Origin: Mizuhopecten yessoensis
Taxonomy: Eukaryota
Direction: 5' to 3'
Assembly: GCF_002113885.1 (NCBI RefSeq)
Contig: NW_018480065.1
Coordinates: 570,961 to 634,960, forward strand
DNA length: 64,000 bases
How positions within the stretch are numbered: position 1 is the first letter of the stretch; every line of letters starts with the position of its first letter. Of this stretch, positions 1-64,000 are shown piece after piece. The position numbers and the translations under genes are program-made. Below the pieces are notes generated by a model. It was not told the DNA's origin. It saw only the letters and a program-made list of their open reading frames with translations, and ran no database searches.

Positions 1-1186
1 TATTTGACTATTCTATTTTAGTTGAATATGCTGGAATACTTAGCCTCAGACTTTTCCCATGTAAATATTTGAGGTTGATGAGGTCACTTGTTCCAACAGT
101 ACCATTTTTCATTGGAATGAAAAAACTGAAAATCTTGCTGTTTTAATTCAGTGATTGTTTTTCTCAAAAAAATGTTTAACGTCATTTTCAGAAAAGAAAA
201 CAGGAATTTTAGTTAAGACACAGAATATGTTATTCCTATATTCAATACTGTTTTTTCTGTAGATAATAAATAACAAGTTCTGTTTTGTTCATTTTCCCAT
301 CATTTTATTGGCCAAGGAAAATTTCAATACTCATATCACATACTACACATTTTGGCCTCACTTTTTACATCCAGCAAACACTTTGACATGATGAAACATT
401 AGAAAACTTGTACAGCCACAGAAAGACCGTCCTTAGGCCAGTACAAATGGACTGAATAGTCACTGAAATGCACTATTAGCCTAAAAAGTAGATTCAAAAA
501 CAGTATGTGACTATTCCTTTGTTTGGATATATCACCAATATGAGCTTAATTACATCTAGCGGTAGACCTTCAGGAATGACTTTCCCTCTCATTACTAGTC
601 TCACATCAGTCTGTTTCCCTGTTCCACTCCAAGAGACACTGGGATCTGTTCACCCCGACAAGTGCAGGTTTCGCCTTTAGTTCCCCGAACATGAACATTA
701 AATTCCATGTTGTATATATATATCAACAGAAAGTATATGCATTAAAAAGCAATTTATATATACAAGGTACATACAAGGTCTGGTGATCATCTATGCAACA
801 CAGTATAAAAATATACAGCTATATTGTGAAGTAAAACAGTTTTATAATAAAAATGCATTCTCAACACATTCATTTGACGTGACAAACAAAAACAAACGAA
901 TTAATAAATTACATGTATTTTGTCAGGAATGGAGGTTGGGAAGCTATTTAAATGGTACATCCGAACAGTCTCGAGAAATTAAAGTCAAAAATAAAGTTTT
1001 TAAAGCAGAGACACATATTGCGAGCAACTAAATATTGCATTTATGAGGAATAGCTATCCCTGTTTTAAAGAAAGATTCTCTATCACATCTAAGAACACTG
1101 TCCTAAAATTAATAGACCACGTGAACATGTAGAACACAATAGACTGTGACATAAATGTAAAAGAATCGATCTCAGCAGTTTATGCT

Positions 1187-1586
1187 TCAAAAACGATTAG
1201 GATCTGTTAGGAAAAGTACATGAATGCCGTCACATGAATGTTTTACAACAGCTCCTGGGGCCTCAAGCGCGCTGATGAATCTGCTTCTGGTGTCATTATT
1301 AGTTAGTAAATAAGTGATTGTTGTCGCTACATGGTGAAGTGGTGGTATCTTCTGGTTGAATAAGGCGCCTGTCTGGAGGTGTTTGGTAACCTCATTACGG
1401 GATTCGTGTTGAGATGTCAACGTTGCTGAGGTCCAAGGATCAATGCCACGAAAGATGAGATAAGAAGTTGCTAATCTCATTAAACCATCACTGCTGCGAT
1501 TTGAATGACTGCTTCCATCTATTACTTTGGTACTGATGCACCAAATCACGTGTAACAATCCCTCAAGACAAATCTCAAGTTTTTTT
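1187..1586 (-). CDS. Probable terminal coding exon of an unidentified gene (5' end lost in N-gap)
   Basis: Open frame runs from the gap edge (KKLEICLEGLLHVIW...) to TGA at 1187 (...HVLFLTDPNRF*), about 133 codons. It is more GC-rich than the flanks, has protein-like composition and is followed by AT-rich UTR-like DNA. Product not recognised. Confidence 0.55.
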
Positions 1587-1870
1587 NNNNNNNNNNNNNN
1601 NNNNNNNNNNNNNNNNNNNNNNNNNNNNNNNNNNNNNNNNNNNNNNNNNNNNNNNNNNNNNNNNNNNNNNNNNNNNNNNNNNNNNNNNNNNNNNNNNNNN
1701 NNNNNNNNNNNNNNNNNNNNNNNNNNNNNNNNNNNNNNNNNNNNNNNNNNNNNNNNNNNNNNNNNNNNNNNNNNNNNNNNNNNNNNNNNNNNNNNNNNNN
1801 NNNNNNNNNNNNNNNNNNNNNNNNNNNNNNNNNNNNNNNNNNNNNNNNNNNNNNNNNNNNNNNNNNNNNN
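1587..1870. other. Assembly gap (N run)
   Basis: 284 N bases. Confidence 1.
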
Positions 1871-2449
1871 GGGGGCGGGGGGCGTTCAATACGTACAATG
1901 TTTGTGTATAAAGTAAAACTTAGATTTTACATATTTTTACAGAATGATTAATCTTATTGAAGTTAATTGTTTGCCGTTAGGATGAAGAACGTTGCTACCA
2001 TGTGACTAATCCCGTCACTTAATCGGGTTGGTAGCTAGATAAGTTTTGACTGAAACACTCGCCACAGACAGCCTTGTACAACCCCCATACGCGTGTCAGA
2101 TAGACAGTTAATCAATAGTCGTTATATCGGAATGGTTTCCTTGATAGGCTGACGATATTAACATTTACAGTAATATATTGTTATGTTGTTCAAAAATAAA
2201 CACTCGTGATGAAAAGGTTAGTTTAAGATATTGATATAAAGATGTAGCAATATACAGCAAGGAGACCAAAAGTTAACTTCAAGATAAATGTTTTATTTCA
2301 GATATCTGAATTTTAACAATATTTGAATCGGTATAGATTTCGTAATTTTATCACAAAACGTTTGAAAAAAAACCTTCACTTAAGATATCAGAGGATAGTA
2401 TATGGACGAACGCAATCCGATTGCAACAGGGATGCTGTTAATATACACT

Positions 2450-3616
2450 TACTGTATACGTGTGTCGACAACAGTGTAAAATATTTCCTCCCGAGGTAAA
2501 TGTTATTGAACCGGTCAAAAATAATAAATGGATTTTATTCGGAGCCGGAGGAAGTGTTGACTTTCTCAGCGAAGCAGGTATGTCTAAGAGTGAAATATCT
2601 GGTGGTCTAAACGACAAAACTTCAGACAACTCGAACTATGTTCAGTGTAAGACAATAGAGTTGTAACTGTTTTATTATTATTTATTTTTGTGATTATACG
2701 AATTTGTGCTTTAATCATTCTCAGCTGTTTAGCTAAAGTAACATGTTTATTGCATGCACAGAGCTAAATAAACGGGTTTTTGTTTTAGTCAAGTGATTGT
2801 TCTATTTGCTGTGCGTCTTAAAGAGAATGAATCTACCATATTGCTTTTAGAATTCGACTTACAATACAGACGGGTAATGTCTTACTATGATTTATATTAC
2901 GTTTGTTCTGTGAGAATATAGAATAGACAGTCTGGATTAGACAATCTATTATTATGATTCCGACAAGGCTATCACTTCTTTTATTTCATTTTTATGTCGA
3001 CCACAAAGTAAGTTTCCTTACTTTATGGACACTTCGCTGAGCCATTTGGGGGTTCTGATACCGGCTCTGTAACAAGCAAATGAATAATATAAATTCTTGT
3101 ATGAAATGATAAAATAACCACATGTATCATATATTTGTCCGTGATATAGATTTTTTGCGTTTGCGATATTGTTAGCTTTGCAGTAGCAATATTCCAGTCC
3201 GACCCATATCCGCTCAGTATTCTCCATATCTGCCAAGTATTCCCCATATCCGCTCAGTATTCTCCATATCTGCCAAGTATTCCCCATATCCGCTCAGTAT
3301 TCTCCATATCTGTCCAGTATTCCCCATATCCGCCAAGCACGCGCTCTACCTTTTTCATATTCGACTAAACACCTTGGGTAGTAACACATACATTGCATCC
3401 ACTCGATTTGTTTTATTGTTAAATTTATTTTGTGTGCTAAAAGATTTACGATGTGTCTAATATCAAAAAAAGGTCATGCTATGATCATATGCATATCCTA
3501 CAAAATATGTACCTTGTATCAGCCCTCTGTCTATACAGGCCCTCGGGTATCCGGCCCCTCAGGCTAATATAGAGGTCTTGGGTTAGGGGTAGGATATGGA
3601 AATCGCTATATTATAA
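2450..3616 (+). mobile_element. Decayed hairpin-ended tyrosine-recombinase element (left end not located)
   Basis: 2450-2666 reads TVYVCRQQCK...ILFGAGGSVDFLSEAGMSKSEISGGLNDKTSDNSNYVQ, resembling a YR box II region (HSLRAGG...AG...I...Y). There are internal CCCATATCC repeats and a degenerate terminal hairpin at 3492-3598 (CATATCCTA...TAGGATATG). Confidence 0.45.
3203..3337 (+). repeat. Minisatellite, 40-bp dimer of 20-bp units (CCCATATCCGCTCAGTATTC/TCCATATCTGCCAAGTATTC), about 3.3 dimers
   Basis: Directly visible tandem copies. Confidence 0.95.
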
Positions 3617-4750
3617 ATTTTAAATACTTACATTGAATAGTATATGTATTTTTAAGTTGGATGGATTATTATGGTACATGTACACTCTGTATATACACTA
3701 ACGCGTCGTAGAGTATCTTCATTTATTGAATAGAGAGATCTATATATGCTGCACAATGTGTAATGATGTTGTATCTTTCTCGGAAGAAAGTCATGTGCAT
3801 TCATAGTTGAAAACAGTTTACAAGTGAGATAAATCACATTGTATTTCATAATTCGAGATGATAAGAACTGCTGATTCTATACCACTGGGAGACCTATATC
3901 ACTTAACTCATTTTAATTGTAGTCGAAAGGTGCAAGTCCATAGTCTCTGAGTTTTGAACGAGTGTAATATTGTTGAAAAATGACGTTTCGTCCTACAAGG
4001 TTTAATAATAAAAAAAAATGGTCACTGTACATGTACTACGGATTCATTTTGGTTTCGTGCTTTCCTAATATGTAATCAGTACATGTATACATCGATTTAA
4101 CAAAGTTCAAGTTTAAATTCTTAAAACATCTAACCCTACTCTTTCGACTCATTGGTTTCAAAATGCATTTTACATCGAAAGCAAATCACATCATAAATTA
4201 TACACATAACATATGATTAATATGATACCGGATACCGTAGCTAATACAGTTAATTAGTTTTTCTGGTGTCATCCAAGGAAATTGAAAAGCAGACTTACAG
4301 GCGGAGGAAATGAGAAATGGGGATTTCTGCGGGTAATATAATGTATTATGGTCAGCTTTCTACTAACACTGTATAAATTAGCAATGGTGATTGTACAATA
4401 CTATATATGGAAACTATGACGTCAAACAAATATTGATGGATGCTTCCCTTGTGATTGTATACTTAAAGTGATTATACAAATACAAATGAAATATCTAATT
4501 ATCGTCCTTAATAGCTTGCAAAAATTAACCGGAAGTCCTTTACCGTATGCTAATCTTTCTTGAGCTACATTACCATATCTAAATATATAAGGTACATACA
4601 ATTCATATGCACACCGACCAAAGCAAGAACACTAGAAGGACCGCTTGATAAAAATGGTAAAATAAGTTATACACCTTTGCCATCTTTCTTTTTATTTATA
4701 TCAAGCACTTTTCCTATGAAACAAATAATTGTTGGTCCAGAGATAATTTA

Positions 4751-7700
4751 CTATTCAGGCACATTCCGAACCAACGTCTACTGTGTACAGGTACATTCTG
4801 ACCCAAAGTCTACTATATACAGTTACATTCAGGCCTAAATTCTACTGTATACATGTACATTCCGACCCAAAGTCTACTGTATACAGTTACATTCCGACCC
4901 AAAGTCTACTGTATACATGTACATTCCGACCCAAAGTCTAGTGTATACAGTTACATTCCGACCCAAAGTCTACTGTATACATTTACATTCAGACCCAAAT
5001 TCTACTTTATACAGTTCCATTCCGACCCAAAGTCTACTGTATACAAAGACATTCCTACCCAAAGTCTACTGTATACATATACAGTTACATTCAGGCCTAA
5101 ATTCTACTGTATACATGTACATTCCGACCCAAAGTCTAGTGTATACAGTTATATTCCGACCCAAAGTCTACTGTATACAGTTACATTCCTACCCAAAGTC
5201 TACTGTATACAGATACATTCCGACCCAAAGTCTACTGTATACGGTTAGATTCCGACCCAAAGTCTCCTGTATACAGGGACCTCCCGACGCAAAGTCTACT
5301 GTATACAGGTACATTCCTACCCAAAGTCTACTGTATACGGTTAGATTCCGACCCAAAGTCTACTGTATACAGGGACCTTCCGACACACAGTCTACTGTAT
5401 ACATTTAGATTCCGATCCAAAGTCCACTGTATACAGTTACATTCCTACCCAAAGTCTACTGTATCCAGGGACATTCGGACCCAAAGTCTACTGTATACAT
5501 AGACATTCCTACCCAAAGTCTACTGTATACAGATACATTCCGACCCAAAGTCTACTGTATACATTTACATTCTGATCCAAATTCTACTATATACAGGTAC
5601 ATTCCGACCCAAAGTCAATTGTATACATTTAGATTCCGATCCAAAGTCTACTGTATACAGGGACATTCGGACCCAAAGTCTACTGTATACATAGACATTC
5701 CTACCCAAAGTCTACTGTATACAGCTACATTCCGACCCAAAGTCTACTGTATACCGGTACATTCCGACACAAAGTCTACTGTATACCGGTACATTCCGAC
5801 ACAAAGTCTACTGAATACAGGTACATTCCGACACAAAGTCTACTGTATACCGGTACATTCCGACCCAAAGTCTACTGTATACATTTAGATTCCGATCCAA
5901 AGTCTACTGTATACAGGGACATTCCGATCCAAAGTCTACTGTATACAGGTACATTCTGACCCAAAGTCTACTGTATACAAAGACATTCCTACCCAAAGTC
6001 TACTGTATACATTTAGATTCCGATCCAAAGTCCACTGTATACAGTTACATTCCTACCCAAAGTCTACTGTATACAGGTACATTCTGACCCAAAGTCTACT
6101 GTATACCGGCACTTTCCTACCCAAAGTCTACTGTATACAGATACATTCTGACCCAAAGTCTACTGTATACCGGCACTTTCCTACCAAAAGTCTACTGTAT
6201 ACAGGTACATTCCGCTCCAGAGTCTACTTTATACAGGTACATTCCGACCCAAAGTCAATTGTATACAGGTACATTCCGACCCAAAGTCAATTGTATACAG
6301 GTACATTCCAACTCAAAGTCTACTGTATACAGGTACATTCAGATCCAAAGTCCACTGTATACAGTTACATTCCGACCCAACGTCTACTGTATACAGTTAC
6401 ATTCCCTACCCAAAGTCTACTGTATACAGGTACATTCAGATCCAAAGTCCACTGTATACAGTTACATTCCGACCCAAAGTCTACTGTATACATTTACATT
6501 CTGACCCAAAGTCTACTGTATACCGGCACTTTCCTACCAAAAGTCTACTGTATACAGGTACATTCCTACCCAAAGACTACTGTATACAGATACATTCCGA
6601 CCCAAAGTCTACTGTATACAGTTACATTTCCTACCCAAAGTCTACTGTATACAGATACATTCTGACCCAAAGTCTACTGTATACAAAGACATTACGACCC
6701 AAAGTCTAATGTATACATGTACATTCCTACCCAAAGTCTACTGTATACAGATACATTCTGACCCAAAGTCTACTGTATACAGTTACATTCCCTACCCAAA
6801 GTCTACTGTATACAGGTACGTTCTGACCCAAAGTCTACTGTATACAGGTACGTTCTGACCCAAAGTCTACTGTATACAGTTACATTTCCTACCCAAAGTC
6901 TACTGTATACAGATACATTCTGACCCAAAGTCTACTGTATACCGGCACTTTCCTACCCAAAGTCTACTGTATACAGATACATTCCGACCCAAAGTCTACT
7001 GTATACGGTTAGATTCCGACCCAAAGTCTACTGTATACAGGTACATTCCGACCCAAAGTCTACTGTATACAGGGACCTCCCGATGCACAGTCTACTGTAT
7101 ACAGATACATTCCGACCCAAAGTCTACTGTATACCGGCACTTTCCTACCCAAAGTCTACTGTATACAGGTACATTCCTACCCAAAGTCTACTGTATACAG
7201 GGACATTCCGACCCAAAGTCTACTGTATACAGGGACATTCCGATCCAAAGTCTACTCTATACAGTTACATTCCGATCCAAAGTCTACTGTATACAGGTAC
7301 ATTCCTACCCAAAGTCTACTGTATACAAAGACATTCCGACCCAAAGTCTAATGTATACATGTACATTCCTACCCAAAGTCTACTGTATACAGGTACATTC
7401 CGATCCAGAGTCTACTTTATACAGGTACATTCCGACCCAAAGTCTACTGTATACAGGTACGTTCTGACCCAAAGTCTACTGTATACAGGGACCTTCCGAC
7501 GCACCGTCTACTGTATACAGGGACATTCCGATCCAAAGTCTACTGTATACGGTTAGATTCCGACCCAAAGTCTACTGTATACATTTAGATTCCGATCCAA
7601 AGTCTACTGTATACAGATACATTCCGACCCAAAGTCTAATGTATACAGAGACATCCCGACCCAAAGTCTACTGTATACAGGCACTTTCCGATCCAAAGTC

Positions 7701-10678
7701 TACGGTATACAAAGACATTCCTACCCAAAGTCTACTGTATACGGTTAGATTCCGACCCAAAGTCTACTGTATACAGGGACCTCCCGACGCAAAGTCTACT
7801 GTATACAGGTACATTCCGACCCAAAGTCTACTCTATACAGTTACATTCCGATCCAAAGTCTACGGTATACAAAGACATTCCTACCCAAAGTCTACTGTAT
7901 ACGGTTAGCTTCCGACCCAAAGTCTACTGTATACAGGTACATTCCGATCCAAAGTCCACTGTATACAGTTACATTCCGATCCAAAGTCTACCGTATACAG
8001 TTACATTCCAACCAAAAGTCTACTGTATACAGTTACATTCCGACCAAAAGTCTACTCTATACAGTTACATTCCGACTAAAAGTCTACTGTATACAGTTAC
8101 ATTCCGACCCAAAGTCTACTGTATACAGGGACCTTCCGACGCACAGTCTACTGTATACAGGGACATTCCGACCCAAAGTCTACAGTATACAGGTACATTC
8201 CGACCAAAAGTCTACTTTATACAGTTACATTTCGACCAAAAGTCTACTCTATACAGGTACGTTCCGACACAAAGTCTACGGTATACAGGTACATTCCGAC
8301 CCAAAGTCTACTGTATACAGGTACATTCCGATCCAAAATCTACTGTATACAGGTACATTCCGACCCAAAGTCAATTGTATACAGGTACATTCCAACCCAA
8401 AGTCTACTGTATACAGGTACATTCCAACCCAAAGTCTACTGTATACAGGTACGTTCCGACACAATGTCTACTGTATACAGGTACATTCCAACCCAAAGTC
8501 TACTGTATACATGTACATTCCTACCCAAAGTCTACTGTATACAGGTACATTCCGACCCAAAGTCTAGTGTATACAGGTATGTTCCGACACAAAGTCAACT
8601 GTATACAGGTACATTCCGACCCAAAGTCAATTGTATACAGGTAACTTCCAACCCAAAGTCTACTGTATACAGGTACATTCCGACCCAAAGTCAATTGTAT
8701 ACAGGTACATTCCGACCCAAAGTCTACTTTATACAGGTACATTCCGACCCAAAGACTACTGTATACAGGTACGTTCCTACACAAAGTCTACTGTATACCG
8801 GTACATTCCAACCCAAAGTCTACTGTATGCAGGTACATTCCGACGCAAAGTCTACTGTATACAGGCACATTCCAACCCAAAGTCTACTGTATGCAGGTAC
8901 ATTCCGACGCACAGTCTACTGTATACAGGTATGTTCCGACACAAAGTCTACTGTATACTGGGACATTCCGACCCAAAGTCACTTGTATACAGGTAACTTC
9001 CAACCCAAAGTCTACTGTATGCAGGTACATTCCGACGCAAAGCCAATTGTATACAGGTACATTCGGACCCAAACTCCACTGTCTAGGGGTACATTCCGAT
9101 CCAAAGTCTACTGTATACAGGTACATTCCGACCCAAAGTCTACTATATACAGGTACATTCCGACGCAAAGTCTACTGTATACAGGTACGTTCGGACACAA
9201 AGTCTACTGTATACAGGTACATTCCGACCCAAAGTCTACTGTATACAGTTACATTCCGACGCAAAGTCAATTGTATACAGGTACATTCCGACCCAAAGTC
9301 TACTGTATACAGTTACATTCCGACCCAACGTCTACTGTATACAGTTACATTCCCTACCCAAAGTCTACTGTATACATGTACATTCCTACCCAAAGTCTAC
9401 TGTATACAGGTACATTCCGACCCAAAGTCAATTGTATACATTTAGATTCCGATCTAAAGTCTACTATATACAGGTACATTCTGACCCAATGTCTACTGTA
9501 TACAGTTACATTTCGACCCAAAGTCTACTGTATACATGTACATTCCTACCCAAAGTCTACTGTATACATTTAGATTCCGACCCAAAGTCTACTATATACA
9601 GGTACATTCCGACCCAAAGTCTACTGTATACAGGTACGTTCCGACACAATGTCTACTGTATACAGGTACATTCCGACCCAAAGTCTACGGTATACAGGTA
9701 CATTCCGATTCAAAGTCTACTGTATACAGGTACATTCCGACCCAAAGTCAATTGTATACAGGTACATTCCAACCCAAAGTCTACTGTATACAGGTACATT
9801 ACAACCCAAAGTCTACTGTATACAGGTACGTTCCGACTCAATGTCTACTGTATACAGGTACATTCCGACCCAAAGTCAATTGTATACAGGTACATTCCGA
9901 CCCAAAGTCTACTGTATACAGGTACATTCCGACCCAAAGTCTAATGTATACATGTACATTCCTACCCAAAGTCTACTGTATACATGTACATTCCAACCCA
10001 AAGTCTACTATATACAGTTATATTCAGGCCTAAATTCTACTGTATACAAATACATTCCAACCCAAAGTCTACTGTATACATTTACATTCCCTACCCAAAG
10101 TCTACTGTATACATGTACGTTCCGAGCCAAAGTCTACTGTATACAGGTACATTCCGACCCAAAGTCTACTGTATACAGGTATGTTCCGACACAAAGTCTA
10201 CTGTATACAGTTACATTCCCTACCCAAAGTCTACTGTATACATGTACGTTCCGAGCCAAAGTCTACTGTATACAGGTACATTACGACCCAAAGTCTACTG
10301 TATACAGGTATGTTCCGACATATACAGGTACATTCCGACCCAAAGTCAATTGTATACAGGTACATTCCAACCCAAAGTCTAATGTATACATGTACATTCC
10401 TACCCAAAGTCTACTGTATACAGGGACATTCCGACCCAAAGTCTACTATATACAGTTACATTCCCTACCCAAAGTCTCCTGTATACAGTTACATTCCGAC
10501 CCAACGTCTACTGAATACAGTTACATTCCCTACCCAAAGTCTACAGTATACAGTTACATTCCGACCCAACGTCTACTGTATACAGTTACATTCCCTACCC
10601 AAAGTGTACTGTATACAGTTACATTCTGACCCAAAGTCTAGTGTATACAGTTACATTCCCTACCCAAAGTCTACTGTA
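4751..10678 (+). repeat. Satellite array, 32-bp unit ACATTCCGACCCAAAGTCTACTGTATACAGGT, about 185 copies
   Basis: Directly visible. Each unit contains the palindrome CTGTATACAG; 33-bp variants occur near the end. Confidence 0.99.
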
Positions 10679-10725
10679 GAAATCATTTTTGAGTTACTTT
10701 TTTTCATCCATGGTGTCTTGTGTAG

Positions 10726-11704
10726 CAGTATACAATTGTTTCATTGGTACTGGGGGGACAGTCAAATCATTGATCCGAGGTAGCAGGGAAGACCTAGGGA
10801 ACTGTTGCCCAAGGCCGAAGGCCGAGGACAACATTTCCCTAGGTCTTCCCTGCTAACGAGGGTCAAGGATTTGACTGTTCCCCCAGTATCAATGAAACAA
10901 ACGATTTATTACCTGACTCTCTATTTAAGAAACTTGATGAATTCTGCGAGTTAGGATAACTGACTGTATGAAAGGATAGAAGATTTAATTCTACGTAATA
11001 TCTACTCAAAAACTCGTTCAGTTCTTCATTACTGCAGGTTTCGTCGATCATAACACCTTTCTCTGCACAATATTTATCCAAAATATTCACAGCTCCCTTA
11101 ATGACGTTTTTGTACTAAGAGAGTCACTATTATCCATAAGCAATTCCAAATCTTGCTGAGAAACATCCTCAAATCTGACAACAAACAAATCTGTATCCAA
11201 AAGACGCTTGAGTGGGACCGCCGACGGGGAAATTGTCTGCGCACGATTGTCGTGCATGCAACAGTTAGTATTATTACCCAATAGTCTATATAAATTATAA
11301 TTAGACATTTTTGACTGTTTCTGGCTTTTTGTCCAATTTCGGCTTTAGGGGTGAAACAGTCAAAACTGCTTTCCCGGTCAGAGTGAACTGTTACCCGGCG
11401 CGAATTCGATGCGCAGAAATCTCCCCTCGAGAGCCCCTTCAAGCGTTTCGGTGACCGCGACTCAGTGCTGAAGCAATGGCAACATTGCATGCAGCATTGA
11501 TCTAATATTTATTTGGTAATAAAACAATTGTTTCATGGTTATTTGGGGAACAGTCAAAACTATCATCCCTCGGTAGGGGGAGCCCTGTGGAACTGTTTGC
11601 ACTTGGCCTAGCGGTCTCGGGCAAGCAGTTCCCCAGGGCTTCCCCCTACCTCGGGATGATAGTTTTGACTGTTCCCCAAATAGCCATGAAACAGTTGTAT
11701 ACTG
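10726..11704 (-). mobile_element. Non-autonomous Crypton-like (DUF3504 tyrosine recombinase) element with two terminal hairpins
   Basis: Hairpins at 10736-10900 (loop GCC-GAA-GGC) and 11524-11698. Outer ends CAGTATACAATTGTTTCAT / ATGAAACAGTTGTATACTG are inverted, as are the inner edges TTTATTACC / GGTAATAAA. Encloses an ORF remnant. Confidence 0.8.
10985..11176 (-). pseudogene. N-terminal fragment of Crypton/DUF3504 (KCTD1/ZMYM-like) tyrosine recombinase, frameshifted and truncated
   Basis: Restoring one A in the A-run near 11107 gives RFEDVSQQDLELLMDNSDSLSTKNVIKGAVNILDKYCAEKGVMIDETCSNEELNEFLSRYYVEL. This matches the recalled RF..vs.ed.......s.nT......v.....y......eeLn..L..fy.e N-terminus of this family. 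Confidence 0.75.
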
Positions 11705-13667
11705 TCTACGTACAAGTTTTTTTCATCGATGGAATAAAAACTGGGTGAAGTACAGGACAAAAGCCTGTGCGGGAAACTATGTGATTTACCACTACATATG
11801 TATTGAAAATAGTTCCCAACTGATTTTATCAACTTATTACTATGTGTTTGTTTTCCAAAGCTAAAAATGATATCCCATAGATGGAAACCAACATGTGCTT
11901 AAACAATTGTAAGAGTGAACAGAAAGGCTGATTTAACAACCAGAACCTAAGTCAGCATCACTGTTTCACTGTATACAGCTCTAGATCTATGTATTAAGAG
12001 TTATGGCGACTTCTCAGAGGTGTATCATCAATATAAGTTTAAACATTTCAGAACAACAAATAAAAATTAGGTTAACCAGCAGTGTGCTTCATGTGGTATA
12101 TCAACGATGTTTTGTCTTGACAACGACAACTTATTTAATCCTTTCGTCATCTCTGAACGACGTCATTATGGGGCCAGTTCTTGTGCCCGCTTATTTATAG
12201 CTGGTATGGCATATACTTCGATACTAGTACGGTCCAAAAAAGATGGAAATGTGACCCCCTCCCTTTTGTTTTAAATTGCAACAAAATATTTTCCATCGGA
12301 TATAGTTTTATTTACTAAGAATAGAGAAGGAAAATCACAGAAAAAAAGCCACAAATACGTCATGCTTTTTATCGTTGCCTGTAGAATAGCCGGACGAACC
12401 AGACCACATCAAAGTTATAAAATGTTGTTAAATGTCAGTTTTCACAGCTACTGTAAATTGTAGCCTGCTTGAAATGTGTTCCGTTGTGTTTTGATTTACA
12501 CATTTTTAAACATTGAACAAGAAATGTTATTATCATTGGGCCTTAACTAATACCCCGTATTCACCATCTTATAACTAAAGAAAAATGAAAACAAAGGTTT
12601 ACATTTCAATTAAGAAATAACACCTGAATAAAACAGCCATAATTGTTCCTTTTAAAACTGTAGCTATGTAGTCATTGTAGTATTGCCCGTGCTAAAACTT
12701 AGGTTTTCTCTGTTAAGAAATGAAAAACCATTCGGAAATAAGGTGGTTTGATTAGTGGCAATCGTCATTGTTAATTTGTCATTTAAAAACATTTCCTCGA
12801 GGTCGGTTTTTGTTTAAACAACACTTAAGTTCACACGATAGCTTAAGGAGCCATGCACTGTAAAGGGGCCCTTGACTGTAAACTGGCATTGCTGAACGTC
12901 ACTCTTACATGTAACATCCATTCGTGGTCGTAGTATAAATACATACATTTTTTTTCTAACTATGGTAGTTTGTAAATTTTCTTAAAAGAACACGTCTACA
13001 TTTTACGTAATCGGAACGTTAATTTCCGCTCCCTTCATTTGCCATTGTGTATTGTATACAAGATACATAGAACGGCTTGATAAAAAACCTAAACTATAAC
13101 TGAAACCATGTAATAGAACTTTTACTTTGTCGATTTTAACGTAGATTCTAGTATCTATAGAATCTCGAGTTACACCGCCTCACTGCGTGTTTTCCTTACT
13201 CGTTATTTAAATCTAAAGACTAGCAATTAGTTTGCTGATAAAAATAAATTATCGGAACAAAAAACAAAATGTTTCACGAAACTTCTCTGAAACCATAGTA
13301 CATGAGAACTTATCTGCTTACATCAAGAAATGCAACGTTCGTGCGCACGGAAATAAGTCATGCGTTTTTTTACATTGCTCCAGAGTGTATAGATTAGGGA
13401 TTTCCGTCAATAAATTAAACCATTCCAATCGAGAATATTTCGCCTCCGGTGACGCAGTAGAGCATTTATGGAAAAGTTCATTGACGCAAGTACAGTATAA
13501 TGTTATTAGAAATCTCTCATTTTAAACATTATGTTTATATACAGTTTTCTCATCATTAAAGAACCATTACGGTTTTGTTGAGTTAAAGTACAAACGTTTC
13601 CGAGCAATGTTTGAAGTTCATTTCTCTTCAATGTAGACATGAAAGACACATCTTGGTATATTGACAG

Positions 13668-13905
13668 AGCCACCGCCGGTATTAACTGTGGTATCCGCAG
13701 CATTTAACATTACCGAGTCCTCCTGTGTTGGTTGGTAGGAGTTCGAATCCGACGTGTGTGTGTTCGTGTCTCTTGTGTCAGATATCTAAATCCGTATTAA
13801 ACGTACGTGTTTTTTCTGTAAAATATTTAACCACCCCAAGCCATTGGTTGATAATCCAGACGGCACAACCTTAGCTTCTTTTAAGGGCAAAACCAAAATA
13901 GCAAA
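13668..13905 (+). mobile_element. Degenerate tRNA-derived SINE
   Basis: B-box GGAGTTCGAATCC near 13738, A-rich tail, and layout similar to the copy at 42545. Confidence 0.4.
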
Positions 13906-15402
13906 CATTAATGATCACAAATGATTCTATTCAATCTGTCTGATTATGAGATAATTGCTTTACCGTCTTTAATGTATTCAATAATAAACAAGAAAAGTTT
14001 TCAGAAAAAGGAAACGTTCTCTGCTTAATTGTCCACATCATTTATGCAAAACTAAGTCAAAACTAAACAATGACACTTATTGAAAATTACTAACAGGAAA
14101 ATTACACAAAAAAAGCATATTGCAAGCACGATTAAGGAATGGCTCGGTGCTAAGCACCAAATATTCAGACATGACAAACAAAAATTGTATATAATCATAT
14201 CGTTAAAATGCATGCTCAATAACAATTGCACATATACTCATACACTATTTTTTTTAATAAAACTTCACCTCTATATATAAATTAAATATTGTAAACGTCA
14301 CAATTTACTACTGAATCCAGAAATGTGTTGACGCTTTCTACCAAACAACAATATGATAGGCATAAGTTTGAGCCAATACTGAGTACTAAAAAAAGTGGAA
14401 AGTTCATGATCGAAAAATTGAAATCGTATTTCTTATCTCGCTGCTTAGTAGGTACAGTACACCCTTATGGTAATATCTTTTAGGAAGAACGAAGTAAGCT
14501 GCTAATGTAAAAGAACAATAGTGCCATTGGTTTCAAGTTTATATGCAATTGACAGAAACAATTTGTTTCTTTTCAGTTAAAAACAGACAACAAATCAGTC
14601 AATGACAGCAGTGTGTTGAACTTAGGTTTTCTTGGTTACTTACTTATAGTTAGCGGCGTTGTCCGTAATGTCTGTTAATGTCTTGATAAAGTTGGGTTAA
14701 GATCAGGATAAACTTATTAACGGTAATTGTAAAAAGGAAAAAAAATACTATTGCAGATTCAGTATTGTAATCTCACTTCCCTGCAAAATTGAATATGTAA
14801 CAGAAGTCGTATATTTTCGAATGTAGCATTGATTGCATTACGTAGAAATAATTACTTCTACCAACATGAAGTAATTGTTGTTATGTATTCTGATAATATA
14901 ACGAAACAAGCGTCAGTTGTCTGGGTTTTTATTTCTACTACGGAGACTAGAGCGAACTGAGACTTGAAATTGATTTAAAGAATTATGGGTTAAAAAGTTT
15001 TTTACCGTTCAATGTGACACACATTTGTGATTCCTGGATAACGCAGGATAGTTAAGTTATGGATATTTTGTAAATATAATCGACTTGTGAATACTTTTCA
15101 TTATCATTTATCTCTCCCGCAACAAATAAAATGATTGAAGTGGATTCGCTGTCCATGTTTTTCAATTAAACTCAATTTTATTGACAATCAAGAAATACTG
15201 AAAAAGTACAAGTTTATCTAAAACACTAATCCTTCATCTCTGAATGACGGATTCATGGTAATTGTCCTTGTCTGTTGTCCAATCTTATTTATATTTTCAT
15301 ATATTTTATTTCCCAGAGCAAATGATTTAACGGTATGAGTGCTGCACAAACTGGGGTATCTCACGTACAGAAATCCGTGAGGCACATGCAGCAACATTTA
15401 GT

Positions 15403-16330
15403 ATATATACTAGGGTAAATTTGAAACGCATATATTTAATGTTTTTTGTTTTATTTATATTTATTTTAGTATAACATTAGAGCATAACAGATATGTATGG
15501 TAATATCAGTTATCGCAATAGTGAGACCCATCCTCAATTCCTTGCCAGTTCAAAACCGCTTGTGTCCGCGTGCGGTAATAGCTGCCAGTAACGTTAACCT
15601 TATACCATAGACCAAATAAACATGTTTATTTACGTAGAGAAAAGGTTACTAAACCCACTACCCAACCCTCTCTCCTCCCTCACCCCACGTCCATAACTGT
15701 TTGGAGCATGTCCAGAGTACCATTTCAGACGGCGTTAACGTCGCTGTGATTTCTACATGTAACAGTTTGGCGTCCATGTTTACTTTTTATGTTCGTTGCA
15801 GTTCAGTCGGCATTTGAAAAACAGTTCCGGAGACGGAAATAACCTTATCTCTGTCTTAATGTCGTTGCGTTACACGCGAACGTCCACACCTGTGGCGGTT
15901 TACTAAGCTGCCCTCACGTCTTAGGCGCATACCTAACTTTGACCTTATCGATTGATGTATACCCCGCGATGTTGTGGCTAGTTTTTCAACAGCTGTGCTG
16001 CAGGCCTTCCTTAATCAACTTTCGAGGTTCCTGTTTTTTAATTCGATTTTGAATCAATTGTTGCAAAATAGTTGTGCACTGATCAGAAGGTTGTTTTAGT
16101 GAGGTGTTGAAGTTCGTTTCACCAAAAAGTGTTTCAGACGATTATTTTCCAACAGTTTTGTGTTAAGCGTACGACAATCTTTTTTTTTATTAAGACTTAC
16201 CCAACCTTTATACCAGTACTTCCTGGACAATACAGAACGTAAGCATACTACCCGATTTCACCATTAATTGTTACAAAAAAAAGAGTTACTGGACCAAAAC
16301 GCATATGCGTTTTTCTCGCTAGTATATATA
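15403..16330. mobile_element. Possible MITE with imperfect terminal inverted repeats in TA context
   Basis: TATATACTAG..AAACGCATAT at the left is mirrored by ATATGCGTTT..CTAGTATATA at the right; the interior is more GC-rich. Confidence 0.3.
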
Positions 16331-19307
16331 TACCGTGTGTAAAAATGAAATATACAGATATAGATTGCAAAATTATAACGGTTTGCTTTAAAAATTTCAC
16401 TCTTATATTCAAGTGGGATTATTTGAGTAACATGGTAAAGTTGTGCACGTCAGTAAATATCTCCGGCGATTTCGACATTTGTAGACTTGCAACCGGGAAA
16501 TTTGAAACTGTTGCCATTGACTAACGTTGCTTGCAGCGGTCCATTTTCGGAATTAGCTTAACTTTCTTTAGTTAACCAGAGTTCCGTCAAAGGGAATTAC
16601 ATTTGTACCTCATACTGTATAAACATTTTAAAGGCAAATTTAAACTTGGATGTTAAGTAACTTCCAATCTCTGCAGATGCTTTCTAAATCCTTTTTTGTT
16701 CAGTTATCCTTCCTTTAATATAGGAGTAACATATGATGGTCTTTCCGAAAACATCTGGCTTTATACAAGAACAATCACTGAGTGAGAGAACGCGAACTTA
16801 AGATTATAAATTGTGTAATTGAATCAAATTATACATTCAGTTAAAATGGCCATCCATCTACTTTTATACCAGAACATTAATTCGTATCTGAACTCATTAA
16901 TATGCAATTAGGACATTACCTGTAGGCAAACGACATACAAATAGTGAATGGGAAACTGATAAAGTAGAATAGGAGTCAAGATTAATCAAAGCAATGGTGT
17001 TGAGGAATTTTTAAAACCCGCTAACTTTCCTTCATACAAATCTTCTGTAAAGCCTCACTAGGAACAAAGTGATGTGAAAGCGATATACCAATGTATAAGG
17101 GAAACAAACCAAACGAAAAAGCTTGAAGAGAGAAAACTGAGAGAGTTGCATTACTTAGCATACTCTCACTATATAGATCTGCATTGCGCAATGAGACAAG
17201 ATCAGTGCAACGCTGACTGAATAACTACTGAGGGACTTTCTATCGATACCGTGGAATATGCGATAAAGATTAATCATGAAACCTATGCATTTTCAAATGT
17301 ATTGTTTGAACATTATAGACATTTGGCTATGTTTTGATAATCGCTTTGAGTAATGTATAGTAGCTAAGATCGTTTAAATGTAAACCGACAGTGACACAAT
17401 ATAGACAGTAAAATAGTGAACGATATTAAAAAGGGATTCATTTACATAAAGTATTAATTGTGCTACTTTGTACCCAAAAAGAGACAAAATATCCCAATGT
17501 ATACGCATCTTTTTATATACATTTATATCTTCATAATTACTCACCCACATGCTATTTCATCCAATACGCGTAAATGCTTTTTCTCTTTTATAAACTATAA
17601 TCACATACTTAAGAAGTATTCTTGATCATATACACTTCGCGCAAATTTGTAGTTAAAGTATGATATAAGTTATCTTTGAAATCAGAAAGAAAATTCTTAC
17701 AACTGAGTGAAGGGAACAGTTAGGTTAATGCTTGAAAAGGCAGATATGCAGAATGCATTCCTTTAAATAATCCACTCGTGTTAGGTATTGTTAATGTTCA
17801 TATTTCGTCAAACTATCTCTCGCTTGAATAATAAACAACTTCCGCTTATATTTTTGGGAAAACGTTTATCTGATAAAACGCAGTTGGTTGTTGCGTACCT
17901 CTCTCAGCCAATCAAAGTTTGCGTTACTTATGCAGTTTGCAACTTTTGAAGCATTCATTATACTAAACATTAAAATATCGAAATGTTGCAAAACCGAAAT
18001 TTGAAATAAGAATCAATAAATCTAGGGCAAAATATGAACATAAGAAAGTTTTTACCATTGAACAAGTACAGCAACAATAAAACAAGTGTTTCAGAAGTTA
18101 AAGCGTCTTTTACTCAAACGCAACCAGTGGTTGAATCTAAAATATTGCACTTCCTCACAGTGACAATTGGTGTAGCGGCAACGAATCACAAATATCACGA
18201 GGATGACGATATAGCATGACCATGGTCATCAACACCCTGCATGTCTCGATTCTTGTCCGATAAACATGTCCGTCTGTTAAAAAGTGCACCTTAAACATAG
18301 TAAAATCGACAAATGCTGAGTAATAAAGCGTTATTATCTGCTGAATATTTTTCTTTTGTTTTCATTCGGTTAAATCGAACAGTTATCACCTCTTTATTTA
18401 GGTATGTTAGTTTTCAGCTGATGCTATATTTCTCTGGCTTTGCGTTCGGAAAATAGTTCTACGGCTGACAAAAACATACGTGTATCATCCTCATGCCAAA
18501 TCTATTAGTTTATAGTACAAAATGTTCTCCGTGTATTGAAATTTAAATTGGGTAAAGTTTTGCAATATGAAATATATGATATCGCGTGTTGTTTTCTAAT
18601 ATAAAATAATCTTTTCGACTAAAACAATGCTCACATGAAGGAATTATGTTGAATTTGAAAAGCATGAAAAAAAATCGAATGGTTGTTACCTTTTTTCCTG
18701 CTAAATTCAAATTACCTTACGTTATGTGTACTAATTTTCTTTAATATATAAAGCTATAAACTTTGAAATTCTAGAGGAAAGCACTCGCGTATGCCACGCT
18801 TCACGCTGTGTATTTTAAAATAATGGACTGTGTATCAAAACACAAACTGATAAACAACGGATATCAAACCACAGGAATATGATTATCATACTTTTTTAAA
18901 ACATTATCTGGCCGAGAAAGTTATTTTTTGATGTATTGGCCTGTTTACGTCACTGAAACTGATTTTTTAAGCATATTGTAACCCTGCAAGTTATCGCGCT
19001 GTGTACATGTTTACTTATTGAGTGAGATCATCTGTAAGTTAGTCATACTAGCAAAACAGTGAACTATCTATTGTATCAGTAATGGTTACGCAAAAATATC
19101 ATAACCATAAGATCACAAAAAGACAACCGGTGCAAAATGTCCATACTGCGGAAAAAATTAAGAGACACCAAGCAAGCATTAACTTTATAGAATCATCGCA
19201 AAACGATATTGATCGATCTTATGAATAAATTAGTATACTTAAAAACACCTTACAGTAACACATGTACATAACAAATGGGTATGCGCCAAGGAAAGGTACT
19301 GAATGGG

Positions 19308-20116
19308 TTTTTTTTTTTATTTTTTTTTTTTTATACAAAAACAACATATATAGAGGTTGTATTTGATAAAAATGATAGAAAGATCATGTAAAGGTACAGA
19401 AGTGTTTTAAAACATGGCATTCCAACCTAGCCAAAGCGGTGTCCTTGTACACACAGTACATTGTAAGATAGGAGACAGTGGATAGAATATCAATATACAG
19501 TTGTCATAGTGACACGTTAATGCAAGGACGTCCATGTTTGTTAGGTGGGCAGTAAATCCCTTCTGGTAAATGTGGCTAAAAGAGGACAAAAGAGAGACAG
19601 AGTCCTTTATTAGATTGCCTTTAAGTACATGCTCTGTCATATTACGAAATGATGGATACTACTTAATTTTTAATTTAATATTAGAACGCACAGGTTTATC
19701 ACGAATTATAACACGTGTAATTGCTCGTATATGATAACTCAAGTCTCCCTGATACGACTTTTGGTTAAAAGTGTGAATACGTTTCTCCATATGTATCTCC
19801 ATTGCGTGACCGCGTCTTTTCAACATTTCAACAATTGTTCAGGTATCGTCTGCTCGATGTGCTAAAACATATAAGAGGTGCTAAGGATGAGATGTTTCTA
19901 ATGTCTTTAGCATCGCAGATATGGGACAAATTCATATACGTGTAGAGGCAAAATGCTGAATAAGCAAACTGCTGATAGGGTTGGCGAAAAAGATGATCTA
20001 GATACAACTTGGTGTATAATTGATTTATGCACAGAGAGAATCAGATAAAGACCGTTAAGCGTGTCTGTTTTGTATGGAAATATCTGACTTTCAATTTTGT
20101 AATATGTAATAGACAT
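19308..20116 (-). mobile_element. Highly decayed Penelope-like retroelement fragment
   Basis: Minus-strand YMNLSHICDAKDIRNISSLAPLIC (19868-19939) and LKRRGH (19806-19823) resemble the PLE thumb motif YL.F.S.HP.H.KRNIP..LARRIC...L..RGY. Poly-A on the minus strand at 19308-19332. Confidence 0.35.
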
Positions 20117-20477
20117 GAGATAGCTGTTAAACAGACATGTTGATATCGTATCCTTTATGTTAGCCTTCGGTCCGATAACAGCTCTCAGGGACTTCGGGTC
20201 TCCTGGCTGATGCCGCGATCCTTAGTCTTATTACGGGTTCGATATGAAAATGGTCTTTTAATAACCTCCATTTATCACATGCAATGGTGTTGGTATGCCT
20301 CCTTTCATTTTGTTTTCAATCTTCAGCCACTTACACTTTTCTAGTTTTTTTCTGTTACATTGTACAACATATCAATCACGTATAACCTAACTATTTAACG
20401 TGCGGTGGTAGCCTACGTTGTATGCAGAATATATGCAACAATAAAAATACGAAATGCTGGTGTTTTCATTAAAAAAT

Positions 20478-20770
20478 ATTTGATGATTGTATGGTATGTT
20501 TGATTGATTGATCCATCGAACGATTGGTTAGTTGACTAGTTTGTTGGATTGGCCGTTTGCTATATTGGTTAGATACCTGGATTGCTGTCGTTCTAAATCG
20601 ATTTGATTGATTGATTGATTTGATCGGTCGAATTTTTAGATTTTTTAGAAAGTTTGATGGAATTATTGATAACGTGCTTAAATTGAAATATATGACGTGG
20701 TTGGTTGGATAGATTGACTTGACAAATCGATAAATTGATTTATTTCATTGATTAATCATTGGTTATCTAT
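20478..20770 (+). repeat. Degenerate (TTGA/TTGG)n microsatellite
   Basis: Scattered TTGATTGA/TTGGTTGG tracts. Confidence 0.6.
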
Positions 20771-22444
20771 TTTCCTTTTATTTATATTATTTTCAATATT
20801 GATGTCCAAACAGAAAGGTAAATAAATAAAAATAGATAGAAAAGGAAATAAGATAAAACACAAATATACATGAGTATACACATGTAGAAACATTCGTTCT
20901 GTCAGAATAGACGAAAGAGGTAAAAGGCCTTATATGAATAATAGAAAAAAATCAATATAGAATGCTTTGTATTTGTATGTACGTTGTAAGAGGATGCATG
21001 CATCAGGTCAATGATTGCGGCTTCGATTTTCTGTGAGTGGACACATACAAGAAATCCACGTCGTCTGCAGCAAAACCCACATAAGTCATATCTTACGATA
21101 AGTCAATGAGAAATAGCAAGCTATTTTTCTTAACAGTACATGTCCGCCGAAAATGTGTTGTAAGATAGTATCACCCTCATTTTCATCATGACTGTACGTG
21201 GCCAAGCTTTATTGGATTGACGAAATGCATTACTTTGAAATAATGAATATAACAATAATAAACCTAAGCTAAAAAAATAAATATAAAATATAATTAACTT
21301 TTTTGTTTATTCAAATGTAATTTATTTTAGGCAGAAAGTGTCCATGAAAGCTAATGGTTTTTCACTTCATTTAGCGAAATGGCTGACATGTTCTTTAACA
21401 GGTCGCTTAAGCCAATCTGCTTGCACACGATTGTCATTTTAAACGGGAATGCCAGACACGCAGAAAGGTGTTATTAGTAAAACGGTAAACATGATGAGAG
21501 TCAGTATAGCGGATAATAGGGTTTGATTGGGAAACAGATGAGCTACTTTGTTGTAAAGTAATTAATAATCAGCAACCCGGGGTGTAAGTTCACACCCCAC
21601 CAGATATAAGTACGCCAGTCCACAAAAACATAAAACGTGCGTTTGAATCTCTGCGGGGAAACTTATTACAGTAGCTGTTCCTCCTGATCACCATCCTTTA
21701 TAACCAGGGTGTGTATACGCGTAGCCCTTGGAGGGCTGTGGAGTGCAAAGTAAATCCAATGCTAAACACGAATACCGCGATGTATTGGTAAAGGTGTGTA
21801 GACAGTACCACGCTGTGCAAGTTTATTATAAGTTGAAATTAATAGATTCTCAATCCATACAAAAACATCATGTGTAAACTACGGCAACACATTGCGAAAG
21901 CCAACACAAACAATGCAAAGTATGCGGCACCACTTTACATCTGAAACACATTGGGTAGGGTCCTTCAACAGACTGAAGTACGCTAGCTGCAAAATTGGCG
22001 TGTTACATTCGAAGAGCGAAGATGCGTACATGAAAATTAACCAAAGAATATTTATTTATTTTAAATTGATATCGAATTTCACATTTATCATTTTCGAATT
22101 TTCCATGGTATTATTTTTTTTCAAAATAAGAGTCTATTTGTGTTTGAAATCATGTTTGATGAAACATAAGTATGAACCTTGGGTTGACAATTCCNAACGT
22201 TGGCACGATAGAATTGTTAACTGAGTCACCGCTATTTAATCAGCGAGTTGACCTTTCAATAATACGTCATTCCAGTTATTGTTCCAGGGTATGTTACACA
22301 TGTGATACAATGTAGTAAACAACTTATACCGGCGGATAGAACAGGAAGGGAATATCTCAAACAAAGACTGCAATTAATGATATACAGGTGTATGACGCAA
22401 AACCTCTCCTAATATTATTTGTATAAAGTTTAAAAAGAGAATGT

Positions 22445-22995
22445 CTAATTATTTCCGGTTGAATTTTATTAATATAATACTAGTGTGCAAAATACTTTAA
22501 TATTTTACAAGTGAGCCAGCACGTGTGAAAATATTGATGCATTCTGCCAAACGATTGAATTTTAAATGACATTCAAAGGGAAATCATAATTTAGCACGCT
22601 AGAATGAAGAAACTGTTACTATAACAAACAGTGGGAGCAAATCAATCATCTTAATCCCTTCAATTGTGTGATGGGTTTTTAATTGATGACGTTTGACTTT
22701 TAAAACGTCACATTCTAGAACACAGCCAAAACGCACTTTTTAAACTTTATACATATAGTTGTTTATGTTATATATTTTTTGTATATTCATTAGTTGAATG
22801 TCAGAACATGTTATTTTTGACCGGTAACAATACATTGCAATATATTATTTTCTTCGTGACATATAACATATAAAAGCAACATTTTCGAACCATTTTCATC
22901 ATTGACAATGGTGTGATTACAAAATGTACTATCGTTAAGGACGTACGAGCTATTATATATTTCATCAATGTGGGTCCATACTGTAAAAAACACAA
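22445..22995. mobile_element. Old hairpin-ended element remnant
   Basis: Degenerate fold-back at about 22480-22560 (GCAAAATACTTTAATATTTTACAAGTGA-GCCA-GCACGTGTGAAAATATTGATGCATTCTGC) with a GNNA-type loop. Right boundary is approximate. Confidence 0.4.
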
Positions 22996-25654
22996 TAAAA
23001 AGGAGAGAAAATACCGAAGTTTCACCTAAAACGTAATTCAATCTAAAAGAATATAAAGCAAATTCAAACAGTGAACAAAGATCGATAACCGTGAAGATCC
23101 CTGAAATACAAAAAATAATTGAGTTCAAACTAGGCCTTCCTGAAGGGTAAGCGGTTACTGCTTCTTTGACGACACTTGTTTAGCAAAAGTCTGCAACGCC
23201 ACAGAATGAGCATTCTATGCAAGAAGACACATTGAAATAAAATGCCCCATTGATTGATGACTGAGACCATACAATATGTCTATAACCTTCATTCAACTAC
23301 ATCTTCATTTTACATCCAAATCAGTCTTAAACAGTTGCAGAACTACACATTTTTTAGATCTGAATAAAATCCCATGCGATTATTTGTTTTTGTGAGCGTT
23401 GATTGTGTTCAGGGTTTTCTTCATCGCTCCATTTAAGATCATGTGAGGACGGATTCAACTGAAGATGGGGTCTTTGTAATATGACAACGCACTTGTATTT
23501 CATGTCACTTTTCATGGAGACGATTATGGAGACAGAGACTATAATGAGCACCTAAAAAAGCTGGAGAAACCAGGTGTTTCAATTGATCAACATGGGTATA
23601 CAATAGAAATCGGCACATAGGTTGGAAGTCAGCATGTCAGTAATTTTGTTGGTATCCCTTAATATGTACGACAGGGATAGGTTTAAATACACAGTTGTAA
23701 TGTATCATTCTGATGTACATGTATCTTCAAACGTGACGTCAGCAACTTGTCCTAATGCAACGGTTTCGCTGCAATTTTTTTTTTATCGGGATTTTTTTTT
23801 TTTTTGTTGCTTTTGCACTATTTAATGAATTTAAAGAAAAGTGCATGAGTACTATGTTTAAGAAGAAACATTTATATCAATTTACATCTTTATTATGTTA
23901 AAGTGAAATATAAAACTCAGATTCGAAAACTGTGCATCCTGCCGACGTCACTTTTTTACTTAAAGTTCATCCTAGTGATGCAATGTAAATTCAACAAAAA
24001 TACAACCAAGAGAGTAAGTTTCATCTTAATTAAACCAAGAGGAACTAAGTATTGCAGGCTTTAAGGCCCGCACAAATAACGTTGAGAATCATGGTATTAC
24101 TCATTGATTCGAAATCCAATCGACAGATCAGTTTCTGCTCTTAAAGCTACCGCGAGCATCCACAAAGCTCTCTTCGCTCCGTATTTATTTGACCGACATT
24201 GCACTCATACTTTTGGAGAAGAGTTTGAATACAATTTTACGATTTTCATTTGATCAAGAGCACTACTTTGTTTCAACGGAAATATGTCTTTTACGAGTTT
24301 CCGTTCTTAGGAAAACGGACATACTGTAATAGAACAATGAAACTTGGTTAGGAGAGAAAAGACAATCGTATTATCTCCCATGAGGCAAAAGTGAGTGCCA
24401 CTGGTGATTAAGATCAGTCATTCGCTACCGTAAACTGCTCTTATTCTTCTTAAACTTGAAATTCGTTAGGATTAACGGGAACATGAAAGGATTGCTCCAC
24501 AGAACCTCGTGGTTTTGCGTGACTGTTTAATCAGATCATATCCACAGACAGCTTCACGATATTACTGTAACGCATCGTTCTGAACGAAGGCATTGCATTA
24601 AATATACAGTCTTGCTTGTTGTTAAATGTGGATTGTTTCTGATTTACTACTCAGTTGTTAAGATTATGGGTATGCCGTCCCCTTAACTGTACATTCTGCT
24701 GCTAAACGAAAGACGTAAATGTGTGTTACAACATTGTGCTTAGGTAAGATTATCTAGTCAAAATGAGCTTTTTGCGTTATTTGCTTTATGAACATATATG
24801 GGACACTTTCCGGTCTGAATGTTTACGTAGTTATTGTTTTATGCTTCGGTGCGTGTACATGACGACAGCTATAGAAAACTATAAATGATCGAAGCGCTGC
24901 TAATATTATTTCATTAAATATTCAAAAGCGATGAAAATAAGAAAAAACAGCGTTGTACACTGTGAATTATCTAAGTTTACCCAGGTATCGAAGAGATTCA
25001 CTGTTAATCTAGCAACCATAGCTACCATATTTACCATTGTAGCAAACCACTTCGATTGTTATTTTGTTTTTCTTTGTATTATTTGAACATTTGTTTATAA
25101 TGTTAATATAAGGATATCCTTTCATTTTGACGGCGTATACGGTTGTGTACATCGATACATCGGTAAACTTAGAAAAGGCGCATTATACGAAATTTGTTTT
25201 CTTCTTTTCCTCTCAATTAAATATTTAATTAAGTAATATTAGCAGTACTTCGAACATTTTTATTTATAACGGTCGTTATGTTCACGTATTGAAATATGTA
25301 TCAAGCCGCCGAGGCTTTTTCTATTCCATAAACGCTAATTTATACGCAGCCAGTGGTTACTAAGTTGAAGAAGGGAGAGATGTAAATATAGGGTGTTTGA
25401 TTTTTTTCTAACCCATGGATAAAAAATGAAACAAGGAGGCAACTAATCGGAATGTCTCATCGGCGAGCTCATCATATAGTTACCGCGTGTATTTACAACG
25501 GTGTCAAATAGATCCTAACATATTGAAACAATTTCGATGACAAACGGAAAAATGCTAAACCGTTCGTGGTTTTTTGTCATTTAATCATTTTTTTAAATAT
25601 TGAGAATGCATCCCTAACTATTTATATCTAAGCAAAGTCTCTTTCCTCTGAAAA

Positions 25655-25960
25655 AGGGCCCCAGTATTAACAACTTCCCAATAGCATTGGACATAGTTCT
25701 TTGCCATTGGACGGATCCCAAATCACTGGAAAAAAGACCGCGTCATCAGATAATGTTTCTTTCATTGGACAAGGCCCATTATTATTAGCTAAGGATTTTT
25801 ACCTTTAGAAAGTCCCCGATTACCCTAAACATAGTCTCCCACGTAACACATGATCCCCCACTCTTTGACATGGTCCGCTATCATTATGAAGGTTCTTTAA
25901 CTATAGAATATGTCCCTTATCGTAAGACAATATCCCTAACACATGAAAAGATGTTCTGCC
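25655..25960 (+). repeat. Highly degenerate ~20-bp minisatellite (CATTGGACATGGTCCCTTAT-like)
   Basis: Recurrent CATTGGAC / GACATGGTCC / GTCCCTTATC at about 20-bp period. Confidence 0.5.
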
Positions 25961-26654
25961 TTTACGCAAGGTCATCCAATCCCCGATGAATTGTGAACCA
26001 GATTTCATCAGCCTTGAGGATCAGTTCCTTAGACAGTGTTTGAAACAGTACTGATAGGCGCGTAATTTCGACTCCCGTCGTCGGCGACAAATTTTTCCAG
26101 ACCACTAGCAAGGGCTTAAATTGAATAGATACAAAATGTATGTTTCTTTTTCTGTCGGAGAAGCCATGAATGAAACCATCGTGTCGGAGCCAAACTTGAG
26201 AGATAATGGAGAGTAGTTGGAGAACAACGTTTTTAGAGTCGAAATTCTACTTAAAAAATAAAGTAGGGACGTTTTTGGAAATGAAATATCTTCTATCTTT
26301 TTTTTTCAGTTTCCTTAATCCAATGTTCTCCCATTGGAAAATGTCCACTACTTAAGAACTATGTGCCATTACCACTAACCTTTGTCTCCTTCAATTTCCG
26401 CAATAACCATTTTGCATGGTGTAGCACTGAACGTCACTTGTATATTTCGTGACCTGTCTAGCTTCTTAGGGTTGTGTACTTTCAACGGCTAATCATGCTA
26501 ACAGGCCAGCCGCCGATCTTCTAACCAATCTATTTGAATCTATTTAGAACATACAGTGTATTCTTACAACAACGACATGTCAATATCGAGTGTACGGAAC
26601 CGAATGTTTATGAAGTTCAATCGAGTGACGTTAAGTCTGTTTTCCTGGGCTGGA

Positions 26655-26860
26655 ATGGAATACGTCTCCAGTCTGGCAGATGTCTTCCTCCCGTACACTG
26701 TATGGGTCACCTGCATGACCACGTATGGCTTGCTCCGATCACTCCAGTTTCCTCCCACATTAAGACCCCCAGCACGCTTACATCAGGGCCAACGAGAGTG
26801 ATTAATATAAATTAAAATAGCATGTTCCATAATTGTTGTTAAATAAATAAAGTTTATATT
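26655..26860 (+). mobile_element. V-domain tRNA-SINE copy
   Basis: CTCCAGTTTCCTCCCACA V-domain motif. The 3' part (GAGTGATT..ATAA..AATTGT..AAATAAAGTTTATA) is shared with the copies at 38626 and 39761. Confidence 0.7.
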
Positions 26861-28668
26861 TTAATGTGCATAATCAAAAAGATCGATGTTCATATTGTTC
26901 AATGATAGAACATTTTAAAGTGAGATCATAATTGCCACCATAAAACTTGCCAACTCTTCATCAAGCTGCGTCTCTCGGAATCTTGGGTTGCACGTTTGTC
27001 CGTCTGTATTCGGTATCTATCAAGGGAATCAGAATATTTAAGGCAAGCTAATGAATATCAAAGCAACTGCATCAAGAAAACGTCGTAGGTAGAGAAAATA
27101 TGAATGTTAATAACAGGAATAGAAAAGAGCACTGTCGGAAAATCGACATTGTCATGTATACCATGTAGGTACAATTACGCACAAGTAGTTAGCTATCGGT
27201 GAGGTTCATGCTATGAGTTAAGATAGAGGTAAACGGCTGATGTAAAAGTCCCTGTGGAGTCCATTATTTCAGGTTTATTGGGGTAAATTTATCTTTTACT
27301 GACGCGGTCGATACGATTTTTATTGTATTCAAAGTCAACACATCATTGTCATATCTGATAGTGAAATTGATTTATTGTCATATGGTACTGCAATTATACT
27401 TTGAAATGTTAGGAGAAATGTTCAACTCCCGATTTCGAAACAATTTATTTTCGTTAGTGCTGTTTTATTCGCAGCAATTTACGTCAAATTTACAATATCT
27501 TGACGAGGAATCTATATCATTACGAAGATACACGTGTCCAACCTCTTTTCGTGGTAATTGCTAGTATTGGGCAATTTTTCACGTCAAAGGGAAACTAGGT
27601 CACCCTGTAAAAACGGTAAGTTAGTCTTTTTTGTCTATTTGCAAGATGCGTTTAAAACTTGATATAATATAATTATTTTGACATAATGGCAGATATTTTT
27701 CAGCAACCCTTTACAAATAATTATTAACCGCTAGAGGACGAAATATATCGTTCGTAGAATTACATTGTACGTCAACGCATCATTGGAAAGCATGTTTTTA
27801 TTAGTAGGCGCACACACAATATTACAGCACTACTTATTGTCCTGTGTATCGAGTCTGGCTGACGAATAGAACAGTATAGATCTTTGGTCCCTTCTCTGTT
27901 TGAAACAAATGTTCATTATATTTAATACCGCTGATCAAACTGACAGTTTCGGGTATCTTGTAAGTATATGTCTCTCTCCGACACTGACACTTATCTTAAA
28001 AATAGCCTAGAATTATACATGCACATGCAAATTAACTTATTAAGTCTTTGTAATAAGAAATTATCGCATGCTATCCGCACTTAACATATTTGTTTCTACT
28101 TAATGACAATGCTAAACAGAATGAAAATGAAATATTTCAGAGCCCACACAGGCAATGTAATAGTCAATTTGTAATTATTTAAAAAAATAAAACGTGGAAA
28201 GACTTTTGACTTGTGACTTTATTCTTGTGTGTTTCCAGAAATTGCATATTTTGATAGCATAACTTCTGTGTTATACAATGAATGTGTCCACATAATATCG
28301 TATCATGTACTTTTTGATTCAGACATCACCATAGACGGTTTTTCAATCATGTCAGCAGTTATGACGTCATCTCAATGGCACGACAAAAACGCTTTAGTTT
28401 TCAAAATATTATCATAAATAAACTATTGTACAGGTAATAAACAAGCTTTAAGTTCACTTCTCATTTCAAATATCCAGTATAAACAGATATATATAGATGT
28501 TAATCCATGTGTGATTTTTTGTCAGTGACCATGTTCTAGAATAAATTGTTGCAGAAGATACGGACGACATTTTTCTTATGGATCATATAGGGTTGAAGTT
28601 TTTTTTATCAAGGGATAAGTACTTTTTCATTTTAAAAGTATCAACGTCATCGTACTAGACAAAACATT

Positions 28669-28785
28669 GAAGTGCACTCTAGTTCACTTCAGTGTTAACT
28701 CCAATGCACAATGATGTGAACTTCAGTGCACTAGCTAGTGAACTAGAGTTGACTTGACTTTTCTTGTTACTCCAGTCCACTAAGC
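28669..28785. repeat. Short degenerate 10-bp repeat (AGTGCACTCT/AGTTCACTTC) with partial fold-back
   Basis: CTCTAGTTCACT ... AGTGAACTAGAG inverted pair plus 10-bp periodicity. Confidence 0.5.
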
Positions 28786-31049
28786 TAACAAGTTATGGTT
28801 GCTCCAAACAATAGCACATGCTAGTTTCTCCAAAACAAAACGGCCTGTTGTGTTAATTGGATGCCATGGCATTAAATGGAAGTGAAGTGTATCTTTCAAA
28901 ATGAATAAATTACACTTGTTCGAGAGCTGTGAGTGTGTGATTAAAACTATGTAAATAATTAAACCCAGCTGTCTGAATGGGATTAAAAATAACTGAAAAT
29001 CCCAAACACAATTTCGAGAGATGTAGGAGTGTGATAGTTAAAAAACGACAAACTTTTCGAGAGCTGTCACTGTTTTTCAACATACCAGGTAACTTGTTCA
29101 GCATACACTTTACCACATGTCAACCCATTATCTTTGAAATAGTAAACATTTATAGTTGACATTCCTTTTCCACTTTTATGTTCTTGAAAGTTAAAAACAA
29201 ATTAACGTGAGGCAGATTCTTTAGTATAATATACTTGTTAACATCCTGAGATATTTTATAAGATGCTGGTGAAATGTTGATCGTCTCAGACAGGGTGCAA
29301 TCGACTACTCGTGGTTACTTACATACTTATACCAGATAGTAGACCTTCCGAAAATCTTATCGGCCGCACTCACCGCTTGCGCCGGTAGCCCATATATCCA
29401 TCCGCAAAGCTTATTGACGTATGCAAAACGTAGAGCATTCCTAAAATCTACGCCTTTTTCACGCAGTCATTTAAACACGTTTTTTTGTAAGCTAATAATG
29501 AACAATGTTTTCTATCCATCAGAAGCTCGTGAATTCTTATTGCCTTATCACCTCAGAATTCGATTAACTATGCGATAAGCTCATCAAATCACATAGAAGT
29601 AAAGACGCGATAACTATGTTTGCACTAATGGCACACGGAAAGATATCCCGCGGAAAATTGGCAATTACATCGAGCCCTGGATAATGAAGATGCATTATCA
29701 CAATTCTGAAAAGGAAAACATTTTTCGTAACAGAAGAAATATATAAGGATATGTATTTTCACCTCGTTATTTTTAAATTTCTGTTTTTAATATGTAAAGT
29801 AGTAAATTGCTACTTGATATATTGTCCCCATCTCTACAGGTTCAAGGATATCAGAGGCTGATGTTTTATATATGTTACATGATAATTTATGGGACCAATG
29901 TATTACTCCCTGCATAAGCGTTTTTTTCTTTTCTTATTGTAAAACTGAAATTACTTTTCCTTATGAAAGTCTTGTTGTCTTTATCACTTCTATCAATTCC
30001 TTTATCTATTTTCAGTAATGTATCCCTATCTACTTAATTTAGCCAATTGTCAGAAAAATGGGACCGGGTGAGTTTTATACACCAATTTTCCTAGTGTGAC
30101 AATGTTGTTGTGTAGAAATTGACCTGACTCTTGAGATGTCCTTTGTTGTTTCATGCGAAATGGCCAATGTATTGACGTTGTGGCATTTTCTTAGATTAAA
30201 TAAGTATAGCATAATAAAAACGATCATAATATCACTCTTGCACAACCAGAACGGGCATTAATAGTCTCCAAGTTTAAGAGCCGCTCAATGTATATCATGA
30301 ACAATGTTTCATACTATAACCCACAGCTATCATGGATCAATGTTTCGTGTTCATACCAATAATAATATTACGACAAATTCGTCCGTATTATCCACGATAT
30401 CGTCAGGACCAATTATGTGATATATATATTAGTTCTAATACCTCATAAACCTATAAAATTGTCCCTTGTAAACTCTACACAGAATTCTTTTCCAATGGCC
30501 GGTCAAAAGAAAAAAAGACTGATGAACGCTTAAACCGGAAAATAAACACTGATGAACGCTACCCATGCTAATCATGGTTAGCTAACATGCGAACATGCTA
30601 ACCAGCCATTTATAAATAGTGCTTTGTACGTGGTGTAAGCGAAGTATCCTTCAACCAGTCTAGTCAGTCTCTGCTTAGAGCGTCTTGTCGGATTGAATAA
30701 CCATATAAAGAAATATTTTAAAATGAAACTTAACAAAGCGTTATTTGCTATTTAGATACGTAGCATGGGAAACAACGAGTTTGACATGTAACAACAAACG
30801 ACAAATATTTAAAATAACTATCCTAGAAACAACGCCATATATGTAACAGTTCTAATGGTATGTTCGTTGAAAGATAAGCTGTGTGCAAGTCAGTGTTATA
30901 TATTCATTATATCTATTTTCAGTTCTGAATGTATCAAGTTGTGATATGAAAAAACAATATCATATTTCATTTCACTTATCAATGATTTTTGTTAAATTGT
31001 TTCATTATAGGTCACATTTCGTTAGGAAAAAATATACAAAAATGAATAA

Positions 31050-31484
31050 AGTGTCAACTTCAATTTTGTAGTTTGACCGTCCGACCTGCAGATTGATTGA
31101 TCCTGTGATCGACCCGGTGGCCTAGATGATGCGGGGCGGCACGATAATGGGATAGCACACGCCACATCAGCATGGCACGCCTGACACAGATAGCCTTCCA
31201 ATATTACAACTTGTGCAGTTCTATGTTCATTACACACAATTTGGCACATGAAGGTTGGGTGTGTGATGAATGAATGCGTTGATGCCTACTGACTATGTAG
31301 ACTGGAGAAACATTTCCTGACAGCAAACGATTAATGTCACAGCTAAATACAGCACCATTGCATGGTAAGACGGCCGTGCCTAATGCACGTTCCCGAATCA
31401 CAACACAGACAGTGTAGGCATTGCACGGATCCAACATGTCGCATGCATTTAACACGTGAGCGGGAAACAGGAGATTATTAAAAC
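31050..31484 (-). pseudogene. Decayed cysteine-rich (EGF/Sushi-like) exon
   Basis: GC-rich island after a plausible acceptor (TCTTCAG). Reads ACDMLDPCNAYTVCVV..LPC.., then after a frameshift ..QSICRSDGQTTKLKL (CCP-like C..DG.W with the W lost). Confidence 0.35.
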
Positions 31485-31693
31485 CTGAAGACTATGACAT
31501 TAGGATTGTTTATATAGGAAACATGCATTCGACCCCCAGATGGCACCAATAAACTACTAATCTAAATCAGAAGATTAACTCGTATTTTGTCTACTACTTT
31601 ACATGATGAACACACGTTCATCGAACCTCTGACATGAAATCTCACCTAAACCCAGCTAAAAGCTTGTTTTTCACTTGCTTGTGCGGTAGAATA

Positions 31694-31881
31694 TACTGTA
31701 TACTGGGAAATTATCGCTGCAATTAAGTTTCGCTTTACTTTGTTGCCCTCCGTAATGAGGGCGTATTTAGCATTACAGTGAATATTGGTAAATTACATAA
31801 TATATGTAGAAATTAACTGCGAAGGGCGAATTCAATTTAGAGCGAAAATTTGACTAGACGAAAATTCCCCGGTATGAAGTA
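31694..31881. mobile_element. TA-flanked MITE (TACTGTA termini, TTTCGC/GGGCGAA motifs; Tc1/mariner-pogo type)
   Basis: TACTGTATACTGGGAAATT...AAATTCCCCGGTATGAAGTA. Internal GCCCTC.....ATGAGGGCG is shared with the copy at 52843. Confidence 0.7.
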
Positions 31882-32246
31882 TTGCTCCGCTGCCTCGCAC
31901 TGTAGGAGAAGTAATTAATTTAAAGGACTAAGGTTTCAGCATCACATTCATTGTAACAACATAACATTTATTTCGTTAAGTAATGTGTTGTAAAACACTT
32001 CAAAGAGATTTACTTGATCAAGTTGCAATCAATCCGTGCGCGTTTGAAGCAAACTTGTTATTTTGTACATGAAAGTAAAAATGGTGGCAACTATGAATTT
32101 GAATTTCAATGCCAGCAATTTGGTGATGTCAACAAAGAGAGAAGTACATAAGGAGTTGAAAAAAAAAAATGTAAAGCAAACATTATGGCTACCCCAGGCA
32201 ACCTAGGTACAATGTAGGTGCTCTGTTTAACGTTACAAGCCCTACA

Positions 32247-32364
32247 GGGCCCACTTGTATAAAACATCTCAAAGTTAAGGAAATTCTCAAGCAATGTATT
32301 GTCTATGGGAAATCTTAGACTTGAGGAAATCTCAAGAGTTGAGATGTTTTATACAAGTGGGCCC
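32247..32364. mobile_element. 118-bp fold-back MITE (PIF/Harbinger-like)
   Basis: Perfect 26-bp TIR GGGCCCACTTGTATAAAACATCTCAA / TTGAGATGTTTTATACAAGTGGGCCC. The superfamily assignment is inference. Confidence 0.85.
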
Positions 32365-33622
32365 GGTACGCGATACACAGAGCAGCTGATTACTACAGAC
32401 AAAGTGATTCCTTTTTATCATTTCGACACACACTAATCAGTTAAGAACTCAACTTAATGAAAAACAGTTGATCACTGATCAGAGTTGTATACGACAAGCA
32501 ATTGTTGTAAATACCTACAAAATGAAAAGAAAAGAAATAAAACCATGCAAACCAGATTGTGTATATCACAGGAAACTAAATAACCGACTACAATCACTGA
32601 GGAAGTTAGAAATATAGCAGCATTTCTAAACTCAATTCAGCTCCTTTAGCATTGTCTAAGAATAACTATGCGACACAATATTCGGTAATATGGACAAAAC
32701 AATCACCTCCGATACCAATTCTGTCATTTCAAGCCAGTTTGAACACTTTGATTGATCTTTGGTTTATTTCTCATCACAATGAAATTAAGCCAGCGCCTGT
32801 CAAGGAACCTGTCACCAGACACGACATACGGCGTCTGGTATCCTGAAGTATTTGTGTGACGTCAGCATTGTGTTACGTGCAATATATACTCAATATAGCA
32901 GCATGATCCAAAACACATATTCGTGTGTTTTTAGTAATTCAGCCTTACTTTTTTATCTATCAAAACTGTTCTTAGTAATAATTGTTTAGTTATTTATTTA
33001 TTATTTTTCGGACTATTATTGATTCGATGTATTAATACATGTAACATGCTATGTGATTTGTTTGTTTATTTGGTATCTTGAGTATAGTTGCATTGCCTTT
33101 TTGTAGCTTTCCAAACGTTCCAAAAATGATTTTTGAGGTTCAAATGACAAAACGAATCTCACATTCGTTGCCATATCAGGAGATAATTATGAAATTTGTT
33201 TGGAATATTTCAATTTCGCACCGTACAGCCTCAATTTCATAACTAGTTTTATAGAAAGAAAACAAAAATTAAGCGGAAGCTAAAATAAGATCATCTGTTA
33301 TTACATAATATTCGATGTCTTACTCTCAAAATTGTCTAGCCAAATTAGATAACTCTGTCGGTTGCACTACATTTTCTTAGACCACGGCATATCAATTGAA
33401 ATTATGTTCTGTAAGCCAACATGTTTTGTCTAGGCCTGAAAACGTCAAACTATGCCTGTAATGTTACACTCACTTTGCCGCCATTATATATTGTGGCACC
33501 CTGACAATTTGGTGCCTGCATAAAAAGGATGGAAAACAGGTATCACTGTCTTTTTCTAAAGAAATACACACATGATAAATAAGTGATATTTTTTGCAGCA
33601 GAGATAGAAAAAAATAACCGAA

Positions 33623-33996
33623 TACTGTACAGTAAATAGTTCTTCCGGAGTATTTATTTTCGCTGTAATCGCGATCACCAAAGATAGCGCGTAATTAAAT
33701 ACAAAGCGAATGCAATCGATTATAATCTCCATGAATACATATTAATAAATATAGACACACAAACAAATACCAATTTACTGCCAAAAATTTTTATTCTGAA
33801 ATAATAATTCAGTATCGTATTTTCTTTTATTTTCACAAACACTTGTAAAATATACTTTATCATCCAAATACAAAAGTATTCTTTAGAGCACGATATGTTC
33901 ACCTGGCAATGTTGCGCGAAATTTAATACCCGCGAACTAGTTCTCGACTGACCAACACAAAATATTAGTCTCATGAAATTAAATAACATTACAGTA
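33623..33996. mobile_element. TA-flanked MITE, related subfamily
   Basis: TACTGTA...TACAGTA termini, with TTTTCGC at the left and GCGAAATTTAATACCCGCGAA at the right. Confidence 0.6.
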
Positions 33997-34019
33997 GAGG
34001 TTGAAGCTTGCTATCGATT

Positions 34020-34700
34020 TATCTCATCCTTTTGAATTATATATTTTAACATTCCAATTGCCACTTTAGCTGAAATTGGGAGTATAACAGCTTAAGTTAC
34101 CTATTTTTAAAACTCACGTAGAAAATGTATGCCTTAGATAACAGCAATCATTGACATATAGTTTAGGAACAGCATCTTGTTATAAATCTTACTAAGAAGC
34201 TATTCAACACAAATCATTTCTGTAAAAAACAGGGTTAAGTATCTTATCGGCTGACGTGCTGAAACGCAACGTAATCTTAATGTCGTTCATGACATCATTA
34301 AAGTTAATTAAATTAAGATAGGCTAAGAAATCTACCGCTGAAATATGCTCATCGAAAAGCTTATGAAGATTACATGTACATGTAGATTTCACGATAAACC
34401 ATGCATTTGCCTGCTCCTTTCAATTGTGTGTACGTCGTCTACAAAGCATTGCTATATTCATTCAGTCATTTACAGTGTCAGCTTTCTTCGAATTTTACCA
34501 AAATTTTAAAATCAAATGTGGATAGAAATAGAGTCAATAGTCATGTATTGATGGAGGGTGTTAATAATCTATCTTCAGGTGTTGAAATACTTACCACTAT
34601 ATGTACCCATCCTTCTTACCTACTGCATACCACAAAGTCCGATAATACTCTGGAATACTTGAAAACAATTTACCTGCTATATTTAATTGTATGATCACAT
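34020..34700 (-). mobile_element. Very decayed CR1/L2-like LINE RT fragment
   Basis: Minus-strand LINFNDVMNDIKITLRFSTSAD (about 34245-34312) resembles LIYINDI..DIKS..RLFADD. Boundaries are approximate. Confidence 0.3.
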
Positions 34701-35975
34701 AGGAGGACTAATATGGGGGCACCTGAATAATTTGGAACTTTCTAAAGTACACTCGAATTAGAGGTACAGAAGAAACCAACAATGGCGATCTTGTGGTTTA
34801 TGACTTTTCCATGTGGTTAATACTTATGTATGTAATAGTCATCCACTCGGACCGTCGTTATACATGTATGTAATCATTATACTAGCCACCCAGTGGGCCA
34901 GCTGGCATATGCTAAAATTTAAAACTGCAAACCAACTAGCGACCACTTTATACTGGATATATAACATATACGTTTTTATCTGTAATTTACATATCATATT
35001 AAAACCTTTTACAATGGGTTTGTTTCGCGAAGACTATTGCTGACTAACGGATTAGTTCCATACACAGTTCATGTTTACTAAAAACTTGGTTGCGATATAA
35101 ATACTTGCTTAAATAGAAATTACTAGAACTACGTTTTTAAGTATCTTGAATGAGGTGATGGCCCTGTATTAACGGTTTCTCTGCAGCATTAAATCTGTAT
35201 GTCGTTTTTCTGTATTTCATGTAATTGTCTAGGACCAATACACGTTATGATGTCCTCGTTCGTCCTTATGCTATCCTTGTATTATGAGAGATCGTCCATG
35301 TGCGGTATTTAGTTGTCCGTTTATAGTCCTAAAATATTATATTTTTTTCTCGAGGGAATTAGATGTTTTCCCGAACGGTTTCCTCATTATCTGGTTCTAA
35401 TTGTTACGTAACAAGGTGAGAAATACTTAAATGTACAGTTGTTAAGCATTGGAGAATATAATTATCAGTTATAAACATGTTCAATAATTGTTTGTTTACA
35501 TTTACTTATCGGACTTCTTTTAGGTGAGTTTTCATGTCGGAACTAGGAATAAAGCTCGGTTTAAATTGGTGGTCATTTTAAAATATATATTTTTAAGTTT
35601 ACCTTAATTATGTTCTGTCAAACGTACCATGTACCATTTTAGGCACCGCGAATCTTGTAAACTCGATACTATATGTTCTGCTACGGTAAAGGAATCACAC
35701 AACTAATTCAGCCATTCAAGTGTTTCATACGATTGTAGTTCCTATCTAAAATAGGTTCCGGCTAATTACTGGGCCACTGTAGGAGTTTAATAAGGAACTG
35801 ATGACAGATGTTTAGATAAATGAAATGTTTAGGTATTGAACCTTTGAAAAATTTATACTTTTGATATATTTCCATGTCTGTGTGCGAATTTGCACAGGGG
35901 CAAAATGTCTGGGGGCGTTTCTGTTTTGTGTCACCGTTTTTGCTTGTAAACTTCCGGTTGTCAACTTCTTTGCGC

Positions 35976-36729
35976 TGTGACACTCCAATATGCCACTAAA
36001 CCTACCAAAAAAGTAATTTTTTAGCCTTTGCTAGGTATGTATTTATGAATCTAGACCGTTGTCACTGGTTTTTAACTTCAAATATTAAAGTTATTAGCTA
36101 AAATGTTTGGTAATAACCAATAGTAAATGATTTAGTTGTGTGAGTCCTAAAGTATCTGGGCATTTTCGGTACTGGAGGTAGTTTTCTGTCTCGGTTTTTT
36201 TATCAGCCAATTAGGATATTAGGAATAGCTGTATATTAATTTGGGGCACATCGGGGGTATTTCCTGCCATAGCTTCGGTCACACCCTGGTTGTGGAGGTT
36301 AGTATTGTTCTTCGGTCTCAGAACAGCAAACCTTTCCTAACCGTAGATCAGACCCTATACTTCCTAGGTACGACATGTAGCCATGTAAGCGTGTAGTGAC
36401 TTCACATGATATTTCAAGAGTGGGGATTCTTTTGTTTACGTTAATAACTGTCAATGCCATACGTAGACTTATGGAACTCAGTACTTATAGAAGGTCTGTT
36501 ATTGTGATACTCAGTTGTTTGAACTAAGATAAAGAGTATATTTCATGAGAGACTTCTATATTGCTACCTAAGTTCGTACTAGTAACGTAAGCACAAATTA
36601 TAAACTGTACAAATGTGTATTTAATAAAATATCATCTGGTTGTTATTATGGTTGCTTTGTAAATAATAATTAAACATATTTAATTAATTTTACCTTTGGT
36701 GTTGTCTAATCTGTCACGTAGTGGTGACT
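35976..36729 (+). mobile_element. Candidate solo LTR
   Basis: Begins TGTGACA, contains CCAAT (about 36207), a TATA-like tract and AATAAA (36623), and ends CTGTCACGTAGTGGTGAC. No target-site duplication found. Confidence 0.3.
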
Positions 36730-37336
36730 AATATAATAAGCCTTGAAACCAGAGGCTAATGAGTGCACCTCGCTCACCAGAGGTTATGACCAAAAGTAAC
36801 CTTGCTACCAAAGGTGGAAGAGGATACCGGAGGGCTTACCAAAAGTTCACTTTACGGAACAGACTTTTTAATTGTGATAGCACGACATTTCTTAACAGTT
36901 TGGTCTTTTTGCCATGTCATCGGCGCAAACAACTGCTGCAATCTGTTACAGTGCTATAAAGTCAAAGTCAAAACAAAAGAAATCTAAACTATCATGTTCC
37001 TCGCCAGTAAAAGATATACAGAAACCCGGTCGATTAACGAAGCCATCCTGTGCGTTAATTGTATATGCTCCAGCTGCGGGCCATGCTTATCTAGACAGTG
37101 TCACAGTACACAAGGCGGAACTTTAGGAACAGGTTACCTCTCGCTCTTGGCGATAACCGATCCTATTACACCGATTATATGATGCATTCAGAAAGCTGTT
37201 GAAAAAGTGTTTCCTTTTGTTTGATAGCACCCATCTACGAATGCAAGGATATTTTTTTTGCGTTTTCCGGCTTCAGAAAAGGGTTTGGGTCGTGTTCAGG
37301 TCGGAATGACTAACTGCAATCGGAGAGCCCGTTGAA

Positions 37337-37782
37337 TGATATGTTAGGAACGCGTGCACCTCAGAGGTGTGGATGACGGGTACTGCCAAGTGGACGGAAG
37401 ATGATTGAATGCGGAACGGACGGAATGCGAATGGTATGGCACCATACGGATACGTAATGCACTTAATAAGTACACCAGCACTATAAACAAGTTTACAGTT
37501 TTCTATTCCAAATTACATTTTTTTTTAATTTATTTTTTGTAAAATACATATTGTATGTTAAAATTGTGTGATCTTGAAGAAGTACATAAGTTGTAAGATT
37601 AAACTACTTCAATATGTTTGTTATGAATTAAAGAATGCAAAAATAGTCTGCAATCTACAAAATAAAAAAACAAAACAAAAAACAAAAAAATATACCGCCA
37701 CTCTAGATAAGATTACTAATTCAGATTGATGTATATGTCTGTGGTTTTATTTAAATATAGTGTTGTTGTCATTTGATAGCGA
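37337..37782 (+). repeat. Direct duplication, copy 1 (copy 2 at 39342-39759)
   Basis: TGATATGTTAGGAACGCGTGCACCTCAGAGG...TTGTTGTCATTT.ATAGCGA present at both sites. Confidence 0.95.
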
Positions 37783-38625
37783 TATTCTGGTGAAAACATG
37801 TATACCTGGAATGTATTATGATAAACTCTGTAATCATTGGAAAACTTAAAAAGCTCGTTAAAATCTAAACCTCTTTCATCCTCATAATGGATTACATCTG
37901 ATATATAGACTCAGATAAATATAGCAAGTATGGCTCCTGTTAGAGAACCAAACTGAAATTGTTTTCGTTATTATTTTCAATAATGTTTTTAATCAAAGAT
38001 TCTTTCTTTTATCGCTCTAATATTCCTATCTCAAATTTTTGTACAATTTATTTCTTTGTAAGTCTCGCTGTATTATGATTGTGTCTCGTGCTCTTTGATC
38101 GCAATTACCTGATATTGCAACTACTTTTCTGTACAACATTACTCTTTTCAAGAATAATAGCCTAACCATGGATTTATAAACAGATTCAAGATATTTTCGA
38201 AACATTATAAGAAAGATTATATAGCATAAGACATAAAGACTATAACCTATTTAAGGACTTCTTATCTTGGTAATAATTTTGAGATTTATTTTAAAAAATT
38301 GAGAATATACTGAGATACACGTAGTTATTTTTTAAGAAAATATATTTTTTTCATATTAATATCATCATTTAGTGTTTTAATGGTTCTATAGAAATATACT
38401 TGCCCTCGATAAGCAGACTTTATCACATATTTAGTAATAATAAACGTTATCAATCGATTACGTAATCATGAAACTGTAAGATGGATAGACTTTTTAGAAC
38501 TGCATACATGTACATGTATTAACTATTCTTTATATATATATAATATGTTATTATACATTAAGTTTTCCGATGATTACAGAGTTTATAATATATATATATA
38601 TTATAATACTTTATTTTTGAACGTG

Positions 38626-38860
38626 GCAAGCAAACTTCATAGATAAGATATAAACTTTATTAATTTTGCCACAATTGTGAAACAAGGCTTTTCAACTTGT
38701 ATCAATCACTCTTGTTCCCTAGCAGGGCAGTATGCAGGGAGAAAAACTAGAGTACTCCTAGAGAGAAAACGTTGCCGACCAGGTTAACTAACTACGTCCG
38801 ATTGAGGAATCCAACACTGACCGTCTTTGTGAAAGACGAGTGCACTATCCACTGCGCCAC
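38626..38860 (-). mobile_element. Near-complete tRNA-derived V-domain SINE
   Basis: Minus-strand head GTGGCGCAGTGGATAGTGCACTCGTCTTTCAC (A box), GTTGGATTCC (B-box-like), decayed V-domain and family tail. Confidence 0.75.
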
Positions 38861-39341
38861 TCAACAATCCACTTTATTGAATGACGGGGTATTAAGAGAC
38901 GGCAAGACACGTAATAGTCTGAGGTCGGCACACTATGCGTTTTATGAATATAAGGTATATTGTAGGTCACGTGAAATTTACAAGTACACATCTTGTTGAT
39001 CATATATATATATACATATTATAAAAGAAAATTTCTCAACAACGAGTCTTTAGTACATTCATCTACTTAAAATAAAGTTTTTGTGAAGTCGATCCGTAAT
39101 TAGAAATATATTATAAAAGCAGAAAAAATGATCCTTACGGACGTAGAAATATCATAAAAAGAAAAATTCTCAACAACGAGTCTTAAGTATTTTCATCTTA
39201 ATGATGAATGACTAAAGACGAGTGCACTATCCACTGCGCCACTCAACAATCAACTTTTTTGTGGAATTTTTTTGGCCATAGTGTGCAGACCTCAGACTGT
39301 TACGTGTCTTGACAGGCAAGGCCCGCAGCTGGAGCATATAC

Positions 39342-39759
39342 TGATATGTTAGGAACGCGTGCACCTCAGAGGTGATGATAACGGATACTGCCAAGTGGAC
39401 GGAAGATGATTGAATGCGGAACGGACGGAATGGGAATGGTATAGCACCATACGGATACGTAATGCACTTAATAAGTACACCAGCACTATAAACATGTTTA
39501 CAGTTTTCTTTTCCAAATTACATAAAATGTTCTTCATTTTAGAATATATGTTAAAATTGTGTGATCTTTAAGGAGTATATTAATTGTAACATTAAAATAT
39601 TAAAATATGTGTGAATTAAATAACGCAAAAATAGTCGCAATATACAAAACAAAAACAAAACAAAAAAAGAACAAGGCCACTTTAGATAAGAATACTAATT
39701 CAGATTGATGTATATGTCTGTGGTTTATGAGATATAGGGTTGTTGTCATTTAATAGCGA
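39342..39759 (+). repeat. Direct duplication, copy 2 of 37337-37782
   Basis: Direct alignment by eye, with scattered substitutions and small indels. Confidence 0.95.
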
Positions 39760-39760
39760 C

Positions 39761-39954
39761 CAGTGTTGGATTCCTCAATCGGACGTAGTTAGTTTACCTG
39801 GTCGGCAACGTTTTCTCTCTAGGAGTACTCTAGTTTTTCCTCCCTGCATACTGCCCTCCTAGGGAACAAGAGTGATTGATAAAAGTTGAAAAGCCTTGTT
39901 TCACAATTGTGGCAAAATTAGTAAAGTTTATATCGTATCTATGAAGTTGGTTGC
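39761..39954 (+). mobile_element. Headless inverted copy of the 38626 SINE
   Basis: Reverse complement of 38626-38819, including flanking tail sequence. Confidence 0.85.
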
Positions 39955-41746
39955 GAAATATTGTCCCGTTAAAAAATATAGAGCTAGACAAGGATTAATA
40001 TATTTAAAACTTTGTTCTTAGTGTTTTCCTTCAGCTTGCTGAACCTTGATGCCGTTCTCTTCATATAACGTTCATATAGAAAAAACGAAATCAATATGGT
40101 CCTTATAGGGTTCCATACTTTAGCAACAATTGTAAAATTGCCATGATCTGTAAGAGATAGTGAGGTATCCCTCACACAAGATTTATTTTGTTATATCCAA
40201 TTATAGTGAGGGTTACATATTTAACTGATTTAAACACGTCTCCAGATTATACGTGTACATGCCGATACGCTTAAAAACTACACAAAACACATAAATTCAA
40301 ATCAGATCCAAGGACATACGATCTATACGTTATGTATTGTAAATTCTGTTTGAAATAGGTTTAGACATTAAACTTCGTTAAAATAGATCACAATGAAATA
40401 AACACCGATGAAACGCTCAACCATTATTACTCAACTGTCAAAGTGTCATGTTAAAAAGTATGGTCGTAATCTCCGATAGGGGATAAGACTGGGAATGCTC
40501 AGATCAAAATACATTTGGCAGCAAGTAGATGTTTAGAGGTTAATCAAAATAGGCTGTGTGGTTCACCACACCAAAGACATCTAGACAAACTCTCGTTTGA
40601 GGCCACAATGAGAGAAAGTCCAACTGTTAAACTGTTTGTCCATAGTTTACGGACACAATTTGATGTTTTACAGTTTACGAGATATTTGGATAAATACATA
40701 TTTTTCTAAACAAATCTAGCATTCCTTTTTATAACAAAACAAGGGTTCTAAATATTTTCTGATAAAGCGTCATAATAAAAATAATAATAATAATGATGAG
40801 ATGCATGTCCTACAATGTGCATATAATGCATAGCATAGCAAATGTAATGTAGGACAATGTATATACAAGCCTAAAGCATGCTTAAAATTAAAAACGTGTG
40901 CTTTTGTCATATTATAAATTCCTATAAGTTTACTTGGCAGTGTACTTTCAGGTAAAACATATAACATTCCATACTATAAAAAGATAACCAAATCCCAACG
41001 TTAATGTCGGAATCCTACTGAAAGTACATGTTTGTTTTATTTTATCAGAACAGTATCATATATTGTCAGTACCTTGGCGTGATTCGTTAGCCAACCTATA
41101 TACAACGTATGGCACATCCCTGACACGGGCATGCGGTAGTTTGCACTGTACACATTTGCTTTTAGCTCAGATTCTGACAAAAAAACAATGACGCCGTCGA
41201 ACTGAATAGTGAACTGAATCATTTCGCTATAATGGCGGTTTTAACACAATCCGCAAATTCTTAAATCCCGCGATTAGTTTGCTTACGTTAAATGTTATGA
41301 AATAGGAGATAAGTTATAATTATAACGAGAATGAGGTTTATTTTTTCATCCAGATGTTTAAAGACCTGTCACTGTATACTCATCGTAATGTTGACCTGTG
41401 TCCTTTATTATGCTAGATGCATCCAACCACGCATTCTGTCCAGGTAAATATAAAGTGTCCCTTAATGGATGTTGGTCATTTATTGTCCATCTCAAGTGGT
41501 CATCTTCAGTTTTTGCTGCGGAACTCCGGATGTCCTTACTCTAAAGCCAAGTAGGTGTTGGAATGACTTCAGCCCTGGAAGGAGTAGGCTATATCCGATC
41601 TTGATACTAATTCATTTACTAGCTACCAATTGCTATATAGCTTTTTAATTGTTATGTGTATTGGAAGATAACATATATTTGCTGTATGATAACTAACGTT
41701 GGCATGTAAACCAAACGGTTGGTTCTTTACCACATACACCGTCACT

Positions 41747-41821
41747 GTACCCAACTGAGAGACATTGTAGTACCCAAAACGAGACAGTACCCAAAACGAG
41801 ACATCACCCAAAAGGGGACAC
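41747..41821 (+). repeat. Short tandem GTACCCAAAACGAGACA repeats (possibly transposon subterminal motifs)
   Basis: Two exact and two degenerate copies. Confidence 0.6.
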
Positions 41822-42544
41822 TTGTTGAAAAACGGCCCAAATTTGCCTGTTATTCAAAGAGGTATATATCAAGTTGTGTATGCTAATTTCAATGAATATT
41901 GTTTTAATGTCAATTTATCATTAGCTTTATTGACTGCTGATTACGATTACACCAAAGCTTTTTAGTTATATACGTCTCTGGTAACACGGACGGTTTAAAG
42001 GAAAGTGAACGCGAAAAACTATTGGGATCACGTGGGCTTTTGAACATGTGTAACTGTATCCTTCGTTTGGACACTTTGGTGTTTTGGATTATACATGTAT
42101 TGAGGAATAACAATCAAAATAAGCAGAAGTTACATATTTCAGAGTAAAAGGGGGTTCTGATTTCTTATCTAAACTGGCACCAGTTTCGAAACGAATAAGC
42201 TTCTGAAAAATGATATCAAAATATATAGAAAGTTATAAAAAGTTATGCTTCCGTTATTATTTCTACATGTAACCTTAAATTCTCCATGTGACCTTGATGA
42301 ACAACCAATAAAGTCGATATACATTTGAATTGACAAAAACATATCATGTTGTGAAAATTGAATACATAAAATTACTTCTTTAAGTTGCATGTCAATTTTC
42401 TAGCCCTCTTTCCCCTGTCACGTTTTAGGTACAAAAACGGTAAACTGATGAATTGTTGGAACAAAGACTCAGGTGATGATCAATGTCTATTTAAGAGAAT
42501 GAACGAACGTCCTTTGGTAATATTTAATATGCATAATGTGGAGA

Positions 42545-42724
42545 GGTTGGTTTTGGCTTGGCTTGTTTTACGTCCTATTAACAGCTATGGTCATTAAAGG
42601 ACGTGACAGGATTTGGTGGTGTAGGAAAGCCGGAGTTCCCGGAGAAAACCCACCGACTTACGGCCAATACCTGGCGAGTACCCCACATAGTTCTCGAAAT
42701 ACGTAACCAAATTAGAGGGATTAG
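42545..42724 (-). mobile_element. V-domain tRNA-SINE, second family (5'-truncated)
   Basis: Minus strand GGTGGGTTTTCTCCGGGAACTCCGGCTTTCCT..., with tail GCTGTTAATAGGACGTAAAAC(AAGCC/AACC)n. Confidence 0.8.
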
Positions 42725-44225
42725 CCTAACGTTGGTCTACGGTTGATGGTCGAACCCATAATTATGTATTCAAAGTAATTTATTTATCATTCATATTGTG
42801 TAATAGACTTAACAGAGTTCCGGTAATTAAGCTGACCAATATCCCGCTGTTAATACCGACTAATTTCGACTTCTCATCTGCTCCATGTAATAGTCGGAAA
42901 TTACCTTACAACTGCATGTACATGTCGACTCGATTGTCACCGGTAAGTTAGAAAAGAATATTTCAAAAATAGCATTAGTTCAGCTTTCAAGAGCATTTTA
43001 TTCGACAAGAAAAAAAATGAGAATCTACTCCAATGATTGACAGTTTTGGGTTGCAGACAGATTATATACGTAGTGTGACGCCAGTTATACCGAATGTCTA
43101 AAAGGGTAGGATTATTGTACATGCATTTCACGAAAGAAAATGTCAATTTCAAGGGAAAAAAGAACATCCGAGTCCTGGACCCGAACTAACGTTCAAGCAC
43201 AATACAATCCCAAGTATCTTTACAAAAATTACATTCAGAATTATGTTCGTATTAAGAAACAAAGACTTCAATGACTCATTTAATGAATCTTAATTCTTTA
43301 CTGAGGATTGTATTCATGGCGTATATTATTGTAGAAAGCTCCACTGACCGTGTATACAATAAATGAAGTTTTATATTCTGGACAAGATGGACTTTCTTAA
43401 AATTAAGCTTCGGTACCATGCAGCTAGGGAAATTCACCATAACATATTGATATGACGTCGGTAGTTTCTCTGTGATTGGATGCCAACGACCTCCGAAGCA
43501 TAACAACTTAATCCGAGAATTATACCATTCTCAATACTCCAGGTGTTACGCTCTCTGCACTATGCATCTCATAGCAAAATCGAAGGCTCCACCTTGTGGA
43601 TGAGACGAGAAGACTAGGATCATTTCATGTACATCAAAAGAATCACGCGGTCTCATAACGGTGTCATTTACTGGCTTTGACATCGGGTGTCGCTCCTTCA
43701 TAATTTCCAAAGGACATTTATCAAGCCTGCGATTTATCAGGTGTATTGAGGATGAGGATTATACATAGTGCATTTCAAACATCAGAACTTGGTAGCTAAA
43801 AGCATGTAGCTCAGTTTAAACTGCATATCTATCACCAGGCCCTTTTGACTTGAATTTTTGTCTCGGTTCTTCTTTAGAAGCACGTGCTTATAATTTGAAG
43901 TATCGATGTTTAGGAGGAGGACGTTTTCAATATGAAATCTCAAATCCGTTGCATGTTACTACTTGAATCTTCTGCTTCTCATTCTTTAAATTTTTACCTT
44001 TCATTATTAGAAACTCCTTATCTTGAAAATTGTGTACTTTATCATCAAAAGGGTCATCCTTCAATCACCGGCTTGCAAGCTATTATTTTCATCCATGTAA
44101 AACATGTGTCTCTTAATACTTGAATTACTTTTCATAAATACAATCATAAACCATTCATTAATTGAGATCTGTATTTTTCATAACATGGCGCTCCTAGTTT
44201 TTAACATTTCTGATACCTCATAACC

Positions 44226-47200
44226 TGAAACCTCTTTTAATAGCCTCGTGAAACCTCTTTTTATAGTCTCCCGAAACCTCTTTTTATAGTCTCATGAAAC
44301 CTCTTTTTATAGTCTCCTGAAACCTCTTTTTATAGTCTCCTGAAACCTCTTTTTATAGTCTCATGAAACCTCTTTTTATAGCCTCGTGAAACCTCTTTCT
44401 TAAGCCTCGTTAACCCTCTATCTAAAGCCTCGTGAAACCTCATTGTATAGCCTCGTTAACCCTTTATTTATCGCCTCATGAAACCTCTTTCTATAACCCT
44501 TGAAACCTCTTTCTATAGCCCTTTGAAACTCTGTCTATAACTTCGTGAAACCGATTTCCTCAGCCCTTGAAACCTCTTTCTATAGCCCTTGGAAACTCTT
44601 TCTATAGCATTTTAACACCTCTTTCTAAAGCCTCGTGAATCTCTTTTATAGCCTCGTGAACCTTCTATCTATAGCCTCATAAAACCTCTTTTTATAGCCT
44701 CGTGAACCTTCTATCTATAGCCTCGTGACACCTCTTTCTATAGCCTCGTGACACCTCTTTCTATAGCCGTTGGAAACTCTTCCTATAGCCTCGTGAAACC
44801 TATTTCCTTAGCCCTTGAAATCTATTTCCTTAACCCGTGAAAACTCTTTCTATAGACTCTTGAAACCTTTTTCTATCGTCTTTTTCTGTGGCCTCGTGAC
44901 AACTCTTTTTATAGCTTCGTGAAACTTCTTTTTATAGCCTCGTTAACCCTCTATCTATAGCCTCATAAAACCTCTTTCTATTGCCTCGTGAAACCTCTTT
45001 CTATAGCCCTTGACACCTCTTTCTATAGCCCTTGGAAACTCTGTCTATAGCTTCGTGAAACCGATTTCCTTAGCCCTTGAAACCTCTTTCTATAGCCCTT
45101 GACACCTCTTTCTATAGCCCTTGGAAACTCTTTCTATAGACTCTTGAAACCTCTTTCTATAGCCTTTCTTCGAAACTTCTTTCTATGACCTCGTGAAACC
45201 TCTTTCTTTGGCCTCATGAAACCTTTTTCTATGGCCTCAAGACACCTCTTTCTATAGCCGCGTTAACCCTCTATCTATAGCCTCATGCAACCTCTTTTTA
45301 TAGCCTCGTCGTGAAAACTCGTTCTATAGCCTTGTGAAACCTCTTTCTATAGCCTCATGAAACCTCTTTTTATAGCCTCGTGAAACCTCTATATATAGCC
45401 TCGTGAAATATCATTTTATAACCTCGTTAACCGTCTATCTATAGCCTCATAATACCTCTTTCGATCGCCTCGTGAAACCTCTTTCTATAGCCCTTGAAAC
45501 CTCTTTCTATAGCCCTTGGACACGCTTTCTACAGCTTCGTGAAACCGATTTCCTTAGCCCTTGAAACCTCTTTCTATAGCCCTGGGAAACTCTTTCTATA
45601 GCATTTTAACATCTCTTTCTGAAGCATTTTGAAACCTCTTTCTATAGCCCATGGAAACTCTTTCTATGGACTCTTGAAAACTCTTTCTATCGTCTTGTGA
45701 ATATTCTTTCTATGACCACGTGAAACCTCTTTCTATGGCCTCATGAATCCTGTTCCTATAGACTCGGGAAACCTCTTTGTATAGCCTCGTGAAACCTCTT
45801 TCTATAGAATTTGACACCTTTTTCTATAGCCCTTGAACCTCTTTCTTTAGCCTCATGATACCTCTTTCTATAGCATATTGATACCTTTTTCTATAGCCCT
45901 TGAAAACTCTTTCTTTAGCATTTGACACCTCTTTCTTTAGCCCTTGAACCTTTTTCTATAGCCTTGTGAAACCTCTTTCTATAGCAATTTGACACCTCTT
46001 TCTAAAGCCCTTGGAAACTCTTTCTATAGCCTCGTGAAACTTCTTTTTATAGCCTCATAAAACCTATTTCCTTAGCACTTGAAACCTCTTTCTATAGTCT
46101 TGTGAAACTTATTTTTATGACCTCGTGAAACCTCTTTCTATGGCCTCATGAAACCTGTTTCTATAGCATTTGACCCCTCTTACTATAGCCCTTGGAAACT
46201 CTTTCTACAGCATTTTAACACCTCTTTCTAAAGGATTTCTAAACCTCTTTCTATAGACTCTTGAACCCCCTTTCTTTAGCCTTGTGAAACCTCTTCCAAT
46301 GACCTCATGAGACCTCTTTCTGTGGCCTCATGAAACCTGTTTCTCTAGCCTCGTTAAACCTCTTGGTATAATCGTGAAACCTCTTTCTATAGCATTTGAT
46401 ACCTCTTTCTTTAGCCGTTGAACCTCTTTTTATAGCCTTTTCAACCTCTTTCTATAGCATCTTGACACCTTTGCTATGGCTATGTGAAACTTCTTTCTAT
46501 ACCCGCGTGAAAACTCTTTTTATACTTTCTTGAAACCTTATTCTATAGCCTCGTTAACCCTCTATCTATAGCCTCATGAAGCATTTGACACCTCTTTCTT
46601 TAGCTCTTGAACATTTTTCTGTAGCCTTGTGAAACCTCTTTCTATAGCAATTTGACACTTTTTCTAAAGCCCTTCGAAACTCTTTCTAAAGCTTCGTGAA
46701 ACCTCTTTTTATAGCCTCGTAAAACCTATTTCCTTAGCACTTGAAACCTCTTTCTATAGTCTTGTGAAACTTCTTTCTATGATCTCATGAAACCTCTTTC
46801 TATGGCCTCATGAAACCTGTTTCTATAGCATCGTGAAACCTCTTTGTATAGCCTCGTTAACCCTCTATCTATAGCTTCATGAAACATCTTTCTATAGCCT
46901 CGTGAAACCTCTTTTTATAGCCTCATGAAACCTCTTTCTAAAGCCTCGTTAACCCTCTATCTATAGCCTGGTAAAACCTCTTTTTATAGCCTCGTTAACC
47001 CTCTATCTATAGCCTCATGAAACCTCTTTCTATCGTCTCGTGAAAAATCTTTATATAGCCCTTGGAAAGTCTGTCTATCGCCTCGTGAAACCTTTTTCCT
47101 TAGCCCTTGAAATCTCTTTCTATAGCCCTTGGAAACTCTTTCCATAGCATTTTAACACCTCTTTCTAAAGCATTTTGAAACCTCTTTCTATAGCCCTTGG

Positions 47201-47501
47201 AAACTCTTTATATAGACTCTTGAAACCTGTTTCTATCGTCTTGTGAAAATTCGTTCTATGACCACGTGAAACCTCTTTCTATGGCCTCCTCATGAAACCT
47301 GTTTCTATAGCCTCGTGACACCTCTTTTTATAGCAATTGACACCTCTTTCTTTAGCCCTTGAACCTTTTTCTATAGCCTTGTAAAACCTCTTTGTATAGC
47401 CTCGTGATACCTCTTCCTATAGCATATTGATACCTTTTTCTATAGCCTCGTGATACCTCTTTCTATAGCATCTTGAAATCTCATTCCATAGCCTCGTGAA
47501 A
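44226..47501 (+). repeat. Satellite array, 21-23-bp unit GAAACCTCTTTCTATAGCCTCGT, about 145 copies
   Basis: Directly visible; strongly pyrimidine-biased + strand. Confidence 0.99.
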
Positions 47502-49472
47502 GGTTTATTTTCTGTCTTTACAATAAATCATCGATATATTGCCCTTTGTTTCATTAGCCATCCCTCTTATCACCAAACCTTGTCAATCTGGGGGTTTTCT
47601 TTGTTTTCTGAAGCACTTTGTTTTAAGTTTCTCAATTTATCGCCCAGCGCCTTTATAACGTCAAAATATCTTGGACAAATGGTGGTAGTATATCGAGGTT
47701 AAACTGAACTTACCTCCCTGATATTTTTCTGTAAAGTTTTGAAGTGTTTGTCTTACTTGATCACTTATGTGAAGCCACTGCTTTTCATTTGGAGTATCTG
47801 CTCTTTGTAGCAAAACAAAAGCGTCGTACATGGTCGGCGTTAGACGGGTTGTACTGATGTGACCGAAGCAACACAGAACACTAAGTTCGTGTGCTTTTAA
47901 TTTTGTCTTTCTTGTCAGCAAAAACTTCAAAATTATTCATATTTGTAACAAAGTTCTTACTTATAATTTAAACATCAAATAATTATAATACAATGTCTAT
48001 TGCGTCATATCAGTCAGTAAGATTAAGCGTAATTACAACGATTACAAATAATATGTGCAATGAACAAACAGATTTTTTTTTATTTTTTTTTAAATATTCA
48101 CGTTCTTAAAAACAGTCTAATTAATTACCACGAATACATTTGTTTTGAACAATCTTGTTTACAGAGCAAGGAAAAGTCGCTTAATTATTTTTTTAATAAT
48201 AATTTGCGTCAAATTAAAAGAATTTCATTTGCAAACGAAAATATAGAAATTCATCGGCAAATGACAATATTGATCATTTCACAATGGCATAAAAACATTC
48301 AAGAATGATCTCGAAAGAGGCGCACAGTGACTCCTACCAGATAATTGGCTCATTAGGCGGGCAGGCTGTATAAAGCATTCAAAAACACAATTGTAATGCA
48401 AAAACCAAACGCAAATTAACGATTTCAGTGCCCGACGTGTTTCGCCATTTTTATTATCACAACATGGCAAATTATTACCACTGCCAAATAAATAAACTTT
48501 AGATAATGACAAAAGCAATGCTTGGATGCATGCCGAGTTGTGCTGAAAACCATGGAACCAACTCATAGATAGTCCGTACGTATACGCCTGCGTGCTGTTT
48601 ATTTTAAACAGATTCGGGAAATTATTTTCTCTCATCAAATATATTTTATTGTAGGTCATTTATACTGGTATTTTATGACAACTGAGAGTCTTCAGTAATT
48701 TTCGCTGGGAAATTAACTTTACAAGATTAACATCATCTGGAAATAATCCTCTATATTTATGAAAGACCAATATAAGGGAAAAAGCAAGCTGTTCATGATT
48801 TGTGGCAAGTTAGAGTTACATGAGCAATGGACAGTTTTACCAAATGTATCACCTGCCAGTCTATTATACAAAACGTGGCTGTTCCGGAAACTTGGATGTC
48901 TGGGTTCTTCATCAATGACCTTCAAGTCTGACTTGTCTTTAATGCTAAAACGCCAACCTTCATTATCAGCGAAAAAAAGCTCTGATTACCTGTTATGTGG
49001 ATGTACGATGTAATGATTCCCCCGTCTACTTGATTAAAATGTTAGGTTTCTTTTTCTGATCACCAGTATTTAAACGATCTGAGTGTACGAGTATGCACGC
49101 ACGAAATTAAGTCTTAGCCGCAGCAGGGAATCCAGAGACCTATTTGGGGCATGGCAGGGGAATGGGGTTCCAAATGGGGAAAATGCATGTAATTTTGTTT
49201 AACCTTTGTAAACCCGTCCTTACAGAATAATCTATATAGAACGTTTTATACTCGTCTGCAATGCAGAAGTGTTTACACGGAATTAGTGTTTGCGTGGCGT
49301 TTATATCTACTTTATTTAGGTAGTTGCATGGTTACTGTAATTTTAGATGTTTGCGTGGTGAAGGGTATTTACATATTGTAGACATTTGGAGGCGGCAAGT
49401 GTTTAAGTGTTGTTGATATTGTAGAAGTGTTGGCGTTTCGGTATTGTTAATCGTTTCGCTCCATTATACATA

Positions 49473-49518
49473 ATGTATGTATGTATGTATGTATGTATGT
49501 ATGTATATATGTATGTAT
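49473..49518 (+). repeat. (ATGT)n microsatellite
   Basis: Directly visible. Confidence 0.95.
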
Positions 49519-49967
49519 CAGTCTTTGCGTTGTAAAAAGTGTTTTTGTTACATGTATCATTCGCCTTGTAGTTTCCGTCTTTCGTATTGCAACTATGTTC
49601 ACGTTTTTTATGGTAATAAGGTCCTACATGTAGTTATTTGTTTGCATTGTGATAGAATTATTGATTTCGTAATGTATGCATAATGGTTAAGCTTTTAAGC
49701 AAAAAGGGCTGCATCGTAGACTATACGTAACGAATAAATCACCTTTTCCTCCTTTTAAGTATTTATTTTATATTCCAGCTAAGACAGAGTGTGGATTTCA
49801 ATTAATTATTTTGGATGATACATCATTTATCTCGACATGATAACCCAATTTACTGTAGCGACCATGAAACTTCAAACAAAGTTTTCGCCAAAGTTCAGCA
49901 GTAAGAACCTATCGCACTCCGCTTAACAAATCTTGTTTGTTTTGTTAGGGATTTGTCTCCTTGAATA

Positions 49968-50452
49968 GGCCAAAGAGTTGCAATATTAGTAGACTTCCGC
50001 GCTCGACAGCCAAAAGAGTTGCAATATTAGTGGACTTCCGCGCTCGACAGTTCAAAGAGTTGCAATATTAGTGGACTTCCGCGCTTGATAGGCCAAAGAG
50101 TTGCAATATTAGTGGACTTCCACGCTCGACGGCGCCAAGAATTGCAATATTAGTAGATTTTCATGCTCGAAGGCCCCCAATAGTTACAATATTAGAGGAC
50201 TTTTATGCTCGAAGGCCCCCAATAGTTGCAATATTAGTGGACTTCCGCGCTCGACAGCCCAAAGAGTTGCAATATGAGTGGACTTCCGCGCTCGACAGCC
50301 CAAAGAGTTGCAATATTAGTAGACTTCTACGCTGGACGGCACCAAGAATTGCAATATTAGTTGATTTTCATGCTCGAAGGCCCCAATAGTTACAATATTA
50401 GAGGACTTTTATGCTCGAATGCCCATAGAGTGGCAATATTAGTGGTCTTCGT
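49968..50452 (+). repeat. 41-bp minisatellite, 12 units (CCAAAGAGTTGCAATATTAGTGGACTTCCGCGCTCGACAGC)
   Basis: CAATATTAG-type core recurs at 49981, 50022, 50063, 50104, 50145, 50187, 50229, 50270, 50311, 50352, 50393 and 50434. Confidence 0.97.
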
Positions 50453-50865
50453 CATATCTATTTTACAGAACAAATTATTCTACACAACATACCTACCATG
50501 TAATAAAACTCACAAATTACTTTATCGGGAAATATCCTTACTTTTTCAACACAATGGAATGATGTATTACAGAGAAAAAAATATATTTTAAAAGAATTAT
50601 TCACCCCCTTGTAGGTAAGACAGGGGAATCTCAACACTCGTGTTTGGCAACATAAGAATCTTCCCCCTAGGGTTGAGATTCCCCTATCTCACCCCCAAGG
50701 GGATAATAGATTATATTAATCATTCCCGGCTGAAACGGGAGACACACTTGTGAAGGGTGGGAGAATACCGTGTGTTAAGACAATTGATACACTAACATAT
50801 ATTTTAATTATAGATAACGTGTACTTCAGCCATGATTCTTTTTCACCTACACTGGTCCCCCATTG

Positions 50866-51980
50866 TGTATGGGGATTGAATGGATTTTTGTTCATGTACA
50901 TTGCGGCAATGAGTAGCAGTAGCTGTATGATCTACATATCATATGGACAGCGTTAGCGCTCTTCAGAAGATATGTAGATCAGCTACTGCTATTCATTGCC
51001 GCAATGTACATGAACAAAAATCCATTCAATTCATATATTTACGTAACGGTGAACGGTGAACTACAATAAAAAAAAGTTACATTTTTTTTGTAAATATATT
51101 ATTTTTGATATTAGTATCGGACAGAAAACCATAAAAATGGAACAGCCAGAACTCCAGCCTACACAGAAACTTCATATATTCCTTTCATTTTTAAAAGTTG
51201 ATCTGGTTATTTTTGCATTAAACACCGCATATTATATATTTCACAAAGTTTACCGCACTATTTCAACTCATCGGTCACCATAGTAATCGTCCAGGACACC
51301 CGTCGGCATTAGGCATAGAGCTCAGTTGAATGTAAATGCACAGCCGTTGAATACGCTGTTTGTCAAACAAACTGCAGATGTAAATGATGATAAATTAATG
51401 GATGAAGTGCCCTGTGTGTGCAAGTTGATGTCACAGGGATTACCCAGCCGGACGTGTGGTGTTAGAAAGTTCGTGACCACGAGGAACCGATTGCGAGTCG
51501 GAAGTCAGGATTTAATATGAGAATGTTATAAATAAAAAAAATAAAAATTCAAATAACAAAAATAAAAATAATAGTACAATGGTACGCCATTCATGATTTT
51601 CCAATGTTTTCTATTATTTCTCGAAACTACGTTATCACGGAGAAGGGGATATAAGTCTTCTCAGAAACGGTACTATACGTAATTTGATTTGTCATTGTGT
51701 GTGAAATCAGCTGACCGGTTGTATTCATAGTGTATTCATAGTCTAATGGCAGTTGTTTTCAATTGGTAGATTCATGTACAGAACAAACATCAAGAATGTA
51801 CATATAACTTATTTAAGGAATGATTTTTATTTTTTCAACATTTATGAGGTCATAACAACAATGGGTTTATGGACATATTGAATGAATCGCGTTAGCGATT
51901 CATGTAAAATATGTCCAAAAACCCATTGTTGTTATGACCTCATAAATGTTGAAAAAATAAATATCATTCCTTATATTTAC
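50866..51980 (-). mobile_element. Younger Crypton-like hairpin-ended element nested in the 50596 element
   Basis: Near-perfect hairpins at 50875-51030 and 51814-51973, both with a C-GTTA-G loop and both followed by TATATTTAC. Encloses a YR C-terminal remnant. Confidence 0.8.
51322..51510 (-). pseudogene. C-terminal tail of Crypton/DUF3504-type recombinase
   Basis: ...NPCDINLHTQGTSSINLSSFTSAVCLTNSVFNGCAFTFN* (stop 51322-51324). An S/T/N-rich tail ending FNxCxFxFN is the recalled C-terminal signature of this family. Confidence 0.65.
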
Positions 51981-52842
51981 ATTGACGAATCCTTTCAGTG
52001 GATCGATATAACAACGAATAAAACAAATAAACAGGGTTTGTTCCTGCTTATACACGGGTGCAACGCAGTGGCGAGAACAGTGTTTTTTCGCGGGGAAATG
52101 TGACACTATCGTGAGAGATCTTAGCAACCGTCAACAACAATAACACAACAAAATGTAGTTCCATATTCAATGTTTATTTGTAGCACAGGACACGTGAATA
52201 CGTGGATATTTCACCAAGCAGAGTTCAATAATATTTTAAGATGTAAGAATTAAGCATCTAGGTCGGTCGTTCCGAGTGAGTTGTTTTTGTAGTGTATTAT
52301 TACGCAGTGTGATCAGGTTACTATCAGTACCCACGTGCTGAGATTCTATGAACACCTGTGTTATGCATTTATGAATGTAATTTTTGTCAATGGGTCTAAG
52401 CATACAGAATGTAAATATAAGGCAATGATAACGTCACATGCTAAATTCTGGGTTGACGTGACGTTGATGGTTGCTGACGTGACGTCATTGTATTGTTGTA
52501 GTGACGTCATACCATTGACATGAATAGAGGAATCCCCCGTCTCAACTCTAGGGTTACAGTAGACGACAAAGAAATCTCACACTGATAAAAGTGCGGATGC
52601 ACCTGTCCAGGGTAAGAGAAAACTTTGTCATTACGCGGATTAATTAACATCATTTCTAGTCAATAATATATATATATATATATATAATGTAACGCCTTTC
52701 ATCCTCCGTGCATTGATATGTCGGGGTTGGTCTCATGCTCTGGTCGGTCGAGGATTGTAGTCTATTTCTTTCTAATTCTACCATAGGTTTTTTTCATATC
52801 CAATGATTCAATAATCACCATATTTTGAACAAAACAAAACCC

Positions 52843-53065
52843 TACCGTATACTACAAGTAGTACCGGCAAATGTTTGCTGCAGTTTAAATTTCGCCTTTT
52901 CGCCCTCTACAATGAGGGCGAATACATCCTGAATGCGAATATTAGTGCACATTATACAACAGATAGTACATTTAGAAGTACTTGTGAAGGGCGAAATTAA
53001 ATTTAGGCAAATATGGATTTTATCAGCGAATATTTGACGAAATGGATATTTTCCAGTAGACAGTA
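52843..53065. mobile_element. TA-flanked MITE, same family as 31694
   Basis: TACCGTA...GACAGTA termini; TTTCGCCCTCTACAATGAGGGCGAA and GAAGGGCGAAATT are shared motifs. Confidence 0.7.
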
Positions 53066-54372
53066 TTACTACAGTATATAGTTGTAGTAGCATGCTTAGT
53101 TTGTGATGATATTTCCAATGTGGTAACAGTGCTCGAAGCGTGCTGGTATAAAAACGTTCCAGTTGCGCATGTGAGTTGTGGTAATGTTCATCTTTCATGT
53201 GCGAATGTGTTATTTACCATATGTTTTCTTGTGAGTTGTGTGAATGCATATGTGCATATTTGTGAAAGCATTACATATTCTAAAGGTTTACGGTTTTATA
53301 CGAATTTAAGACATTGTGTACTCCAAAGACACCGAATTCAGCCTTTCTATGAATTCATATTCGGTGATGCACGTTGCTTTTACCATATTCAATATGGTAA
53401 TGAAACGTCAAATATATATATAGTTGTACGTCCAAAAGTTCTCCCGCTGTTCAATAGAAATAAACGAATCACTTTCCTTACGCGTATTGATCTAGGTACT
53501 TTCTATTGGGATATATAGGCAATGGGTCCAATTATGGACGTCTAAAGCCCACTCAGGCAATCTGTTCATATAATTGATTCCAAAATGAAGTCTGGTGAAG
53601 GGAATCTCGTTATAAAGGCGGCACTCCATAATTTGGGGATAATGCGGAGTCCGCCGGGTCCTGATCTGGTGCCCTTCGTGCAAGTATTTCACCCTTCCCA
53701 TTAAGGAAGATCGCACAGTTGTGTCAATATTAACCTTTTTAAGGAAGCCTGCGTCTTTCTACAAAACTCATTTATTGAATGAGACGCTTTTCTTTGAATA
53801 CAATCAGTTTAACCAAATAAAATAAAATGACAGCATATCATCTTGGTAGCATATGTACAGTATGGTATGTACCTTACTGTTTGTACACAGCAATCGCTAA
53901 TTATGGCCAATAGACTCATCAAACTTTATCTATCTCGAACTTACGTAAGGAAGTATAGCTGTACCATACTTAATGTTTCTCGAGTTAGAACGCCCTTAAA
54001 ACTGTACCATACTTATCTCGACATTTCATGAGCATGCACAACTGTAACTTACTATATGTGAATCTCAACATTTGGTAGATTCTGTATCTTTTATGCACTT
54101 TCCGTCCTGTCACATAAACAACCAAAAGAATATAGGAGTGAAAAAGGTCACCGTATGGTGACTTTTAATATATTTTCAAACAAATAATACCCAAGCATGA
54201 CGATGTCAAACACCTGACAAGTACAGCATGGCCTTATCATATATAAAGTAAAACAAATACATTAATTGGTGGCCATAAGCCTGAGTGGGGGTTGGCAAAC
54301 TCCGCCACTAAACCGNTAGGTCTGTACTTAGAATTGTTAACACAATAGTTTTGTACTATGTGACCTTTTGGT

Positions 54373-54425
54373 TTACAAATTTTCCCAATGGCGCGCTCTT
54401 TACAAATTTTCTCAATGGCGCGCTC
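54373..54425 (+). repeat. 27-bp tandem duplication (TTACAAATTTTC.CAATGGCGCGCTC x2)
   Basis: Directly visible. Confidence 0.9.
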
Positions 54426-56659
54426 GATGCAGATTACCCACAATCCTCTGCTTTTAATTCAAGGCGCGTAACTCTTCCTATCCCTAGCTTTTATGCATGG
54501 GAGACAACTCTTCGATACCTACAAAAGTGCATTTGTTATTTACTCAAATACAGTGGTTATGCGCACGACTCCAGATGCATACATTAAGCTAAGTGCTTAG
54601 CTGCCTTATACAGACATTTCATTTTTTTGAAGAAATCCTCTCGGGTTTAAACTGTAGTGCTACCTTTATAATTGAACTAAATGTATACCACTTATTTTCC
54701 TTTTTGTTTACTTGAACGGGATATACCGTATAATCATGTTCAGATAGGTGTTAATTAAAACTTTATTAAAATCCGTAACATTGCGTCATAAACATGTAAA
54801 CCGTTTTGTTTTGATATTTTCAAGTGCTGAAGTACTGCGAAATCGGTCGAATGTACTTAACATGCCATTTATCATGTGACATGGCCGGCGCCTTGTTTCA
54901 GTATCCCCTGATAAAGGAACTCGCCTCAGCGTCAGTACCTTAGGGTCAGACACTGCGGATTATCCATTAACGTCATCAATCTCCCGCCGTTTTAATATCC
55001 CGACAGATCGCCACGTCCGCGTTAGTTACGGCCGACCTCCATACGTTTACATCCCTAACAATGTAAACAATTCTGTTTAAATTAGATGGCACCTCGTTTA
55101 GCCGATAGCGGCTTCCTGACTGCTTGGCTGGTGCTACCAACGTCAACGTAAATACGAATATCACCATCAACACCCATTATAGATATTTCTGTTTGTTTTG
55201 AATAGTGATTAGTCAGTTCAGGGATTGTATTTTAATATAATGATGTTTTATTTGTTTAAAATGGGACAATATTGCTGAAAGTGAACATCTTTTTGTTTGG
55301 CAGTAAACAAAGCAAATAATATTAATAGAAACATGGTGTTATTAAAGTCTTTATTTGCCAATCGCGTTTATGTAAGACATGCGGTTACATAAATAATGTG
55401 AATATGGACAAGGAAACACAAACTTATATGTGGATTTTTTCCAATAACTGTCTTGTTATTCTGATTTGCAGACGTTCATCGTTAATGCAGAAAATAACAA
55501 GGCAGTTCCATTATTTTCAAATTTCTATTGTTAGGGGAAGACAAGTAAGCGTAAAATTCTAAATTCACATTACATTAGCAGGTTTATTTAGAAAACAGCT
55601 AACAATTTCTTTTTTCCTCGTCCATATAACTATCTATTTTCTATAGTGTTTTCGAAACTGGAGCTGTGAACATGTATAAAAATGGAGTCCCCTTTGAATA
55701 ACAAGCTGACTCACTTTTATTAGGTTTACTGCCAAACTGTATCCAGGAAAGTTTTATTTTCAATCCAATTTAGATGCTAGTTTTTCATATATAAATGAAA
55801 TAGATGATAAAAAGAAAGGAGAACAGTGTTGAAGGTGATGTGAATATTCTTCTATAGAGGTAAATACGTCTCTTTCCAATGCCACAATGTAATATCACCT
55901 TTAAAACCGGAAGTACGTTCTGTAGACATCACGGGTGAGTCTACGATTTTGTTATAACATGTATCACATGGAAAACTAGGAGTATGTGAAAATATCAACA
56001 GTTGATTGCACAGTTTTTGTCATTCAAACAAATAAAACTGTATAGTGTAATAAGGTATTTTGGTATACCGGAAGTGAGCATTGTAGAATGTTGATGGCAT
56101 ACTAAGTTGTGGAGACCTGTATAAATAATTGTTACCATTTCTTCCTCGTTTCACAAAGCCTCTAGTACGTCATATATTATTATTTCAAGAATTAGCATCA
56201 TAATTTGCCGTTACATAATTTTTATTCACGAACCCGTATCAAAAGAGTTAACTATTGCAGGTAAACATGCACGTGTTATGTACATGTGGTTAAAATCACC
56301 TTACATTGACCACATTGGTAGTCGGGACCTTACATTGAATGGTTCATTTTGTATGTTAAAGTGGTCTAAGACTGTCCACGTTGTTCATTGCTGAATTTAA
56401 ATTATACAGAAACATCAATTTAATTGAAGTCTTGCAATATATTGCAGTCATCAAAAGCTGACAGAACAAACGCCATTGCAGTAGATGTAATAAGATGTCA
56501 TTACCCACGTGTTAGTCGACGAATTAGACATTTATGGAATGTGGTATCTCATGATCTGACCTAGATTGACGACAACTGTTGTACTTGAACCATTAAACAC
56601 GAAATGTCGTCATCAAACTATCTCGTCTGATTGACACGCGATGAGATATCCGCACGATA

Positions 56660-57160
56660 TTAAAGGGACATAACTCGCCTAGGACGAGTATAGCGCCAAA
56701 TTGACATCTAATTGGGAAGAGAACAATCAGGGGCAATCATCGCCAAACCAAGTGCTTTATTTCCTCCATGAAGGAAAAGGAAAATGGCTTGAATTCTTGT
56801 TAGCCCAAGCAAATGAGTTAAGTGGGACTCAACACCATCAGAAAAGTGTGTGGTTGGTTCATTTAAAACCGAGGATGAGATTTTTGAGATTCAGCACAAG
56901 GGCTAGACGACATTTTTGTCAATACCGAGCACATAAAAACCTGTACGTAAGTATTGGGTGCTATTTCAATAAACCAGCGAGCAAAGAAGGGGTAAATGTT
57001 CTTCTGATTGTATGCTGTTGATGCTGTTTAAAGTTCTGCGAACATTTGTTTCCTGAGTTCGGTTCAGACAGATTCATTCAAGTTCTGAACCCAAAGCAGG
57101 GAACTGTTTTTCTTATATTTAGAGTGTCGACGCTGACCTGAGCGATATTGTTTTGCTTTT
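56660..57160 (+). mobile_element. Possible Kolobok-type MITE left end (TTAA-AGGGACA), right end not found
   Basis: TTAAAGGGACATAACTC start only; no matching CCCTTTAA seen. Confidence 0.25.
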
Positions 57161-57166
57161 TAATAT

Positions 57167-57524
57167 AAGCAAGAAACCGCCAAAAGCGATATGGCCGGAT
57201 TGCTAAAGGACAATTTCATGTAAAGCATCACACGTGATAAGCATCCTTAGATACATACGCCATGCAAGTTTCGTTGATGTAGGACAAGTAGTTGCTTGGT
57301 AAGTGACCTAAACCAATCTTCTTAACCATAGTGCAGATGGGGCCTGACCTCAACCAATCAACTAAACCTGGTCAGTCAAGCGGGGAAATTTAGGTCAGAA
57401 GCAGCATCTGAAGCATCACATGTGATTAGCATCCTTAGATACATAAGTAAATAAATAACGTAGTGCATACAGACGGACAGACGGACAGGAATCGCCAAGC
57501 CGCCAAAAATCGGTAGGAAACAAA
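57167..57524 (+). mobile_element. Pearl/HINE-like non-autonomous Helentron derivative
   Basis: AAGCAAGA start; core repeat AAGCATCACA.GTGAT.AGCATCCTTAGATACATA at about 57222 and 57411 (about 189-bp period); ACAG/ACGG microsatellite at 57468-57488; short terminal palindrome and A-rich end. Confidence 0.7.
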
Positions 57525-60497
57525 GTGGATTCTATATCCTGTAGAACCCTTGACCACCTCATTCCATCGAATCCGACCATTGATTAGCACATGCTCTATT
57601 ATAAAAAAAAACAACACCACTCAATTAAATGTTAAGTATAGTAATATAGTACAACTAAAATGACACTTCAGACAGGAAGCGCTGAGGCAAAGATCTAGGT
57701 AGGCCTTAATACAATCAGAGGTCCTCTTACATATAATATGTATAAGTGTTGGACACATCAGTAATGCCTGTCCGACGCTGATCCCAGATCGATGCGAGAG
57801 GTAATGTAATACAGTGTTAATGGGAAGTTCCTGTAGAATCTTCAAAGACAAATAATCTGTGTGATGTTCTGATATGTCATTGAGAGCTCTCTCTTTGGTC
57901 TTTGTCTGTTAAACCGTTTAACGCCACACACAGTCAAGTGCACGTGTATTGGGCTTGAGATTTTTGTTCATCTTACAAGAAATGTTTTGATAAGATGAGT
58001 TCTAATAAAACATTCCGTATAATGTACAAAAGTGCATGATTGTTAAAGTAGCGGATTCAAATATCGCCATGATATTTTTTTTGTCTGTGCAATCTTCATG
58101 CATAAAATTCATAAAAGATTAGAGGTTGAAATGCAATACAGAAATGAATTAATGCAGCATTAGCTTTTTTCTGGCGAGCATAATATATTCTTTGTATATC
58201 TATAAGTAGGTCTATATAAATCTTTATATTTATTTGCACTTCTCTAAACAATCTGACGCCGTGTCTTCCGTTTAGACAGTAAGGGACCTAGAAAACGAAA
58301 TCACTGATTTAGTGTTGAATAGCTAGGAATTGTAGGTAATTTATATATACATATATGGATTGACGTTAACGAACTGAAACAGTGCCTTTATTTAAACCCA
58401 TTCACATCTTCCCTGATATAGACAAGCATCGTCATTAATGTGTAGAATCATTCTTGGAAAATTGACGTTTGGACAGACTTGTTGATTGGTGGACAATACC
58501 TGTTCTAATTACTGATTAATGTGAGGGTCAAATATCTGTCCCTGGTTTGAAGGAAACATGAACGACGCGAGGAAAGGCAGTGTTATATAGTCGACGGTAG
58601 CTATCTCAGTAACGTATATTTTCTATTTTACTTTACTGCCGACAGAATTGTCATTACTCTAAGACAAACTTGAGAATTTAACAGGATAGGATTTTAACGA
58701 TTAAGTAACAAAACATAGCTGAACTATGAATGAACATTTCAAAAACAGGAATGGTGACATATATAGATAGTGTATGCTGCCCTATTATCCGCTTATCTAC
58801 AGTTCATTGTATGCAAACAAAACTAAAAGGCACTGACCCCAAATCTAAATTGGCTTGTGAGATTGTATGCTCACCTCTTGAGTAAAAATGCATAAAAAAT
58901 AATGATGAGACAAAACATAATGGAGCTCCCTTAAACAGAATTATTCACTCTTGATTATCAATCAACCAATCAAGCACAAGTTAACATAACTGTCACTGAC
59001 GTGGGCTTCCGGTACATGTCAAAACCACGTGTCCACGGTCTATATAGAATCTGACAAGCAGAAGTAACCGGAAATAAGGACACTCTTAGCAGATTATTAG
59101 AATTTCTAATTTTAATTCAATAAACAGTGCCTGCCCTCTACTAGCTGCGTACCTAAGAGGCTAGGAAGAAGGCAGGCTTCTATTTACTCCACATGCTGGG
59201 ACGAGTTTGATATTTGATTTTTCAAACAACATGTAAACACGAATATGTTAACATATCTTTACCAATATCTACACTTTCGACGTTTTTCTTCCGGCCTTAG
59301 AGACTGTGTGACCATCGTAAGAAATTAACATTTAGATGTAGTTTGTTGAAACAAACCTTTTCTTACCGAAAAAGTCAGGACGTGCTTTTATTTACTGTTA
59401 GTGTATAACGTAGCGATTTTCTCAATTTTAGCACGTTTCGCGCTTAAAACATTGCGCTTATTCATTATGGCGCTAATTAAAGTGCCTGTGTATAGTTTTC
59501 TATTGCATCAATTGTTAGTGTGCCAATTCATCTTTGTGCTAATCTGTTAAATTAATAACAGATGCGAAATTTTGTGTCCGCTAAAATATGTACTCGTACA
59601 GTACCTTTCCTCTTGAAGAGTTTTAACATCAAGGCCGGTATCTATGTTTAAAAACATCCATTAAATCTATATGTACAACAAAACGATGTTATTTATCAAG
59701 GCAACACCGTAGGACGTCATAACCATCTCCCTTGTTGAACATCAATGTTTTCATTGTGATTTAGTATGGAAAGTGTGGTTTATTTTTGTATGAACAACAC
59801 TGGAAATTTTATAGATAATTGCAATATTTTAGACATTCAGCTTTATGAAATTATCGGCCTTGGATACATCTGTAATTATGCCGACAAGATATAGAATAAA
59901 AGGTTATCAAAATTGGATATGTAGCAAGGCAGTAGGGGATATGGTCAGCTCAACGTCTAATTCTTATTATGATGTTTTCTATAATAAGTCGACATGAAAC
60001 ATAACGCCGTCCCCTATCAGATGTCCAGCGGCTTGTGCGATATTTAATTAAGATACATATGTACTTGTGTCCATTCGACGCGTGATATCGGACAACACCT
60101 GATGCCGAACGAGACGTACTTTAAAGCCGGTAATTACAAGGCGTTTACTGAATGTTAGTTTATTGTGGTATAATACACCTCCGGCAACAATGATACAGTA
60201 TTGATATCAATAGGGCTTAATAACGGAAATCGTAGCATGCTTTTGGCGGTATATGTCAAATATAAGCGGCTTCTTCACTGTTCTGGGCAACCCTTTACAA
60301 TTGAGAGAACATTAAAAAGCTCTAAGTGGAAGCCCTCATAGAATATCACTATTCGAATAACCTCAACCTTCAGCAGGAATAACGTGAGAAAAAGTGATGC
60401 GATGCCGGAAAACGTTTAGAAGGGTGCGGTATGCTATTGTTCCTTTTGAAATAATTAGAATATCATTGTTTCACAACTTTATGTAGCACGAAGCATG

Positions 60498-60503
60498 TTT
60501 ATT
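60498..60503 (-). promoter_or_regulatory. Candidate polyadenylation signal of regucalcin gene
   Basis: AATAAA on the minus strand about 30 nt after the stop codon. Confidence 0.4.
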
Positions 60504-60530
60504 GCGGTATCTAACCGATCCATTTCCAGT

Positions 60531-60754
60531 TTATAGTCGACTGTCGACATCCCTCTCATAGATGTTTGCAGGAACACCTTTTACTCCGAGTCCTGTGACT
60601 TTGAATACTGACCCACATAATGGAAAATATCTTAATTCCTGGTCAAAAGCACCATTTGGCCCAGTTGTGACATAAAGCTCGTCCAAATTTTTCCCGCCGA
60701 AACAACAGGAAGTCGTTCTTGGCGCAGGGATGATTACTTCTTTCAGTGCTTTAC
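60531..60754 (-). CDS. RGN: Regucalcin/SMP-30 gluconolactonase, last exon
   Basis: GKALKEVIIPAPRTTSCCFGGKNLDELYVTT...GSVFKVTGLGVKG..*; acceptor CTAACAG, phase 1. Confidence 0.95.
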
Positions 60755-61035
60755 CTGTTAGAACGCCATGAAAACACTTCAGTTTCATTCATCGACGACA
60801 GGTGATAGATTTTACCATCGTCAAAATCGGAATAATATTACACAAATTTGTTGGTACATATATTACGGATAGTGAAATTTAGCTCTCTTTAGATACACAT
60901 AAGTAAGTCCAAACCGTAACCTACGTTTGAAATCGAAGCTTTTCTAAACATTTTGATTCATTGACTCATAAGACATGGCAAGTATAAAACATTCAGATGA
61001 AAATATTTTTTTCTTTAAAAATTAACAAAATATCA

Positions 61036-61400
<365 letters not shown>

Positions 61401-61747
61401 ATTCACCAGATAAATCAGAATTAGGAAATATGTTATACAGTTCCCATTTCGTTCTTCCAATGAGTTTGTTGTATCTCAGGGTGTCTGTTGTACGCGGGAA
61501 CTGTTCTATTACCTGAAGAATACTGTGAAGACAGCATCTTTCTCGCCCTCAATTTCAAAAGGTGATTGACTATAGAAATTTGCTGCATCTGCATTTTATT
61601 TGATTTTGAAAATTGCGGGTCTATATATATATCCTTTTATATAGACAAACGTATCAAAATAACAAAGATATGCTTGTCTGATAAATAATTTGTTGCTGAA
61701 GAAAAGTGTAGTATGCCTACGTTTTTATGAATGAGAGCACAACTTAC

Positions 61748-61966
61748 TTATTTTCCCGGATGTGACGTGATACGTGAATGCCTCCACTTTCCTTGTCGGC
61801 GTGTCGATATAAAACATAACTTGTTTGTCGGGCGACCACGCTAGTCCGTTTGATACTGTGATCTTGTTAAAATGCTTGACCAATGTCCCGTTTGTGTCCA
61901 GGCAGTACAGACTGCCAACGTTTTTCTCATAAGTTGGCATGTTGTCGATTTGGCCACCCATAGTAC
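61748..61966 (-). CDS. RGN: Regucalcin/SMP-30, internal exon (upstream exons lie beyond the window)
   Basis: GTMG...GSLYCLD...ITVSNGLAWSPDKQVMFYIDTPTRKVEAF; TTTAG acceptor, GTAAGT donor, 219 nt, phase 1-1. Confidence 0.95.
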
Positions 61967-63180
61967 CTAAACAATAAACCAAACCAAACGACATTTCATT
62001 TTGAAGTATTCAAGTAATTTCAATATTTATTAAAAACATAAAGCAATCAGGGGATACAAGCATGTCATCAAAACTGTAATTACAATTCTAAATTAAAAAA
62101 AAAAAAAAATAGGAACAAAGTAAACAAATAACATGGAGACTTAGAAATGTACAGATATAAAATGGCCATGTGTTCCGGAAGGTTAAGCGTCATACCGTAA
62201 CGGGCCAATAACGTGATGGAAATACAGTTCGTTTATTAATACAATTAACAGTTGTGGGGTTAAACGAATGGATAGTTATTGAGTAATAGACCATTGATAA
62301 CTCTAATACGCTTAAGTTATGTTTGTGTATGACTATACATCAGCCGTAGTTGTGATGAAAGACAGTAGGTGTGATCTTTTGTCATATTGGTCAGTTACTG
62401 CATTGGGAAGACTATATTTGGACATAGTGAACCATGGATATCTGCCAATACCGCTTCTATGTATATTTCTATTGAATTAACATGCGTTTAACATAATTTT
62501 GAAATGTTTTTTGTACGGTGGCCTTGTTGTTTGATAAAACATGCTACAACCGAATTTATAGAGTATTTACATGGTATGCACGTGTAAATATTTTTCCGAA
62601 ACATTACTTTAAACAACAAACAATATACCTCAAAAGTCGAAGTCAAATTATGTAGCGTCTGGAAAAAACGCTTTTCCCCTTAAACGTTGAAAATGATCAT
62701 GTATTATTATTACTTATGCTACTTCTTTTGAATTTTTGGTATTGGTCAAAATTAATAAGTTACTTTTGTAAAGATGTTTCTTCTAAGATTGGACATCTTC
62801 TCAGAAATCATAAGACTTTTAATACTTAAATTTGGCTGTAAAAATGATGATCCATTAACGCCGAGTTAATTATAACCGTTGACGATGTTGAAATCGTATT
62901 TTGCATACAATGTACATGTATGTGTTTAGAGTCTGTCAGCATTGGCTGCAACAATAGTGCTTTTGGTTGATTCGAGCACTTTGGGTGAAACTATTTTAGA
63001 CTATTACCTTCCCAAACATGAAACTTAAACGATAATAGTTCAAAATACTTCAAAAAAGTCGAAGTGTTAAGATATACAAGGATATCTATCAGTGAAATTG
63101 TTGTGAACTTACATGTAAACATTCGTAAGTGACACAACTCTTAAAAGTACTGCCGACAATTAAGAAAATAACCCACAGAA

Positions 63181-63220
63181 AACAACAACAACAACAACAA
63201 CAACAACAAACAAACAAAAC
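63181..63220 (+). repeat. (AAC)n/(AAAC)n microsatellite
   Basis: Directly visible. Confidence 0.9.
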
Positions 63221-64000
63221 GGGTGGAAAAAGAAAAACGAGAGCAGAAAGTGAAAAAACATTCTTATTTTTTTGAATGGGCCCGGTTTTTTGTTGAAATT
63301 AGATCTTTGACCATTATGAAACCTTTCAATGATGAACTTAAGAACTGTTCCGTTTCCATCTTCAACGTTGAAAATTGTCCTTAAACATGTTCATGTTTAT
63401 TTTTATGACTGCTCAAGTTAAACACCAAACCTTAAAAATGACCCTAGAGCGTTAAAACAATTCCTATTCCTTGATCACTTGAAGAACTTCCCTAGTGAGT
63501 CAACGTTTGAACTCACTCGATAATATATTATTGTTTATTTTGTGTAATGGTTTCGTTTTACTATTCAAAGTAAAAGATGGAGCTCTAAACAGTCTATTTT
63601 CTAAATTGCCACAGTTCCATATTCAACGTTGAAAGCAGACATTATGACATATTTCCATATAAAATACTCAAAAGTGCTTGCTAAGAACATGATGGAGGCT
63701 AATATAGTCATATTCAACATGTAACCTTCTAGATTTGTGCAACTGAATGGTGGCTGAGTTACATAAAGCAACAATGTCCATATCTTAAAGCCGTTAAGCA
63801 GTGAATCATGTAGATATTTGGGTTTTAAACGACCTTTTCATGCACATGATGAAACGTACCACCGTAAAAACAATGTTAGCAGTAGTTCATAGCAAACGTA
63901 CTCACGTGTGTGTAAAACACGCTCTCAGATTCGGGTTACTTTTCAACGGGGTCCATGTTCAACGGATATGTCAAAATAAAGAATTGTCCACGGCTACCGA

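What the first reader, a model, noticed from the sequence alone, without database searches (positions are those of the whole stretch)
2450..52687. Family of hairpin-ended tyrosine-recombinase elements: possible attC-like folded-ssDNA transposition in an animal
Seen: five loci (2450-3616, 10726-11704, 22445-22995, 50596-52687, 50866-51980) have long fold-back ends that differ in sequence but share an architecture. The stems are 110-175 bp and imperfect, the outer edges are TA-rich, and intact loops are c-GAA-g, c-GTTA-g or c-GCTA-g. Three loci enclose pieces of tyrosine-recombinase-like ORFs. Established: Crypton transposons encode YRs; d(cGNAg)/d(cGNNAg) loops are extra-stable ssDNA hairpins; IntI (attC) and XerCD (CTXphi attP) recombine folded single strands. 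Inference: structure rather than sequence is conserved, so these ends may be recombined as extruded or single-stranded hairpins, a eukaryotic parallel to integron cassettes. The families may already be catalogued as Cryptons; the hairpin mechanism is the potentially new part.
Basis: partly seen in the sequence, partly recalled or inferred. Interest (0 to 1): 0.85.

Follow-up and report, generated by a model that had tools for sequence, protein, structure and literature searches.

The report
Crypton transposons ending in one hairpin
The fold-backs in this scallop window are real; each is the single end-piece of a separate, mostly gene-less transposon, and for the A/B/E type that end-piece is a hairpin-forming site of tyrosine-recombinase (Crypton) transposons conserved from corals to molluscs and absent from the Crypton papers I could search.

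Summary
Window = Mizuhopecten yessoensis.

**Observation.** Fold-backs of 130-175 nt are real at 10736-10900, 11524-11698, 50868-51037 and 51811-51976. They are weaker at 50588-50719 and 22448-22587. Locus 2450-3616 has none.

**Architecture.** The fold-backs are not paired ends. Each is the single terminal palindrome of a separate repeat: A, B, E, D and C.

**Recombinase link.**
- Unit A keeps the N-terminus of a Crypton recombinase.
- Elsewhere in the genome, two intact families (2.15 and 2.4 kb) carry one DUF3504/Phage_integrase ORF.
- Both end exactly in such a palindrome.
- All 8 homologous gene families fetched from other sources (six named species: five molluscs, one coral) have one 180-400 bp past the stop codon.

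**Conserved features.**
- Two or three 2x2 TC·TC internal loops (CTCG on both arms).
- Fixed polarity.
- The element's far end is complementary to the bases just inside the hairpin foot, so the crossover lies at the foot, as in attC.
- Head-to-tail arrays occur.
- Cross-species covariation: 44 of 60 pairs against 19.5±2.7 in shuffles.

**Limits.** Folded versus duplex substrate is untested. Units C and D (a different apex type) could not be tied to a recombinase.

**Prior record.** First readers of this scan noted hairpin-Crypton links on other pieces of this genome. The Crypton papers I could read mention no hairpin.

The parts
10726..11269 (-). Unit A: a 5'-truncated, internally deleted Crypton. 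It holds the 5' UTR, the recombinase N-terminus and the terminal hairpin.
   Evidence: Genome copies are 83-94% identical. Full-length relatives extend about 125 bp further 5' and start TTATTACC.
10736..10900 (-). Terminal palindrome of unit A, CTCG class. It has TC·TC and TC·TT 2x2 loops. The apex reads GGCC-TTC-GGCC on the minus strand, so the loop is GAA on the plus strand.
10986..11176 (-). Remnant of the N-terminus of a Crypton tyrosine recombinase. The stop-to-stop frame is 10866-11114, and homology stops where the hairpin begins.
   Evidence: A 70-aa relative matches residues 1-70 of about 400-aa proteins with QRICH1, DUF3504 and Phage_integrase hits. tblastn result.
11270..11705 (+). 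Unit B: a non-autonomous 435-bp element with a body and a 3' hairpin. It abuts unit A head-to-head at an A-internal AACAGTTAGT.
   Evidence: More than 40 scored copies are 94-97% identical, out of 429 candidates. Some copies are tandem.
11524..11698 (+). Terminal palindrome of unit B, CTCG class. It is about 75% identical to A's, with 15 compensated stem positions.
22448..22587 (.). Decayed 140-nt palindrome in single-copy DNA. Its family is unknown.
50588..50719 (.). Decayed hairpin of family E. Better copies (L012:2294-2455 and L012:1205-1400) are CTCG class.
50868..51807 (-). Unit D: a non-autonomous element of about 940 bp. Its hairpin at 50868-51037 lies at its 3' end on the minus strand. 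Apex GC-GTTA-GC, with no TC·TC loops.
   Evidence: Copies are 78-88% identical, and tandem D-D occurs on contig C76555.
51809..52419 (-). Unit C: a non-autonomous 611-bp element. Its hairpin at 51811-51976 lies at its 3' end on the minus strand. It abuts unit D head-to-tail.
   Evidence: 40 scored copies are 99-100% identical, out of at least 704 candidates. Its far end ATATTTACATT is complementary to the bases beside the hairpin.
52420..52553 (-). Sequence upstream of unit C that is shared with two other C copies (L012, L013). It is either a longer C variant or a repeated target.

Best explanation
**What the fold-backs are.** They are the cis-acting recombination sites of Crypton DNA transposons of the DUF3504 (CryptonA-like) kind. 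A complete element is about 2.1-2.4 kb. It carries one tyrosine-recombinase gene, has no terminal inverted or long direct repeats, and has a single imperfect palindrome of 110-190 nt at one terminus.

**What the window holds.** It holds only defective relatives:
- a 5'-truncated, internally deleted copy (A);
- gene-less units that keep a body plus one hairpin (B and E of the same hairpin class; C and D of another class). Some of these are stacked head-to-tail.

**Proposed mechanism.**
1. The element leaves as a circle.
2. In the circle the palindrome is longer, because the element's far end (10-13 nt, X') pairs with the bases just inside the hairpin foot (X).
3. The recombinase cuts and rejoins at the foot, between the right arm and X'. 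The partner is a short AT-rich or dyad target, or the same site in a resident relative. The second case gives arrays.

**Shown here:**
- the recombinase link;
- one hairpin per unit;
- the position of the junction;
- the arrays;
- conservation and covariation of the stem;
- the conserved TC·TC mismatches and their polarity.

**Inferred:**
- the circle;
- that the site is used in a folded form (extruded cruciform or folded single strand, as for integron attC);
- that the CGAG-reading strand is the active one. Its mismatches would be tandem G·A pairs.
For: **Intact families in this genome**
- Fam1: at least 10 copies are 99-99.9% identical over L046:~712-2864. There is one 502-aa ORF (DUF3504 E 1.5e-33, Phage_integrase E 3.7e-10). 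The palindrome at 2729-2864 lies at the exact 3' boundary, and the flanks are unrelated.
- Fam2: a 2.4-kb unit with its palindrome exactly at one boundary.
- Unit A joins a recombinase N-terminus to the hairpin.

**The X/X' rule**
- Complementary runs: 12/12 nt in Fam1, 10/10 in Fam2, 12/13 in B, 11/11 in C, and 12/12 in a family from another assembly.
- 0-5 of 2000 shuffles reach each observed score.
- Unit A has TTATTACC facing GGTAATAA.

**Head-to-tail junctions**
- L055 (Fam1), L010 (B-B), C76555 (D-D), window C|D at 51807/51809, and a Dreissena tandem.

**CTCG class**
- 9 sequence families in the scallop have 3-5 CTCG, 0-1 CGAG, and CTCG·CTCG 2x2 loops.
- Both Fam1 variants, with and without the 35-nt apex, have near-identical copies. 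The apex is therefore dispensable.

**Other species**
- Homologues of 40-57% identity were examined in Mercenaria, Pinctada, Mytilus, Dreissena, Octopus, Porites and two unnamed assemblies.
- All carry the palindrome 180-400 bp past the stop codon.
- All have TC·TC loops and CTCG on the sense strand.
- Seven of the eight (all but Porites) have an AT-rich CTAT-type 3' foot; it reads CCTCTAT in Fam1, Mercenaria, Dreissena and the TARA contig.

**Covariation**
- A versus B: 15 of 69 pairs changed on both sides, and 97% of cells are paired.
- Eight families: 44 of 60 pairs, against 19.5±2.7 in shuffles (0 of 500 reach it) and at most 17 when the partners are slid.
Against: - No circle, empty site or strand-specific intermediate was observed. 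The only reads available were contigs, and the stretch is too repetitive for them.
- Known tyrosine recombinases mostly act on duplex sites.
- The junctions of A and B look like a classical duplex core: a shared TTGTAT flanked in the target by the dyad AACAG..CTGTT.
- Palindromes can stay symmetrical by copying one arm from the other, so covariation alone does not prove selection for folding.
- The 48-bp and 33-bp flank duplications at two copies are not what simple site-specific integration gives.
- Units C and D have no TC·TC loops. No recombinase gene or remnant was found in about 60 kb around 20 of their copies.
- Boundaries in most other species rest on single copies.
- The predicted stability difference between strands (14 of 15 hairpins, mean 2.1 kcal/mol) merely restates the TC/GA composition.
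Confidence: 0.55

Rival explanations
1. The element and the recombinase link are the same, but the palindrome is used only as ordinary duplex DNA. It would be a symmetrical array of recombinase or accessory binding sites (an attP-like arm region) beside a conventional core at the foot. It never folds.
For: - Tyrosine recombinases normally act on duplex cores.
- B and A junctions show a 6-7-bp shared TTGTAT with dyad-flanked targets.
- CTCG with short local dyads (CAC-TC-GTG, GCC-TC-GGC) recurs four times, like binding sites.
Against: - Duplex binding sites do not require the 60-80 nt between and around them to stay complementary to the other arm. Yet 44 of 60 stem positions co-vary across families.
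- The asymmetric TC is kept non-complementary in every family and species. That only has a structural meaning when the arms pair.
Confidence: 0.25
2. The symmetry is a by-product of how the element is copied, for example fold-back or hairpin-primed DNA synthesis at each transposition. It is not a selected recognition structure.
For: - Copying one arm from the other would also produce paired changes.
- Copy numbers are very high for a cut-and-paste enzyme.
Against: - Arm-to-arm copying would erase mismatches. Yet the TC·TC loops sit at the same places from coral to scallop.
- Mutations private to single dead copies break pairs and are not repaired.
Confidence: 0.08
3. The hairpin serves the gene or the intermediate rather than recombination. 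It could be an RNA 3'-end or terminator structure, or a priming site for second-strand synthesis of a single-stranded circle.
For: - It lies 180-400 bp after the stop codon on the sense strand in 12 of 13 coding families.
Against: - Gene-less units keep it as their only shared feature.
- In Fam2 the gene is on the other strand.
- Element boundaries and head-to-tail joints fall at its foot.
Confidence: 0.07
4. The hairpins are unrelated fold-back/MITE or Helitron-type repeats that merely lie near Crypton genes.
For: - Palindromes are common in this genome, at about one per 5-10 kb of the flanks fetched.
- Units C and D show no recombinase link.
- This was my own first guess.
Against: - The palindrome forms the exact end of multi-copy coding elements in two scallop families and in another assembly.
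- It recurs at the same place in all eight other gene families examined.
- There is no Rep/helicase or DDE ORF. Units have a non-palindromic body, so they are not fold-back elements.
Confidence: 0.03

Closest known systems
Crypton DNA transposons, CryptonA/DUF3504 group (Kojima & Jurka 2011, PMC3212892; Glomhopper 2026, PMC13465315)
   Same: - A single ORF for a tyrosine recombinase with DUF3504 and Phage_integrase matches.
- No TIRs or LTRs.
- Short direct repeats at the two ends (TTGTAT in unit B, TAT in Fam1).
- A presumed circular intermediate.
- Relatives of the domesticated ZMYM/QRICH1 genes.
   Different: - Those papers describe no hairpin, palindrome or stem (word searches). [quoted passage not shown]
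- Here a long imperfect terminal palindrome with conserved TC·TC loops is the most conserved non-coding feature.
- It defines abundant gene-less derivatives.
Integron cassettes and attC sites (IntI; Bouvier et al. 2005, cited in PMC9345347)
   Same: - Each unit is a body plus one imperfect palindrome at its 3' end.
- The first bases of the unit are the outer part of the palindrome's right arm (X' corresponds to R').
- The crossover is at the foot.
- There are conserved unpaired positions and a fixed polarity.
- Head-to-tail arrays of unlike units occur.
   Different: - It is eukaryotic.
- The recombinase is carried by the element itself, and there is no attI platform or promoter.
- The palindromes are longer (110-190 nt against 57-141 nt).
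- The mismatches are 2x2 TC·TC loops rather than extrahelical bases.
- There is no sequence similarity.
- Use of a folded strand is not shown.
CTXphi attP with XerCD (Val et al. 2005, cited in PMC9345347)
   Same: A tyrosine recombinase acts on a site that exists only when a single strand folds. Mismatches in the stem matter.
   Different: That is a phage genome using host recombinases and a fixed dif target. Nothing comparable has been tested here.
IS200/IS605, IS91 and Helitron/Helentron elements
   Same: Subterminal hairpins act as cis signals. There are no TIRs, no regular target duplications, and there are tandem read-through arrays.
   Different: Those use HUH/Rep enzymes and hairpins of about 10-20 bp. 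No Rep or helicase gene is present here, and the 5'-TC..CTRR-3' ends are absent.
Foldback elements and palindromic MITEs
   Same: Long fold-back DNA occurs in high copy number.
   Different: Those are palindromic over their whole length and have two equivalent ends. These units have a unique body, one hairpin, and unlike ends.

Membership tests
Crypton (tyrosine-recombinase DNA transposon) | Encodes a tyrosine recombinase as its transposition enzyme, with no reverse transcriptase | tested here: met
   - Fam1 ORF: DUF3504 E 1.5e-33 and Phage_integrase E 3.7e-10. It is the only ORF of 150 aa or more in the 2.15-kb unit.
- The window itself holds only an N-terminal remnant in unit A.
- The catalytic R-H-R-Y residues were not checked one by one.
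Crypton (tyrosine-recombinase DNA transposon) | No terminal inverted or long direct repeats; short (4-6 bp) direct repeats at both termini | tested here: met
   - No TIR or LTR in Fam1, Fam2, B or C.
- TTGTAT lies at both ends of unit B, and one copy of it lies at the tandem junction.
- TAT plays the same role in Fam1.
Crypton (tyrosine-recombinase DNA transposon) | No regular target-site duplication | tested here: inconclusive
   Most copies show none. One Fam1 copy has a 48-bp flank duplication and one C copy has a 33-bp one.
Crypton (tyrosine-recombinase DNA transposon) | Moves through an excised circle | not testable with these tools
   Only head-to-tail junctions in the assembly were seen. 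Contig-level reads gave no circle or empty site.
Integron cassette / attC | One imperfect palindrome at the cassette's 3' end, with the crossover inside its outer right box so that the cassette starts with the rest of that box | tested here: met
   The X/X' complementarity and the junction positions in Fam1, Fam2, A, B, C and a family from another assembly. This is a likeness of layout, not homology.
Integron cassette / attC | Recombined by an IntI-type integrase at an attI platform | tested here: not met
   The enzyme is a DUF3504 Crypton recombinase encoded by the element. The best solved-structure match is QRICH1. There is no platform.
Integron cassette / attC | Substrate is the folded bottom strand | not testable with these tools
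   Only indirect signs are available: stem covariation, conserved mismatches and polarity.
Helitron / Helentron | Rep/helicase gene; 5'-TC..CTRR-3' ends; short 3' hairpin | tested here: not met
   No such ORF exists in the coding units. The ends differ, and the hairpins are 110-190 nt.
Foldback element / palindromic MITE | The whole element is two long inverted arms | tested here: not met
   The units are 435-2400 bp, and the palindrome is only 110-190 nt at one end.
DIRS-like retrotransposon | Reverse transcriptase/RNase H plus tyrosine recombinase; inverted terminal repeats and an internal complementary region | tested here: not met
   There is a single recombinase ORF in 2.15-2.4 kb and no ITRs.

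The most novel reading that the evidence does not exclude
Animal CryptonA-type transposons recombine through a folded DNA hairpin, either an extruded cruciform or a folded single strand. The TC·TC mismatches (G·A on the other strand) would mark the active strand, with replication resolving the one-strand exchange. This would be the first eukaryotic counterpart of integron attC recombination. It would also explain how a cut-and-rejoin enzyme built families of hundreds to thousands of near-identical copies, in lineages from cnidarians to molluscs.
Probability: 0.4. Interest if true: 0.9.

Novelty: new variant of a known kind. Interest (0 to 1): 0.78.

Why it matters
- How Cryptons recognise their ends has been unclear. 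The literature I could read gives only 4-6-bp direct repeats and calls the boundaries hard to find.
- A conserved, structured end-site gives a testable mechanism.
- It gives a way to annotate Cryptons and their gene-less derivatives. In the scallop these include families with hundreds to thousands of copies that would otherwise be filed as unknown repeats.
- It offers a possible eukaryotic parallel to integron cassette recombination.
- It bears on the ancestry of the domesticated ZMYM/QRICH1/KIAA1958 genes.
- A small self-contained recombinase with a structured site could also interest people who build genome-engineering tools.

Tried and rejected
1. My first reading was Helitron/Helentron or MITE composites. 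I dropped it once the coding families were found to end in the hairpin.
2. Pfam scans of 10 long ORFs and 70 ORF pieces from the four loci found no recombinase domain. Only tblastn with genome-derived recombinases found the unit A remnant.
3. Empty sites and circle junctions in public reads: all 18 runs that hold the stretch are kept as contigs. The stretch is so repetitive that the joints are uninterpretable. One 20-nt-sided joint from 50699 to 52601 is too weak to use.
Enrichment therefore rests on 7 scallop families and 8 gene families from other sources.
   - In passing, the background is high: about one palindrome per 5-10 kb of fetched flanks.
5. The autonomous partner of units C and D was not found.
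   - Searches return only C copies.
   - There is no recombinase remnant near 20 C and D copies.
6. GNA/GNNA loops as the conserved feature: rejected. The loops are TTC, TAGC, AAA, AAG, TGA, AGA, TAC and others.
7. A protelomerase-like cut at the palindrome centre: rejected. The apex is deleted in an active Fam1 variant, while the foot is conserved.
8. Solved structures: only QRICH1 matched (E 1.6e-11). This tells nothing about the substrate.
9. Structure and complex prediction and a covariance model were not run. None would separate a folded from a duplex substrate.
Full report
**Source.** The window is G000:C76738:570961-634960 of a 988-Mb assembly. The Fam1 recombinase described below is 100% identical to a protein that NCBI lists for Mizuhopecten yessoensis, the Yesso scallop.

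**Observation**
- Self-comparison of the window on the opposite strand finds four strong palindromes:
  - 10736-10900
  - 11524-11698
  - 50875-51030 (50868-51037 with its outer pairs)
  - 51811-51976
- It also finds weaker palindromes at 50588-50719 and 32243-32368.
- In a sliding 260-nt scan the four strong ones score 205-251. The window median is 23 and the 99th percentile is 86.
- Locus 2450-3616 scores 26, which is background.
- Locus 22445-22995 has one decayed 140-nt palindrome at 22448-22587, and nothing at its other end.
- Both of those loci are single-copy in the genome.

**One hairpin per unit**
- 10726-11704 is two repeats:
  - unit A, 10726-11269;
  - unit B, 11270-11705, with more than 40 scored copies at 94-97% identity out of 429 candidates.
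- 50866-51980 is also two repeats:
  - unit D, 50868-51807, with copies at 78-88% identity;
  - unit C, 51809-52419, 611 bp, whose 40 scored copies are 99-100% identical. There are at least 704 candidates for the body alone.
- Each unit has a non-palindromic body and a single palindrome at one end.
- On the minus strand C and D lie head-to-tail, 1 nt apart.
- The hairpin at 50588-50719 is a decayed member of a fifth family, E.

**Link to a tyrosine recombinase**
- Pfam found nothing in 80 ORF pieces of the loci.
- Unit A's frame at 10866-11114 on the minus strand belongs to a small family. Its best copy reads as a 70-aa N-terminus.
- That N-terminus matches residues 1-70 of about 400-aa proteins carrying QRICH1, DUF3504 and Phage_integrase hits.
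- Homology stops where the hairpin starts, so A is an internally deleted element.
- It is also 5'-truncated. Other copies run about 125 bp further and begin TTATTACC.
- tblastn with scallop recombinases finds no other remnant in the window, apart from a marginal hit at 3342-3467 (E 0.077).
- A six-frame search for DUF3504 found at least 150 hits in the genome.
- Family Fam1 has at least 10 copies that are 99-99.9% identical over about 2155 bp, with unrelated flanks.
  - It has one 502-aa ORF (DUF3504 E 1.5e-33, Phage_integrase E 3.7e-10).
  - It has a palindrome of 136 or 171 nt that forms the exact 3' boundary.
- Family Fam2 (2.4 kb, 415-aa ORF) likewise ends exactly in its palindrome. Here the gene is on the other strand.

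**Anatomy of the ends**
- Read each element so that the hairpin is at the 3' end.
- The first 10-13 nt of the element (X') are then the reverse complement of the nucleotides immediately before the hairpin's left arm (X).
- The complementary runs are 12/12 in Fam1, 10/10 in Fam2, 12/13 in B, 11/11 in C, and 12/12 in a family from another assembly. In each case 0-5 of 2000 shuffles match the score.
- Unit D is weaker, at 8/9.
- Full-length A has TTATTACC facing GGTAATAA.
- At head-to-tail joints the palindrome therefore runs on across the joint. Examples:
  - CCTCTAT|TTATTATATAAT in L055;
  - the B-B tandem in L010;
  - the Dreissena tandem, where the internal hairpin is 16 nt longer than the terminal one.
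- The break point is at the foot of the right arm. This is the layout of an integron cassette, which begins with the outer part of its own attC.
- Targets look AT-rich.
  - Fam1's 3' joints read CCTCTAT|ATAT.
  - A family in assembly ERZ25071447 sits between (TA)n runs on both sides.
- A and B share TTGTAT at both ends. Their flanks show the dyad AACAG..CTGTT, which looks like an ordinary duplex core.

**Conserved architecture**
- I folded the hairpins as single-stranded DNA. These share one plan: A, B, Fam1, Fam2, the hairpins next to two other recombinase genes (L045, L061), and three hairpins met by chance in flanks (two of them good copies of family E).
- The plan is: outer stem, a 2x2 internal loop, middle stem, a second 2x2 loop, a 3-6-bp G+C-rich apical stem, and a 3-4-nt loop.
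- The internal loops are TC opposite TC inside C-TC-G. CTCG therefore stands in direct orientation on both arms: 3-5 CTCG and 0-1 CGAG per hairpin.
- The strand that reads CTCG always has the hairpin at its 3' end.
- It is the sense strand of the gene in 12 of 13 coding families.
- The apex is dispensable. Fam1 copies with and without 35 apical nucleotides are both near-identical multi-copy sets.
- On the other strand the mismatches read C-GA-G. From my own knowledge, not tested here, tandem G·A pairs in a pyrimidine-GA-purine context are stable.
- The energy model makes that strand's hairpin more stable in 14 of 15 cases. This follows from composition and is not independent evidence.
- Units C and D differ. 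Their apex is GC-GTTA-GC and they have no TC·TC loops.

**Covariation**
- A and B hairpins are about 75% identical.
  - 15 of 69 stem pairs differ on both sides and stay paired.
  - 97% of cells are paired.
  - Changes private to single copies break pairs.
- I then compared eight families: three from the scallop, plus Mercenaria, Pinctada, Dreissena and two unnamed assemblies.
  - 44 of 60 pairs show double changes, against 19.5±2.7 in shuffles (0 of 500 reach it) and at most 17 when the partners are slid.
  - 94% of cells are paired.
  - The ACTC of the inner right motif is invariant.

**Other species**
- Homologues of the Fam1 protein (40-57% identity) are common in molluscs and cnidarians.
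- I fetched DNA for eight of them.
- Every one has a 100-190-nt palindrome 180-400 bp after the stop codon.
- Every one has TC·TC loops.
- Seven of the eight (all but Porites) have an AT-rich CTAT-type 3' foot; it reads CCTCTAT in Fam1, Mercenaria, Dreissena and the TARA contig.
- The species are Mercenaria mercenaria, Pinctada imbricata, Mytilus edulis, Dreissena polymorpha, Octopus sinensis and Porites lutea, plus a Tara metagenome contig and assembly ERZ25071447.
- In ERZ25071447 four copies define a unit of about 2.14 kb with the same X/X' rule.

**Mechanism**
- Shown: these are Crypton elements whose most conserved non-coding part is one terminal hairpin-forming site. The units join and break at its foot. 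Gene-less units that keep it have multiplied to high copy number.
- Inferred: excision as a circle, recombination at the foot with a short target or with the same site in a resident relative (giving arrays), and use of the folded form.
- I favour folding at some step for two reasons.
  - Complementarity is kept along the whole arms.
  - The mismatches are kept unpaired across phyla.
- Neither of those is needed for duplex binding sites. Arm-to-arm copying would not preserve the mismatches.
- The duplex-only rival remains serious, because the A and B junctions look like a classical core.

**Literature**
- The 2011 Crypton survey contains no occurrence of hairpin, palindrome or stem. It calls Crypton boundaries hard to define.
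- A 2026 paper on DUF3504 CryptonA elements likewise has none of those words. It says some families lack a repeat description.
- Searches combining Crypton with hairpin, palindrome, attC or bivalve found nothing relevant.
- I could not consult Repbase or Dfam.
- First readers of this scan noted hairpin-Crypton links on other pieces of this genome. Those notes were unchecked. My tests agree with their core, but not with the two-hairpins-around-one-element reading of 10726-11704.

**Limits**
- No reads-level evidence was obtained.
- Units C and D remain without an enzyme.
- Two flank duplications, of 48 and 33 bp, are unexplained.

Noticed in passing
window 4752-10678: A satellite with a 32-bp period and about 185 copies at 85% identity. 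It ends 48 bp from the hairpin end of unit A. Several Fam1 and C copies elsewhere also sit in tandem repeats.
   Followed up: partly
window 44226-47501 and 49970-50450: Two more tandem arrays, with periods of 23 bp (and multiples 46/69) and 41 bp (higher-order 207/248). The second lies just upstream of the E/D/C stack.
   Followed up: no
It has no CTCG motif, and its family was not determined.
   Followed up: partly
window 38633-38819 and 39761-39948: A 188-bp inverted repeat pair at 97% identity, 942 bp apart. Direct repeats lie at 37337-37782 and 39342-39759. This is probably another kind of transposon with true terminal inverted repeats.
   Followed up: no
window 24852-24991 and 25152-25286: An inverted repeat pair of 140 bp at 75% identity, 161 bp apart.
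   Followed up: no
window 61033-61350 (minus strand): An ORF piece with an SMP-30/gluconolactonase/LRE-like region (E 1.7e-11) and an NHL repeat. It is probably an exon of a host gene.
   Followed up: no
window 3203-3334: A 40-bp tandem repeat of 3.3 copies at 97% identity. It is the only part of locus 2450-3616 that has relatives in the genome.
   Followed up: partly
L046:661-708 and 2862-2909 (contig C143): A perfect 48-bp direct duplication of host DNA flanks one Fam1 copy. A 33-bp imperfect duplication flanks unit C copy L020. Simple site-specific integration would not be expected to produce these.
   Followed up: partly
L074-L077 (assembly ERZ25071447): All four copies of a related Crypton lie between (TA)n microsatellite runs on both sides. 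Either TA tracts are the target, or they arise at insertion.
   Followed up: partly
L065:5611-6321 (contig C5161): A 237-aa recombinase fragment, 61% identical to Fam1, lies head-to-head with a unit B copy about 130 bp away. This is the same arrangement as A and B in the window.
   Followed up: partly
L054:2726-2894: In one Fam1 copy the outer right CTCG reads CGAG, which makes that loop fully paired. It is either a flipped dinucleotide or a repair.
   Followed up: no

What the first reader, a model, noticed from the sequence alone, without database searches (positions are those of the whole stretch)
10726..11704. Best-preserved element: two mutually related hairpins around a Crypton N-terminus
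Each end is a self-complementary stem of about 170 bp, and the two ends are also related to each other (TGTTTCAT..G.T..T.GGGG.ACAGTCAAA). The stable loop lies on the + strand at the left (cGAAg) and on the - strand at the right (cGCTAg), so the ends are inverted. The ORF breaks off after YYVEL, an internal deletion of the catalytic domain. The flanks form a near-palindrome GTAG(A)CAGTATACTGTCTAC if joined across TATA, suggesting TATA-core crossover without a classical TSD.
Basis: partly seen in the sequence, partly recalled or inferred. Interest (0 to 1): 0.75.

Follow-up and report, generated by a model that had tools for sequence, protein, structure and literature searches.

The report
Two abutting hairpin-ended Crypton transposon remnants
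The stretch is not one element with two hairpin ends but two small, broken "jumping genes" lying head to head, each from a family of tyrosine-recombinase (Crypton-type) transposons that end in a single long DNA hairpin, an end structure the Crypton papers I read do not describe.

Summary
There are two palindromes of 165 and 175 bp (z about -19). They are related to each other and sit in inverted order, around a recombinase N-terminal fragment that breaks off after YYVEL.

The single-element reading does not hold. Window 10729-11270 (minus strand, "L", about 40 copies) and 11271-11701 (plus strand, "R", about 240 copies) belong to two repeat families that meet head to head. No other genomic copy contains the L-R junction.

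A typical member of either family has:
- a 5' end TTATTACC with a TATA box;
- an inverted copy of that end just before one roughly 170-bp palindrome;
- a 3' tail TTGTATA.

Longer copies carry a Crypton/DUF3504-type tyrosine recombinase gene between these ends. These include L061, L062 and L064 in this genome and L072 and L073 in two other assemblies. None carries a Helitron Rep/helicase gene.

Insertion leaves no target duplication and falls at ACA-N6-A|CTGT. The recombinase evolved under purifying selection, and 16 hairpin pairs changed on both arms between L and R.

Best reading: non-autonomous, hairpin-ended CryptonA-like elements moved in trans. A folded-hairpin, integron-like strand exchange is inferred, not shown.

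This scan's earlier notes report the same class elsewhere in this genome.

The parts
8002..10678 (.). 32-bp satellite array next to the composite; its unit contains a target-like ...A|CTGT motif
   Evidence: TRF: period 32, 83.8 copies. Motif read from the sequence. Six other R copies lie inside satellites with such motifs.
10698..10713 (+). Left copy of a 16-nt direct repeat (TTTTTTTCATCCATGG); unexplained
   Evidence: 15 of 16 identical to 11717-11732, E 0.004.
10714..10728 (.). Left flank. It is the inverted relative of the right flank and probably half of a palindromic target site.
   Evidence: It fits the family target consensus.
10729..11270 (-). L unit: a 5'-truncated, internally deleted non-autonomous copy of the L family of hairpin-ended Crypton-like elements
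   Evidence: About 40 copies at 78-95% identity share these boundaries. Family copies extend about 130 bp further 5'.
10729..10735 (-). L 3' tail TTGTATA; the element/flank joint follows it
   Evidence: Conserved in L and R copies, with varied flanks after it.
10736..10900 (-). L terminal palindrome (165 bp)
   Evidence: Compensatory changes against R.
10906..10929 (+). L subterminal inverted repeat. It is the inverted copy of the L-family 5' end, which is missing from this copy.
   Evidence: The same 24 nt begin the L-type element in L061 at position 1876.
10986..11176 (-). Remnant of the recombinase N-terminal (QRICH1-like) domain. It has a frameshift near 11106 and is cut at 10986 by the internal deletion.
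   Evidence: (80% identical to L061 over residues 29-72).
11271..11701 (+). R unit: a complete non-autonomous (MITE-like) copy of the R family
   Evidence: Copies at 94-97% identity with exact shared ends. 239 5' ends and 237 3' ends in the genome.
11271..11294 (+). R 5' terminus TTATTACC followed by a CCAAT box (11278-11282) and a TATA box (11287-11294): terminal inverted repeat plus a likely promoter
   Evidence: Read from the sequence. The same layout is at the 5' ends in L062, L072 and L073.
11306..11368 (.). Inverted pair of ACAGTCAAAA motifs. The motif recurs in both hairpin arms; candidate recombinase-binding sites (inference).
   Evidence: (pair I7).
11515..11522 (+). R subterminal inverted repeat GGTAATAA, directly before the palindrome
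   Evidence: I4. It pairs with the 5' end across the joined-ends form.
11524..11698 (+). R terminal palindrome (175 bp), overlapped by the 3' tail TTGTATA (11695-11701)
11702..11716 (.). Right flank beginning CTGT; single-copy DNA follows
   Evidence: depth drops to single copy after 11706.
11717..11732 (+). Right copy of the 16-nt direct repeat

Best explanation
Window 10729-11701 is a unique head-to-head junction of two non-autonomous deletion derivatives from two sister families (L and R) of CryptonA/DUF3504-type tyrosine-recombinase DNA transposons.

Shared architecture of the clade, which is not in the Crypton descriptions I read:
- 5' terminus TTATTACC followed by a TATA box;
- the recombinase gene, with introns, reading towards the 3' end;
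- an inverted copy of the 5' terminus (8 to 24 bp);
- directly after it, one 165-175-bp palindrome and a 3' tail TTGTATA.

When the two ends are joined, as in a circle or a tandem dimer, the short inverted repeats lengthen the palindrome. The joint then lies at a small asymmetric internal loop near the base of the stem.

What is shown and what is inferred:
- Shown: copies are inserted as whole units, without target duplication, between A and CTGT of a partly palindromic site (ACA-N6-A|CTGT). The two short units cannot move by themselves.
- Inferred: they were moved in trans by the recombinase of full-length relatives.
- Inferred: the recombinase cuts after TATA at the 3' end and after the matching A in the target, and exchanges one strand. 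The palindrome may act as a folded recombination site, as attC does for integron integrases.
- Unresolved: how the L-R junction formed. R lies at a good target-like site inside L. L lacks its 5' 130 bp. The near-palindromic outer flanks look like the two halves of the original palindromic target.
For: Two families:
- The genome search splits the stretch at 11269/11270, and only the window holds both halves joined.
- Summed contig depth over R is roughly 20-50 times that over L.

Exact ends and no duplication:
- 28 R copies and about 20 L copies share the ends.
- Six insertions inside satellites show the interrupted unit continuing without loss or gain.
- A tandem joint reads TTGTATA|TTATTACC (L010).
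- 239 5' ends against 237 3' ends.

Target logo: A at -8 in 29 of 30, A at -1 in 24 of 30, T at +2 in 56 of 56, C/G/T at +1/+3/+4 in 39-40 of 56.

The recombinase belongs to the element:
- Long L-type (L061) and R-type (L062, L064) copies carry it in the same place and orientation.
- So do 4-kb elements in two other assemblies (L072, L073). They have TTATTACC, GGTAATAA plus a related palindrome, and an R-K-HxxR-H-Y recombinase reading frame in exon-like blocks that were not joined (L072 with a frameshift).
- Homologues score E 1e-64 to 1e-30; 11 of 16 aligned members match DUF3504 and 10 match Phage_integrase.
- Between L- and R-type ORFs, synonymous sites are saturated (pS about 0.8) while pN is 0.17-0.31.

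Palindrome under constraint:
- 16 of 66 pairs changed on both arms between L and R.
- The apex CCC-2x2 mismatch-GGCC-loop-GGCC is kept in L, R and L073.
- The joined-ends fold extends the stem in all three.
Against: - No intact full-length copy was seen in this genome. L061, L062 and L064 are decayed, and the one 2.7-kb candidate is masked as N.
- No circle, excision or empty allele was observed. The runs gave only short contigs.
- The terminal layout (5' T, asymmetric inverted repeats, 3' hairpin, precise insertion, tandem copies) is also the layout of Helitron2/Helentron elements (PMC3627910). This genome holds at least 56 Helitron Rep matches.
- The window's own peptides give no significant Pfam hit. 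Exon-wise hits in relatives are below Pfam's cut-offs.
- The 5' truncation of L and the 16-nt direct repeat are not explained.
Confidence: 0.8

Rival explanations
1. One reading: one internally deleted Crypton whose two termini are both hairpins, inserted as a unit by crossover at a TATA core.
For: Two related outward-facing palindromes, inverted-repeat extension on both sides of each, and near-palindromic flanks.
Against: - The stretch splits into two families with different copy number and age: R 94-97% identity and about 240 copies, L 78-95% and about 40.
- No other copy contains the junction.
- Members of both families, and the full-length relatives in three genomes, have one hairpin only.
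Confidence: 0.04
2. The units are Helitron2/Helentron-type rolling-circle elements moved by a Rep/helicase. The recombinase gene would be captured cargo.
For: - The asymmetric terminal inverted repeats, 3' hairpin, 5' T, absence of target duplication and head-to-tail dimers match the Helitron2 description (PMC3627910).
- Rep genes exist in this genome.
Against: - Elements 2.5-4.3 kb long in three genomes contain the recombinase as the only long reading frame between the ends, with no room for a Rep/helicase.
- The recombinase was under purifying selection while the ends co-diverged.
- The insertion site is A|CTGT, not T|T.
- There is no excess of 3' ends.
- Three sampled Rep loci show no similarity to the L or R ends.
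Confidence: 0.1
3. Two unrelated palindromic MITEs or fold-back repeats happened to land on either side of a dead Crypton gene fragment.
For: Each palindrome alone looks like an all-inverted-repeat MITE.
Against: - The non-palindromic parts (R 11271-11523; L 10901-11270) always travel with their palindrome, with fixed ends.
- Those parts are collinear with the 5' regions of the recombinase-bearing copies.
Confidence: 0.03
4. The same elements and the same recombinase, but by the classical Crypton route: a double-stranded circle integrates by two strand exchanges across a short core. The palindrome would be only an accessory feature (binding platform, terminator or small-RNA source).
For: - The target's six bases before the joint match the element's TGTATA more often than chance: about 2.9 of 6 (my own arithmetic on the position counts). 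This is the microhomology described for Cryptons (PMC13465315).
- The target is partly palindromic, like a two-arm core site.
Against: - The joint is always at one fixed bond. The six bases before it come from the target at the 5' junction and from the element at the 3' junction, with no required identity.
- The joint lies inside the extended stem at a conserved internal loop in three lineages.
Confidence: 0.35

Closest known systems
CryptonA (DUF3504-type) tyrosine-recombinase DNA transposons of animals (Kojima and Jurka 2011, PMC3212892; Glomhopper paper 2026, PMC13465315)
   Same: - A single tyrosine recombinase with an R-K-HxxR-H-Y pattern and a QRICH1-like N-terminal domain.
- Homologues match DUF3504 and Phage_integrase.
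- No reverse transcriptase or DDE enzyme.
- No target-site duplication.
- Non-autonomous derivatives far outnumber coding copies.
- Some microhomology with the target.
   Different: Those papers state that animal Cryptons have no terminal repeats, direct or inverted. These elements have a fixed 5' terminus, an 8-24-bp asymmetric inverted repeat and a 165-175-bp terminal palindrome, with a defined joint and a defined target motif.
Helitron2 / Helentron termini (Bao and Jurka 2013, PMC3627910)
   Same: - The 5' terminal repeat is complementary to a sequence just upstream of a 3' hairpin.
- The 5' end starts with T.
- Insertion is precise, without duplication.
- Tandem copies occur, and so do tandem-repeat expansions.
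   Different: - No Rep/helicase.
[quoted passage not shown]
- The target is A|CTGT rather than T|T.
Integron attC x IntI and CTX-phage attP(+) x XerCD recombination (established knowledge, not tested here)
   Same: - A tyrosine recombinase is paired with a long imperfect palindrome at the end of the mobile unit.
- The unit's first bases complete the base of the stem when the unit is circular.
- The crossover lies at the stem base next to unpaired bases.
- There is no duplication and no need for core identity.
   Different: The comparators are bacterial systems with no detectable sequence relation to these sites. Single-strand folding and one-strand exchange are only inferred here.
Fold-back elements and palindromic MITEs
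   Same: Long palindromes, small size, high copy number.
   Different: Here the palindrome is at one end only. There are no target duplications. The units are deletion derivatives of recombinase-bearing elements.

Membership tests
Tyrosine recombinase (Phage_integrase / DUF3504 fold) | Catalytic pattern R...K...HxxR...H/W...Y | tested here: met
   Present in the R-type copy L064 and in L072/L073, and nearly invariant in 14 homologues. Absent from the window copy itself, where that part is deleted.
Tyrosine recombinase (Phage_integrase / DUF3504 fold) | Significant profile match | tested here: inconclusive
   - Relatives' fragments and exons score below Pfam cut-offs: Phage_integrase E 9e-4 to 0.03, DUF3504 E 1.4e-3, QRICH1 E 5e-6.
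- Homologues found with E 1e-64 to 1e-30 do match: DUF3504 in 11 of 16 (best 2e-12) and Phage_integrase in 10 of 16.
- The profile against solved structures is only weak: integrase E 0.04, XerA E 0.08.
Crypton | The recombinase is the only enzyme between the element's ends (no RT, DDE or Rep) | tested here: met
   ORF scans of L061, L064, L072 and L073 between the mapped ends.
Crypton | No target-site duplication | tested here: met
   Flank comparison of about 50 copies and six satellite-interrupted sites.
Crypton | No terminal inverted repeats; 4-6-bp direct repeats at both ends (PMC3212892) | tested here: not met
   There is an asymmetric inverted repeat plus a terminal palindrome. No fixed direct repeat is present, only enriched microhomology. 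PMC3212892 itself reports no terminal repeats of either kind in animal Cryptons, so this feature comes from the fungal and oomycete groups.
Helitron2 / Helentron | Rep/helicase in autonomous copies | tested here: not met
   None between the ends in any long copy. Three Rep loci show no similarity to these ends, with partial coverage.
Helitron2 / Helentron | Asymmetric terminal inverted repeats with a 3' hairpin after the 3' repeat | tested here: met
Helitron2 / Helentron | Insertion between T and T | tested here: not met
   The flanks are A (24 of 30) and CT (39 and 56 of 56).
attC-like folded recombination site | Recombination uses a folded single strand and exchanges one strand only | not testable with these tools
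   Only indirect support: a fixed joint at an internal loop, no core identity, and conserved apex mismatches.
Known RNA families (retrozyme hammerhead, miRNA) | Rfam match at gathering score | tested here: not met
   Only sub-threshold miRNA-precursor look-alikes on the palindromes.

The most novel reading that the evidence does not exclude
This clade of animal Cryptons may transpose through a folded single-stranded hairpin site. The recombinase would recognise the roughly 200-bp stem formed by the palindrome plus the terminal repeats. It would cut at the internal loop after TATA and make a single strand exchange with an ACA-N6-A|CTGT target. Replication would finish the job. That would be a eukaryotic counterpart of integron cassette and CTX-phage integration.
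Probability: 0.3. Interest if true: 0.85.

Novelty: new variant of a known kind. Interest (0 to 1): 0.6.

Why it matters
- Animal Cryptons are described as having no recognisable ends, and that gap has kept their mechanism hypothetical.
- These families supply exact ends, a fixed joint, a target motif and a structure conserved across at least three genomes. Together they make the mechanism directly testable with one protein and a 440-bp substrate.
- The result also explains a class of abundant hairpin repeats in a bivalve genome and their habit of landing in, and perhaps seeding, satellite arrays.
- It warns annotators that two-hairpin 'elements' can be head-to-head pairs of single-hairpin units.

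Tried and rejected
- Pfam on the window's own peptides gave nothing useful.
- The profile against solved structures gave only weak integrase/XerA hits.
- A distant homologue's contig (L066) shows no related hairpin, so it is uninformative. Another homologue had no DNA available.
- The one 2.7-kb R-type candidate for a full-length copy (contig C5557) is N over 2.28 kb. I left it as it is.
- A 6-kb pair of R ends (contig C3387) holds no recombinase.
- Laying four runs gave only short contigs. None bridges the units, and no empty allele or circle junction was seen. One 'goes back' joint is two neighbouring copies 33 bp apart.
- The right flank is single-copy, so there is no paralogous empty site.
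- Flank similarity beyond about 20 bp is not above shuffles.
- Strand-specific folding energies do not pick a strand.
- Rfam showed only generic hairpin look-alikes.
- Exons of L072 and L073 were searched one by one. The joined protein was not built or searched.

Full report
**What is there.** Window 10736-10900 and 11524-11698 are long near-perfect palindromes. As single-stranded DNA they fold at -74.6 and -81.1 kcal/mol, about 19 standard deviations below shuffled controls. They are about 78-80% identical to each other, and the similarity runs on for about 10 bp outside and about 13 bp inside each palindrome. On the minus strand, between the palindromes, lie two short reading frames. Read together they match the start of a recombinase and stop after YYVEL.

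**It is two things, not one.**
- A search of the window's own 988-Mb assembly with 10714-11716 found one full-length hit, the window itself. All other hits cover either positions 13-556 or about 557-992 of the query.
- Re-alignment puts the break at 11269/11270.
- The right part, here called R (11271-11701, plus strand), is a discrete unit of about 438 bp at 94-97% identity. All copies share the same first and last bases.
- Pattern counts give 239 R 5' ends and 237 R 3' ends, with 0 in the reversed-pattern control.
- The left part, L (10729-11270, read on the minus strand), belongs to a second family of about 40 copies at 78-95% identity.
- In four public runs the summed contig depth over R is roughly 20-50 times that over L, and it falls to single-copy depth right after 11706.

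**Anatomy of a family member.** Both families begin with TTATTACC, and a TATA box follows within about 15 bp. R has CCAAT at 11278-11282 and TATATAAA at 11287-11294. An inverted copy of the 5' terminus sits immediately before one palindrome: GGTAATAA at 11515-11522 in R, and 24 nt at 10906-10929 in L. Both families end with TTGTATA just after the palindrome. Each unit therefore has a single hairpin, at its 3' end. In the window the two units lie head to head, which is why a hairpin appears at each side.

**The coding relatives.**
- At the YYVEL break, copy L061 (contig C5556) has 2.6 kb more. It holds a decayed reading frame with the motifs GRENMR, TKNHKG, TNHCIRAT and SGHKS.
- R-type copies L062 (C3738) and L064 (C2150) start with the R 5' region and end with the R palindrome. 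They carry the same gene in the same orientation.
- L064 has an open 192-residue stretch with R, K and HxxR. The GH...SIRSY block follows after an intron-like gap.
- That stretch finds 29 proteins at E 1e-64 to 4e-10. Of 16 aligned sequences, 11 match DUF3504 (best E 2e-12), 10 match Phage_integrase and one matches QRICH1.
- Two other assemblies (ENA records, organisms not known to me) hold 4.0-4.3-kb elements, L072 and L073. These have the same 5' TTATTACC and TATA box. Their recombinase reading frame lies in exon-like blocks and keeps the catalytic motifs. L073 also has GGGTAATAA and a 175-bp palindrome that is 74% identical to R's.
- L072 ends with TGTATA followed by CTAT and has TTTGT before its 5' end, as in the scallop copies.
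- No copy has room for, or any trace of, a Rep/helicase, a reverse transcriptase or a DDE enzyme.

**The gene and the ends evolved together.** Between L-type and R-type reading frames, synonymous differences are saturated (pS 0.81-0.86). Non-synonymous differences are 0.17-0.31. So the protein was kept working while the lineages separated. Over the same period the palindromes stayed 78% identical, and 16 of 66 stem pairs changed on both arms. Single copies show one-sided, pair-breaking changes, as expected after insertion. The apex is kept in L, R and L073: CCC, a 2x2 mismatch (GA or AA on the strand opposite the gene), GGCC, a 3-4-nt loop, GGCC. This argues that the recombinase is the elements' own enzyme rather than captured cargo.

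**How copies are inserted.**
- Flanks differ from copy to copy, and there is no duplication.
- Six R copies sit in satellites whose repeat unit simply continues on the far side (L013, L016, L017, L020, L025, L026).
- A head-to-tail pair gives the joined form TTGTATA|TTATTACC (L010).
- The target is constrained. A stands at -8 in 29 of 30 with C/T at -9, and A stands at -1 in 24 of 30. After the element come C (39 of 56), T (56 of 56), G (40) and T (40).
- The site reads roughly ACAGT-N4-A|CTGT, so it is partly palindromic. Its left half resembles the element's own 3' end, which explains tandem insertions.
- The six bases before the 5' joint come from the target, and those before the 3' joint come from the element. 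They match each other only about 2.9 times in 6, by my arithmetic on the counts. So the exchange point is one fixed bond.
- Folding the joined ends extends the palindrome by 8 bp (R), 13 bp (L073) or 24 bp (L). This places the joint at a small internal loop.

**Mechanism.** Shown: the composite nature, the ends, the target, the absence of duplication, the gene-end association in three genomes, and the selection on both gene and palindrome. Inferred: the recombinase of full-length copies moves the short ones in trans. Also inferred: it cuts after TATA and after the target's A. More speculative (about 0.3) is that the palindrome acts as a folded single-strand site with one strand exchange, as in integron attC or CTX-phage integration. 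The classical double-strand circle route remains possible (about 0.35).

**The Helitron-type rival.** The terminal layout matches the published Helitron2 description, and the genome has at least 56 Rep matches. Five things speak against this rival:
- the coding content of the long copies;
- the selection on the recombinase;
- the A|CTGT site;
- the equal numbers of 5' and 3' ends;
- the lack of similarity at three sampled Rep loci (partial coverage).

**This locus.** R's 5' flank (AACAGTTAGTA) fits the target consensus and is L sequence. R is also the younger family, so R most likely inserted into an L copy. L lacks the 130 bp that other copies carry 5' of this point, including a 22-bp perfect palindrome that is often deleted in other copies too. 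That missing piece is not found beyond R. The outer flanks are inverted relatives, which would fit a palindromic original target. The order of events and the 16-nt direct repeat outside the flanks are not explained. The R 3' junction with the unique flank is bridged by a contig in run X1. In X2, X4 and X11 the overlap is 28-30 nt, just under the tool's 31-nt bridging rule. So the insertion is present in at least one other sample and is probably widespread.

[quoted passage not shown] A 2026 paper on CryptonA still describes Cryptons as lacking inverted repeats and notes that some families have no repeat description. My literature searches found no description of hairpin-ended Cryptons. Repbase entries could not be checked. 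I therefore class this as a new variant of a known kind.

**Earlier notes of this scan.** These AI notes, read only after my reading was formed, report the same class at other places of this genome. They call the genome the Yesso scallop; its size of 987.6 Mb in 82,659 contigs is shown. The notes include a conserved apex motif and another head-to-head pair. They agree with my result but are not independent evidence.

Noticed in passing
L062:2895-3718 (G000:C3738): In one R-type element a 43-bp piece of one hairpin arm is amplified into about 16 tandem copies. A satellite-like array is growing out of the palindrome.
   Followed up: partly
window 50866-51980: Two other palindromes of about 170 bp (50868-51037 and 51811-51976) are unrelated in sequence to L and R. 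Both have a GCGTTAGCG apex and both are followed by TATATTTAC. They are probably another hairpin-ended family. The same reader noted them separately.
   Followed up: partly
G000:C5383:535539-535594; L024:1925-1965: There are further head-to-head arrangements of R 5' ends: two ends 6 bp apart in C5383, and a 21-bp inverted 5' fragment 4 bp from a full copy in L024. Head-to-head junctions therefore recur.
   Followed up: no
window 10698-10713 and 11717-11732: A 16-nt direct repeat (15 of 16 identical) brackets the composite plus its inverted flanks. It is too far from the ends to be a simple target duplication.
   Followed up: partly
L067:767-3049 (G000:C5557): An R 5' end and an R 3' end lie 2.7 kb apart with 2.28 kb of N between them. 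This could be a full-length copy.
   Followed up: no
L013, L016, L017, L020, L025, L026 and window 8002-10678: R copies are often found inside or beside short-unit satellites whose unit contains the ACAGT...ACTGT-like target. About 6 of 28 sampled copies are of this kind.
   Followed up: partly
L028-L060 copies of the L family, 5' region: The L family carries a perfect 22-bp palindrome followed by a third copy of ACTGTTGCA. This spot is a hotspot of deletions among copies (for example L033, L035, L058) and is the point where the window's copy is truncated.
   Followed up: partly
L061:12-1247 and L064:601-2086: Reverse-transcriptase/RNase H-type reading frames of an unrelated retroelement lie next to two of the long Crypton copies.
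   Followed up: no
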